The notes: generated by a model from the letters alone, not told the origin. Shown: positions 1 through 63,837, counted from the first letter of the whole stretch. The stretch is 63,837 nt of DNA, filler included, from Globobulimina sp. (GCA_003354225.1; 29 parts of 29 records of this genome joined end to end with filler, not necessarily neighbours in it), one strand, 5' to 3'. Made by a program: numbers and translations.

Positions 1-653
1 GTCCAAATAGACCTGACTATTCAACTGATTTTGGAATTGCACTTGGTTTGCAAGGATTACTTGGGATTAAGACTGGTCCAATAAAACTAAATGTAAAAAA
101 ATCAAACAAATATCCAATTTCTGTTAAATCTAATGTCTCAAGAATTAGGCCATTTGTAACTGGAATTGTTGCAAAAAATGGCAAAATTGATGATAAAACA
201 ATCAAACAATTAATGACAATGCAAGAAGATCTGCATTTTGGAATTGGAAGAAAAAGAAAAAAGTCCTCTATAGGAATACATGATTTAGATAAAATTTCAT
301 TCCCATTGGTTTACACCACAACTAATAGAAACCATAAATTCATTCCACTAAATTCTGAAAAAGAATTGAATATATCTGAAATACTTGATGCTACTGATGT
401 TGGAAAAGATTATGGTTCTTTACTTGGGCAGTCTTCTCAGGTGCCTATAATTTTAGATGAGAATCAAAATACGGTATCATTCCCTCCAATTATCAATGCT
501 GCTGTTACAACTGTCACGACCAAAACAAAAAATCTCTTTGTAGAGGTAACTGGTCTCAATAAAGACGATGCTGAAGATATGTTATCCGTAGTAGCCACTG
601 TTTTACAAAGTGCTGGTTTTACTTTAGAATCAGTAAAAATTACTGGTGCTAAA
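1..653 (+). CDS. pheT: Archaeal-type phenylalanyl-tRNA synthetase beta subunit, internal fragment (Nitrosopumilus-like by inference)
   Basis: RPNRPDYSTDFGIA at the start, then IRPFV..., QEDLHFGIGRKRKKSSIGIHDLD, SFPPIINA and TKNLFVEVTG: B1/B3-4 motifs of archaeal PheRS-beta. No introns. Confidence 0.9.
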
Positions 654-731
654 GATCCTGTTATGTTGTATGCTTCTGGAGCAAATACCCAAGTAATTGC
701 TTATGCTGCTGGAAAGTATAGGGTTTTTGGA
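641..731 (+). CDS. kae1: Archaeal Kae1/OSGEP (t6A synthesis) fragment, joined in frame at a chimeric junction
   Basis: TGAKDPVMLYASGANTQVIAYAAGKYRVFG matches the Kae1 pattern PvxLYvSGgNTQvi...YrvFGET. The match breaks off just before ETLD. Confidence 0.8.
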
Positions 732-1204
732 AGTAGATAAATGGTATATTAACACATTTATGTTTCAAATATACGGTATTCAGAAATAAATAACAAATTC
801 GTGTTATTCTAATAGTGTTTGGTTTAAACTTTAAAGGGACTGAAAAAATAGAAAGTTAGTTAGTGGTTCAAATGAAAGTTCAATATATACAGCATGCAAC
901 GCAGATATTTCCTCCAAAAGGAAATTTCTGTAAAATTCCCATTGTGGGAACAGATCGAGAAACAAAATATATCCTTGCACATTGCGAATATGCGTATATC
1001 AACAAACTAGAATCAAATTATAGTAATAGATTATTATTTAATACTAGTCACAAATAAAAAAGATATTAATACATACAGCAATAAGAAAAAAAGAAAAATT
1101 TATTTTAGGAGATTACATGTCATTTTTGTTTCTATTGAATGACTAATAAATACTTTGAGCGATTCAGCAGTGCAAAATACATAATTTATAGTTATTATTT
1201 AGAT

Positions 1205-1557
1205 TTACGGTGTATATAAACAGTAACACCAAATGGAAATAGCCACAAAAAATGCAGCTGTAATATGAAGAGGTTGATCCACGTGATCGAGGGCACCAAC
1301 TTTCTCTGAGGTTTCTTTCACATATTTCGCTTTTTCTTCCTTGTTCATTACAACGACTTTATCTTCCTTTATATAATATTTGTTATGGTATAATTAATTT
1401 ATTTATTTGTTTGTAGACAGAATTACTTAACTTTGGCTCTGTTAAACATGAGCCATACGGTTCCCCAACCAACTACCAATGTGACTGCTAAATAAATGAG
1501 ATTGCGAACTGTATTTTGTGTTACAACATGTGTATAGCCAGCGATGTCGTCGATCAT
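1205..1557 (-). CDS. Small two-exon protein (~95 aa) with two hydrophobic segments, function unknown
   Basis: ATG at 1557; GT-AG intron 1367-1431 (65 nt). Spliced product MIDDIAGYTH...LIYLAVTLVVGWGTVWLMFNRAK|EDKVV...AAFFVAISIWCYCLYTP*. Missed by the ORF track. Confidence 0.65.
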
Positions 1558-1722
1558 TTTGATGTGTGATGTGTTGAGTAGATCAGAGTCGTAAGAAGAG
1601 AGGATGTGATAAGGAGTTTTTTTTCAAGATAAAAATGACAAATCAAGTACACTTACTCAGGATATTAAATGCAGCATTGTAACAAGCGACCATTGGTAGT
1701 TTGCACCGATAAGAATAACTTA

Positions 1723-2106
1723 TCAAAGTGTAAGAAGTCTTTTTGCTTCATCAAAAACGTTTTGTTTTGTCATATTTGCATCGATATCAATTTGAAATGT
1801 ATCTGGTTCATCGTCTTGCATTGCTTCAAATCCTTTCTGTATCAGTGGAGCTGTCACATTTTCTATTTCCTCAAGACTCGATCCAAATGTTTGTAGATAC
1901 TCATCTGCAGTTTGTCCAATCTCTTGAGCTCTTTCATGTGAGCGTGTAATCATACGCTGTGGCAATAATTCTGTCGAAGTATTAAGAATTATAAATATAA
2001 AATCCTGTTTCAATACGCTGCGTAAATAATGACGCACAGATCTTGGGTAAACTGATTGTGTCACTACAATGTTTTTGTCACAATATTCCATTCTGATTTT
2101 GTGGAT
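1723..2106 (-). CDS. C-terminal part of a probable P-loop small-molecule (gluconokinase-like) kinase
   Basis: Pattern IVVTQSVY..R..LR....FIFIIL......L..R...R and IDID. The 5' end is cut by the contig end. Confidence 0.4.
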   Translation of the reverse strand: MHKIRMEYCDKNIVVTQSVYPRSVRHYLRSVLKQDFIFIILNTSTELLPQRMITRSHERAQEIGQTADEYLQTFGSSLEEIENVTAPLIQKGFEAMQDDEPDTFQIDIDANMTKQNVFDEAKRLLTL

Positions 2107-2206
2107 NNNNNNNNNNNNNNNNNNNNNNNNNNNNNNNNNNNNNNNNNNNNTTAATTAATTAANNNNNNNNNNNNNNNNNNNNNNNNNNNNNNNNNNNNNN
2201 NNNNNN
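2107..2206. other. Artificial contig spacer (N44-TTAATTAATTAA-N44), first of 28
   Basis: The same 100-bp spacer recurs every ~2.2 kb (4313, 6519, 8725 ... 61635). Contig lengths between spacers fall steadily from 2106 to 2103 bp. Confidence 0.99.
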
Positions 2207-3689
2207 GAGATTTACTTTTTTCAAAGCCATTAAATCCACTCGATGCAGCACCAGTATATGCACCAAAATTTGGAATGATCACTTTATCCATTATATGCAT
2301 CTCAGGCAATGAATAATTATCATACATCTTATCCATTGAATCGCAGGTTGGGCCAAATATCCTCGACTCATATTTCTTTCCATCGCACTTTCCATCGCCA
2401 TAAGGAATAATAACTGGCTCTGCGTGATCAAAATACATACAATTAAACGATCCATACATCCCTTCATTTAAATAATACATAAACCCGCTGTCATTTCTTT
2501 TCTTTGCAATAATATCACAGATCAACGAATGTGATTTGGACACATAATATCTGCCCGGTTCCGCTATAAATTTATACTCCCCACCATCACCAAAATGATA
2601 CTGCAATGATTGATTAATAACACTCGCGATTTCCTCAAATTGAATACAATTCTTTTGATACACTATATCGCCGGGAAAGCCACCGCCTAAATCCAATATA
2701 TTCATCGCAGACGCATCAAAACCAAACCTTCCATGTGCGATATCAAACAAATACTTACTTTTCTCAATGGCAGTGGCATACACATTGCTGTCCAAACAAC
2801 CACTGCCGACATGAAACATGACACCGCATAAATTAACCTCATACTTACAACACGCTTCAAATATGTCATAAATAGAGCTTTTTTCATCGACATTCAGGCC
2901 ATATTTGCTGTTGAATTTACAAATGGACTGACTGTCATCCACTTGAATACGTAGCAATGCACCGCAATTTGGATGATATGTATTGATCTTTTCGAGCTCG
3001 TACTCATTGTCAAAGGTGCATAGATTTACACCAATGTCGCGGGCGTATTGTAAATGTAAGGGATGTTTGCATGGATGGGAGAATATTACCTTATCAGCGG
3101 TGATATCTATACCTGCGGAGTGCAGTAAATTAAATTCCGTTTTTGATGCACAATCAAAGGAACAGCCGAGGTAATTCAATAAGGAAATAATCAATGGATC
3201 GGGGTTGCATTTCACTGCGTAAAATGGGTGGATTGAAGGTAATAAATTGGTCCATAACGCATGTTGTCGGATAATGTCACCTAAATCTACCATGTAAAAG
3301 GCATCCATTGCATCGGTATCGCGCCTGGATTTTGTGAGTTTGTCTATCATTTTTTGTTGATTTGCTGTCAAATAGGATTCATTGTTGCTACTTTCGTGAT
3401 CATTGAATATTTCTATTTGATTTAAGATGTTATTGATTGTATTTGGTTGAGTGTTATTGGGGTTTAATGAAAATTGTTTAATCTGATTTGCAAATTGTAC
3501 ATGTTGCTGTTGGTTGTTATTGTGTTCATTGTGTTGCATTTTGAATGTGATTTCGTTTTTGTTATTTGCGTAAACAGATTGCGGAGCTGTTCGCACTTTT
3601 GTATTTGTGGCGGTGTAATTTAAACATGTATGTAATTGAGAGATTGATTTAGTTTTTCGATTAATTATATTTTTAAATGTGGCTAGCAT
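2207..3689 (-). CDS. ODC1: Ornithine decarboxylase (fold-type III PLP enzyme) with N-terminal extension; last codons truncated
   Basis: PFYAVKCN (PLP lysine), FDCASK, FHVGSG, LDLGGGFPG, AEPGRYY, YGSFNC..FDH, FGPTCDSMD, GAYT. Confidence 0.95.
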
Positions 3690-3850
3690 ATTGGTGAGAT
3701 GGTTGGTGGTTACTTGATAATTAAAGAGGTGTCAACTAATTCTGGTTCAAAATGGATTTGAGTCTTAAACATGAAACAATGTGGCTACAATAATCTGTAG
3801 GATAAGCTAGTGATTTAAATGGTGCTGTTTGCTATTAAATTCGTGACAGC

Positions 3851-3892
3851 ATGACTCTGGGATGCCTTTGGGATGCCTTTGGGATGACTTTG
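3851..3892. repeat. Short tandem repeat, 11-bp unit GGGATGCCTTT, about 3.5 copies
   Basis: atgactctgg gatgcctttg ggatgccttt gggatgactt tg. Confidence 0.8.
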
Positions 3893-3954
3893 AACTCAGA
3901 ATTATTCACTTAACGAATTCCAAAAGATAACCCCCCTCCCCCTGGTCGATAAGT

Positions 3955-4126
3955 GATGACTAGCTCACTTGAAGAAAATCTTAATATCAGGGTTCTCACC
4001 TCATAGACGACAGTGCAAGGATAGATTTTCCAGGATTCTAGCATTTGAAAGAAGAGACAAATCTATGCAATAAAGGTAAAAATTTGTCGTCTATGTGGTG
4101 AGAACCCTGATATTAAGTTAGTCATC
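3955..4126. mobile_element. MITE-like non-autonomous element (172 bp) with terminal inverted repeats and a target-site duplication
   Basis: Ends are GATGACTA...TAGTCATC. Inner 33-bp inverted repeat 3980-4012 / 4085-4117 with 1 mismatch. Flanked by the direct repeat GATAAGT at 3948-3954 and 4127-4133. Confidence 0.75.
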
Positions 4127-4412
4127 GATAAGTTACACTTTGCGTGAAAGTGAACCCCCTTTGGCGTGCTTTTAACTGCTTTTTTATATTATACTCGTTC
4201 GTATTATAATACAACACAGTTGTAATTTTCTCTCATTTTCAGACATCGCGTTTCGAAGCACTCAATACAACTAAAAAGAACAAATATGCAATATTATATT
4301 GCAGATCGTTCANNNNNNNNNNNNNNNNNNNNNNNNNNNNNNNNNNNNNNNNNNNNTTAATTAATTAANNNNNNNNNNNNNNNNNNNNNNNNNNNNNNNN
4401 NNNNNNNNNNNN

Positions 4413-5627
4413 AAAAATAATAATTACATTTACTAACGAGAAGGATTCGGATTGTTGTATGTCTGTTTTATTATTACATTGTACTTTTGAATTATTATTC
4501 ATATCAAATACATCCCAAATATTTAAAAAATTACTATGATCCAATTCCAGTTTGTAACCCCTATCAAATAAAGAAATCAATGAATATGGAATTTGAACGT
4601 GTAATATTTCCAAACAAAGCAAGGATAATTTACCAAAAATAAGGTTCAAATTACTGTTTAATTTCAAACCAATCGGGATGCCCATTAAATAGTTAATGTC
4701 ACATTTTAGTGAATTATAATCAAAGAATTTAATGTATATTGCCGAATTATAATGAAAATATAAAAAATATGCAAATATAATGCCAAACATCAAGTTAACA
4801 AAATGTTGAATAATATTCGACCAAATATCTAATGTTTCTTTGCGTTTTTTATGAATATTATTATAATTCGTGTTGTTATATTGCTCATTATCACACATGT
4901 CTGTATTGACTGCGTTGCCATTCGAATTCAAATATTTTATAATTTTAGCAAATGTTTTATTGTTTGTTACTAATTCCTTTGCAATGCGGCAATCGGATAA
5001 TATGACAAATGGTGGGATAAATACAATGAATGCACGAAATAATTCATATAAAATAGAGATACATTTGAAATATACACACAATAAATAGATAGATATGCTC
5101 CATAATGATGATGATGTACTATTAATATCACTACGTCGTCGATGGGGATGTAAATATTGATCAATATGCACAGATTGGTTGCATAAATGTAATATTTCAT
5201 CATACGACGATGCGGAACTATTATGGTAATATGGAGAAAATGTATTGCATAAATTTATTGAATGATATTTGATGATATAATAATCATTAATATCTTCTAC
5301 ATTCAATGAGATAATCTGTTTGAGTTTGAATGTTTTATCGAATTGTAACCAGATATTTGACCCAAAAATTCCCATTAAATCGGCACAGTCTTCTCCGATA
5401 TTTGTTGATCCGATAATTATGCATTTGAAGTTATTATTGGTTTTATTGATATAGAATAATTGAGTCAATAAATGATCTCTTTGAGTGTCATTGTTTATTA
5501 TTTCTATTGGATTTATCATACACGACGTAATTACTATCGTTGATTTGCAAATCCAGCCAATTAATATCGTTGTGTCCGCGTCATTCCATGGTGTGTATGG
5601 AACATGCACTTTCCAAATCACGTGCAT
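4413..5627 (-). CDS. PIGQ: PIG-Q/Gpi1-like GPI-GlcNAc transferase subunit, partial
   Basis: YLMGIPIGLKLNSNLNLIFG matches the Gpi1 signature (W/Y)LMGxPxGLKLNxxL, preceded by a TM segment. The 3' part is truncated or divergent. Confidence 0.75.
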
Positions 5628-5672
5628 GCTTTTACAAAAGTTTTTTTTTTTGAGTAACTTAACTGCTTTGTC

Positions 5673-6518
5673 ATGGCATCTTTGTTAAAAGCGCTAGCGT
5701 CAGGTTCAGCAGCATCATTGTTGCAGGTAAATGGCCAAGGTTGGGATCCATTATTGGTTGTAAATGCAGATAAAATCGCAGAGTTTACATGCAAAGGATG
5801 TGACAATATTTGTAAAGATGCTGTTGAATTATCGTGTGATCATAATGATGAAGAGCTAGATTTATATTGTAATGCTTGTTTAATTGAAGTGTTAAAGAAG
5901 AATAATCAAACTTGCCCAATTAATCCGTCACATAAACAAACAGCAGTTTGTTCATCACGTTATGCTCGAAAACAAATATTAAAATTAAAGGTATGTTTGA
6001 CCATTAATATATTAATATGATTTATATATATTTGTAGATGATTTCTATATTATAATCAAGGTTTTTTGCCCTTATTCGATACATTATAAAAACCAACATA
6101 AAAAAACTAAAAACGATAATTTGTTATATGACACAATGGATGAAAAAGAAGGGTCAAATATCAATGTAAATGATGATGTCAAGACTGAATGTGATTGGAT
6201 TGGAACATTAAACGATTTGATAAAAAATCACACCTCAAATTGTAAATCGTCCGCGTCATCAAATGATAGAATGAAGAAAACAGTCAATGTTATCAAGGAA
6301 AAATTAGATAAAATTCAATTAAATATGAATACACATGATCAGACATTCAATAATATGAAGCAAGAAATCATTGATTTGAAATTTTTAAATGACACTATGA
6401 ATTCTCAGTTGCTTTCATTGGTTAAAAAAAATGAATCTAAAATTATGAAATTAGAGCAAAAGCATCAATCAGAAATGATACAAATCAGAAAAACTATTGA
6501 TGATTTGATCAAGAATCA
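5673..6518 (+). CDS. RING/TRAF-type zinc-finger and coiled-coil protein, two exons, 3' truncated
   Basis: CKGCDNICKDAVELSCDH...YCNACL...CPINPSH. GT-AG intron 5991-6060 gives LKLK|VFCPYS...CDWIGTLNDL..H, followed by a coiled coil. Confidence 0.8.
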
Positions 6519-6618
6519 NNNNNNNNNNNNNNNNNNNNNNNNNNNNNNNNNNNNNNNNNNNNTTAATTAATTAANNNNNNNNNNNNNNNNNNNNNNNNNN
6601 NNNNNNNNNNNNNNNNNN

Positions 6619-6704
6619 CAGTCATTAGCTCGCGCGTCCTTCAATACTTGTGCCAATGCAAGCGCAAAATCCATTTTTTGTTCGTTGACTTCTTCCTCCG
6701 CCAT
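6619..6704 (-). CDS. RPS12: 40S ribosomal protein S12 (eS12), N-terminal fragment
   Basis: MAEEEVNEQKMDFALALAQVLKDARAND resembles the eS12 N-terminus MDxxTALqxVLKxAlxhDG. It runs into the contig end. Confidence 0.6.
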
Positions 6705-6821
6705 TATATGTTTCTATTTGGTTGCTTTTAAAACAAATAAAGGGTTCCTCGAAAGAAATATAAGCTGGTATGTTGTGATAAATGTGAGTTGAGTTTTGAG
6801 GTTTTTTTTATATTTGCAATC

Positions 6822-8321
6822 ATGGCACAGCTTAGTCATAGTGTTAGTGTTGTTGTGTTTGGCAATAAGGGGTGCGGTAAATCGACAGTGTGTGGCAGGA
6901 TTTTATATCGTTATGGTGAGGTTGCGGACAAGACATTGAGAAAAGCAAAAGATGCTACAAAAAAATTTAATAAAGAGAACAGTGAATTTGCCTTTCTTTG
7001 TGATAAGAATGATTCTGATCGCAAAAATGGAGCACATAGCGCTCACACATTGAGATTTGACACTGGCACCCAAGCGTACACTATGATAGATGCATGCGGC
7101 GGAGAAGCAAATCAAAGCAGATTGATTCGGTCAGGTTTAGGCCAATCGAGAATTGCTATATTAATATTAGAAGCGTATAAAGACAAAGCCGCATTTGATG
7201 CATTGGTGAATAATAAAAGCGATGTTCGTAAATATCTCGTCATTGCGCATGCTTTTGGTTTACAGCAAGTAATGATTTGTATCAATAAAATAGATAAAGA
7301 TGGTGTTAATTGTGATGAAAAACTATATATCGAATATTGCGAATCTATTCAAAAAATGTTAACCGCGATTGGTTATCGCACGGATAAAATCCCAATAATA
7401 CCAATCTGCAGTTATAGCGGTGATAATTTATTTGCATTGTCGAAAGATCCGAGTTTAAATTGGTGGGAAGGGTTTGACATAAAATCGACATCAAATCCTG
7501 CGAAAATACATAAAATCACTACATTGATGAAAGGAATCAAATATTTAACAAAGAAATCCAAGCCATTGAATAGTAAAAACGAAGCAAGCAATGCGGTTCC
7601 AATGGTGATGACAGTTCGATCGAGGATGGAGATCAAGAAAGTTGGCGCAGTGTTTTTATCGCGAATTGAGACTGGCCAATTAAAAGTGGGTCAAGCTGTG
7701 TTATGTTGTAAAGGGAGGGATGAAGCGGTGTTATGTAAGAAATATACAATACAATCAATGCAAAGCCATGGCAGAGATATAGTCGTTGCAGCAATGGGTG
7801 ATGTGATTGGATTCACTGTAAAGGGATTGGATGAGATTGAAAACAAAGACCAGCCTCAGGTTGGTGACTTATTCTGTGCAGCGAATAAGTTTAAAATGGA
7901 GTTGATTGAAGCAATTAAAAAAGATAAGAAAGACGGAATTAATTATTTGGAGACATTGCCAGCGATGGTCAGATATGTTAAAAGTTTTACTGCGTTGATT
8001 ATAATCTTAGCTGAAGACGTTGTGCAGAAACAAACTTTGCAGTTAACTGCCAAAAATGAATTATGTTTTAGGACACAGACAATTGAAAATTGTGAGTTAA
8101 GCAAAATAATTACAAAATGTAGAATGAAAGATGATAATTTGGAGGTTGTGGAGGAAAATAAAAATGAATTAACAAATGGAGATCAGGCTGAAGTCGAATT
8201 TACTGCAAAGAAGGCGAATTTTGTTTCACCGTATAATTCGGTTAATACCTATTCAAGATTTGTTATCATGAAAAATAAGATACCCATCGCCATTGGAAAA
8301 ATATTAGTGGTTAATGAATAA
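6822..8321 (+). CDS. Highly divergent eEF1A/EFL-family translational GTPase
   Basis: VVVFGNKGCGKST (G1), FAFLCDK..DRKNG, TMIDACG (G3), INKID (G4), SGDNL; domain II G..F.SRIETG.LKVG and GDVIGF; domain III SFTA.IIIL...GDQAEVEF...SRFVI...IAIGKI. Confidence 0.85.
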   Translation: MAQLSHSVSVVVFGNKGCGKSTVCGRILYRYGEVADKTLRKAKDATKKFNKENSEFAFLCDKNDSDRKNGAHSAHTLRFDTGTQAYTMIDACGGEANQSRLIRSGLGQSRIAILILEAYKDKAAFDALVNNKSDVRKYLVIAHAFGLQQVMICINKIDKDGVNCDEKLYIEYCESIQKMLTAIGYRTDKIPIIPICSYSGDNLFALSKDPSLNWWEGFDIKSTSNPAKIHKITTLMKGIKYLTKKSKPLNSKNEASNAVPMVMTVRSRMEIKKVGAVFLSRIETGQLKVGQAVLCCKGRDEAVLCKKYTIQSMQSHGRDIVVAAMGDVIGFTVKGLDEIENKDQPQVGDLFCAANKFKMELIEAIKKDKKDGINYLETLPAMVRYVKSFTALIIILAEDVVQKQTLQLTAKNELCFRTQTIENCELSKIITKCRMKDDNLEVVEENKNELTNGDQAEVEFTAKKANFVSPYNSVNTYSRFVIMKNKIPIAIGKILVVNE

Positions 8322-8607
8322 ATGATATTAATGACATTCATAATGTACTTTATAATAAAATTAAATGTTATCTTTTAACCTATATCTTCGAGACAACGCT
8401 CTATGAGTCATTTCTTAATATGTTTTTATCTCAACTGAAGTAATAATATTTAGATGAAAACCAGCTTAAACTAATCCTTTTGTCCAGACATATTAAAAAG
8501 TCCGAATACCTATTTTGCAATTGATATGACGAACAAAACTTATCTCTGTCAAAATAACAGCAATTCACTGTTCGGACTTTTAATCCTGTCTGAACAAACA
8601 TATCGCG

Positions 8608-8724
8608 TATCAAAACATAAGCAGGGACACCATGTTTTGCAAAGACTCTCACCCTATACTTTTGTTTTGAAAAGACTGTTTTTGGCAAAATCATGTCGTC
8701 GATCCCCTTCGTTTCAGAACCTGA
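8608..8724. repeat. Dispersed repeat family, copy 1 (other copies 15182-15298 and, partial, 40104-40260)
   Basis: Ungapped similarity to 15182-15298, with conserved blocks tatcaaaac, cagggacaccatgttttgc, aaaagactgttt, gcaaaatcatgtc and gtttcagaacctga. Confidence 0.85.
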
Positions 8725-8851
8725 NNNNNNNNNNNNNNNNNNNNNNNNNNNNNNNNNNNNNNNNNNNNTTAATTAATTAANNNNNNNNNNNNNNNNNNNN
8801 NNNNNNNNNNNNNNNNNNNNNNNNCATATGTTCATGTTCAGTTTTATCATA

Positions 8852-9535
8852 TTATATAATTGAACAAAAAACAGCACACAGACCTGTTATAACTTGGCCA
8901 TCTGGCAATTCATATTTCTTTTCAATATCCATTTTATTTGCTGCATATCTCAATGCATATCCTTCATAAATAGGAACAGTAAAAGTCACACCATCACCAG
9001 ATTCAACTACGACACCTGTGCGTCGACCAGATGCATATAATGCCAATACTGAATCTATTGCAATATACAAGCATGGCACAGCAAAGGTTTCAAACATAAT
9101 CTCTGCCATTTTCGCTCTGCTTGCTTTTGGATTGAATGCTTTCTCGCTCATTAAATGTGAATGTTCTTCTGGTTCGATCCGTAACTCATTATAGAATGTG
9201 TGGTGCCATATTAACTCAACATCATCCCAGTCGGTTACAATACCTCTTTCAATTGGATAGTTTAACTGCAATATGCCACATTTACTTTGAGATTCGTCGC
9301 CAACATAACCATATTTCTGATGCATGCCTACCATAATTCCCTGGTGTCCTTTACGTGGAATTGTATGATATACTCGAATTGTTCGTGGTTGTATGAGATG
9401 CATCATACGTGGTCGGCCAACTATGGTTGGAAATACAGACTTTGGCACATCATCGCCTGCAAATCCTGTTTTCATCATTCCAGAACCATTTACTGTGACG
9501 ATTCCTTTACCAGTAGGTTCTTCTGAAGAATCCAT
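8852..9535 (-). pseudogene. Rearranged actin copy (D-loop insertion, large internal deletion, C-terminal loss)
   Basis: [61 protein letters not shown]. It jumps from KMD straight to [14 protein letters not shown] and then stops. Confidence 0.75.
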
Positions 9536-9606
9536 TTTCGTAAAGTTTTTGATTTATCTCTTGTCTTCAGGCACGTTGCTGTCCTCAAAAACGAGAACAA
9601 CTTAGA

Positions 9607-10930
9607 TTATACATTATGGGGTGAATCATGGTCAAATGCTTGTATTCCAGTGATTGACCTGACAATAATTAATGAATGTACATCATGTGTCCCTTCGTAT
9701 GTAATAAGTGTTTCCAAATTACAAACATGTCTCATAATATGGTATTCATCAATGATTCCATTCCCACCCAGAATATCTCTGCATGATCTGGCAACATTGA
9801 TGGCTTTACGCGTTGAGTTCCGTTTAATGATTGAAATCTGTGTTGGATTTACTAAATTGTTATCTTTTAATCTCCCAACTTGTAAACAGGATTGTAATCC
9901 AATTGCAATTTCAGATAAAATATCAGCAAACTTATACTGAATTAGTTGGTAGGAAGCCAATGGATATCCAAACATTTTCCTATTCGATGTATAATCAACA
10001 GTTTTCATCAGACAATCCTGTGCCGCACCTAATGCACCCCAAGAAACAGCATATCGCGAATTATTTAAGCACCACAATGGTCCATATAAACCTGACACAT
10101 TTAACATACATGATTCATGCACACGCACCTTATCCAACATTATCATTCCGGTTATAGACGCCCTCAAAGATAACTTATCCTCAATTTTTGGACAGGTTAT
10201 TCCTTCATGTTATCGTTTATCCAAAACAAAGCCTTTTATTTGCTTAGTCTCGGTATCTTTGCACCAAATTATGAATATATCAGCAATGGGACTGTGTGTG
10301 ATCCACATTTTGCTTCCATTTATCTCCCAAATTCCATCAACATCGCATATTTTCGTACATGTGGTGTTCATAGCAGATGGATCTGAGCCAGCCGCAGCTT
10401 CAGTTAATCCAAAGCATCCCACCAACTCTCCCTTGGCCAATGGCGCCAAATATTTCTCTTTCAGTTCGGTTGAGCCAAATTCGTTAATTGGCTCCATCAC
10501 CAACGAGGATTGCACACTGTAAAGCAGTCGAATATTAATTAAATAATGCAATTTATATCGTGTAGATATATATGTAATATTCAGAAACAGCAACATGTAC
10601 AAACAGTACGTATATAAGTTGCATTATTTACCCACCTTAAAGATGTTCCATAGGCATTGTCAATTTTGTCCACTTCATAACAGGCCAATCCGTATGAGAC
10701 AGAAGAAACGCCTTGTTTTTGTGCACATGTTTTTAATTACGGGAATGTGTACATTTTTAATTTGATATTTATGTGAAACGTGTACCTGCACAGCCATAGC
10801 CATCAATGGTGGAGCCCAAGAGACCCATCCCACCCAATTCACGAATAATATCGGGATCGTATGATTCACTTCGATATAGTTGGATAATGCGAGGCGACTA
10901 TGAAGACTCTGCATAGTTTCGAAAAGTTTC
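9607..10930 (-). pseudogene. GCDH: Glutaryl-CoA dehydrogenase, intron-containing, with two in-frame stops
   Basis: GYGCAG|VSSVSYGL, SVQSSLVM, GCFGLTE...GSDP, NGSKMWITHSP.AD, LRASITG, TYEGTHDVH. Introns 10712-10785 and 10517-10635. TAG at 10898-10900 and TAA at 10210-10212. Confidence 0.85.
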
Positions 10931-11030
10931 NNNNNNNNNNNNNNNNNNNNNNNNNNNNNNNNNNNNNNNNNNNNTTAATTAATTAANNNNNNNNNNNNNN
11001 NNNNNNNNNNNNNNNNNNNNNNNNNNNNNN

Positions 11031-11590
11031 TACCAGCACCAAACAGTTGCGTTGAATGTGTTGCGTATCTGCGTATATAATGCATTGATAATGTATCTAT
11101 TTTAGATAATGCAGTGGCGGCACCAGCGGCACATGGATATAATGCGTACATTGACCCAGCAAACCCAGATGACATTGTACTGAGTGTACCTATGAATGAT
11201 AATGAGTTTGTGATTGAAGATGAAGGCAAATCAAATGATAATTATACGTATGGCATTGGACAGAAATATGACGAAAAACATAAGTATGAGGTTAAGAAAA
11301 AAAATATTGCTGTGTCGGTTGGTGTTGATGACGATGATGATTTTGAACAAAGACCAAAAGTACAACCTGCTGCTATTGGTACGGTTGCAGCAAAAAAACA
11401 AAAAGGTATGATCTACCATGCAAATTATATGAGCAATGCTCATTGAGCATATTCTATGCAATATATACATATATAATTAGTGGTTGACAATCCATGGGAC
11501 GATGATGCGAAGCCAACGACCATAAATGACGCGTTTTTAAGTGGCAATAACGGGAATGTGCCAATTCATTGGCAACAATTTGTTGACTGA
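11031..11590 (+). CDS. 3' exons of an unknown low-complexity protein
   Basis: ORF 11114-11406; GT-AG intron 11407-11480; last exon VVDNPWDDDAK...WQQFVD*. Confidence 0.5.
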
Positions 11591-11768
11591 GTAAAAGCGT
11601 ATAAAAGGAGTATACCTGTTTCCCTCTCTTTAATTTTGTTTGCATTGTATTTAAATTCCATTTAACGCATAGTATTTCTAGAATTTTATTCTCTATTTTT
11701 TTTATGTCGATAGTTGTTAATTTACATATCCTTGCACTGTACGTATGACTCTCAAAGTTGTTAAACAG

Positions 11769-12173
11769 TTAAAGTTTCGCACCAAGATAGCGACGACCTT
11801 TTTTTCTCTGTCGTTGAATTATTTTACGTCCGTTAAAAGTTCGTATTCTCGCAAGAAATCCAACTCGACTCATTCGTTTTGTCGTTCTGCATTTTGAATG
11901 TTTTCTTGCTGACGTTCCTGGCCCTCTTTTATATAATATCCCTTCAGAGAAAATAGTATCCAATGTTGCATCCAATGTTTCATTGTCATTACATTGTTTA
12001 GCTTCATTTTGTAACATACAATCGAGTGAATCGACGTAATAGCTATTCAAATGAGATCCCCATTTATATTTAACAGTAATGCAATAATTAAAAAACGAAT
12101 AAGAATTCAGTTGGGTCAATTTAACGAATCTATATAACATTGCATTTGAGCGAAAAATAGATAACGATGCCAT
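11769..12173 (-). CDS. MRPL34: Mitochondrial ribosomal protein L34 (bL34m) with targeting-peptide-like N-terminus
   Basis: C-terminal KRMSRVGFLARIRTFNGRKIIQRQRKKGRRYL matches bL34 KR.R.HGF.AR..T..GR.vl.RR..KGR..L. Confidence 0.85.
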   Translation of the reverse strand: MASLSIFRSNAMLYRFVKLTQLNSYSFFNYCITVKYKWGSHLNSYYVDSLDCMLQNEAKQCNDNETLDATLDTIFSEGILYKRGPGTSARKHSKCRTTKRMSRVGFLARIRTFNGRKIIQRQRKKGRRYLGAKL

Positions 12174-12340
12174 AATTTCAAATTTTAGTGTTAAGTTAAA
12201 CTGAGTAATGTTTTGTTAAACTGATTAAGCAAAAAAACAACTTGCGTTGTGCAAGAACACTTTATTTAGATTTAATTGTTTAAATATTAACACAATCATA
12301 ATTAACCAGAATGAAGATCGTAGGAAATGGTAGGAAATGG

Positions 12341-12655
12341 TTACGTAGTTTCGTTTATAATGTATGCAATTTTGAGTTCATTTATTAGTTCAATGAGATT
12401 ATGCGCCGATTGAACAATTTGATTGGCAGCAGTTTGTGATATAAATTGTTGTCGTTGTGTTTGATCATACACTTCTTGGAAATTGTGTCTTTTTTTCAAT
12501 GAGACTGGAATCTCTTGAGGTTGTTCATCATCATTAGCCACTACATTTGCTTTGAATTTTCCGATGCGAGCTGCTTTTAATAATATTGAATGATTATCTC
12601 TTAATGAATGAATTTCCTTTTCTAATTTATGTAATCTGACCTCCTTCGTAGCCAT
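12341..12655 (-). CDS. MED22: Mediator subunit Med22-like
   Basis: LEKEIHSLRDNHSILLKAARI ... TAANQIVQSAHNLIELINELKIAYIINE, the two-helix Med22/Surf5 pattern. Likely ATG at 12655. Confidence 0.7.
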   Translation of the reverse strand: MATKEVRLHKLEKEIHSLRDNHSILLKAARIGKFKANVVANDDEQPQEIPVSLKKRHNFQEVYDQTQRQQFISQTAANQIVQSAHNLIELINELKIAYIINETT

Positions 12656-13280
12656 TAAACTACTGTATGATACTACTAATAATAATAAATACTGAATTAA
12701 GAGTAAAACCATGGCACTTTTACAGTCAAGATTGGATAGTGTTTTATTTATGAATTGTCGATGTGGTATAACATGACCAACCAGAAACATTGGATATTCT
12801 TACACTTTGCCATGAATTAGGTATTGAATAATCGTCAGACACATCTGTTGGTTATACAATACAGTCAACTGAAGATATTTAAACAAATATTGTAAATATG
12901 AGGTTGAAAGACTACGTCAATTAATGACAGAAAAAATGGATCGGGATGGGATGTATTACATGATATTGTTATGTGTGACTCGATCGGTAACAATATATTG
13001 TATTTATCATCTGTAAAAATCTGGAATCAGCACAAAAAGATTAAATTATTTGATTACATGCTTATAACGACAGTGTGACAGATACGGTCATTCTATCGAG
13101 ACATTTTATCAAACATATATGATTTTGTCATTTGAANNNNNNNNNNNNNNNNNNNNNNNNNNNNNNNNNNNNNNNNNNNNTTAATTAATTAANNNNNNNN
13201 NNNNNNNNNNNNNNNNNNNNNNNNNNNNNNNNNNNNTGTTTATTAATGGACATACGTTATTTATTGAGCTTATTATGGAG

Positions 13281-14217
13281 TCAAAGACCTTCAAAGACCT
13301 TTGCCAGTTCTTGTCCGGCAATGGCAAATTCCATATTAACTGTTACCATTTCAAGTAACATTTGCTCCCGTTTTGAAAGGCCGGCAGGTTCCGCCTGTAA
13401 TTCCGTGATGGTCTTTCCATCAAAGTGCTCATCGTAGAGTCCGAGGGATGTTTGCCACTCAGACATATTCCGTTTGACTGCTTGGTTGTGATTATTCACC
13501 ACCATCCATTGCAATATTCCGGGCTGCATTATATTCACCGGAACCCTCTTTGCTTTTAGGACGCCAGTGTTTGCCGCGTCAGCTGCCGCAACCACGAATT
13601 TCCCAATGACATCGCAGTTTTTGTCGAGATATATGATATCCCGCAAATCGCCACGTGCTTTGAAGGCTGCTCGCTGTGCTTTTTCCTGATGATCATTGTG
13701 CTTCATCTTATCCCTAGCGAGGTTGTCCACAGTCTTCGCGTTCTCACAGACTTGGTTGTAAAGACCAAGCAGAGTCTTGGTGACTATTCCGGTATCTTCC
13801 TATGTAAAATAGGTATTTTTCCGGTATAACTCCGTGTTTATACAAAAATGTTTTAGTATGTTACTAAACTTTATTGTCCATTTGGACTCTTCGATCCTCC
13901 GCATGTACCAAATTCCTGATTGCTGCGGTATCCCTCGTATCAATATCGGCAGGTTTCGCCCGTTTGGCGGCCTCAATCTCAGCCTTTCTTCTCTCAATGA
14001 ATGCCGTTTGATTTGGCTGATTTAATTCATTGAACAATAGTAATTGATTGCATTTGCTGCCCAATGCATTATGATAAAAATCGACGTCTTCGGCGGATAT
14101 TTCGTTTACTGGGACGCTGTGGCTATATACGCCCAGTTTGTATAATAACGATGTCTCGTTATTGATGTCCCATTGATTGTCGTTGTTGTTGTTCTCTGTC
14201 GTCGTCGTCGTTGTCAT
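13281..14217 (-). CDS. Two-exon hypothetical protein
   Basis: ORFs 13864-14217 and 13281-13799 join in frame across a GT-AG intron at 13800-13869 (MDNK|EDTGIV). Confidence 0.65.
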
Positions 14218-14341
14218 TGCGTTTGCTGCGAATTGTTTATGATGATTCGCACGATTATCTGTTTTGGAGTTTGTGTAGGAACAGAAGAGAGGAAAGGAAG
14301 TGAAGTTGTTTGATGTTAATATTAAATACTAAAACATTTTA

Positions 14342-15178
14342 TTAATATCCACGACCTGCAAAACGTTTTGATTGAGCATTAGGACAATCATACGAGGTAT
14401 GTTCATTTGCAATGCCGCATCTTTCGCAATAATGTGGATATTTACATAATAAAAATTCATCCTTGAACTTACAAACATAGTTATAATCCTTCCAAAAGAA
14501 ACAAGGTCTGTCTCCATAATGGCAATCCTTAATAAAATAAGAGCCATCATTCACATTATAAAATCTTGCTCCTTTTTGTTGTGAGTCAGAATACGATTTT
14601 GTAGGACGTCTCGTATCATTTTGATTGTTTGTCGATTTGTCATAATCTCTCCGTTGATAATATCTTTTATTCTCATTTCGCGAATCTTGATCATATCTAC
14701 GTTTTTTGTATGGAGGAGAATATGGTGTTTGATTTGGTGGAGTTTTATACGGATCGCGATCCTTATTATCTCTCAATCTCTTTCTCAATCTTTTATTATT
14801 TCTCGCCAACTTATTATTATATTTTTGAATTATTTTTGGACAATTCCTTTTGAGATGCGGTCCTCCACAATTATAACATTTTATTTTCTTATTATATCTC
14901 TCTTGTTTTTCATTCATCACATTTCCACCAACTTCTTTTCCTATTTTTTCACCAACATCTTCCATCACCACATCCTTTCCACCATCTCCAACATACAAAA
15001 TCTTGCATTCATTTGGCAAATTCTCAAATGCATATAATTTACTTTCATCTGTATTCATATGCAATCTCCATAAATGTGTAAATTCTGACGATTTCCAACT
15101 TAAAATACTTTCATCATCAAAATCCCTCCATTTGTTTACATAAAATGCAATCGATACTTTCTGCCAAAAAGCACTCGT
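14342..15178 (-). mobile_element. Gag-like nucleic-acid-binding ORF with a CCHC knuckle and a C-terminal C/H zinc cluster
   Basis: CYNCGGPHLKRNC; CFFW....VC......CKYPHYCERCG...HTSYDC; basic low-complexity linker; no introns. Confidence 0.5.
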
Positions 15179-15181
15179 TCA

Positions 15182-15342
15182 TATCAAAACTAAAACAGGG
15201 ACACCATGTTTTGCGTCCATTCACACAGTGTGACTTTTTTAAAAAAAGACTGTTTATTGCAAAATCATGTCTTCGATCCCTTTTGTTTCAGAACCTGATT
15301 GCAGTTGGTACACGTCCAGAATTGATGGTACATGCTGGATAC
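15182..15342. repeat. Dispersed repeat family, copy 2
   Basis: Aligns with 8608-8724. Both copies run into contig ends. Confidence 0.85.
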
Positions 15343-15442
15343 NNNNNNNNNNNNNNNNNNNNNNNNNNNNNNNNNNNNNNNNNNNNTTAATTAATTAANN
15401 NNNNNNNNNNNNNNNNNNNNNNNNNNNNNNNNNNNNNNNNNN

Positions 15443-17182
15443 GTGCCAACCTTAAATATTGCATTAAATTTTATAAAAACGGCGGAGTGGAAGGCAAAAT
15501 ACCTCCCAAATTATGTCGAATTGAATGAGATATATTGGGACGGCCATAGGACCGCGGTACGGAGCATAGGGTTCAGTTCCGATGATAGTATGATAGTATC
15601 AACGTGCAAGAACGAGTTAAAAATATGGAATACGCGCTCGATGAAATGCATTCGTAATTTGGAGTGTGAGTATGGTTTAAAATGTATCTTTGCGCCGGGG
15701 AATAAACACGTTATTGTTGCGACCAAGCAAGGGAACATTTTAGTTTATGATTTGATTCTAAATGAATTGGTTCAGAAAGTCATTGGTCATGAAGGTGAGG
15801 TATATTCGTTGTGTTTGACAGCGGATAAAAAAGGTATTGTGACCGGTGGAGGTGACGGATGTATAAAAACCTGGAGATTCGCTTTGAAAATGATTCAAAA
15901 TACAAAACAATTATGTGTTACATTGGTGAAATCAGTAAAAGTGCAAGATGAGGTTTTATGTGTTGTGTGTAGTGCGGATGGCAAATATTTAGCTGCCTCG
16001 TTGTTGGATAATACCATCCAAATATTTTTTTTCCAGTCGATGAAATTTTATTTGTCATTGTATGGACATAGATTGCCAGTGTTTGGCATGGATATATCGT
16101 CGGATTCGACCATCTTAGTATCCGGCTCAGCGGATAAAAATATTAAAATATGGGGCATTGACCATGGCGATTGCAAGAAATCATTATTTGCCCACACGGA
16201 CAGTGTGATACAGTGTAAGTTTGTGGTGGATACACATTATTTTTATAGTTGCTCGAAAGATGGATTGATTAAATATTGGGACGCTGATAAATTTAAAAAA
16301 ATACAGGAAATTAAAGGACACTCCGCGGAAATATGGTGCATGGATTTGAATCAAAGTGGGCAATTATTAATATCCGCCGGCGGTGATCGATCCATTCGAA
16401 TGCATTTAGAGTCAAATCAGCCATTATTTGCATTGGAAGAAGAACAGAAGGAATTGGAAGACTTATTTGTCAAAGATGTGAATAGAACGGATCAGAAACC
16501 CTCATATATGGAAGGAAGTGGATTACAAAGAGGTTTGGCGGAATCTGCTAAAGCTACAAAAAAAACCACGAATGCCATTGAAACTGGCGAAGCTTTAATG
16601 GAAGCAATACAACAATGTGACAATGAGATTGAAAGAAGGAAATATTGCCGACAAAATAAGCTCGAATATGTTATGATTGCGCAATTACGCGTTGGTGGAA
16701 TGAAATCAGTGGAAGAATATATGTCGCAGAGATTTAGAGCCATCGCTGTTTGTGACATTGAACAAGTTTTTATGATCCCGCCGTATGAATATTTACAATC
16801 ATTATTTTATTATTTGAAATATTGCATTACTTATAAACAACAAGGCATTGAGAAATTTATTCGTTGTTTATTGTTTTTGATAAAATATCACCACCAACAA
16901 TTATTATCAGCGAGCGAGTCTGAGTTCAAAATTAAATTAAAAGAATTGAAGGCAATATCGGTGGAACATTTAACAAATTATAGAAATAAAATTGGTTATA
17001 ATTTGCAAGCGATGAATTATATGCAAGATATTATTAAAAATAAAGCAAACTTTGCCCAGGAAGCTGAAAGATATAAAGAACAGGAAATTGATAATGATAA
17101 ATTATATCAAACATGGACTCAAAACAATGAGAGTGACAATGAGAGTGATGATGATGATGATGATATGCAGGATATTGACTAA
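15443..17182 (+). CDS. WDR3: WDR3/UTP12 (Dip2) SSU processome WD40 protein, C-terminal two thirds
   Basis: GHRTAVRSIGFSSDD, YLAASLLDNT, KFYLSLYGHRLPV..MDISSDS..LVSGSADKNIKIWG.DHGDCKKSLFAH, and a Utp12 C-terminal domain (IGYNLQAM). Confidence 0.95.
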   Translation: MPTLNIALNFIKTAEWKAKYLPNYVELNEIYWDGHRTAVRSIGFSSDDSMIVSTCKNELKIWNTRSMKCIRNLECEYGLKCIFAPGNKHVIVATKQGNILVYDLILNELVQKVIGHEGEVYSLCLTADKKGIVTGGGDGCIKTWRFALKMIQNTKQLCVTLVKSVKVQDEVLCVVCSADGKYLAASLLDNTIQIFFFQSMKFYLSLYGHRLPVFGMDISSDSTILVSGSADKNIKIWGIDHGDCKKSLFAHTDSVIQCKFVVDTHYFYSCSKDGLIKYWDADKFKKIQEIKGHSAEIWCMDLNQSGQLLISAGGDRSIRMHLESNQPLFALEEEQKELEDLFVKDVNRTDQKPSYMEGSGLQRGLAESAKATKKTTNAIETGEALMEAIQQCDNEIERRKYCRQNKLEYVMIAQLRVGGMKSVEEYMSQRFRAIAVCDIEQVFMIPPYEYLQSLFYYLKYCITYKQQGIEKFIRCLLFLIKYHHQQLLSASESEFKIKLKELKAISVEHLTNYRNKIGYNLQAMNYMQDIIKNKANFAQEAERYKEQEIDNDKLYQTWTQNNESDNESDDDDDDMQDID

Positions 17183-17647
17183 AGTAAATAAATTAACATG
17201 TAAATCTTGAATTATTTAATGATATCCCTTGTAATAATAATAATTAATTTGAGTTAAAAAGAGAAACCATTTGCATAAAAAAGATTTAGTATACAAACAA
17301 TCAAAACGCACAATTCACAGACAAACGTTGTATAAATCAATTTTCTTGTGACGTAAATGAAAAATTGATTCCAGCACAATACATGCAATAAAACACCATT
17401 ACATAATAAATGTTGCCAACATACGTTCAAAGGTGACAGTTGCAGGGAGACTGGTTTATGGCGTTGGTTTGAGATCTGTCGTACGACATCTGGATAAATT
17501 TGAAGTTCCGAACATTTCCAAAACTTCACAAGTGTGATATATATACTNNNNNNNNNNNNNNNNNNNNNNNNNNNNNNNNNNNNNNNNNNNNTTAATTAAT
17601 TAANNNNNNNNNNNNNNNNNNNNNNNNNNNNNNNNNNNNNNNNNNNN

Positions 17648-18179
17648 ATCGAAATACGATAAACAGCATCAATTGATATCACAGACAAAATATTCAGAGA
17701 ATGAGGCCATTAATAGAATGTTACATGCGATCGCAACCATAATTGCTATGAATGAAAAGGGTTATTTATCCACAATAAATAACGAAGACAGATCAGAATA
17801 TGAGTATCCTTTAACGTGCATTATCCATAAAACGTGGGCGCCGCCAGTAACAATCCCATATATTTATATTGGAATAAATAAAAAAATCGATATAAATAAT
17901 AATGCAGTGTTAACCTTCAATGATATGCAGGGAGAGGGCTATGTGAGTTTATATGGGCAGATAATTAATGCCAATAAGAAGCAAAAATTACTTATACATC
18001 AGATTGAATTTGTTGCCCCGCGATTTGGATTTGACGCAATCGATACGAATCCATTGATTTTGAAACGAGTTGAAAGTACCTTAAAAGCAGAAAAAGCAAA
18101 ATGGATTCGAGCCCGCTCTGGAAAGAAATGGCGAACAAATTATTCTGGATATTTAGTATTTGATGATAATGTAAAATAA
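17648..18179 (+). CDS. Hypothetical protein, C-terminal fragment
   Basis: 168-aa ORF open from near the contig start; no recognised motif. Confidence 0.45.
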
Positions 18180-18445
18180 ATCGATCCAAAATTCTAAAAT
18201 AAATCCAAAATTTTACTAGCTAGCAATGTGTGTAATGTCGTTTGTTGTATTTATTTTAATTTATGTAATTTACATCTGACAATTTTGTTTTGTGATTCAG
18301 TTATCCACGAAACAGACGTACACTGTTTTTGGTTCATATTCTCGCCAATTAAGTTAGGTCAAGTGCAAGGAGTCAATATTTCCGATGGTTAGAACTACTA
18401 CAAAAAAAACAAAGTGTTTTCGACTTAAATTCGCAAGCCATAACA

Positions 18446-19752
18446 ATGAGACTCGCATTATCAGCAATATTATTCGGATATGCATTTGGAGCGTGGTGGG
18501 ATGGGCCAAAATGTTCATGGCAAACACCATCATTGTTATTAGAAACCACACAAAGCACCGTACTCGATTTTGGTGGTTGGAAAGGTGACTCGTTGTTAGG
18601 TTGTTGGAGTGATGATTTTTCGTGCGGCTCCACCCAATTACAAGGCTCATTTACTAAAAAATGGAATGAATGGTTTACAGGGATCGAGCAACAAGAAACC
18701 TTTACATATACCACCGAAGTAAAGCGATGTATTGGTGATAGTGCCTGCGATCAATTAGCAGGCGGTGAAGATTCGTGCGAATATTCGGCATATACCTTTC
18801 AAAAATGGAGGCCGCGAAGTTGCAACGAAACTGCTGACTTTAACGCAGAGACTGAAGACCATGACGTTAAATTATATTTTCATTGTTGTAATGACCCAAA
18901 TTGGTGCAATAAAGAGGTTGATTATGGCACATGTTCTCGCTCTGATCAATTCTCGCTGTATATGTTCGATTTGAATGTGTGTTGGAATAGTTTTAAATAT
19001 GATTTTATGAAAGATTTGCTCTGCGATAACCAAACTGGAGATATCTTGACCTATTCTGAGCAATGTGCAAATAGTGACGGTTCGTGGCTTGCTGCGAGCA
19101 GAGCGGAGCCGGAATGTAGGTATCGAGTGACCTGTGCTGCTGAATTAAAGTATGCGTGTTTTTATTTTGTAAAAACGTTTTTGTAATGTATAGTGTGTAG
19201 GGAGTTATTGGTAGAATATGGCAGTTGTGCTTGCGGAGCAGCAGCGAACAATGGTTTTAGTGGCACGTTTATTGGGACTGCGATGGAGAATAATTGGAAT
19301 CGGTGGTGTCCAGGCATTGAGATTGAGTGTGCTGCGGATGGTGTGATGAAATTAATATATACGTATTGGAGGGCACGGTATAAATTTAGAGTGGCTGTGG
19401 CCAGCGCTGTTATTACCGAAGCGGTTAAAGCAAGGTTTCGAGAGATAATTGCAGAGAAATTAAATGTGGATCCGGAGCGGGTGAGTTTGAGCGAAGACAC
19501 TACTGCGACCCGAAGGAGATTAGTTGGTGAAACCACTGCATTCAATGTGGACATTTCATCGGATGATGCAATTACAAAGAATTGGTTTGTAACGCAATTA
19601 AATTTGCAGACAGGTGCTATTCAGGCTGATATTTCAAGTGCATTGAATGGGACAAATGTTACGGACGCATCTGTTGATGCATTGGTGAGTCAGGCGGAGG
19701 AAACCTCCACGGGCACATATAGTGGAGAGGTGGTGACTGATGGAGAGGAGAC
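18446..19752 (+). CDS. Secreted cysteine-rich protein, two exons, 3' truncated
   Basis: Signal peptide MRLALSAILFGYAFG; Ly6/three-finger-like CCNDPNWCN; probable intron 19150-19200; RRRL motif. Confidence 0.7.
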
Positions 19753-19852
19753 NNNNNNNNNNNNNNNNNNNNNNNNNNNNNNNNNNNNNNNNNNNNTTAA
19801 TTAATTAANNNNNNNNNNNNNNNNNNNNNNNNNNNNNNNNNNNNNNNNNNNN

Positions 19853-21698
19853 CAATCCCACTGCCATTCCAACATCAAATCCAACCCAACACACTTTTGC
19901 TCCTACACAACCTACACCAGCTCCAACAAAGGCTACCGGCATACCCACATATCCACCAACCACGGCGAGGCCTACTACCAATCCTACAAAGTTTGCTTAT
20001 TTATTTATTTATTTATCTCTCTCCCCACAAAAACGTTGTTGTTTTTGTTTTCAACACGAAAGTGTTCCCACAGACAATCCGACATCTCAACCAACAACAA
20101 ATCCGACATTCCAACCAACAACAAATCCAACCTCAGATCCAACATATGAGCCAACCTCAGATCCAACAGCGGAGCCAACCGCAGATCCCACATATGAGCC
20201 AACGTCAGATCCCACATCTGATCCAACCTTCAATCCAACCACAAATCCAACAGATAATCCATCGTCTTCTCCTACTGCCAGACCAACCGGTGGACCAACC
20301 GAGGAACCAACAGTGCATCCTACCTCTCAGCCAACCTATGTTCCAACAGATGACCCCACCGCCGATCCTACAACAGATCCGACCCATGAACCTACTTTCC
20401 ATCCCACATCGGACCCTACAACGGAGCCTACTGCAGAACCAACGTCTGATCCAACCTCCGACCCAACTAATGATCCCACCGCTGATCCCACGATTGATCC
20501 GACTGCGGATCCAACTGCAGATCCAACAAATGATCCCACTGCAGATCCAACATCGGACCCTACAAATGACCCCACTGCAGATCCTACGACTGATCCAACT
20601 GCGGATCCTACACAGTTATAGATATATGATTATATTTTACAGTTTTTTACAATATAATTATTTTTTTATAATGCTAAAAGAGATCCAACTACGGTTCCAA
20701 CACCAGATCCAACGACGTATCGTCCCACACCCAATCCAACCGTGACCGAAATGAGTACAGAAGCTCCAGACAATTTAGTAAATGCGACCAGCGGTTTATT
20801 TCTTACCACGGCGCAATTATTGCAAGCAATTTTCGTGGCACTTGTATTGATAATATTTTTATGTTGCTGCGGTTTAGTCTTTTATTGCCATCGAAAACGT
20901 AAAAAACATAAAAAAAATATGAAAATATTGGCCAGTTCGACCAGTGAGGTCGAAGGAAATGGAACGGATTTTGCAGAAACGGGGAAGAAAGGAAATGAGA
21001 CTTATATTGCTATGACGAGACTGAATTCGATGAGTTCCGTTGGAAGTGACGAGGAGGCGAATAATGATAAGGAGGAAGAAGAAGAGAAAGATGGCCAGGA
21101 AGCTGATGGTGTGACCACACCCGCCAGACAACCACGCGCAACCGATGGAGCCGGCGATGAGGCATAAGAACCTGTGGTGCCCGCATCGCCCCGACAAGCA
21201 CCTCCGTCACTCATTGCGCAACCACCACAAGCACAGCCACCACAACAATATAATGTGCAAGCAGTGAATACAATGATGGGTATGTTGCCGATGGGAATGG
21301 GCATTGGGCCGATTGGCGGTATGTTACCAATGGCGATGGGCCCAATGCAGATCCAGATGGGTCAAATGCAGAATCAAATGGCGCAGATGGCTCAAATGGG
21401 GCAGATGGGGCAGATGGGGCAAATGGGTATGGCTCCCATGGGAATGAGTTTGCAAAGTATGTCGAATCCGATGTTGCCGGGGAGTTTACCGAATACATCG
21501 AGTATGCCAAATTTATTGCCGCTTCCGGTGGGACCAAAAGCTAACAATCAACAGAGGGAAACAATGGATGGTAGCGGCGAAGCAGGCGGTGGTGGATCCG
21601 GAAAAGAAACGGATGAATATGAATATTTTTATGAAGATGAGGATGAAAATGATGCAATGTATGCAAAATCAAATAATAATGAAACTGCTGGCCAGTAA
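19853..21698 (+). CDS. Mucin-like (PTxDPT repeat) single-pass membrane protein, with an in-frame TAA at 21165-21167
   Basis: PT(A/S/N)DPT repeats; introns at about 19991-20062 and 20615-20680; TM LLQAIFVALVLIIFLCCCGLVFY; basic stop-transfer RKRKKHKK; M/G/Q-rich tail in the same frame after the stop. Confidence 0.8.
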
Positions 21699-22057
21699 TA
21701 TGTTATAATGTGCATGTTATTTATCAAAGAAATAAGTATTAAGTAAAGTAGTAAATAAGTTTGTATATATATAAATAATATAGTTAATATAAAAGACATT
21801 ATTCCAATATCGTAATTATCGAATGTATAATCATATATTTTTTTGTTTTTTAGGAATATTTCTTTTTAGACCGTTTATGTTCTTTATTTTTTTTTTATAC
21901 CGGTTCGGTTTTGGTCAAAATTAATCATTTTTACACGAGTTAGATATTTTTTTTATTNNNNNNNNNNNNNNNNNNNNNNNNNNNNNNNNNNNNNNNNNNN
22001 NTTAATTAATTAANNNNNNNNNNNNNNNNNNNNNNNNNNNNNNNNNNNNNNNNNNNN

Positions 22058-22686
22058 GTCAATATATCCACTTTTTGTGGTTTATATTTTTCAGCCTGTT
22101 TACTGTCGGTTGATGCATATAAATAATACGCTGAGTCTGATTTACGTTTTATATGTGTTGGATGTGATTTTTTTGAATCAATTTTATTGTTTTCTAGTTC
22201 TTGAGCATTATCGATGATTAGTTTTATATCTTTGGAGAATCGTTGAATTTCAACGATATGAATATTATTATGTGTTGAATTGGAATATTTTATTTTTAAC
22301 CATTCACCTTCGTCGTCACAAAATATTTTAATTACTTTGCCGATGAACCATTTATTACTTTTTTTTGAATATATTTTACAGTCTGAACCTTGTTTTATTA
22401 ATAATGGGTTATCAGTGGATATTGGTCGAATATCGGAGCAATTGCGTTGCATTTTTTTACTGCGATTAAAATGATTTAATTTTCCATATTTGACCATTAA
22501 CCATTCTGCTCCTTTTTTGCCATTTATTGCTTTGATTTGCCCATTAAACCATTTCTTTTGAGATCGAGAGTAAATTGAACAGTATGAACCGACGCACCAA
22601 GATGTTCTACAGTTAGTGTCTGATGTAAAAAAAATAGATAAATGCTTGTGAATGTGATGAAATTGATATGGTTCTTGCATGATCAC
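22058..22686 (-). CDS. Protein with two tandem Tudor/Agenet-like beta-barrel repeats
   Basis: Repeated GS.C.IYS....KWF.G....I.......EWL..KY.......QR...DI. Confidence 0.65.
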
Positions 22687-22885
22687 AAACCTTTGGTCAT
22701 TATCATTAGTTTTTTGTTACAGTTTTTTAACTAAGCTTAAAAACAAAACAGCTTTGAGTTGATAAATAATATTTTAATATAAAAACTACAATCAATCAAG
22801 AAAATATATATATAAAAAAGCACATCAATCCTGGAAAATATTGGATGATATGCTTAGGGTACGTTTTTTTAATTTTTTTAAATAA

Positions 22886-24004
22886 TTATTTTAATTGTAT
22901 AACTGTTAAATGTTCTGGCGTTTCAGCTGATATTTGAATACTTAGTGGTACTTTCTTCTCTATAACTTCTTCATGTGTATTAAATTCAATTTTCTTTTTT
23001 GATAATAAATAAATACTCCACACATCCATTATAGCATCAAATATTGCCGTAAATATCAATACTTGCTGAATAATAGCACATATCGCTTGTGTACTATTCT
23101 CATATTGTGACAATATAAAAATGTTTTTATCAAATTCAAATAAATATAACAAATTCTGAAACGGTAATAACAACGTAAAAACGCCAATATGTGACAATAA
23201 TTGTATGTCATATATATCACAAATAGCTAAACAAATGGGTCCGATACCAAATATTAGATAATAATACAAATAAAACGAAATAAACATTACAATCAAACGA
23301 TTATATACCCACAATATAGGACGACTTATAAACAAAAACGTATTGATAAATAACGTTTTACCATTTCCTTGACAAAACAATAGAAATTGATCGATATTTA
23401 AAATTGAATTGAGCATAACTGTGGTGATCATTATTTCCGATGTTATTACAGATAATATGCATAATATATACATAGTTATTAATGCTAAATCACACAGTAA
23501 AGAATATGTATTTTCATCAAAAATTCTTTCTCGAATATCAAACATTAAACGAGCAAATAATATCATTGCAACCGCTATCTTGCACACAAATGGTATATAA
23601 AAAGATGCATTTTTCATAGATTCCTTTCTAGTCTGTGATAATGTGTATTTTTCAATAATGTAACCAAACAACCAGGTCCATACACACATAATACATGGAA
23701 TGGCTATGATTGAATACCATTCCGTATCAATCACATTCTCATTCTTTCTCAGTCTCAGAATTATCACATAAACTAATCCGATCATCCAAACCAAACAGAA
23801 ACCAGTTAAATCGTTTTCGGTGTTAACTATCTCCATTATAATATTATCATATGTTTGTCGCTGAACATGCGGCGGCATAAATGATGATTGAGATAATGAG
23901 CCTATTGACGTTACACTGCAGCTGTCTCGAGTTAAACTATCGACTCGATTCAAATGATCGATTACATCTTGACGCAGTTTAACATTTCTTTCTGGTGGAT
24001 TCAT
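22886..24004 (-). CDS. Multi-pass membrane protein, function unknown
   Basis: 372-aa complete ORF with about 7-8 hydrophobic segments. Confidence 0.7.
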   Translation of the reverse strand: MNPPERNVKLRQDVIDHLNRVDSLTRDSCSVTSIGSLSQSSFMPPHVQRQTYDNIIMEIVNTENDLTGFCLVWMIGLVYVIILRLRKNENVIDTEWYSIIAIPCIMCVWTWLFGYIIEKYTLSQTRKESMKNASFYIPFVCKIAVAMILFARLMFDIRERIFDENTYSLLCDLALITMYILCILSVITSEIMITTVMLNSILNIDQFLLFCQGNGKTLFINTFLFISRPILWVYNRLIVMFISFYLYYYLIFGIGPICLAICDIYDIQLLSHIGVFTLLLPFQNLLYLFEFDKNIFILSQYENSTQAICAIIQQVLIFTAIFDAIMDVWSIYLLSKKKIEFNTHEEVIEKKVPLSIQISAETPEHLTVIQLK

Positions 24005-24262
24005 AATGAAAATGTGTATGGAATGTAATAAATATTAATATTACTTGTCTGTAATCTGTATTGGAATAAAATATTGACAAAAAAGTGAAAAGAGTGCAAG
24101 TTTAAATTTTTTGGTGTCAGAAACATATGATATTTTTCTGACACTGAAAAATTGAAAAAAACNNNNNNNNNNNNNNNNNNNNNNNNNNNNNNNNNNNNNN
24201 NNNNNNTTAATTAATTAANNNNNNNNNNNNNNNNNNNNNNNNNNNNNNNNNNNNNNNNNNNN

Positions 24263-25120
24263 GTATGGCCTTCCGCCATGTTTTAGTATGCTCGGAGCCA
24301 CCAAAGGCTTCTTATATGCATTTTTTTTACGTCGTGCTAAAAAGGCATTGAGAGTAAAATACATAAAAAATTATTATTTGACTGGATCGGTCCTCTCTAT
24401 ATATTTATTTATTGGGTAATATATGTGATAGCGTCGTATGCCGTGTTTACGGGCGAACCGGTTGCAAAGAGCACAAATGGATTTGTATCGAGATGTACGG
24501 TGGATTCGCGGACGTGGTGGTTCGTTGTATTGGCAGAGTTTGTTGATTTTTTTAATAGCATTGCAACATTGGTGCTATTTTTGCTTCCAATAATATCCGT
24601 TCGTAAATTAGCAACAGATGATACTGTCAATAATCGCTTATTACCAAAATTTATTACTTGCATGAAATGGAATGTTGTTTTATCATTTATTGCAACGATA
24701 TCTTCTGTTAAGATCTTATAATTTGCTGTCTGAATATGCGCTTTTTTACATATTCAATTCAGAGCATGTTACATCTGAGAATATTTATTTTTTATTGTAT
24801 AGGTAATCAATTTAATCGCAATACCGCTCGTCGGGGGATATATTTGGTTGTTTTGTGGTGGAGACCCTTTTGTTAATTCAGTTTGCGTATTTTTGATGAT
24901 GGCGACAAACAGAAAATTTATAAAAGACAAATGCGGCATTTTTCAGAGTCCCCATTCAGTTGAAAGTGAATTAGAATTACAGTCAAAAAGCACAAAAACA
25001 AAAGCCGTCTCTTATGATATGGATGGCATTGATATTGTTCCCGACATTGCAAGTTTAGGAAAATGTACATCTGCATCTGACCCAGGGGTTGTATCTGAAT
25101 TTAGTAGATCTTGTGATTAG
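24263..25120 (+). CDS. Orphan 7TM (GPCR-like) protein, partial, with an apparent frameshift near 24365
   Basis: TM segments, extracellular Cys, intron at about 24708-24802, final TM ...DPFVNSVCVFLMM. Confidence 0.6.
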
Positions 25121-26467
25121 AATTTAAGAATCTAAAAATTCAACGATTTGTCACATTGTCATTACCATATCATTCCCATTCCTATTCCCACTGTTTAATT
25201 ATATGAATCACTGCCAATTACGGCCGGCAAAACTTTTTTGTTTACATTTGACGTATTGTCGTGTTGCCAGGTTCTGATTATAAAATATTGGTTGGTTTTG
25301 ATTATATGACGTACGCATCGTTGAAATGCGGATGCAAAGCTGTCCGCTCTTATATATTAATAATATTATATATAATTATGTAAAAACTTCTATCTTTTTT
25401 TTGTTCTTTTTTTTGTTCTTTTTTCGTTTATTACGTACAATACTATTTTTATACATTATCGTAAAATTACTCAATTAAATACGATATGTAGGTTTGTTTG
25501 TAGTCACATTCTTGGTTTGGGCAATATGTAAGTTTGTCTGACGCTGAAAACCGGATGCTCTTCAAATTGACAGAAGTAAACTAACTGCGAAGGTAAACTT
25601 CACCCAAAAACTGCGAAAGGTAAATATGATGATAGAACAACATCCATTTACATCCTGAGTGTGATATATATATATATGTTTATGTTTTGGTTAGTCATGT
25701 TTAATTTGACTAAAAAACATTTATTTCAACAAAAACATGGGCGCCTGCCTACACGTGGAAACAACACAACAAACCATTCATCAAAACCCGTTTGTTGCAT
25801 TGCACACGCCTCAAAGTTCCCAATCACTGTACCAACTCAACGATCTACGATCGTTGGAAGGAGGTTTGATGCTATATAATTATTGCTATTGTTATATTTT
25901 TACAACATAAACACCCATTAGTGGCCCGCTTATGGTCTCGCAAAATGCACAACAAACAAAAAGGTGTATTAAACCTACAAAATGCAACATCAGTGCGAGT
26001 ACAAGGAAATCGGCAACCTTGTCATCAACGCCATCCATTTGCGCCAATTTGCATTTCGACCTATTATTTTGTTCACGCTCCAAGTGCTCAAAAACAACCT
26101 AATTTATTGCACTCTCATTCGGCGCCACCGCGCCTTCATAGCATCCTAAACGAGCAAAACCTGGCAACTCAAAATAATCTAAGCCTCGCTCAAAACTACG
26201 ATAACGACCAATCCATTGTGATCGAAATGGATTTGCCAGAAACAGACAGGAAATTTTCGTTGTTGAGTCCAAGTTAAGTCGCAAACTGCAACGTGTGTGT
26301 ACTGTGTACCTTTTATATGTTTCTGAAACTTTTATATGTTCAGTTTCATCATTGGTGTCCTCCCCAANNNNNNNNNNNNNNNNNNNNNNNNNNNNNNNNN
26401 NNNNNNNNNNNTTAATTAATTAANNNNNNNNNNNNNNNNNNNNNNNNNNNNNNNNNNNNNNNNNNNN

Positions 26468-27535
26468 ATTCATGATTTGTTTCATATTGTCATTGATGAG
26501 ATACATTGAATGAATATCAATGGTTCTATTAATCAATAAATATAATTGTAATTTTTCCGGATAATCAATTTGCAGACATTCGCTGCAGAAATTGAAAATA
26601 TTATAGTTAATCGAGGGATTACTCCGATTTCTAAACGCTTTATGCACGCAATAAATTTCCCATATTCTCCGCCGTGCATCGACATTCCATTCCTGTTTAC
26701 AAAATAATTCAAAAGAGACAGAAAATGAATCAAATATAGGTTGATAGTATTTGAATTTATATATTATATCCGATAATAATTTTAATTGATCGTTTGCTAA
26801 ACCGGTTCGTCGCTGCAATTCTTTCAAAATGCCATCAAATTGTTCCTCGTCATTAATATTGAACGACTTCACGCCTTTAATTATTTTTTCTAATATTTGA
26901 GATAATTTTGGATAAAATTGCAAGTATGTAATATCGACAATGTTTGATAGTTTTAATGTTGGTGAACGTTTATTTTTTCTCTGTGTTAAAGCTAACAAAT
27001 CAAATAAATCGCATTTTTGTGCCTGCAGTATTTTATACATTGAATTATTAATAGTATAAAATTTTTTATATCGCATAAATTTATCTTCTCCAGACATTGT
27101 TGGGTCTGTTGGAAACTGCATAATTTGCCTATGTTGATCAAAATCGTTTTTATCTTCGGCTTCATCATTCGACTGAATCATTCCTCTGATTTTGAGATTG
27201 TGCGGTATCTCTCTGAAATAATCATCATTTTTTAGCATTTTACCGATTCGTTTTGCATTCTCACAGTGTTGCATTTGATAATAATATGCTGCACATAAAA
27301 TCGGCATATTTTTGGCTGTTTTTGGATTGATTGTTTTTTTGGTTTTTATTGCTCTCAATCCACCGCTCATTGGTTCGACATTGCCTTCAACAAAATCTAT
27401 GATTTGTTGCGCAGCTTCAACTGGGGATATGCCACCGTTTAAGCGATCGACTTCAGTTTCTAATGTACGTTGTTCTTCTAATGCTTTTCGTAAATACTGC
27501 TTTACATTCCCTTGTCTCCGCCTTCTTGACGACAT
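26468..27535 (-). CDS. ORF with an N-terminal G-protein gamma (GGL)-like segment joined to an unrelated region
   Basis: LEEQRTLETEVDRLNGGISPVEAAQQIIDFVEGNVEPM is a G-gamma pattern. There is no CaaX; the frame continues for about 300 aa. Confidence 0.55.
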
Positions 27536-27748
27536 TATCGATTACTCCAATAGATTAATAAAACCTTGCTAAACTGATCCGTATATTCGTTTTTTAGGAG
27601 GGTCTATCCTTGCACTCAGAAGAGAAATCTGTTCGCGTCATCGCGTGCCATTTAATCAGGAAACGTCTGGATTGAAAACATTAAATTTCAAAAAAAGAAC
27701 GATGTGCTACAATTGATAAGAACCAAAAAAACAACAACCAAGCATTGA

Positions 27749-28569
27749 CTATTCAATATAAACTCTTTTAACATCGGCAAATGGCTGGTGACACGCAGGA
27801 CAGACTCCAGATCCAGGGCCCGATGCAGAGAGTACATCTTTGGCGCAATCCCCACAAACCACCACATGCATACATGGGAACACACAGAATTGCTTTGCAT
27901 TCTCCTTACATAAAATACACATTTTGCCACCAGTATCGTCTTTTCTTTTTTTCAAATCGTCAAGATCATTGATGGTAAAATCTAATTTACTTAATGCGGT
28001 CTCAAATGTTTTCTCATCGATATCTTCCACATTTCTATATTTGTCAATTGCAATCGCTTCATCCTCTGTTAATCCTTCGTCTGCGGTTATGCCACGTAAA
28101 TATTCCACACATTTCTCCAATTTGGTCACGGCTTGGCGTTCAGTCAATTCTTGCTCCAATTGATTTATTTTAAATTGTTCCTGTTGGATCTATGCATATT
28201 CCATATGTGTAAAACTATGGTTTGAATATATAGAACATAGAAACACTAAACTTGCTGATTATATTTTTTTAATTCTTCAATTGCTTTTTCTTGCTCTGGC
28301 GATAATTGCACCTCTTTGGTTGATTCTGCTTTCGCTTTTTCATACCTTTTCTTTTTGTCTTCTGCTGACAGGAATATATAATCCGTAATTAATTGCAAGT
28401 TTTCGGTTGTTCCGGTGACTAAGGCTGCTTCCAAAGCGTCTTCGTTGTTAAATCCCATACTTCCTGCGAGCGCTAATACGTTTTGAAAGGGGGTTAAATC
28501 GATCGGATCTCCTCCGTTAAAATCAGCTTCCAATTTACTTAGTTTTTTAGTGCTTCCTGTCGACGTCAT
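27749..28569 (-). CDS. UBA - coiled coil - C3HC4 RING E3 ubiquitin ligase, two exons
   Basis: SMGF...ALEAAL..T...L..ITDYI (UBA); intron 28190-28251; CILC......FPCMHVVVCGDCA......CPAC...V.RVY. Confidence 0.85.
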
Positions 28570-29043
28570 TGTNNNNNNNNNNNNNNNNNNNNNNNNNNNN
28601 NNNNNNNNNNNNNNNNTTAATTAATTAANNNNNNNNNNNNNNNNNNNNNNNNNNNNNNNNNNNNNNNNNNNNTTTCACTGTCTAGATGACGCAAATATTA
28701 TGTCCCATAAATTGTTCAATGATATAAGAAAGCACTACTTATATGTTTTTAATTACATGATAACGTCATAATAATATAAGTTATAGTTATCACATATCTC
28801 TCTCTCTCTCGTAGTACAATATTCCATATTTTGCATGATATCTTTGTATGTTATTTGAAATTATGGTATACACAAAAGGCCACGAAACGAGGGATTATTT
28901 ATGGAAACACACTTATAGACAGAGCCTCTAAAAGTCCATTTTACCACGTATCAAAAATGATTTTCTGCTAAATGTTCATTTACTAAGTCAACCTAGGGTT
29001 TATGTGTTCTATTGAAACAGCACAAGATCACTACATGATGTAG

Positions 29044-30207
29044 TCATTGTGATGATGTAGTCATTCTCTGCTGATTTATAAGATTTGGTCCATAATATTT
29101 CAATCCTTCAATCACACCCAACGTATTTGGCTGATCCGTTTTGAAAATATTACCATTTTTACACCTCTCTTGATAAAACTCTATCAATTCATGACTAGCA
29201 TTTGCAACAACAACACTATTGACATTATCAATTTGCATCATTGAAATATCATTTCCCGAATCTCCAACACAAATAATACTGCCTTCATTCAAATGCAATC
29301 TCTCTCTTAAAAATTCAATCGCCGATCCTTTCCCTGCAATAATTGGTGTGGCTGAACTCCAATACGCATTTTCCTGACATCTTTCGGATGATATAAATGT
29401 ATGAACTTTAATTGGAATGAATCCATTTTTACACTTATTTTCAAAATTAAATTCATCAACGCTGCGTGTCATATATTCCTCAATCTCTTTGGCCAATGCA
29501 TATCCTTTACAAAGTACGCCAATACGAAACTGTTCAATAGATTTAGATGCTGTGGGCAACGGCAATAAATCATATTTCTCATATAATACATCATGTATTT
29601 CTTGAGCAAATTGCTGATTCCAACAGTTTTCTAACTTATGTTGCCAGGATAAATCATAATGTATAAAATTATCATTTTCCAACTCATCAATTTCGGAAAA
29701 ACACAATTTCTCCGCGGGGTTAGAGTTAGATTGCACTTTTTGGAATAAGTACTTATTGAACCAATGAATATTAACACCATCCTGAGATATTAAGATATCT
29801 GGTTTAAGAATATCCCATTCTTCGACAGCTAATTGATATTTTTCAAAATTTCGACCTATTATTGATTTTTGTAGAAATATCACATGAAACAAACTAAATT
29901 ATTAATAATAACCTGTGGCATATACTAATATACAATTGTTTGTGGCATATTCTTTGCACCATATATCATTAAATTGCTACATGTTTTAAAAAACAAATAT
30001 ATTTCCAGATATAACACAATTTGGTAACAGGTAACTTACTTTTATGAGTTGATTGCATTCTTCATGTGTTAGATTGGAATGTTTACCAATCAAAGTATGA
30101 TCCAGATCCGTTATTAATACAAACGTTGGTGGTAATTTAAGCGTCAATTGTCTTGCTGTATTTAATTGCATTAACCTGTTAATACCATATTTTGTTTTGT
30201 TGAGCAT
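29044..30207 (-). CDS. Sucrose-phosphate-phosphatase-like HAD IIB phosphatase, three exons
   Basis: ITDLDHTLI (motif I); introns 29977-30039 and 29856-29912 restore FNDIW...LVYATGR; PDILI...G; GKGSAIEFL; GDSGNDISM; VVVANA..EL. Confidence 0.85.
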
Positions 30208-30361
30208 TTTTTTCGATCGGATTTTATCTAAACTCAACTCACTACACTACTGAAGTGAAAATGTGTCGACGTAAATTATAAAACAAACAACTAATCGATC
30301 CTATATATGATCTACAGCATGGAGCTACAAATTGCATCACAGCTTATCAAGTCTTAGTCAT

Positions 30362-30777
30362 TCAAGTATCAACATCCAATTGCGGCGGTATGGCAAAAGG
30401 TGATGGGTTTGGCTGGTAATTATGGACAATCGTATCCTGTTTAATGCCAAACAACTTATGATCTAATCTGATCTCCCGATAATACTCCAATCCGTCATTC
30501 CCTTTCGCCGTAATCTTGTGCCAAATCAATATATTCAACTCGTCCGTGTCATCCTTCTCAATCACTAAAAAATGATCATAATTGTTATTCTTATCAAAGT
30601 ACGCATCGATGGTGATTTTTTTCTTCTTATTTCTCTTTTCATCCTCATCACTCTCACTCAAATATTCCTTTTTCTCCTCCTCCTCATTGTCCACCACATT
30701 CGGCTGATTCCTCATCGATTTCTGGCTCAATTTTTGTTCATTTTTCTTATGGTCCTTTTCGAACTTTTCTTGACATT
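30362..30777 (-). CDS. Charged low-complexity protein fragment
   Basis: Frame open from the contig end; E/K-rich. Confidence 0.4.
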
Positions 30778-30877
30778 NNNNNNNNNNNNNNNNNNNNNNN
30801 NNNNNNNNNNNNNNNNNNNNNTTAATTAATTAANNNNNNNNNNNNNNNNNNNNNNNNNNNNNNNNNNNNNNNNNNNN

Positions 30878-32941
30878 GGACCAATCGATGGTTTTGAAGA
30901 CGGAGACAGACAAATCCAATGTGTTGGGTGTAATTTTGCAAATAATTTTGCGTTTTCGTCAGCAACGTGTCTGAATGTATTAGCTGGTGACTCGGAGTTG
31001 TCGTGTTCAGATTGTGTATTTTCATCAAATATTGCGCGATGCGTTGGTGCTGTTGTTTATTCCGTTGGTGGTTCTTTAGACTTAACTGGATGTACAATAA
31101 ATGATAATCACTCTCCAGCCGGTGGCAATATATTCGTTGACGCGTCGTCGTTATTTATGCGTGATTCTGCATTTAATAGAAATACAGCAGTTCATAACGG
31201 TGGGTCGGCAGTGACAATATCCAACTTTCATAAACTGGTAGTAAATAAATTAAACACCACCAGATATGACGATTTAATTGAAATAAATGGCTGTTCGTTT
31301 AGAAACCATTCAGGTAAAACCGCAGGAACTATTTATTTACCAATTACAGATAGTTTATATTCGTCGATTGCAAGCAGGCGATTATCAAATGCAGCAAATA
31401 TAAATAATGGAAGAAGATTGTTGCACACGGATACGAATAACGGACGAATATTATTACAGACCGCTGCTCGAGATATTGTCCATATTGATACAGATTTACT
31501 AAACATAGTATCTTGTGATGGTTTAGAGGTTATTTTTTATCCAGATTTCCATGCAGAAGATATATCTTTTACGCTACAATTCGATGAGGATAGCAATGAT
31601 ACAGTTAGTATAAATTCTACCTATGGCTGTATTTCAAATATTCCATTCACGGTTGACTGCATTACAGTGACTATATTGGATTATTATGGAGATGGATTAA
31701 ATTACGGTGATCCGGACGGTATATATACAGTCTCTTGGAATGGCACAGAATGGGACTCCCCATCATTAGGTAATTATGGTGCATCTGAATCGTTAACAAT
31801 TTGTCCAAAACAATATACAGAAACTGCAACTTTGACGGTGTTTGTAGAGATAGAGAGTGCGGATTCATTACAATTTTTGGAGTTTTTAGACGATGACCTT
31901 ATTGCACTATTTGATGATACCATTAGTTATAATGTTGTGTTTAACATTGAAGATGAAAGCATTGCGGATAATGCAACCTGTGTGGATTGCCAGTATGGAT
32001 ATTGTGTCTGTGACGTCTCTGTAAATATAACAATGCAAAATATAATTGCTGCGTTATGTTATTCTACGCGACGGGATGTGTATAATTATACATGGGAAGA
32101 ATTCTGGGCTGACGATATCGATTTTGATGACACCAGCATTGATGATTTATGTTTAAGTGGCGTAGAAACATTATTAGATAGTAATTATGCCACGTTACAA
32201 ACATTTACAGCTTCCGGATCATTTCCAGCGTTTTATATAGATTCTCAATCAACGGATATAATCGACGTTACTTCATATTTAAGTGCTATGTCGATGAGTA
32301 CTATGTCTTCCGATTGTGATTTACATAATATATTATACGATATCATCCATCCGATTTGTGCTTCGTTGGAAACAAATGGTGTTTCGCCGTTGCTGTGTCA
32401 AGCAAATCCGAGCAATTGTTATACTTCATATTGTAACACTACATCAGCATTATTAAGCATTGTTGGCGATACAAGCAACGGATATCAATCGTTGCACTAT
32501 GAACCATACAGCTTTGATGGCATTGTAGGCTCACCGCTGTTAAACATAAAACATACCAAATCCAATGTGTATGGTATTGAGGAATATGAAGACCAGGCAA
32601 CATTGGGATGTTTCAGTGCCACTCAATTATTTAATATAGATTTGATTAAAAATACGATTCCTGTGCTGGCAGTGAACTTGGATGCATGTGATTATATTGA
32701 TGTGATTACAAAATTCCAAGAGTATGGTGCTCGCGCAGTAGTATTAGTTACTGATATTTATGAAACTAGAAGGCATACCACACCATCACCGACGAGGGGA
32801 AATCGAGGAGAAGCATTTAATTATGATCATTGGTTACCATTTGATTGTTTATTAACTTTCAATTCACAATTTACAAATTATTCCGCTCAATTCCAAGCTG
32901 ACAAATCGCAAATTGATGCTCAACCATATACACAAACTTGA
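30878..32941 (+). CDS. Large extracellular protein fragment (beta-helix-like repeats, acidic domains, PA-like domain)
   Basis: F.xN.A...G.A.. repeats, RRL(L) motifs, TILDYYGDGL..G.YTVSWNG, C.Y......QEYGARAVVLV. Confidence 0.65.
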   Translation, partial: GPIDGFEDGDRQIQCVGCNFANNFAFSSATCLNVLAGDSELSCSDCVFSSNIARCVGAVVYSVGGSLDLTGCTINDNHSPAGGNIFVDASSLFMRDSAFNRNTAVHNGGSAVTISNFHKLVVNKLNTTRYDDLIEINGCSFRNHSGKTAGTIYLPITDSLYSSIASRRLSNAANINNGRRLLHTDTNNGRILLQTAARDIVHIDTDLLNIVSCDGLEVIFYPDFHAEDISFTLQFDEDSNDTVSINSTYGCISNIPFTVDCITVTILDYYGDGLNYGDPDGIYTVSWNGTEWDSPSLGNYGASESLTICPKQYTETATLTVFVEIESADSLQFLEFLDDDLIALFDDTISYNVVFNIEDESIADNATCVDCQYGYCVCDVSVNITMQNIIAALCYSTRRDVYNYTWEEFWADDIDFDDTSIDDLCLSGVETLLDSNYATLQTFTASGSFPAFYIDSQSTDIIDVTSYLSAMSMSTMSSDCDLHNILYDIIHPICASLETNGVSPLLCQANPSNCYTSYCNTTSALLSIVGDTSNGYQSLHYEPYSFDGIVGSPLLNIKHTKSNVYGIEEYEDQATLGCFSATQLFNIDLIKNTIPVLAVNLDACDYIDVITKFQEYGARAVVLVTDIYETRRHTTPSPTRGNRGEAFNYDHWLPFDCLLTFNSQFTNYSAQFQADKSQIDAQPYTQT

Positions 32942-33341
32942 TTTTACTCATGAAAAGCCGGAGCCAGGGCCACCCCGAAGAANNNNNNNNNNNNNNNNNN
33001 NNNNNNNNNNNNNNNNNNNNNNNNNNTTAATTAATTAANNNNNNNNNNNNNNNNNNNNNNNNNNNNNNNNNNNNNNNNNNNNTTGGAAAAGAAGTAAACA
33101 GAGAATCAGCTGTGAATCCATGGACAAATATTGATGAATGGGATGCGTTGTCGTCCAAATCATTGACAGAATATCCCATCAATGAGATTGTTAATAAAGG
33201 ATTAATTATCAAACTTAAAAATAGATATACGCATAAAATAAATAACAATAAGTTAACCTGTCAATATATTAACAATTTGGAAACTGAGGAAAAACATATT
33301 GATGTATTAAAATGTCCAATATATAAATCGGTGAATTTTGT

Positions 33342-33479
33342 TCCAAGAAATAATCAAAGACCTAATATTTTCTTGGATTGTCCAAGAAATAAACTTTATA
33401 TTTAATATTTTTTTGATTATTTCTTGGACGCTCCAAGAAAATATTGGATCTTTGATTATTTCTTGGATGTTCCAAGAAA
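33342..33479. repeat. Palindromic array of alternating TCCAAGAAA / TTTCTTGGA units
   Basis: Seven units. 33342-33377 is a near-perfect reverse complement of 33432-33467. Confidence 0.85.
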
Positions 33480-33840
33480 AGTAAGTATACCGGTCAAAAC
33501 AAAACACATTATAAAACAATACAAAACATGATAAAACAGTGATAAAACAGTTTAAAAAACAATACAAAACATATTATAAAACATAATAAAACACATTCTA
33601 AAACAACATAAAACAATTGTAAAACACACAAAATAATTTATAAAACACAATAAAACAATTTCTGAAACAAAGTAAAACATTTAACAAAACACAACAAAAC
33701 AATTGATAAAACATAATAAAACAAATGAAAAACAACATAAAACAGTGGCAAAACAAACAATAAATTAGAAAACACCAAAAAAACTGTTACAACTTAAGTC
33801 AAGATAACTGAAGTACAGATAATGACACGAAGAGACCATG

Positions 33841-33907
33841 GTCCACGTAGCTCAATTGGTAGAGCATTGCTTAACCAAAGATGCAGGTTCGACTCCTGCC
33901 GTGGTCA
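33841..33907 (+). tRNA. tRNA-like (Lys-like) pseudogene or SINE head with a shortened anticodon arm
   Basis: A box TAGCTCAATTGG, D stem GCTC/GAGC, T arm GCAGG TTCGACT CCTGC, acceptor GTCCACG/CGTGGTC. Only 17 nt between the D and T arms (TTG CTTAAC CAA). Confidence 0.8.
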
Positions 33908-34768
33908 ATGGGTGCGATCAAATATAATCAGTTAAGCAATATACACGATACGCAAATTCGCATAATATATTTACAGGTAAAATTATGGAGGATTATTGAA
34001 TGAGTGATTGAAGGAATTTGGAATTGAAATAATTGAACGAGGTTCAATGAATGATTAATTTTGAAATTGCAAGATCTGAATTATGTCTTGCTTATTTTTT
34101 GGTGTTTAGAAGGGTTGGGACATAAAAAAATGGCAAAAAGTTGCTAATAAAAGAAAGAAGCAGTGGTTATTGGCATTTGGAAATTATTATTTGTTTCAAT
34201 TGTTTGCAAGGCTCTTGTTTCGTTAATTAATTCTTCTGCATATGTTCCACATAAATGTTGCATTTTTTTACGATTGATATCCTTGCACTTTAGTTACTAA
34301 TGAAACGCTGCAGTTAGGGACATAGGTTATTTATTAATTAATGAATTAGATATATTTCAACGAAACAAGAGCCTTGCAAACAACTTCTTCTTTCTTTACA
34401 AATACTAAAATTTATATTCAATTTTATGGCTTGACAGCAACGGTTCAAACTTCGCGACTGTAAATCGCACAAATCCTCCACGGCGCGAATCATTCCTTTG
34501 ATCACATTCTTGCCGTCCTCGCATTGCGACAATACGCGCTGAAACACATTGGTTCCCCAAAGATTATCACTGTAAAATATGGAGCCCTGCACTCGGTCAA
34601 TGCCGTGGTCATCAGTCACAATCTCAAATTTCTCCTCTTTCTCCTTTCAATTCCAAATTCCTTCAATCACTCATTCAATAATCCTCCATAATTTTACCTG
34701 TAAATATATTATGCGAATTTGCGTATCGTGTATATTGCTTAACTGATTATATTTGATCGCACGCCCAT

Positions 34769-34835
34769 TGACCACGGCAGGAGTCGAACCTGCATCTTTG
34801 GTTAAGCAATGCTCTACCAATTGAGCTACGTGGAT
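34769..34835 (-). tRNA. Second, inverted copy of the tRNA-like unit
   Basis: Reverse complement is identical to 33842-33907. Homology continues about 120 bp downstream (34645-34768 vs 33908-34029) with a 2-nt indel. Confidence 0.8.
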
Positions 34836-35675
34836 ACTGTTAAAGTAAGTTTTTTCTATTGTGATGAATCAATTAACTGCAAATTCCAAAACAAAAAGCA
34901 AAACACAATAAAACATTTGTAAAACTGCACAAAACACATTATAAAACGCAATAAAACACAATATAAAACATAATAAAACAAGTGATAAAACACCATGAAA
35001 CACAATATAAAACACCTTAAAACAATTTATAAAACAACATAAAACCCATTGTAAAACTGACTAAAACAATACAAAACACATCAGAAAACAATATAAAACA
35101 TATTATAAAACAATAAAAAACAAATTGTAAAACAACATAAAACAATTAACAAAACACTGTGTTTTGTTTTGACCGGTATACTTACTNNNNNNNNNNNNNN
35201 NNNNNNNNNNNNNNNNNNNNNNNNNNNNNNTTAATTAATTAANNNNNNNNNNNNNNNNNNNNNNNNNNNNNNNNNNNNNNNNNNNNCTCGAATAAAGCGT
35301 TTATCCTATGGATTTTATTATTTTTATGCTGGGTTTAGTATAGCAACCGCAATAATAATAATAACATGGCGATTAACTATTCATAACATATAATTATAAT
35401 ATGTAATATGTTTAACGGTATCAATAAATGGTGATTGTGAAGTGGATCGCGACTGTGATTGTGATTGCGATGTAGTTAATGTGATTATTGTCTCATTCAT
35501 CATGCTTTGTGTAGGCTGTAGGCAACATTGGTTCATATGTTTTATATTTATTTCCACGGGAACATTGGCAAAAGAATGAAAAGATATTGAATCTATAAAT
35601 GTTATAATCAATGCATTTATCAACTGCAATGATAACGAATTTGATAAAATAATTTTGTGTGTTGTTTCGGTACAT

Positions 35676-36509
35676 TTAATATTCATTAGGATGACTATAC
35701 AATGAATATTTTGAATTAATTATTTGGATGACGATTTGTAATATCTCTCGTGCCGTTAAATCATCTTCGTAGGCCCTCGAATCATTGAATTTCGGTGTAA
35801 TAAAGGCGTTATTACACACAAATTTAGATAGTTTTGGGGCATCATATCGCCTTCGACTAATATTGATATTGAATTCAGCTCCGAGAGTTTTAGTAAATGC
35901 ATAATCTCTCTGACTCCTAAATCTCTGTAGTTGGTTAAAAATTTGCCTGACCAGAACCACAAACTCCTCAACACAATAAATGGAAGAGTCAATAATGTCA
36001 TATCTGTCGTCGTCCCATGAAAATGTCAATTCTGCGAATTTATCTCCGCAATTCCTCCTTCTTCCTTGTCCTCTACACCATGCTTTTAACCGTCGCCACA
36101 ATGGAAATATATTTGCGAATACTTTGTCATATTTGGCTGGGTTATTTAAATAATTACCTTTGTCTTTTTGCATATTCATAAAGTATAACGTAATGCCAAT
36201 GCGGCCTCCAACGATGCGATAATGCATTCTCTCATAAAATGGTACTTGGAACGCGAACGTATCAAATATTGCGTCCAATTTTCTATGTTCATTCATTGAT
36301 TTTCTTCTATTATAATTACGCGTTTCTTCCAATCGAGTAATGTTATTCTGCGATGGCGGTGCGTTTCTATCATTTTTATTCTGCCTGAAATTCCTTAGGC
36401 CGCTGATGCCATTGTTATTTGTGGCACTTGCATATGTCGACATAATGTACTTGTCTTTTGCTGTAATAGCTAACTCGAAATTGACGTGACTTGCGAGATG
36501 AATTTGCAA
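35676..36509 (-). CDS. Hypothetical protein
   Basis: 277-aa uninterrupted ORF in AT-rich DNA; no recognised motif. Confidence 0.55.
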   Translation of the reverse strand: MQIHLASHVNFELAITAKDKYIMSTYASATNNNGISGLRNFRQNKNDRNAPPSQNNITRLEETRNYNRRKSMNEHRKLDAIFDTFAFQVPFYERMHYRIVGGRIGITLYFMNMQKDKGNYLNNPAKYDKVFANIFPLWRRLKAWCRGQGRRRNCGDKFAELTFSWDDDRYDIIDSSIYCVEEFVVLVRQIFNQLQRFRSQRDYAFTKTLGAEFNINISRRRYDAPKLSKFVCNNAFITPKFNDSRAYEDDLTAREILQIVIQIINSKYSLYSHPNEY

Positions 36510-36805
36510 TCAGTTCACTGGTGAATCCTTGTTATCAGATTGAGTATATACTCCTAACACTATGTGAAGACTGTATGCGCTTATTTTGAGATTCAAATAA
36601 TCAGCAAGTTGCCATTACTAATGTCTGCCAAGTATTAAATTAAGCGATTTCAACTCCTAAATATACACTATAGTTTTCTGAGTGTCTACGTTTTCAAAAA
36701 TGATGACGGTCATTGAAATCACTCCGTTTTCTGAAGGCGTTAGATTGAAGTCACACTAAATGTAATGAAAACTTTTGAATTCGACAATTGAGTATGTCCA
36801 ACTAA

Positions 36806-36988
36806 GATCAACTTTTTTTAATCATTTGCGAATTGTTAGAGAAAAAGATTAAGTAAATGTTTGTCTAATCATAATTTATAATACAGTACGATCTTTATTT
36901 ACAGTTTCTAATCGATACGAGAAGATGAGACGAACATTTACTTAAGCTTTTTCTCTAACAATTCACAAATGATTAAAAAAAGTTGATC
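36806..36988. mobile_element. MITE-like hairpin element (183 bp) with 61-bp inverted repeats
   Basis: 36806-36866 vs the reverse complement of 36928-36988: 3 mismatches. Confidence 0.8.
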
Positions 36989-37490
36989 ATGAGCAAAATC
37001 AAGGTCAAATAGTAAAACTCTAATAAATCTTTCCTTCCGACAGAGGATTTAATAAAGACTCCGAGCAACAAATAATTAAATCCAGCAACGTTGTTTCGTC
37101 CAATCATACACAAACAACAAATTCGAACAACTTTCATGGGATAACACTGCATTATTCACAAGCCACAACAAACAAAATGATAAAGAATCGTGGTATCTAC
37201 GTATACGTATAAACGTGTTTGGTAATATAAAAATGTCAGAATATATTTGCTTGGTACATTTTTGTCAATGTCCAGAATATATTTGTTTGCTAAAATGTGT
37301 AATATTTTATCTGCTCAATTTGAATAATTGCTTTTTTATATGTGCTACATTAATATGCGATTGATTTATAAGTTGTTAATTGAACTGATCNNNNNNNNNN
37401 NNNNNNNNNNNNNNNNNNNNNNNNNNNNNNNNNNTTAATTAATTAANNNNNNNNNNNNNNNNNNNNNNNNNNNNNNNNNNNNNNNNNNNN

Positions 37491-37750
37491 ATCATCCTTT
37501 GTAATCCAAATGTTTAGTTTTCCCCAAACTACTGCAGCATCTTCATATGGAATCAATTCTATCTTATAACACAACCTATCCTGAATTGTCTCCTCACCAA
37601 CAATCGTGTGCGTATAGTCGTGAACTACTGAAGACTCTCTTATCAAATCATCATTGGTGAAATCTGAACCCATCCAGGATTGCATCATCATAGATGGTGG
37701 CAATTTTATCATCCTATCAATTGATGGCACCCAATTCCACATTTCCTTTT
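37491..37750 (-). CDS. Bacterial outer-membrane lipoprotein-sorting (LolA-like) protein fragment, a chimeric contaminant
   Basis: EMWNWVPSIDRMIKLPPSMMMQSWMGSDFTNDDL...CYKIELIP..DAAVVWGK. Confidence 0.8.
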
Positions 37751-38344
37751 GATCAATGAAGGCATTAAATATTTCAGCAAATGGAAGTATGCAGTCACAT
37801 TTCGATCAGAGATGGATACAAACTGTGAATAACTTAAATTTCCATCGGGATCATCGTCGATTATGGTCGAATTATTTATAATCATATCGGGAATGCCATA
37901 TTCTTCAAAAATATCCATGATCCATAAAGCCATTTTTTTCTCATTGCAAACGTCCACACATTGGATATTGGTCAAAATGTGATCATTGTCGTTTAAATTT
38001 AATTCGTTTGACAATGAATCGGAGGATGTATTATCACTGCTGACGTCTGCTTCATTTTCATTGTCTTCGTCATAGAATGATAAGGATTTTATGGTTGAAG
38101 ATATTTTGTCTAAGTCATCGGTCATTTGTTTAATATGCTTGGTGTTGGGTGAGATGCCGCAAATTATGTATTCTGATGATTTGCTGGCAAATTCGCAACA
38201 TAATGCTTTGCCGATTGGTGAGGTGGCGGATGTTATTAATATTAATTTACGTTTTCGTAATATGGTTTTTCGCAATGCAATTTGCAATAATTCTGATGAT
38301 AATGAAGTTAATTCATTTTCAATCTCACAATCTACAAAAAACAA
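37745..38344 (-). CDS. Short-chain dehydrogenase/reductase-like fragment
   Basis: ILITSATSPIGKALC.EFA, VDVCN, YGIPDMIINN, NV...F.LLK...PSLI. It ends at the chimeric junction. Confidence 0.65.
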
Positions 38345-39223
38345 TTTGGAATTCGAAACAAAAAAAATACAAAAAAATAAATGAAACCGTAACTTGGATG
38401 AGTTTTCATATATCGAGTTCTGGCTAAATTATCCAATTCATGCGTATCGAAGGTGTGTTGAGCGCAACAACTTTGACCCATGATGATGCTCTTCAATTTA
38501 AACTAAAAAAAAAACGCGTTAAAAAACATATCTGTAAACAAAACATCAAAACATGGTGACATTTTTTGCTGTGAGACAATGATATTGCAGTATAGATAAT
38601 ATACACAAGCATTGGCAACCTTTTCCCAAGAATATAATCAGAAGATTTATTTAATATCAAAAATCTCCAAACATTAAAATTATCAATTTTGGCAATGTAA
38701 TTAAGGGTTTAGCTCCGGTCTTGTTTGTTAAAAACAATATTTATTGTTTTAATACACTTGCGGCAGGTTTTCCATATCTAAATCTTCTTCTATTTGAATC
38801 CTAATAATTATATGATGATAATAGACCATCAATGCTTCAATAATCTGTGTTCCTTTTGTGTTTATGAATGTGATCCATGCTCCCTGTGAACCTCAGCTAA
38901 AACAGTAACATTTTGAAAACTTATCAGTCAATGCTCTCGATAATGTCTCTGAAAGTTGATTGGCGCGTATCAATCAAAACAGTGTGTCATAGAACATCAA
39001 GGAAATGGGTCACTATATGCGACGAATAGATGGTAAAGGAGAAGAATCAGTCATTTTTATGGTATTGAATTAAAATAATATGTAGGTATTGAAGAAAATT
39101 AAAAATCTTCAACTTTATAAAATTAAAAATACATATATATAATTTGAAAGACACTTGTAAACATAAATTATAATAAAAAAACAAAGAATTTAATAAATAA
39201 TAAATAAAAAAGAATTTTAATAG

Positions 39224-39594
39224 CTATGGACCGCAGGGATCCTCTGAACACGAAGACTCCTTCGCACAGCGTTTCGAATTATCATTCCACACTAAATCAG
39301 GCCTTGCACCGGCACATGGCCGGTCATCATACAATATTCCATTCGAACAAGTTGCAAATGAATGGCAACTATTACAGGACGGATAATTACCATCTGGCAG
39401 ACCAGAACAACTAATGATACATCCACAACTACTGCTCGGTGCTGATGATGGCACAGTTGTTGGTACCTTTGTTGGCCCAGTTGTAGGGTCTGACGTTGGT
39501 ACCGTTGTCGGGTTTGATGTTGGGTCGGCTGTTGGATCTGCTGTTGGGTCCGACGTTGGGTCGGATGTTGGATCTGTTGTCGGGTCTGCTGTTG
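39224..39594 (-). CDS. PTxDPT mucin stalk plus C-terminal chitin-binding (CBM14/peritrophin-A-like) domain
   Basis: CSGLPDGNYPSCNSCHSFATCSNG......C......VWNDNSKRC. Confidence 0.8.
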
Positions 39595-39694
39595 NNNNNN
39601 NNNNNNNNNNNNNNNNNNNNNNNNNNNNNNNNNNNNNNTTAATTAATTAANNNNNNNNNNNNNNNNNNNNNNNNNNNNNNNNNNNNNNNNNNNN

Positions 39695-39932
39695 CAAATC
39701 AAATAAATATATAAACCCAACACACTCAGCACACAATAAAAACCCAGGACTGTAAATCAACACAAATCAAATATTATTATATACAAACATAACAAATCAA
39801 ATCAAATAAATATGTAAACCCAACACACTATGCATACAATAAAAAATCAGGATTGAAACATAACAAATCAAATCAAATAAATATATAAACCCAATACACT
39901 ATGTTTACAATAAAAAAATCAGGATTGTAAAC
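39695..39932. repeat. Minisatellite, about 3 degenerate copies of a ~65-bp unit
   Basis: caaatcaaataaatat(a/g)taaacccaa(c/t)acact...acaataaaaa..caggattg repeated. Confidence 0.8.
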
Positions 39933-40103
39933 ATACAGAACACTTCCTCTATGGGAAACATTGTATTAGAATAAATCAACAGAAACAAAAATATATTTTG
40001 ATATTAGTGTGTAATCTGACTTCACATTATCTAACATCTGTATATATGCAAAAACGAACAATAAATCTAAGGCGCCCGCCAGGGCGCCATGCAACTTGTG
40101 ATT

Positions 40104-40260
40104 TCAACTCATATCAAAATGTTTTTGGGAACCCGATGTTTTGCCTATCAAAAAAGGCAATATTAAACTGCACTGTGTTTACATAAAAAGCAGTGGAAGA
40201 GGATATTGTTTTTTTGAAGCAAAACATGGTGTACCCAAAAATCTTTTGATATGCGTTGAG
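40104..40260. repeat. Imperfect palindrome whose arms share the dispersed-repeat motif
   Basis: tcaactcatatcaaaatgtttttgggaacccgatgttttgc...caatat vs the reverse complement of atattg...gcaaaacatggtgtacccaaaaatcttttgatatgcgttga. Confidence 0.75.
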
Positions 40261-40389
40261 GTAACAGTCAACACGATTGAAATGTTGAAGAAGGCGGCAA
40301 CATTGGTGTCATTAATTACAATTTATTTTTAAAAAACTTTTTTTTTGCAGCTGGTAAAACACATTCTTTACAGAAAATAGTGATGTATG

Positions 40390-41409
40390 TTAATCAGAAA
40401 CACCCATTGAAATTATTCGTATACGATTTTTATTCAATTCATTCTCTTTTACAATTTTTGAGATTTTATTTCTACAGATTGGGCATGACATTTTCCATTC
40501 CATTCCACATTCATTACATAAGCACATATGATAACAATTTACCATCACACTCTCAATAGTATTATCCATACAAACCACACATGTCTCATTATTTATTTTC
40601 GCATATTCTGTAAAACATAAATCATAAATTGCATATTTATTGTTTTTATTTTTCAATAAATTTTTATAATATTCATCACAAATTGGTAACAATTTCGCTC
40701 TTTGTTTAATTAATACACAGTATGAATGAATTGATAATAACTCAGTATCATTATATCGTGATTGTAAATAATTACTTAATCGCAACGCATCACTCCCATC
40801 GGGTTTCCTTTTTTGATCAAAAAACACTGCGCCACGTACAAATGAACGAATTGGTAAATCTCGGATTCGTTTTAATGCATATTTTAAATGTTTTCCATTT
40901 CCATTTATATTAAAACTCCGATCACTTACAGTCATGCAATGTTTAGCAAATTTTAATTTTAATTCTCTTTGCTTCTCCATTTCTTTTTCATTTTTATTGT
41001 TATTTCTATCTCTGCTTCGACTCCGACTCCGACTCCGACTTCTATCGCGATCACCATTTCTATTCCTATTCCTATCTCTATCTCTATCTCTGTCTCTTAT
41101 TGCAATGCTACCTGCAATACGTCTGTGTGGTGGTGGTACAGCTGATGTATGGGCAGTATGGTGGTATGTTAGTGCTGTAGGTGAGTAAGTTGCTGATGTA
41201 GGTGAATACATTGGCGCTGTAGGATGAAATGTAGGCGATGCAGGATTATATAATTTATATTTAGGTGATGTAGGTGAATATGTAGACGATGTAGGATTAT
41301 ATGTAGGCGATGTGGGTGAATATGCAGCATGATATGCTGTAGATAAATAAGTTGGAGTTGAAGGACCCGACGGCTTATCTTCTTGAACAGGAATAAAATA
41401 AATAATCAT
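40390..41409 (-). CDS. Protein with YSPTSP heptad repeats, an RD/RS tract and a C-terminal C3HC4 RING
   Basis: [21 protein letters not shown]...; RDRDRDR...[15 protein letters not shown]......[11 protein letters not shown]......CPICR. Confidence 0.75.
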
Positions 41410-41451
41410 ATCTGTTTCTGCAGATTTACCACTTCTTTCATTAATTCTGCC

Positions 41452-41798
41452 CTGTTTTATTATTAATTTATTCGATGTGGATAAAATAACTTATTAATTT
41501 AAACTTAATTATTTATACAACATAATACATATTAACAATAACACCAAATACCACAATACCAAACCTATACCAATCTCTGGGTAGGGCGGGTGGGCAAAAA
41601 AGAAAGAGAGAATCCAAAATCACAAACAAACAAAAAACACTTTCAGTCAGTCACTTAAATAATCTTTAAATTAAATGAAACCTTCGTCGCTTACACAACG
41701 TTCTGTTTTATTATTAATTTATTCGATGTGGATAAAATAACTTATTAATTTAAACTTAATTATTTATACAACATACTACATATTAACAATAACACCAA
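41452..41798. repeat. ~96-bp direct repeat (41452-41547 and 41703-41798)
   Basis: ctgttttattattaatttattcgatgtggataaaataac...acaataacaccaa, near-identical copies. Confidence 0.9.
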
Positions 41799-41898
41799 NN
41801 NNNNNNNNNNNNNNNNNNNNNNNNNNNNNNNNNNNNNNNNNNTTAATTAATTAANNNNNNNNNNNNNNNNNNNNNNNNNNNNNNNNNNNNNNNNNNNN

Positions 41899-42744
41899 AT
41901 AATTTAGCTGGAGTTTTAAAATCCAATTATCATTAACATCAAATCGAAAATAAAACCCTGTATCTTTTTGCCAGGCTCTTATCGGAGTTTCAATCAATAG
42001 TGATTCCGTAAATATAGAAGTGCCATTCATGACTATTTCACTGAAACCAGCAGCGGGATACACTACACCCGACGTACCAATGATGATCAACATATCACAG
42101 GCTTCCAATAAATTGCTGCATTTATTCATTACAGTTTTATCCAACGGTTCACCAAACCATACAACTGCGGGCCGCAACAACTGTCCTTTATCATCATGTG
42201 GTAAATCATTGATTGCTATTTTAACTTTGTTATCCTCCACATTCTCTCCAATATTCTTTTCTGTTCCTTCCAATGCTGCACAAATGGGCATATTTGTATC
42301 CCTCCAAACATATTTATCATCGACAACGGTTGCATCATTCCAATTATTTGCTTTCACATTCCACAAACTGCCATGCATTTCAATCACATTTTGTGCATTT
42401 GCTGCACTATGAAAGCCATCAATATTTTGTGTAATAATATCAAAAGTACGATTTGCTGCGAGGAATTTGTCTTGTAAGTTAGTGATGGCATAGTGAGCAG
42501 CATTCGGTTTACAGTTCGATACAATGCATCTTCTGTAATGATAAAACTGCCAAACTAAAGATGGATCGCGATCGAATGCCTCTGTTGATGCCAAATCAAA
42601 CGCGGAATGAGAACGCCATAAACCACCCGCTCCTCGAAACGTTGGAATTCCAGATTCTTGGCTTACACCGGCGCCAGATAAGATCACTACATTCTTCATT
42701 TTTTGTAAAGTTTGTTTAAACTGTGTAAGACACGTAGAAGCCAT
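41899..42744 (-). CDS. SIRT5: Class III sirtuin (SIRT5/CobB-like desuccinylase); the 3' end is probably chimeric
   Basis: SGAGVSQESGIPTFRG.GGLWR, VWQFYHYRR (YxxR), TQNIDGFH, EMHGSL, PIC.AL.G insert, LRPAVVWFGE, GTSGVVYPAAGF. Confidence 0.92.
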
Positions 42745-43125
42745 GTAGATGTGGTAGAATATATATAGTGTCTGGAAAACTTCAGAAAAAAATATCATTC
42801 GAAAGTGGAATCATGATCATGTTTGCGATAATGAAATCATTGTATGTTTGGAGTTTCTGCAATTTGATAGATAGAGTCTTTTGAATTAACCACAAATTGA
42901 AATTGCAAAATAATAAGATTTATTTGGTTCAACAGTATCATCTTCAACATATTTGCCATTTTTATAATATTCTACAGTCCAATTTTTTGGATAGGATAGT
43001 ATAGGATATTTTTTGGATATTTTCAGAGTGTTAAAATTATAGCGAAGAATTTATAAAACTTTTTCACTTTTTTATAAAAGAATAAATATCTTTATCGATA
43101 AGATTAAACAAACTGGGTACATCTA

Positions 43126-43741
43126 GTGACAGTGTATGGCACAATGGATTGCTGTATAAATTAATTAAAAATAATATAAAAGGAAATATACTAAATGTTC
43201 TTGCATCCTTAATCCAAACTCGGTATACAAAAGTTATTGCGAAAAAAGCAGAGTCCAATTGGGTGGCTCAACTGATTGGCATTCCACAAGGATCTGCACT
43301 GTCCCCCTATCCTCTACATCCTATTTACCAATGATTTCCAAATTAAATATCCAAACTATGTACATTTTGCATGTTTTGCAGATGATACTGCATTTTGGAC
43401 CAGCCCTGGGTCAAGAGACCCGCTCCGATATAAATTCCTATAAAATGAATTGGTGTAAAAAATGGCAATTAATGGTAAATCCATCGAAATGTCTATCCAT
43501 GAATTTTTCCCATAGCAATCCTATAAAATACTATCCGAAATATACAGATAAAATTGATCTAAATACAAATAAAAAGATCCAAACAAGTAAATATTTAATT
43601 AATTCCATTCCAATAAAATATGAAAAAACTGCGAGATATCTGGGACTATGGTTTGATGAACGACTCAATTTCCATGCCCATTTTGCCAAAATTAGAGCAA
43701 ATTCCATGAAATCCGGTGTCAAATTATCCCGCCATCAATAG
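43126..43741 (+). mobile_element. Degenerate non-LTR retrotransposon reverse transcriptase (frameshifted)
   Basis: DSVWHNGLLYKL, GIPQGSALSP, FADDTA, WCKKWQLMVNPSKC and YLGLWFDERLNF..H, spread over several frames. Confidence 0.9.
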
Positions 43742-44102
43742 CGAACAAATTTTTTTTTTTCGGTGTCAAATTATCCCGCCATCAATGAACTCCGGTGTCA
43801 AAACAAATTTTTTTTTTCTATAGTGCGGGTGACTCGAGTACGTTCAAGTCCGTGAGCATACCTTATGTATGATCACATGGACTTGCACTCAGGCTGAACC
43901 GCACTCAGGCTGAACCGCATTTCCCATAAGTCTATTTCATCTTAGTGAAAACATAAATCTATCGAAAAAAATAAATTTTTATAAACTATTTTTTGACTTT
44001 TTNNNNNNNNNNNNNNNNNNNNNNNNNNNNNNNNNNNNNNNNNNNNTTAATTAATTAANNNNNNNNNNNNNNNNNNNNNNNNNNNNNNNNNNNNNNNNNN
44101 NN

Positions 44103-44804
44103 AAAATTTTTCAAGAAATCCAACCAAAATTTGAGGAATCACGTTCAAATCAAGTCAGACATAATGTCAGTCAAGGATTTGATATCGATATTGTGCTTTC
44201 AAATCTATCAGTGCCAGTCCAGCACGATATCGATATCGATGCAACATACGACATAGTTGGACAGCCTCCACATCTCAAAAATTTAGGATACAGAAACATG
44301 TTTCTGTTTACAAAATCTTTGTTAGAATTTAGTTTACCATATTCATTTGCTGTTTGTGTCATGTATTGGTCCTCTATTTATAGTGGACATTTTGAGGATA
44401 CACAACAAGCACTTTACTATATAAACACGCATGGCATTATATTTATGCTACAATTCATTGATTATTATGCTTCAACATATCAATTAAGATTTATTTATGG
44501 TTCTTTATGGATATTGATATTTGCAGTTATTTTGTTTGTATGGATGTGGTTGTTTGAAGAATTAAAATTTGTGAATCCGTGGACAAAAAAAAACCAGCTC
44601 TATGCCATTTGTGATTTGCATAATGATGCAATTAAATCAACATTTATGTTCTGTATTGGCATCACATTTATTATATTGCTTTATTGGTTTATCGTTTTTA
44701 CAAAGAATATATCGTTAATAAAGTGGAAGCAATCAAAACAAGCTGATAATAAACATTTAAGTGCTGATAACAGTGACCTTGATTTCTCAGATGTAACACC
44801 ATAA
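44103..44804 (+). CDS. Rolling-stone / FAR-17a(AIG1)-like multipass membrane protein, partial
   Basis: VCVMYW...; INTHGI..MLQFIDY; four or more TM segments; LY..CD. Confidence 0.55.
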   Translation, partial: KIFQEIQPKFEESRSNQVRHNVSQGFDIDIVLSNLSVPVQHDIDIDATYDIVGQPPHLKNLGYRNMFLFTKSLLEFSLPYSFAVCVMYWSSIYSGHFEDTQQALYYINTHGIIFMLQFIDYYASTYQLRFIYGSLWILIFAVILFVWMWLFEELKFVNPWTKKNQLYAICDLHNDAIKSTFMFCIGITFIILLYWFIVFTKNISLIKWKQSKQADNKHLSADNSDLDFSDVTP

Positions 44805-44900
44805 AAACAAACAATATGTACATTATTATATTTATATTCTATAAATTTTTTGATCATCTTTTGAGCCTACACAAGTTAAATAGTCACGTAAATTAAATAG

Positions 44901-45863
44901 TTGCATAGGTTTCCTAAATACTCACTAAATAGTGCTTTTTTATTCTCAGTAAACAAGGTGCATCATTTCGAAAAAAGTAATATGAATAATATGCAATCAT
45001 CGTTCCAACCAGTGTCGAAACACGAAATTCGCGAAATGAGTGCTGGATTTTCATTATGTTGTACTGAACAAAAAAGCAAATCAACATCACCCACAACAAC
45101 AATATTTCGAGCCAAAAGGCGTGGAAATAATAACATTAATAATAATGACGATAATTTAATAAAAGAAAATGATATATTTGAGAATATGACACAGGAACAA
45201 TATATGGGATACCAACAACAATCAATGTCCAAACGAATGAAACGGAAAAGGAAATTTGATGTATTTTCTTCGGGTTCCAATATGTCATTAAATGAAATAT
45301 TACAAAATGCAAAGACATTCAGAGTACCACATTATGCAATGTTTTATGTCCGAATCAATGCACAAATAATTATGCAAGAAAATAATAATAATAATACCGA
45401 TAACAATGATACAATAAATAATATATTTTATCCCACAAAAGAAGAATGTTTAATAACTCGATCGATTCGTGTGTCATCAGAGTGGGTGGCAGCATATAAT
45501 TCGTTTGAAACTGCACATAATATCGCATGGAAACAATTAAATCCAAATGGTAAAATACATGAATATCAAATAAATGGATTGCATGGTATCATATTGTTGA
45601 ACTTGGATGAAATGAGAAATAATAAATTAAATAATACATTAAATTTAACTGATAATGAACAAGATATTCAGCGATGGGTATTAGATCATGGCTATTCTGG
45701 GTTTATTATGAATGCTTGTTTTCATTTTGTTAAACCTTATTTATATTGGAATTTATTGGATGATAATAAACAATTAAAAGTTAAACAAACTTTAATTTCC
45801 GACATGTTTCAATCTACAATATCAAAACCAAGACATTCTTCGTGGAAACCTACATTCACATAA
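44901..45863 (+). CDS. Hypothetical Asn-rich protein
   Basis: 320-aa ORF; the start is uncertain. Confidence 0.55.
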   Translation: MHRFPKYSLNSAFLFSVNKVHHFEKSNMNNMQSSFQPVSKHEIREMSAGFSLCCTEQKSKSTSPTTTIFRAKRRGNNNINNNDDNLIKENDIFENMTQEQYMGYQQQSMSKRMKRKRKFDVFSSGSNMSLNEILQNAKTFRVPHYAMFYVRINAQIIMQENNNNNTDNNDTINNIFYPTKEECLITRSIRVSSEWVAAYNSFETAHNIAWKQLNPNGKIHEYQINGLHGIILLNLDEMRNNKLNNTLNLTDNEQDIQRWVLDHGYSGFIMNACFHFVKPYLYWNLLDDNKQLKVKQTLISDMFQSTISKPRHSSWKPTFT

Positions 45864-46413
45864 ATTATCTTCAAAAATAAATAAAACACTAATAAATGTC
45901 TCATTATCTCTGTTTTAATTTAGGTCTGGGGTTTAAGGTTAAATTATTATTAATATTTTATTACACCATCCTTGCACAGTTGCTCTCACGTGGTTGCCCC
46001 CTAAATTAAGTAGTTGGATATTCACCAAATGGGTCCAAAAGTATATCTGCTATTCAAGTTGTATGCAAATTTCAGGGAATTGGCAATATGCAAAAATAAA
46101 CATACAAAACAGACTGAAAAAACATACGTCTATGCAACAAAACAAAACAAAACAGTTGAATGAATCGAATAAATAAACATCAAAAAAAACAAACATGTCG
46201 AAGTCANNNNNNNNNNNNNNNNNNNNNNNNNNNNNNNNNNNNNNNNNNNNTTAATTAATTAANNNNNNNNNNNNNNNNNNNNNNNNNNNNNNNNNNNNNN
46301 NNNNNNGAAACAAGTATTAAGAAAATTATTGACAAACGAGAAAATATTATCTGTTTTATATTCTCAAATATTCCAAACTACAACAAAATCAATTATAACC
46401 AAAATGAATCAAA

Positions 46414-48046
46414 ATCCGCTACAACTTTCATCGTTTCTCAATCAACAATGTGTCACAAAACGAATTCGAAAGCATCAAGTTTCGGATCAAAACCTTGATT
46501 TTATCAAACAAATAGCTACGGCTGCATTCGATTGATTGAGTTAGTGCTTCATTGTTATAATGTGTGTTTTCGTATAATTTTATATCAATGATCAAGCAGA
46601 TTCAAGCTAACTTGCTTAGATAAACTTTTTGCACACTACAAAAAACATTTTTTAACTAAAACAACACATCTACGCCATGTCACATACAAATGGTAAACCT
46701 CCACCAGAATATTCAGATTGGGATAGGCGATCTCGACCGGGATTAACGGTGTGTGACTGTGCATGTATCAACACGCAAAATCGACACAAAAAACAAAACA
46801 AATGAAACAAAAAGGAACGATTATATGAATCAGTAGATATACGTCGCGATGCAACACAAAAGTTAATACCAAACGTGATTGCAGAAGAATTAGATAATTA
46901 TGGATTGCGTAGCGAATTACAACCTTTTCATATTTCGGATGAAAATGTGAAGCAAACCAAAGAATTGATCGATAAACAGTTGCGTGACTGGAAGGGATTA
47001 CGTTGGTGGAAATTTAAGACAAAACCGGATTGTTGGAGTAAATGGTTCCAAAAAGCGAAATGTTGGCAGGATCAAAACCAGTATAAACCAGTGGGCATAT
47101 TTTGGTGTTTAATATTTGATGAATTGAAAGAATATACGAATCGCATTGCGTGCAAATTAAGCCAAGAACGGTCCAAAAGAAACGAATTAGAAACATGTTT
47201 ATATAGCAAATGCATTTTAGAAATCTTGCAACACAGCGTACAGTTTTCACGAACCCGAAAGACGCCATTATTAAATGTGAGAGTATTAACTCACAGCAAA
47301 GAATTCCAAGAAAAATTATTTAAAATCAACAACGGTTTCACCTTAGCATCATGGAAAAAAAATGCAGTGCCTAAGAAACAAATGGCAGTGTTGGTAAATA
47401 AGCAATGTTTGGAACATGCGGTGGTTGTTTATCAAGCAAGTCTTGACTCATTGCAACAAATCATGGCCAGTTACTGTTATTTGTTTTGAATGTTTGCGTC
47501 AAATAACATCGTATATAATATACAGACACCGATTTAGAAGCAAGTAATGTTGATGATAGCGACAATAATATTCAAATTAATAATATTAGTGACAATAATA
47601 TTGGCTATGGTCCGTGTCGTGGTCCAAGTTCCGATATATTTCGAGTGGAATCGCAGAGATATTCACCAATGTCATGTTCGGATTTAGCATCACTGAGCGA
47701 TGAAGTATCCATAGCATCGTCGAGTAATAATAACGAATCGTTTGAGTTAAGTCGCTTAAGTATGGTGAACAGGCAATTGCGGGCAGAATTAGCTGCGATT
47801 AGAGCCCGGTTAGCTGACAGAAGAGAAGAGACATTGCAATCGTGGGTGAGAATCGTTATGGAACAGCAATATCCACCAACTGGCGGTATGCATTTAAATA
47901 ATGATAATGCGCCATTTTATGATGATAGTCAACATGAATGTGATATTTATAATGATTATCCGCCACCGTATCCACCATCATTGCCACCCCCATATCCTCC
48001 GACATTACCACCATTTCAGCCTGGTTTTGCAGAATATCCCTATTAA
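46414..48046 (+). pseudogene. Multi-exon hypothetical gene, apparently disrupted
   Basis: Successive + strand ORFs (46329-46535, 46875-47489, 47645-48046) separated by intron-like segments, with in-frame stops. Confidence 0.4.
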
Positions 48047-48510
48047 AATCCAAATCGTTTTTAGTTCTACTTTTTTTGTGTCCCCTCCTCCTACGCGGGG
48101 TGTGTGTGTTTTATTTTTTGTGTTTAAGTTAATGAGATAAGAATGGATGACGTATTACAAGCGATATAAGTCATAAAGCGTCTGTACATTTTTTATCTAA
48201 ATATAAATAATACAGTTTTGATATATTTCTGTTTTTCAATACGTACCGCCTTTCTTCGTATTAATTAATTTTGTTATTTATAAAACGAAAACAAATGCTA
48301 CCAGTTTAGTAACATTACGGGCAATATTTGTTGCGTTGTGTTTTTGTTTTGATTTTTTTTTTGCATTATGTCGGGATTTATTTTTTTATTGTTTTGTTGT
48401 ATGACATGAANNNNNNNNNNNNNNNNNNNNNNNNNNNNNNNNNNNNNNNNNNNNTTAATTAATTAANNNNNNNNNNNNNNNNNNNNNNNNNNNNNNNNNN
48501 NNNNNNNNNN

Positions 48511-49300
48511 TAACCTGTCCATTGATATATTTCTAATCAATCGCTTAAAGACTGTGTTTACAAACACTACATTTGCCTTATCATCATGTACCTATTATAC
48601 GTATACTGTTTCATTATCTATTTATTGGCTTATTTGGATGCTAAACACTGCCTTTATGGTAATTGAGCGTCACGCTCAACCATATAATGTGTATACGGAA
48701 TCAGTCGACAACAACGGAAACGGAACAACGTGTCTCGTGACAGCAGCACATGGCACAGCAAAAGGTATTAAATTAGTTCTTGCATTGGCTATGATCGGAT
48801 TATTTTTGGGCAATTTAATTGTTTGGATGCTATTTACCAGGAAGTTATATTTATTATTAAAGAAAGCGTCAGAAATAACTGCAATGACAAACAGTGAAAT
48901 TGATATAACGCACTCCGAAAATGAATTTAGTGATTTGATGAAAGATCAAACCATGTTGGTCGGTCTAATGATATTTGTTACTATTTTTGCATATTTATTT
49001 ACAATGATTATCGAGTTTGGTCAATTATTAGTGACAATAAATTCTGTCAATACACTGTTTACAATATTTTTATCATTTAAATTTAATCGGTATTATTTTG
49101 AAATATTTGCTTGTCATAAATGTAGCAAAGTGTGTTGTAAATGGTTTGAAAATATTATTACAAATAAAATAGATTTTGCAAATGAACTGGAATCTACAAA
49201 TACAAAATCAAAAACAAGTTACAAAATAGATTTGCCAGGTATTATTACAGAAAATATTGCTGAGTCAGTTGATGCTGAGAATATAACTCCTTATAATTGA
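48511..49300 (+). CDS. Orphan 7TM (GPCR-like) protein, C-terminal part
   Basis: RL...FTNT.FALS, four TM segments, LFTRKL..L, IFLSFKFN..YF...C..C. Confidence 0.7.
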
Positions 49301-49425
49301 TTAATTTATTGTGCTTTCTGTGTTTATTCACATAAATAATGCATGGGGTAGGCTTTATAAGTTATAACCATCCAGAAATGGTTCATATCTGTGCTCAGTA
49401 TAAAAAAAAACTTTTGAGTTAAAAA

Positions 49426-50118
49426 ATGCAGAATATAAAATGTATTTCAGTTGGTGACAAAGGTGTTGGAAAGACTGTATTACTTATTTTCTACACCTGT
49501 AACTCGTGGGGACCAGACTATATCCCTCATGTTTTTGATGAGTACGATGCAAATGTTATGGTTGATGGGAAACCAATTAGACTGAGTTTAAATGATACAA
49601 GTGCTAATGATCAAGATAAATCACGGAGAATAGATAAATATGCTACTTTCAAACCTGATGTATTTCTAATATGCTTTGATTTAATGAGACCTCAAACATT
49701 GTACAATGCAAAATCGTTTTGGGTCAAAGAAATAAAGAAACATTGTCCGGATGTGCCATATCTTTTAGTTGGAAACAAATTGGATTTAAGACGTCATCAT
49801 AATTTAGAGCCAAAATTGAAATATATTATGTTAAACAATAGAAAATCAAGATATTTGGTTGACGGATTTATTCATAAACATTCACACATTTCCGTTCCCA
49901 AATGCCTGGTTGACATTTTCTACTCATATTATTATGAATCAATGCCAATTACATTCGAACAAGGAACACAAATGGCCACAGATATTGGAGCCAAGGAATA
50001 CATTGAAACCTCGTGTATAACACAAGATGGAGTCAAATGTGTTTTTGATCAAGCTATTCGTTGTGCATCTCAACATAAGTTTTGTCCTAAAAAATCTAAA
50101 CATTGCATAATAATGTAA
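49426..50118 (+). CDS. Atypical Rac/Rho GTPase with an enlarged insert and CaaX
   Basis: MQNIKC..VGD.GVGKT, YIP.VFD.Y.ANVMVDGKP, DVFLICF, LVGNKLDLR, GAKEYIETS, VFDQAIR, C-terminal CIIM. Confidence 0.92.
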   Translation: MQNIKCISVGDKGVGKTVLLIFYTCNSWGPDYIPHVFDEYDANVMVDGKPIRLSLNDTSANDQDKSRRIDKYATFKPDVFLICFDLMRPQTLYNAKSFWVKEIKKHCPDVPYLLVGNKLDLRRHHNLEPKLKYIMLNNRKSRYLVDGFIHKHSHISVPKCLVDIFYSYYYESMPITFEQGTQMATDIGAKEYIETSCITQDGVKCVFDQAIRCASQHKFCPKKSKHCIIM

Positions 50119-50977
50119 TCCATCAAATTCCACCATCACGTTCGCAACTGAGAATAAAATTACTGAGTTAAGGACAAATGTTTTCGAACATCTTAGATTT
50201 TCTACTATAAAAACATTCAGTTGTAGACAATATCTCTTCCCTTTCATCTAGTCATCACCAACTAATATGAATTCAAAAGCATTTTTATCAAACCCAAGCC
50301 ATCCAGATCAGGATTCATTGAAAAGTTTCAATCATGGTTTGTTATTTACTTTACTAGTTTTTTTACCTCCCCCTAAAACTAACAAATCACACTTTTCTTT
50401 TTGAAGGCCTCACTTAGTAATGAAGAAAATAAACACAAAACTTTTTTTACTGATAATAATAAAAAAAAATATTATTATTTTTAATTGATATTTATAAACC
50501 TCAATTATATTAAAAGAAATAAAAAAAATTAATTATTATTAAATTTTATACAAGAATTATTTTAAAAAATATATTAATATTATAAATTAAATAAAAAATA
50601 TTGATCTTTTTGTANNNNNNNNNNNNNNNNNNNNNNNNNNNNNNNNNNNNNNNNNNNNTTAATTAATTAANNNNNNNNNNNNNNNNNNNNNNNNNNNNNN
50701 NNNNNNNNNNNNNNTACAAATGTACAGTTAACAATAATAGCCATTTCGAACAATTTTGTATATATTTAGAATGTTGACAATAAGAGATGAACCACTGTAT
50801 GTACATAATTATGTTTATATATTTTATAAAAAATTATTGGGAGACGTTTTTGTACAGAAAAGTCTAAATATCTTACAAGTCAGTGCTTAACTGCCAGCAG
50901 CTGCCTATACCGTTTCTAGACATATGATGTATGTGCAAGGATAAAATAATAAAAACAATGATATATATACAAGACAG

Positions 50978-51815
50978 TTAACAGCGACATGTTCCACAGA
51001 ATGTTGATTTTGTGATTTGAAACCCAGCAAATACATAAGCTGGGAAATTCTCTATATACATATTTATCAAATATATCGTGTTTCCAACAAACATTACAAA
51101 CCAAAAAAACAATATCGCACATACCCCAAAAATGTTGATGAGGAAACTTTGAACATTTGGTAAATACACAGCCAACGCTACAATAAACAAACATCAATAC
51201 AACAAATAATATGATAATAACACTCCCGGCAGACATATTACTGTCATCAGTATGGATCTCTTCAACACACGCACTGCCACTCAGTAATTCCAATCGATAA
51301 AAACATTTCATACTCGATTCGCCCATATCAATCACTATAAATTCCTCCTTTTCTAGATGATGCCCACAAAAAATCTCCAATTCGAGATGTCTTGGATAGC
51401 TTTGATTTGCTGCATCCACACAGCCAGATTTTAAACCATTGGAATATAAAAAATACCAACTTTCAGTATGAGATCTATACTCTGGTTGAGTTACTCCATT
51501 ATCCCAATCGGCAATAACTGTGCAAAACGGTTTCCGTGTACCATTGTTTGTATCCGCTGGGTTTACTTGAAGCATCATTGCGTTATAACTGGTTGTGGTG
51601 TTATATTCACATAATAAATGATTTGAGCAGGCTGTGAATGTATAATTGAATGTATCCTCAATGTTAACCTCAAGTGCAGATATTTTTTGCCCTAATATAG
51701 GACGCAAATCGAGCTTAAAACCAGTTTGCAATTTATCGTTGAATACACAATCCTCATTTGCACTCATTAATGTTACCATTATGCTCGATATAATCCATGC
51801 ACAGAGAGGCATCAT
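50978..51815 (-). CDS. MRH-domain receptor (cation-dependent M6P receptor / ATG27-like), two exons
   Basis: Signal peptide, LDLRP, Y.F.AC, YSNG, R.LEL...C, E...CFY.L.L.S..AC, TM. Intron 51052-51124 gives PH..FWENFP..V..GF. Confidence 0.8.
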
Positions 51816-51870
51816 TGAATAAATGTTTTTTGATATTTTCATTTTGTTTTTAGGACTTTAGGTGTCGACA

Positions 51871-52395
51871 ATGAGCGCTTATCCACAAAAAGATGAGGAA
51901 GATGCATACAATCAAGCATGGCCGCATCAAATAGTTAACAATTCATCTGAAATCGAAGGGATTATGCAAAAAATAAATAATGCCCATGGTAATAATATTA
52001 ATGGTAGAGACGATATGAAAAATAATGATGATAATAAACGACCAGGACATAAGAGACAATTTACAGATGTGATGTCTGACGCGTTACAACGCGACGATGT
52101 CAAAGGATGGTTGAGTCCGTATATGAGCATATTTACAATTGGCGGCGGAATTGGATTTGCAGTGGGAATGAGCACAAAAAAAATGGGAACTTATGTATTG
52201 AAAACAACCATTGGCTCAGTGTTAATAGTTCAAGCATTAAATTACAGCGGATATATTGATATCAATTGGGAGAATATTAAAAATGATGTAAATTCATTCA
52301 TGGAAACAAAAGAGGATACAAGTTACATTCAATTTTTGTTGGCAAATATTGGTCCTGCTCTGGCAGGCTTTGGCTTAGGGTTTCACCTCGGATGA
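51871..52395 (+). CDS. FUN14-domain mitochondrial outer-membrane protein
   Basis: IGGGIGFAVGM.TKKMG........G....Q.L...GYI.INW..IK and GF.LG. Confidence 0.85.
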   Translation: MSAYPQKDEEDAYNQAWPHQIVNNSSEIEGIMQKINNAHGNNINGRDDMKNNDDNKRPGHKRQFTDVMSDALQRDDVKGWLSPYMSIFTIGGGIGFAVGMSTKKMGTYVLKTTIGSVLIVQALNYSGYIDINWENIKNDVNSFMETKEDTSYIQFLLANIGPALAGFGLGFHLG

Positions 52396-52918
52396 TACTG
52401 TAATTACTGTTGAAAATTCAATAAATTTCAATTCAAATTGTTTTACTACTCAAGATAATTCAAATTGTTTTTTCGTCAATCCCAAAAGATTTTTGAAGTG
52501 GTCTCATATATCGCTCATCTCGTCTCCTAAAACCATAGCTAGCTCATTGAACCGATTCATTGATTACAAACGTATGTTGTTTTTTTGAATCAATTTGAAT
52601 TTGAATCGATCGTTTTTACAACATTTAGAATTTAGATACCAAGTTAAAAGAGGAAATTAGCTGTTCATCCTGAAATTAGCTGTACACCAAAATCATGGCT
52701 AAATCTAACATTATTGCTTTAACCTTTATATTATTTCACTTACTATCTGTTGTACAAGGTACTATAACCATATCTATATACGTATGTATAATCTAAAAAA
52801 CACCATAACCCACAAGGANNNNNNNNNNNNNNNNNNNNNNNNNNNNNNNNNNNNNNNNNNNNTTAATTAATTAANNNNNNNNNNNNNNNNNNNNNNNNNN
52901 NNNNNNNNNNNNNNNNNN

Positions 52919-54565
52919 AAACTAAAAAATAAAAACAAAATCAATTTGAACGAATTCAACGAAGCACCTTTCAAAACCCCAAAAATATATCTTTTAAATT
53001 GTTCCTATACCGAATTTGAATCAAAATATCCATTTTTATGCGACAATAAACGTCCATACACCGATCCAAACACCGATGTAACCGCTGCCAAATCGCAATT
53101 ATTAATGGATTTTATCTCCATATACACGAACAGGAAAATGGGCATTAAAAACTCTTTAAAAGTATATCCATCGCAGATCATCAACGACCGATTTTTTTTA
53201 GGAAACGCCAGTCAATGCAGTGACGAAACCATATTACAAAACTTAGGCATTACACATATTGTAAACTGCACTCGGACACTAAACAACGAATTTGAGCGGC
53301 AAGTAACACCAAAATATGCCTCGCCGTCACCAACAACAACAGCCACCCGCAGTACTTCAGACTTTTCCATCCATACAAGTCCATCATACACCGATTTATG
53401 CGAAAATATTACTAAAAACGACCCAAACTCTTACCATGCTCAATATATTCGCATCCCAGTGTACGATATCCCGGACCAGGACATTCGGAGATATTTCCTC
53501 GCAGCAATTCAATTTATCGAAAATGCGTTTTCTGACAGCTCTACCAACAAAATTCTATGCCATTGCCATGCCGGTATATCGCGATCGAGCGTGATTACAA
53601 TTTGCTATCTAATGTATGCGCAGAATCTATCCTTTGTGGAAGCTCTCGTGTTGGTACAGTCGCGTCGAGCCATTGTGAATCCAAACCGAGGCTTTCGTGG
53701 TCAGCTCATTGTGTTTGAAAAGTATCTCAATGCAAAGCGCAAAGCATTGAACAAAAGTAAATTGAAAATGGAGGATTTGTCGGATTTTATACTGCAGGAT
53801 GTGAGCCGGCAGAATTCAGACAGTTTTTTTATTCTTCCCACGTACATACAAAGTTTATCTGTGATCAATGACGAAAAGGAGGACATCATATTTCTTGGCG
53901 GTGCCTTGAAAATACGTGTCAAGGAATATTTTTTTTCGTTGATGTATGACGATATTGATTTTTTTTTGGAGAAATATGGGTCGATGATCAATAATCAGTT
54001 GCCGCAGTTATTTGGTATTTTAATTGAAGACATTTTCTTAAATGAGAAGAATTGTAATTGTCAGCTATTTATTTTATTGATGGTTGAATTGTTTAAATCG
54101 AAACATATCTCAAATTTGAATAATAATTTCGTGGATGAGGCGCTCTGTGGCTTTTTGGCGCAGAATCTTTATGATAATTTGGTTGATTGTCCCCATTTTT
54201 TGCAGTTTATTGCTGCGTTATTTGCGCAGTTATTCAATGGCGGATATTTGTTGCCGCAGTGTTTAGTGTTATTTTGTGAATCGTCGATGAAATATCAGAA
54301 ATTAAAAATAATCGATGAGCAACAAACAATGACCAATGATGTTAATAAAAATATGGATGAGGTTTCTGAAAAATATATTCAACGTCAAATCGAGTTAATA
54401 AAATTCCAGTGTTCGAAGATTGTTTTGTATACATTGAAAGAATTGGAGTTATTGAATTCCGTTGAGATTATGTCAAAATTCAAACATATTAAATTGGAAA
54501 ATATTATTGTTTCAAACGCATTTCAACAATCGGATCAACGATATTTGTCTTATATATGTCGTTAA
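52919..54565 (+). CDS. Dual-specificity phosphatase (end of a rhodanese-like domain, DSP, MA3-like C-terminus)
   Basis: Y..F..KYPFLC; YPSQII..FFLG; LGITHIVNC; IPVYD; HCHAGISRS; NPNRGF..QL; C-terminal KEYF...DNLVDCPH...FIAAL. Confidence 0.9.
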   Translation, partial: KLKNKNKINLNEFNEAPFKTPKIYLLNCSYTEFESKYPFLCDNKRPYTDPNTDVTAAKSQLLMDFISIYTNRKMGIKNSLKVYPSQIINDRFFLGNASQCSDETILQNLGITHIVNCTRTLNNEFERQVTPKYASPSPTTTATRSTSDFSIHTSPSYTDLCENITKNDPNSYHAQYIRIPVYDIPDQDIRRYFLAAIQFIENAFSDSSTNKILCHCHAGISRSSVITICYLMYAQNLSFVEALVLVQSRRAIVNPNRGFRGQLIVFEKYLNAKRKALNKSKLKMEDLSDFILQDVSRQNSDSFFILPTYIQSLSVINDEKEDIIFLGGALKIRVKEYFFSLMYDDIDFFLEKYGSMINNQLPQLFGILIEDIFLNEKNCNCQLFILLMVELFKSKHISNLNNNFVDEALCGFLAQNLYDNLVDCPHFLQFIAALFAQLFNGGYLLPQCLVLFCESSMKYQKLKIIDEQQTMTNDVNKNMDEVSEKYIQRQIELIKFQCSKIVLYTLKELELLNSVEIMSKFKHIKLENIIVSNAFQQSDQRYLSYICR

Positions 54566-55122
54566 TGTCTCAACTTCCAACGCAAATTGCAATGACCTCA
54601 AAGTGGTTCACCTTTATCTAAATCTTTTTTTATTTTACCTCAAAAAAGATTGACTACCTCACTTCAAACAGATGACTTGGAATAAAAAATGAAGTTTAAA
54701 ACTGATTTGAAGATTTACCAAAAGAAGATCACAATTTTCCAAACATGCATTCAAAATCAATTCAAAGCAAAGAGAAATACATTTTTGCAAAATAAAGAAA
54801 CAAAAATGGAAAAAGTTGAAAGAAAACAAAAGAACTGACACAAAGCAAATGAGCGCGTGAAAGATATGATGCAAAAACCGGCAAATGTAAATTGTATATG
54901 CGGCCCCGGCCCGGCGTAGTTTGTCATTGCAATTGGATCGATACAGAATACCATAAATGGAATGGATTTGCATGCAATTTATAGATATTGATTTTAAATC
55001 AAAAAGCTCATGGTTTAATTTANNNNNNNNNNNNNNNNNNNNNNNNNNNNNNNNNNNNNNNNNNNNTTAATTAATTAANNNNNNNNNNNNNNNNNNNNNN
55101 NNNNNNNNNNNNNNNNNNNNNN

Positions 55123-56595
55123 CCATGTTTTGCAGTGGCATTGAATGCCAAAAATGGCAATTTGTTATGGAAAACTAATTTAGGTGGAGGTGTTGCTAAT
55201 TTTGGATGTCATGTTCATGGTTTTATGGTTGATGAAGATGATCATTTTGCATATGGTGGTATGTCAATGGTTGCGAGTGGCATTCCAAACTTATACAGCA
55301 CATATCATGGCAGAATGTTTAAATTAGATATCAACGATGGTCAAATTATACATAAATGGCATTCAATTGATCCAACTAAGTTTAATTACACAGCCAATGA
55401 CGCATCCAATCCGTATATTTATCGCCAAGCGTCAATGTGGAATTTCCCTGCGATTATTGGTGATTATTTAATATTTGGTACGGGTGATTTACAAACGTAT
55501 CCCAAATACGTTGAGGATTGCTTGTTAGGGAATTACTCAGCATTACCAATTGAAAACGCATATTGTTTTGATCCATGTGGTAATGATCGCAGTTTAGATT
55601 CAAAATGGTGGAGATGTCTAGAAAAAGGAGTGCATACCGATTCATTTGTAATATTAAACAAAAACTCATTTGAAATTGAAGCTGCGATTCCATTACAAGG
55701 TGTTGACGGATATGACCAATGCCAAATGGAATGGGAAAGTTGTATGAAAGTACAAGGACCAGGCATGCCTATATCATAATAAATATATATATACAGTAAA
55801 CAAATAAATAAATTTGCATGCTCCATAGATGCTGATCTTTCTGCTGTTGCAGCATTCAAAAATGTCAACAACGGTCAGTTGTATGCAGTTGCAATGCAAA
55901 AATCTGGGCAGTTTTATATGTTTGAAGTTCCTTCGGGAAAGATTGCCATTTCAAAAAAGGTTGGTCCGTGGAGTTTTGCTGGAGGAGGAACCTGGGGAAT
56001 TGCTGTCGATCCAATGAGTATGATTGCAGTGACTACCATCACGGGAGGCAATACAAGGGAGCTCCAAATGTATCGTGATTCATTGGCAGATGGGACAATA
56101 ATATGCGATCTAACAGGAAGCGCTCATGCTGTTGATTTGAATACAGGTTGGACCATATGGCAGATGGTAAGTCCATTGGGCACATTTGGAATCAATAATT
56201 GTAGTGATGCGAGATTTGCTGATTACATTGATATGACTGTAAATGAAACCTGTTCGAGGGATGTTTATGGAAATGAGATGAAAGATGCAGCTGAAACTGC
56301 ATTTGACAATGTATTTATTCCGCCTCTACCAATTATTGATGATAATGAAACACTGCGTAGTAATGCCGCTAAATTGGTAGGACCTGTGACAATCAGTGGT
56401 GATATGGTCTTTATTCCTTCTAATTCGGGTCATATATTTATCCACAATTTGTTCACTGGTCAGTATATTCATACATTACAATGTCCAATTATTGGTGATA
56501 CGATTAGCGTACAAGGTGGCATCTCAGTGATTGAAAATCGTGTGGTATTTTATTGTGGAACATCTACTGTTGTTTCTATGATATTAGATAACTAA
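55123..56595 (+). CDS. PQQ-type beta-propeller (polyvinyl-alcohol-dehydrogenase-like), partial, with a GC-AG intron
   Basis: ALNAKNG.LLWK, KLDINDGQIIHKW, GTGD, GP|DAD, QKSG.FY, GGGTWG, AVDLNTGWTIWQ; intron 55763-55828. Confidence 0.8.
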
Positions 56596-56616
56596 TAACT
56601 AATAACTAATAACTAA
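56592..56616. repeat. (CTAATAA)n short tandem repeat at the stop codon
   Basis: ctaataactaataactaataactaa. Confidence 0.7.
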
Positions 56617-56913
56617 TGACCACTATGCGTGATTTTATGTAAAATAAATAATTTAATACACAAACAATTAACTTTTTGGGCTTAGTTTCGTTTCGTTTCG
56701 TTTCAGTTCAACGATATATTCCAAAAGATACCCCCTGGTCGATAAGTTGTATACATTTGATTCAATTATCTGAGAAACGTTTTGCAAATCCAGAACAAAG
56801 TCAGAACAAATTTATAATTGAATTTTCGGTATCCAAGCAAAAAAATAATGATAATATTAATAGTTACAAAAACAGCAAAAAAAATATTAAAAATATAGAT
56901 ATGAGAATGATCT

Positions 56914-57226
56914 TTATTTATTAACAGCGACATCCTCAATAACAGTCTGTGTCTCACCCTGTTGTCCCTCACTCATTGGTGCTTCAATAATTTCTCCCAT
57001 TTCAATCTCAACAGTCTCAGATAACTGTAACTGATCATTTTCATTCCTTTTAAATTTAACATAGCGTGTTTTATCATTGTAATGAGCAACAACTTTTTGT
57101 TTCCCTTTATCTTCCAATTCAGTCGATATCTCATCAAATATTTCAACTAAACATTTCTCCCCTTTTCCATCATTCATATCATGCAATGTTTTATCGACAA
57201 ATGAGGTCAACATATAACTACCAAAT
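56914..57226 (-). CDS. C-terminal fragment of an unknown protein
   Basis: Frame open from the contig end to TAA at 56914. Confidence 0.5.
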
Positions 57227-57613
57227 NNNNNNNNNNNNNNNNNNNNNNNNNNNNNNNNNNNNNNNNNNNNTTAATTAATTAANNNNNNNNNNNNNNNNNN
57301 NNNNNNNNNNNNNNNNNNNNNNNNNNTTGATGGAGTCAAATATTTAATACAAACTGAAGTTATGTATCGCTTGTAAAGATGTACTCACTAAAAAACTTTG
57401 ATACTTTACATATTCAGACAATGGCGTCGTTTCTGTCACTAGTACTCTCATCTTCTTTATTCTAAATGAATATCTATCATTACGCAACGATGCTCTTTGT
57501 ACATGCCAAGTCTTTTGAGATTTATCACTTTTCAGCTGCATTATAGGTACAGTACAGTCATAATTAGGTAATTTCTCTATTTATATAAAGTATTCTACTT
57601 TTATCATTTCTCA

Positions 57614-58440
57614 ATGCTGCCGCTAACCTCAAGAGGTGTAGTATCCGCATCGATTTTATCGTTGCTCACAGTACTGTTAATGTTCGATCTTTATTTGCGA
57701 AGAAATAAATTCTTTGAAAGCAGTTTATCTGTCCTACTCTTTATAACTTTGTTTGCAAATTGGTTAGTTTCATTGCTAACAACATCGATGAATTTCCCTC
57801 AAATATTGGGTTGCAATTGGTGCACGGTCAGTCACAACATTACAGTGCAAATTTACATTATTAGCAGAATCTCAAATTATATTTATTGCATACAAAGAGC
57901 AAAACTGACACAGAAACTGTATCCACACTTGTTTTCAACAAAATGGTTTGACAAATATTTGCCTGCCATTTTTGTACTGCTTGCAATTATAGCATCGGTT
58001 CTCATTGTATTCATTAGTTGGGAAGAATTAGACTGTATGGATTCAGAATATAGATGTGGTTCAAAACCAGGAAACGGTGGTGCTGATGAAGTTGCATATT
58101 CCAACATTGGATTCATTTTTGCAGCATTCTTGGAAGTAGCAATCACTGTTTTTTGTCTTTATGTATGGATCAAACCATTGCATGGCAACACATACATGAA
58201 AAACGCAATTTTTCGCACCATTAACAACAAACAAAGGAAAGACGCTCGGAACATTTCTGAGATCGCACGCAAGAAATATGTTGACAAAATTGTGGAAATA
58301 CTGAAGGTTTGTATTATAATGACAGCAATAAATTTGATATCGTCGAATGTAACCAGTTGGTGGAGATTTATTTGATTTTTGCGCGATAATTGATCCATTT
58401 ATCAATGCGCTGACATCATTTGTGATGACGAATCCTTTTT
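57614..58440 (+). pseudogene. Orphan 7TM protein with a frameshift before TM7
   Basis: Six TM segments in ORF 57614-58375. TM7 (DFCAIIDPFINALTSFVM, homologous to DPFVNS at about 24860) lies in another frame from about 58352. Confidence 0.6.
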
Positions 58441-59081
58441 TAAAAGGAAGAAGCCTTACCATATGTTTGCCGGCACGCTTGCGGCTTATATGTACTACTA
58501 GTACTGGCAGGGAAAACAACGATACTAACGATACTGCAGTAATCAATGATATTATAGAAATGGAGAGCATATCAGCAGCTTGTAGCAGTAGTAGTATTGT
58601 GATGATATGGAGCCAATATAATATTCCACAAAAACTGGTTGGTTCAGTTATTTATGTTTCAAATATAGCGTTGACACGGGTGCCAGATAGGTCAGATTCA
58701 TCATTGATGGAATTGTTGAAGAGTATTGACCCAAAAAAAGATTGGTCGAAATTGAAAATTGTTCCAATATTCGGGGAGAAAACAAGCAACAAATATATTG
58801 TTCGGGGAGCATGGCAAATATATTGTTCAGGGAGAAAACAAGCAAAAAAATTGATTCAAAAAATACGCATATTTAGCAGGAAAAGTGAAGACATAATAGA
58901 ATCCAGCTGGACTGCACGCTTCTGGATGAATGTAGCTCTGGAAAGAATTGCTGAAGAGCAAACAACTTAATTAACTTGACAAGCACAAGTGCTCAGTTTG
59001 CGTTTGGTTTAGAAACGATTTGCACATTTAAATGAGTTTTGGAATTTCTTTAATTAACTTCACTTCAACATTTGCTTTTAA

Positions 59082-59430
59082 ATGACGCCTTTGACGGTCT
59101 ATATAATATACGCTACTTGGATATGTATATGTTTAGCAGTATCAGGAATTATTAGTTTTCACTCGTTCTATCATTTATGCTGTAAAGATTCATCTGAATG
59201 GCTGAACAAAACATATTCCAAACTGACAATAATTATAATGATATCATTCACAATATGCACTGTTATGGACATAATACACACGTTTTGTAAATTTTACATG
59301 TTTCCTGACAAATACACCACTACAGATTACAGTAGTGTTCCCGATAAGAGGTACGCATATTAGTACTAATATTATATATTATCTAATCATATATTTACGA
59401 AATGGTGGAGCTGTCAAGGGCTAATATATA
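59082..59430 (+). CDS. 7TM-like protein, N-terminal fragment
   Basis: Two TM segments, then an intron donor near 59351 and the contig end. Confidence 0.5.
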
Positions 59431-59799
59431 NNNNNNNNNNNNNNNNNNNNNNNNNNNNNNNNNNNNNNNNNNNNTTAATTAATTAANNNNNNNNNNNNNN
59501 NNNNNNNNNNNNNNNNNNNNNNNNNNNNNNATGTACCAACAAAAAAGTAAATGTATCTGAATAAATGCGAGGTAATAATGTATATATATAAAAACTAAAA
59601 CTAGTCCACCCATAAATACACAAACGATGGATGGATAGCAAAGGTTATAATAACTAAGAATGAAAAATATTATCTAAATATTGGATTGGTTGCTAACAGA
59701 AACACAAACAAAACATACAAATCATTCAAATCAAAAACGAAGTTAATATCCGGAGCAATTACTTTAATATAAAATGATTATTTAATGTTTTGATTATAT

Positions 59800-60965
59800 T
59801 AAATTTATTGTATTGTAAAATGATTCCTTAATGATTCAATCATATTTTTCTTCATAAAAATTGCGAATAATATCCTGTTTTAATCTGCTTGCTTTGTATA
59901 ATAATGCTGAATTACATAATTTTTTAACTTTCTTACTGATTCCCCTCCAAAGCTTGCAAATGCCAATGGTATAAATTTATATCCATTTAATAAATCCGAT
60001 TCAAATTTGTTTTCATAATTTGCCAATTTATTTCTTTCACCAATTTTTCCTGCCATAAAATGTCCAATATTCTCAGTCTCAACATTCCTCTTATTCTCAT
60101 TACTAAATATGTCCGATACCACGACGTCCAATAAGAGTTTGCTGATTTTATTTTTTTCATATTCTATACTATTATTAATCCAAATGTCCGGTTTCTCGTT
60201 GCTTTGTCCATTTTTTCTCGATTTAATTTCATATGATGTATTACCAAATTCTGTATCAAATAATTTGTACAAATAATATGCGATACTATCATGTCTATAA
60301 TGATGTGCTTTCGATCCAAATCTACATTTATTCGCATGTTCTAATACATTTTCTTCGTGCACGTGTTCGTGACATTGATTACATGTAATTTTCTTTCTTT
60401 TATCTGTCAATGATATACCAAATAATATCCTAATTATTGTATTCCAATCTTGATTATTCATTTCCATCTCACTCAACCAATCAATTCCAATTATATTATT
60501 TAAAAAAGCCATACATTTATCCGATCTGCGCGCATTCATAATAATTCTCTGCGCAGTGCTCGCTTTGTCAAAAATCGTATGATATACTTTATTTTCTATG
60601 CCATATGTCAGGCATCGCATTTTTAATTTGTTATTAAGTTCATATACTTCGTTATTTCCATATTCTTCGTCGACGTCCATTATACTCTCATTCTCATTCA
60701 TTTTGCTCTCATTCTCTTCAAATGTGTTTAGATTCGCTTTGTTTAACATATTTTTGAATAAATCTATATTACAATCAATGGTTTCGTCTTCGTATTCATA
60801 CGAAAACATATTTAAATTATCCAAATCGTTAAAAACATCTTTGATTTTAATATTAAATTTCTTTGACGTATTTAAATTATTCCACTTAACTGCTTTTTGT
60901 ACGTTTTTTCTGATTTTCCCTCCTGTTTTATGTAATAATTCAATATTTAACTCATTCCATAGCAA
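59800..60965 (-). mobile_element. CRE-like non-LTR retrotransposon C-terminus with a restriction-like endonuclease
   Basis: WL...M...DW..IIR..FG, CxxC...HA.KC (CCHC), RHD, E, KPDI, LLDVVV, E.NK...Y, FIPLA..SFGG. Confidence 0.85.
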
Positions 60966-61329
60966 AATAACGATTTTATGAATTCCAGAAATGTAGGCGG
61001 GCGCTATTAAATTGGTTATACTGCGAATGCCTAAATTCAGATTTCATTGTTAGAATTCATTTGTTCTGTGTTTGTTAGAATTTGGAACCTTTTGGTGACT
61101 GGTTTGTTCATTCAAAATATGCAATATAGCGATTACATCATTTTGACTTGCTCCCTTATTGAATATGCTATATATTTCTCATCTGACATACACAATTTCG
61201 CATCTCAACTTACTTCCAGATCTTACTAAGAAAAAAAAACACCAAAAAACTCTCTCCTCTCACTCACTTCCTTCCAATCCTTTCTACTCACTAACATCAT
61301 ACAAACCAAACCAACAAATTAAAAGCATC

Positions 61330-61634
61330 ATGTTGTCATTGATTTTCTTCGCATCAACCTTATTATTTTCGTTAGAAGCGAGCCGTCTTCTTTTACAAAA
61401 TACGCCACAAACGTGTGGTTCATGTGTAGCGTCTTGCAGCGGTGTGTCAGATGGCAATTATATATCGTGTGAAGGCGCAAATGGTTTCGCCATGTGCTCC
61501 AATGGCATCAAACATGAGTTCAAATGCGCCACAGAAACGTTAGTATGGGATGATACTAAAAAATATTGCGATTATACGTCGGCGTGTGATGCGTGCCTGG
61601 AGTGTGTGAGTGATTGTAGCGGTGTGGCTGATGG
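61330..61634 (+). CDS. Secreted tandem chitin-binding (CBM14-like) protein, N-terminal part
   Basis: Signal peptide, SRLLLQ, CVASCSGVSDGNY.SC...F.MCSNG......C...LVWDD.KKYCDY; a second repeat begins CVSDCSGVADG. Confidence 0.8.
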
Positions 61635-62241
61635 NNNNNNNNNNNNNNNNNNNNNNNNNNNNNNNNNNNNNNNNNNNNTTAATTAATTAANNNNNNNNNN
61701 NNNNNNNNNNNNNNNNNNNNNNNNNNNNNNNNNNTTAGGAATTCCAGGATTTTAGAACTTTGCGTCTGTACAGAAATGAATTGCTGGGTGACAAAAACGT
61801 TATAAGGTAACAAATGCGTTGCTGATTGACAGAAAAACCTGCTCAAAACCTTGGGAAACGTTTCTATCTGCAGCGGGACAGAAGAATCGCAAAGTTCCAA
61901 AATCCCAAAAGTCTATGGATCCTAAAACATGAACGACAATGATTATGAAAATATGTATAATGACCGATATTGAGGAGGATTCCTGTTTAGATCTATCCAT
62001 TATCCCTTTGCTATTCTATCCGTTTCGATGCAATTCGATCTATGTTTAGTTTTGATGCTGAATCAATTTAAATCAATGAATCCTTTTCAAACAAATTTGC
62101 AGCGATATGTGCACATATTCATATGTACCAATCTTTGTTGGCATCATTCTGTAGTCCAAATAACACTATTTTTGAGCCAATATTATAAATAAAACATAGC
62201 TGCCATGATTAATGTTTTTGATACTCAAAAACTTAAAATGA

Positions 62242-63837
62242 ATGTTACTAACAAGTAACAACATAATGAGCACCGAATTAGAAACATACCACAAATATAG
62301 CAATAATGATCCAGACGAGGACAGCTTATCTGATTCATTTGGCAGTTTCAGTGATTATGGACGTGCTGATACATTAATGTCGAGAACGTTGGGTTCCACC
62401 AATTTGGAATTTGTATTAACAAGCGACCAAATAAAAGAAACTCTGTCCGGAAACCCGCAGAATTGGCATTGGCAGAAAGTACAATTGTGGCTACATCGGA
62501 AGTCATTGACTCCATTCATTCAAGTTTTTAATATCGTGGATGAGGACAATTTAAAACCAGGCATCGAAGGGGGAGAATTATTGGATATGACATTAGAAAA
62601 ATTATTTGATTCATCGGGACCATATAACATCGGCAAAAAATTGGACATTCAAAGGGAAAACGCAGATAATTATAACCATCCATTGATTGAACGCTTTTTT
62701 AGGTTTGTTTAGAATTAATGCATATGCCATATATATATAACATTGAATATCTACATTATAATTTAAGGGAAATAACAAAATTAGAGCTTCAAGCGCATGA
62801 TTTGAATGACAGCGATCCAGAAACGACGATCAACGATTTGATGGAAATGAAACGGAGAATACATATTTTTTTAGACAAATGGGATAAGATATTATGGATC
62901 AAAAATTACGTGGAAACAAATAACCGTATCCCAGCAGCGGAGGAAGTGGGTCAAGAGCTAGAAATATCAGACAGCGTTGCTTCTGTATACATCGAATACT
63001 ATCATAAAATGGATCGGTTCAAACGCAAAGACTTAAACGAACTGTTGCTGGATTTCAATGTTTATGACGATGCTGTGATATGGTGGTTTATTATCATATC
63101 ATCGCTAAAGAGCTATCCATCCAAATCGCTGTGGCTAATCTTTGAAAAAGTGGCTGAAATAACGCCAGGTTCAGTTGCCATTGAGTTACTGGAGAAATAT
63201 AGGTTTGATTTGACGCGTTTCAATGCCTCCAAACTGGACAAAGTTTGCCAAAATATTGCGGTGGGTTCGCAGTATCCGGTTTGCGCATCGTTGAGAATTG
63301 CAAAGTGGTTCAACGACAGAGCGGAATACGACGTTGCGAGAAGCAAACGCTTTTCTGATATCGCTGAGAGTTACATTGATGCGGCAAACGATTATGTCTC
63401 GTTTCTCGAATCTGACCATTTGGCCACGATTTTGTTGGAAGTGAAATCTGATTTGGATGGCAGGAGCGCATTGGACATGGCGCTGGATTTCAAATTGCAA
63501 GCGTTTGTGTCCAATAATAGGGTCGAACGAGTCACCACGAGCATTATGAACAATTTTGAGTTTCTAAAGTTAGGTTACATTGCTGTGGCTATTTCTGATT
63601 GTGATATTTTTGGAGTATTTGGACAGACCGAAGAACCGCGACGAAGCTTTTGAAATAGATCCGTTGTCATTGGATTTGATCTGGAAGAAAATGTGGAAGA
63701 AGGAATTTTATTTAACGCCGCTGGGACTGTACATCACCACCACTGTTTTGTACATTTTATACTTGGCGCTTTTTACGTATTTGTCGGTGAAACAAACCAA
63801 AGCTTTTGATAAATTGGCGATTGACGACTTGTGTTTT
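62242..63837 (+). CDS. SAM-like domain plus TRP-like (pre-S1) channel, three exons, 3' truncated
   Basis: W...KV..WL....L..F...F...IEG.ELL.MT...L (SAM); introns 62703-62767 and 63569-63626; ALDMAL..KL..FVSN..V; FYLTPLG.Y..TT.LYILYL.LFTY (S1). Confidence 0.7.

Follow-up and report, generated by a model that had tools for sequence, protein, structure and literature searches.

The DNA analysed here (the window, 63,837 nt from Globobulimina sp.) consists of 29 separate contigs of about 2.1 kb (2103-2106 bp) with N spacers between them, so that about 61 kb are sampled. It contains seven exact copies of a 10-mer, ATCCTTGCAC, and because the contigs are joined by N spacers the seven sites represent seven separate contigs. 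The word reads TATCCTTGCAC in its forward form and GTGCAAGGATA on the other strand, where with its context it can be written (W)GTGCAAGGAT(A). T precedes six of the seven exact copies, and A or T follows all seven. An earlier note, made from the sequence alone, had listed the copies with their strands and these flanking bases, and our recount agrees with it on coordinates, strands and context. The sites and the repeats around them are collected in Table 1.

Table 1. Copies of the word and associated repeat features, in coordinates of the window
Feature	Position	Strand	Sequence	Setting or basis
Copy 1	970..981	+	aTATCCTTGCACa	982-nt convergent gap; 230 nt after TAA of ORF 3-737(+), 742 nt from stop of 1726-2106(-)
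Copy 2	4012..4023	-	cTATCCTTGCACt	in MITE, adjoining inner end of right arm
Copy 3	11727..11738	+	aTATCCTTGCACt	322-nt convergent gap; 31 nt from MRPL34 stop (- strand), 281 nt after stop of 11081-11443(+)
One-mismatch copy	18363..18372	-	CTCCTTGCAC	tandem gap; sense strand reads GTGCAAGGAG
Copy 4	27605..27616	+	cTATCCTTGCACt	207-nt tandem gap of - strand genes; 133 nt after TAG of RING-finger gene, 70 nt before next ATG (27535)
Copy 5	34278..34289	+	aTATCCTTGCACt	49 nt from stop of ORF 34341-34646(-)
Copy 6	45967..45978	+	cCATCCTTGCACa	only copy without preceding T
Copy 7	50932..50943	-	tTATCCTTGCACa	last 8 codons of ORF 50919-51857(-)
172-bp MITE	3955..4126	-		inverted-repeat arms, target-site duplication and depth
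Target-site duplication, right copy	3948..3954	-	ACTTATC	also from TIR+TSD scan, TSD of 7
Target-site duplication, left copy	4127..4133	-	ACTTATC	also from TIR+TSD scan
Inverted repeat around copy 5	34200..34383	.		arms 34200-34224 / 34359-34383, 25 nt, 100% complementary

Several of the genes adjoining these sites can be assigned. The gene on the minus strand facing copy 1 (1726-2106) is P-loop-kinase-like, and its C-terminus is backed by homologues with the same end, while ORF 3-737 on the other side is a mosaic of two unrelated genes that could be an assembly chimera. Copy 2 is found ahead of the ornithine decarboxylase gene, 323 nt upstream of its ATG (3689). Opposite MRPL34, the gap of copy 3 is bounded by a Vps36-like last exon (11081-11443) whose homologues carry the Vps36 domain, and a T8 run stands 23 nt upstream of the word; a T7 run likewise stands 8 nt upstream of copy 5. 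The one-mismatch copy follows the stop of 17649-18176(+) by 183 nt, with an A8 run 29 nt further on along the sense strand, and precedes the ATG at 18446 by 73 nt, as expected from the earlier description of this near-match as lying upstream of a gene. On the sense strand of its neighbours copy 4 reads GTGCAAGGATA, followed by an A6 run. Copies 6 and 7 are found 229 and 218 nt from their contig ends, the former 104 nt after the TAA of ORF 44901-45860(+) and the latter 14 nt before the TAG of ORF 50919-51857, a stop-to-stop MRH (mannose-6-phosphate-receptor-like) frame whose tail looks non-protein-like.

The recurrence of the word exceeds what base composition predicts. In 100 dinucleotide shuffles of the window the mean count was 0.13 and the maximum 2, which bears out the earlier estimate of an expectation well below one. 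The k-mer count against a Markov background that had been proposed as a check was run on the window as an unbiased scan of all k-mers, with strands collapsed and a third-order model. By enrichment the word ranks first among 11-mers and among 12-mers, and among 10-mers it comes second by ratio, the leading word sharing a one-base overlap with it on the opposite strand. No 10-mer with at least five G/C bases reached seven contigs in 250 Markov-simulated contig sets (the maximum was six, once), and in the same simulations the maxima for 11-mers and 12-mers with at least five G/C bases were 4 and 3, against real values of 6 and 4; under a laxer threshold (10-mers with at least four G/C bases) seven contigs were reached in 1 of 300 simulated sets. 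The post hoc choice of the word does not explain its excess, and the word is far commoner than chance between the genes of this AT-rich protist, with a density of roughly one site per 9 kb. It is a linear, strictly conserved 10-12-mer that behaves as all-or-none: its sub-words alone are not enriched, and non-coding DNA holds only a single one-mismatch copy.

About 71% of the window is ORF, and six of the seven exact copies lie outside strong ORFs (binomial p of about 0.003). The earlier statement that all seven avoid genes is therefore right for six and fails for the copy at 50933, which lies within ORF 50919-51857. The same copy, situated before its TAG, is the exception to the claim that five copies follow a stop codon by about 30-230 bp. 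Measured distances to the nearest stop are 31 nt (MRPL34), 49 nt (ORF 34341-34646), 104 nt (ORF 44901-45860), 133 nt (RING-finger gene) and 230 nt (ORF 3-737). When gaps are sorted by the orientation of their flanking genes, the word occurs in three of four convergent gaps, in none of four divergent gaps and in one of nine tandem gaps (two of nine with the near-match). Convergent gaps make up about 13% of the non-coding DNA and hold three of the eight sites, and the partner genes of two of these gaps are backed by homologues. Divergent gaps are tiny, totalling 417 nt, so the absence of the word from them tells little; moreover, with only eight sites in 61 kb, no positional bias is significant alone.

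Orientation relative to the nearest gene end is mixed. On the sense strand, GTGCAAGGAT is found 31, 49, 133 and 183 nt past a stop; TATCCTTGCAC follows a stop by 230 and 104 nt and in one case precedes a stop by 14 nt. Among 36 scorable 3' flanks, six contain the word at distances of about 31-231 nt, four in reverse and two in forward orientation, in agreement with the earlier report of both orientations. A run of at least six A residues lies 10-55 nt beyond GTGCAAGGAT at four of the eight sites, compared with 10% of non-coding positions (p = 0.006, post hoc). With the word in just 6 of the 36 scorable 3' flanks, in both orientations and at variable distance, we rejected a role as the general signal for termination or polyadenylation.

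Two RNA-based identities were also considered and rejected. Fold-energy z-scores at the sites range from -0.7 to +1.6 over both orientations, the folds contain no pairing of the word shared among sites, and no Rfam match overlaps any site, either at the gathering score or at E up to 1, the matches in the window being two tRNAs and weak unrelated ones away from the sites; a structured RNA family was dropped on these grounds. The U12-type 5' splice site has the consensus /RTATCCTT, and TATCCTT is contained in the word. However, the base before TATCCTT is A in only three of seven copies and never G (the others being C, C and T), and in copy 6 the initial T of TATCC has given way to C (CATCCTT). 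The copies also lie after stops and between genes, and their invariant GCAC falls outside the consensus.

The site at 4013 sits at the end of the 72-nt interior of an element with arms at 3971-4012 and 4085-4126 (42 nt, 88% complementary), whose outer tips at 3955-3965 and 4116-4126 also pair (91% complementary). For the contig of this site, which the comparison covers, summed contig depth in run X4 is 1055-2556 within the element and 5.5-5.9 in its flanks, about 190-460 times as high inside as outside; in runs X1-X3 it is 55-274 and 9-21, respectively. Contigs of other copies part from the window at 3953-3955. No coding ORF was found within the element by coding score. Its TIRs, TSD, small size, high copy number and non-coding content identify the element as a MITE. 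At position 4025, 3 nt from the word, depth is 1276 compared with about 5.5 for single-copy DNA (X4), which indicates that this stretch is present in roughly 200 or more copies. A second repeat begins at 4195 of the same contig (depth 100-148), so the intergenic DNA here is repeat-rich.

Copy 5 occupies the 134-nt loop of the inverted repeat at 34200-34383, each arm of which has a CCTTGCA-like core, and this repeat is nested in a 190-nt inverted repeat with two tRNA genes. A scan for TIRs of 11 nt (at most one mismatch) with TSDs of at least 3 nt, within 350 nt around each site, found no such structure at five of the seven sites other than 4013; the apparent TSDs around 34279 belong to the arms themselves, of which they are palindromic parts, and the one at 18363 measures just 3 nt. 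Such structures are no more frequent at the word (3 of 8 sites) than at non-coding positions chosen at random (30 of 150). When the flanks of the eight sites are aligned, homology ends at about 12-17 nt. The observation that flanks are not shared is accordingly upheld among the copies of the window but not in the reads, where the flanks of 4013 are a high-copy repeat, and the conclusion that the word has no link to transposons is overturned for 4013 and weakened for 34279.

Our preferred but tentative reading, which we consider possible though by no means assured, is that the word is the site of a putative sequence-specific DNA-binding factor acting at gene 3' boundaries in a roadblock- or insulator-like manner, and that it has been spread in part by MITEs. 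A putative protein would recognise TATCCTTGCAC, or its other-strand form, at non-coding gene boundaries, mainly on the sides where genes end, and would act on DNA rather than on RNA. Together with the adjacent A/T tract, the bound factor might keep the gap open and block or end transcription leaving the neighbouring gene. The word also lies inside at least one MITE family, whose amplification has placed it at a few hundred other positions, and this copy illustrates how such sites can spread. What the sequence shows is the enrichment, the non-coding placement, the absence of RNA structure, the mixed orientation and the MITE; that a protein binds, that it acts on boundaries or termination and that the host gains from it are our inferences. 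Mixed orientation relative to the nearest gene end is expected of a DNA site and not of an RNA signal. Of the protein-binding site suggested earlier, what survives is the class, which on sequence grounds appears to fit best (linear, unstructured, strict, mostly non-coding, indifferent to the orientation of neighbouring genes and on gene 3' sides), and what does not is the general terminator. Against a boundary role, in the two tandem gaps the word begins 80 and 83 nt ahead of the following ATG, a placement that suits a promoter too. Likewise, if ORF 1208-1393(-), for which we found no family support, is real, five of the seven gene-linked copies share one orientation, which would favour an RNA signal.

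The role proposed resembles the roadblock or insulator action of the general regulatory factors of budding yeast such as Reb1 and Abf1, whose sites act as nucleosome excluders and roadblock terminators. Roadblock termination is treated in the accessible parts of 10.1101/384859 and PMC9371891. Like the word, Reb1 and Abf1 sites are short, near-invariant, intergenic words at about one per 10 kb with a poly(dA:dT) tract beside them, and they act on DNA whichever gene adjoins, a property that for the word is our proposal. They differ in sequence and belong to an unrelated lineage, and they concentrate upstream of promoters, whereas three of our eight sites lie in convergent gaps. Set beside the features of roadblock-factor sites, the eight sites, too few for a firm comparison, are mostly non-coding and have a strict core; half of them have the A/T tract (with the post hoc p value given above), and orientation is mixed.

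Hardly any published work deals with the cis-acting signals of nuclear genomes in Foraminifera or other Rhizaria, and a full-text literature search for the word and for rhizarian intergenic motifs returned only PCR primers and genome papers without such an element. Two scans of metagenomes likewise returned nothing. A strict and frequent word is usable as bait for the factor that reads it, could help to define gene boundaries in very fragmented assemblies, and offers a way to examine whether regulatory sites of this lineage are dispersed by mobile elements. On a broader and rather unlikely view, the 11-bp word and its polar A/T tract might constitute a genome-wide boundary element of Foraminifera-like protists (about one per 9 kb) at which a putative factor stops transcription between closely packed genes, with MITEs spreading the word and rewiring boundaries; that it fires replication origins or drives thousands of tiny non-coding units seems less likely still.

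Two alternatives would place the signal in transcripts or at their starts. The word might be a 3'-UTR element, GUGCAAGGAU(A) on the mRNA 30-230 nt after the stop with an A-rich stretch 10-30 nt later, which would recruit an RNA-binding protein that affects localisation, stability or translation, or would serve as an auxiliary cleavage/polyadenylation signal for a subset of genes. We consider this unlikely. Four copies do read GTGCAAGGA(T/G) in sense at 31-183 nt past a stop, both tandem-gap copies among them, each with an A6-A8 run about 9-29 nt beyond the word, and the word is distributed over gap types as the count of 3' ends in each would predict. However, copies 6 and 7 are opposite to the nearest gene, as is copy 1 unless an unsupported 47-62-aa ORF is real; the ORFs able to rescue these copies look non-coding, the word is absent from most scorable 3' flanks and takes either orientation in the rest, and the MITE copy lies upstream of a gene. 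A strict 3'-end word has a precedent in Blastocystis, another poorly studied protist with a lineage-specific short word just past its genes, where, according to the accessible part of the source, TGTTTGTT follows the poly(A) site by 4 nt in about 96% of 2,419 genes (PMC4159000). That word has a fixed distance and one orientation, unlike the variable spacing, both orientations and low frequency found here. Alternatively, and with a still smaller chance of being correct, the word could be a promoter element: a transcription-factor site lying about 80 nt ahead of the start codons of ordinary genes, or a motif preceding numerous tiny, independent non-coding units that have unique downstream sequence and are indifferent to their neighbours. 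The positions of the tandem-gap copies and of the MITE copy ahead of ATGs would fit, as would the polar A/T tract adjoining the word, and unique flanks, mixed orientation and convergent-gap copies would fit autonomous small units. As far as the accessible parts of PMC4015492 and PMC6436959 go, the Ruby motif upstream of the C. elegans 21U-RNA (piRNA) genes is likewise a short conserved word with an A/T-rich spacer, non-conserved downstream sequence and many copies in either orientation, but its units cluster in two chromosomal domains and have mapped small RNAs. The three copies in convergent gaps, from which no protein gene could be served, speak against a pure promoter role, one of these gaps being 322 nt long between two homologue-supported genes. 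Divergent gaps also lack the word, ORFs downstream of it are short or non-coding by score, and the aligned sites reveal no conserved start or length feature after it.

Two further explanations were weighed. That the word recurs by chance, or is an artefact of an adapter, a primer or a chimeric assembly, is very improbable. In its favour are the post hoc discovery of the motif, the strong fragmentation of the assembly and the mosaic ORF 3-737, which could be a chimera. However, none of 250 simulated sets reaches the real value for 10-, 11- or 12-mers with at least five G/C bases, the word and its MITE context recur without mismatch in contigs from other studies' runs (two records), a remnant of an adapter would be longer than ten to twelve bases, and the copies lie inside contigs. 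It is also unlikely that the word lacks a host function and owes its excess to MITEs or other mobile elements that carry it, perhaps as a site used by the element, the apparently unique flanks then belonging to families too sparse to recur within 61 kb. The high-copy MITE at 4013, the second repeat beside it and the perfect inverted repeat around 34279 are consistent with such an origin, and the all-or-none form fits identity by descent, since an exact word with few degenerate variants is also expected from mobile elements. Yet homology among the eight sites stops shortly beyond the word, most of them lack TIRs with TSDs and the remainder do not exceed the background, flanks that had decayed while the 11-mer stayed perfect in all seven copies would themselves point to selection on the word, and a transposase-binding site would not be limited to a single arm, as the word is in the MITE. 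Plant MITEs, in the accessible part of PMC5950925, amplify transcription-factor motifs that were found as over-represented 10-nt words traceable to these elements. The likeness lies in a 10-nt word inside a high-copy MITE and thereby distributed next to genes; in plants most copies of such words are in MITEs, whereas here one of the eight sampled sites is in a recognisable one. Even as transposon debris, the word would be a useful marker of the repeat-rich intergenic landscape.

The 10-mer ATCCTTGCAC occurs seven times in the window, where shuffled sequence is expected to hold 0.13 copies, so the recurrence reported in the earlier note is borne out, with its coordinates and strands. T precedes the word in six of the seven copies, and A or T follows it in all seven. 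In an unbiased k-mer scan the word ranks first among 11-mers (six contigs versus 0.026 expected) and among 12-mers (four contigs versus 0.006 expected), while among 10-mers it comes second, with a ratio of 79.5 versus 90.5 for a word overlapping ATCCTTGCAC by one base on the other strand. Across 250 contig sets simulated with a third-order Markov model, no 10-, 11- or 12-mer with at least five G/C bases reached the real values, and in a laxer class (at least four G/C) the real value was reached in one of 300 sets. Post hoc choice does not account for the recurrence, which is real; chance and artefact are excluded as readings of the word. The related word CCTTGCAC has nine occurrences, at the seven word sites and two extra ones; that at 39302(+) is probably due to chance.

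These counts come from 63,837 bases comprising 29 separate contigs, each 2103-2106 bp long, linked by N44-TTAATTAATTAA-N44 spacers; the contigs serve as a nearly random sampling, 61 kb in all, of a fragmented assembly. G+C content is about 32%, and long uninterrupted ORFs encode typical eukaryotic proteins, including ornithine decarboxylase, WDR3/Utp12, SIR2, mitochondrial ribosomal protein L34, Med22, a Gpi1-like protein, a mannose-6-phosphate-receptor-like (MRH) protein, FUN14, and RING fingers. The best named homologues are transcriptome proteins from EukProt 87524_1 (74% identity), MMETSP0190 (56%), and MMETSP1385 (54%). The last two sets are probably foraminiferan, and the rhizarian affiliation suggested previously is plausible.

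Coordinates of word sites, repeats and genes in the window
Feature	Position	Strand	Remark
Word, exact copy	971	+	
Word, exact copy	4013	-	within MITE
Word, exact copy	11728	+	
Word, exact copy	27606	+	
Word, exact copy	34279	+	
Word, exact copy	45968	+	
Word, exact copy	50933	-	
Near-match CTCCTTGCAC	18363	-	non-coding
Extra CCTTGCAC site	39302	+	within well-scoring ORF
ORF	11081-11443		last exon of Vps36-like protein, from homologues
ORF	1726-2106		end coincides with ends of roughly 250-residue relatives
MITE	3955-4126		172 bp; inverted arms of 42 nt, 88% complementary; matching tips
MITE target duplication			ACTTATC, 7-bp direct repeat on each side
Inverted-repeat pair	33480-33508 with 35158-35186		
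Inverted-repeat pair	33842-34029 with 34645-34834		190 nt, 99%
Inverted-repeat pair	34200-34224 with 34359-34383		
tRNA gene, in 190-nt arm	33841-33907	+	called by Rfam, not by ARAGORN
tRNA gene, in 190-nt arm	34769-34835	-	called by Rfam, not by ARAGORN
TAA-separated ORF pair	18353-19183 with 19187-19750		TAA at 19184-19186
TAA-separated ORF pair	20658-21164 with 21168-21695		TAA at 21165-21167
TAA-separated ORF pair	55123-55776 with 55783-56592		double TAA at 55777-55782

The word is an all-or-none unit: fragments of 6 to 7 bases show no enrichment of their own, and of seven one-mismatch variants in the window (3.2 expected), only that at 18363 is non-coding. When the eight oriented sites (the exact copies plus 18363) are aligned, conservation ends at about 12 bases, or between pairs of sites at no more than 17. 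In the GTGCAAGGAT reading, an A6-A8 run lies within 10-55 nt beyond the word at four of the eight sites, compared with 10% of non-coding positions (p = 0.006 in a post hoc test). No second motif co-occurs within 100 nt after correction, the best 5-mer having an uncorrected p = 7e-5 in about 2,000 tests. The sites share no common fold in either orientation and have no Rfam match, which excludes a structured RNA; with no ARAGORN match either, a tRNA, snRNA or other RNA gene was rejected. They do not qualify as U12 5' splice sites, and a U2 5' splice site reading, GTGCAAGG, was discarded given that the copies follow stop codons; at this base composition, an AG 42-53 nt downstream is nothing unusual. 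A putative resemblance to a fission-yeast terminator-factor site found no support in a literature search and was set aside.

With the 23 longest ORFs as training set for a codon-usage score, we assigned about 71% of the window to ORFs, and six of the seven exact copies fall outside them. The exception, at 50933, lies within the last eight codons of the MRH ORF, the final 80 residues of which are un-protein-like. Copies occur in three of four convergent gaps, none of four divergent gaps (417 nt combined), one of nine tandem gaps (two counting 18363), one of 19 open 3' flanks (two counting 50933), and one of 13 open 5' flanks; homologues back the gene ends bounding two of the convergent gaps. 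Because the word is present in only six of the 36 3' flanks that could be scored, it is not a universal 3'-end signal. In this it differs from the strict 3' word of Blastocystis, which is present at a fixed distance at about 96% of genes (PMC4159000). The word has no uniform orientation with respect to the nearest gene end: GTGCAAGGA(T/G) lies on the sense strand 31, 49, 133, and 183 nt past a stop, whereas TATCCTTGCAC lies on the sense strand 230 and 104 nt past a stop and once 14 nt ahead of one. A single orientation could not be restored by positing unseen convergent genes at 45968 and 50933, as the candidate ORFs translate into Phe-rich nonsense. In the two tandem gaps, the next ATG lies 80 and 83 nt downstream of the start of the word. 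An ATG also lies 8-12 nt past the word at five of the eight sites, and was rejected as a gene start, the resulting ORFs being 2-58 codons long with non-coding scores.

One copy is carried by a transposon. We placed contigs from four public runs (at most three samples, from three studies) on the ornithine decarboxylase contig (2207-4312). In one run, X4, depth is 5.5-5.9 over the single-copy gene versus 1055-2556 over 3911-4123; the other three show the same jump, and many foreign contigs diverge at 3953-3955. Both observations are explained by a MITE at 3955-4126. The motif forms the final part of its 72-nt interior, adjoining the right arm, and high-depth contigs in the runs of other studies carry it with no mismatch; from summed contig depth, roughly 200 or more copies of the stretch at 4025 would be present in X4. 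Contigs of the other three runs, which are from other studies, are about 96% identical to the gene (2207-3860), with differences that are mostly transitions, many at multiples-of-three spacing, and indels just upstream. Closely related strains or species are thus present in public data, and they have the MITE family in common. Among metagenome_contigs, no relative was found with the ornithine decarboxylase protein, and a 20-base stretch from the MITE arm gave no exact match. A further high-depth repeat ends this contig (4195-4312; 100-148 versus about 5.5 in X4), so about half of the gene's 580-nt upstream flank is repeated DNA. Another MITE-like element, at 36806-36988 (65-nt arms, 94% complementary, 53 nt between), lacks the motif.

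The copy at 34279 occupies the loop of a perfect inverted repeat of 25 nt, with a CCTTGCA-like core in its arms, nested within the 190-nt inverted repeat that holds two tRNA genes. The nested inverted repeats of this contig (33480-35186) may form a natural palindrome, or may stem from chimera formation during amplification. At the remaining sites, terminal inverted repeats with target duplications do not exceed the background rate. A single repeat family was rejected, since eight 190-nt stretches, oriented and aligned, and also compared by permissive BLAST, had only 13-17 nt in common, as was an excision footprint, the word being non-palindromic and lacking flanking direct repeats.

We tentatively rank first a DNA site at gene boundaries, which a sequence-specific factor would recognize, because the word is strict, non-coding, found in convergent gaps in mixed orientation, adjacent to an A/T tract, and MITE-carried. 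The earlier proposal of a genome-wide protein-binding site stands in part, through the strict non-coding word and its mixed orientation; its exclusion of transposons fails for site 4013, inside a high-copy MITE. That the word is purely transposon-derived has the only hard, non-statistical evidence, but we consider it unlikely; it must account for seven identical 11-mers amid unrelated flanks. MITE-amplified transcription-factor motifs, detected as over-represented 10-nt words, are described for plants (PMC5950925).

A 3'-UTR RNA element, a similarly unlikely reading, would be a good match to four or five copies, for which the A-run falls at a distance like that of a poly(A) signal; two or three other copies require unseen genes. 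Less probable still is a promoter element: it would account for the word in the two tandem gaps and in the MITE, but leaves the convergent gaps unexplained unless small, autonomous non-coding units are driven by the word. Contigs of three runs tentatively taken to be RNA end 53 and 171 nt upstream of the ornithine decarboxylase ATG, which low coverage or divergence fits equally well. In mode of action the nearest analogues are yeast general-regulatory-factor and roadblock sites, and the nematode Ruby motif is another. Searches of the main texts of papers returned only primers for the word itself and no intergenic motif described in foraminiferan or rhizarian genomes; a 2026 rhizarian genome paper uses 'motif' in its main text solely for a telomere-like repeat. 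The word is a candidate new, lineage-specific, short sequence-specific intergenic cis-element, with one copy demonstrably MITE-borne. The signal is clean and the lineage unexplored.

A second dispersed repeat, with core GCAAAACATGGTG(TCCCTG), occurs at 8608-8724, 15182-15298, 38547, 40220, and 55123 (five contigs versus 0.03 expected for the 12-mer), two copies being 81% alike over 118 nt. As three copies lie at or near contig ends, it probably breaks the assembly. ORF 3-737(+) is one open frame with a mosaic of two genes: residues 2-214 resemble phenylalanyl-tRNA synthetase beta chain (best match an archaeal structure, E = 1.5e-37) and residues 211-244 resemble residues about 120-154 of Kae1/TsaD (E = 1e-8), after which the frame stops. 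Further exons of either gene were not found downstream; possible explanations of the ORF are a fusion of gene fragments, a pseudogene, or a chimeric assembly. Three pairs of adjacent, same-frame, well-scoring ORFs are separated by an in-frame TAA, and elsewhere neighboring ORFs overlap without sharing a frame. Possible causes of these arrangements are very short introns, read-through, pseudogenes, or sequence errors. The MRH-receptor-like (-) and FUN14 (+) genes are divergent, with first ATGs only about 28 nt apart (51842-51871), making their common 5' region extremely short.
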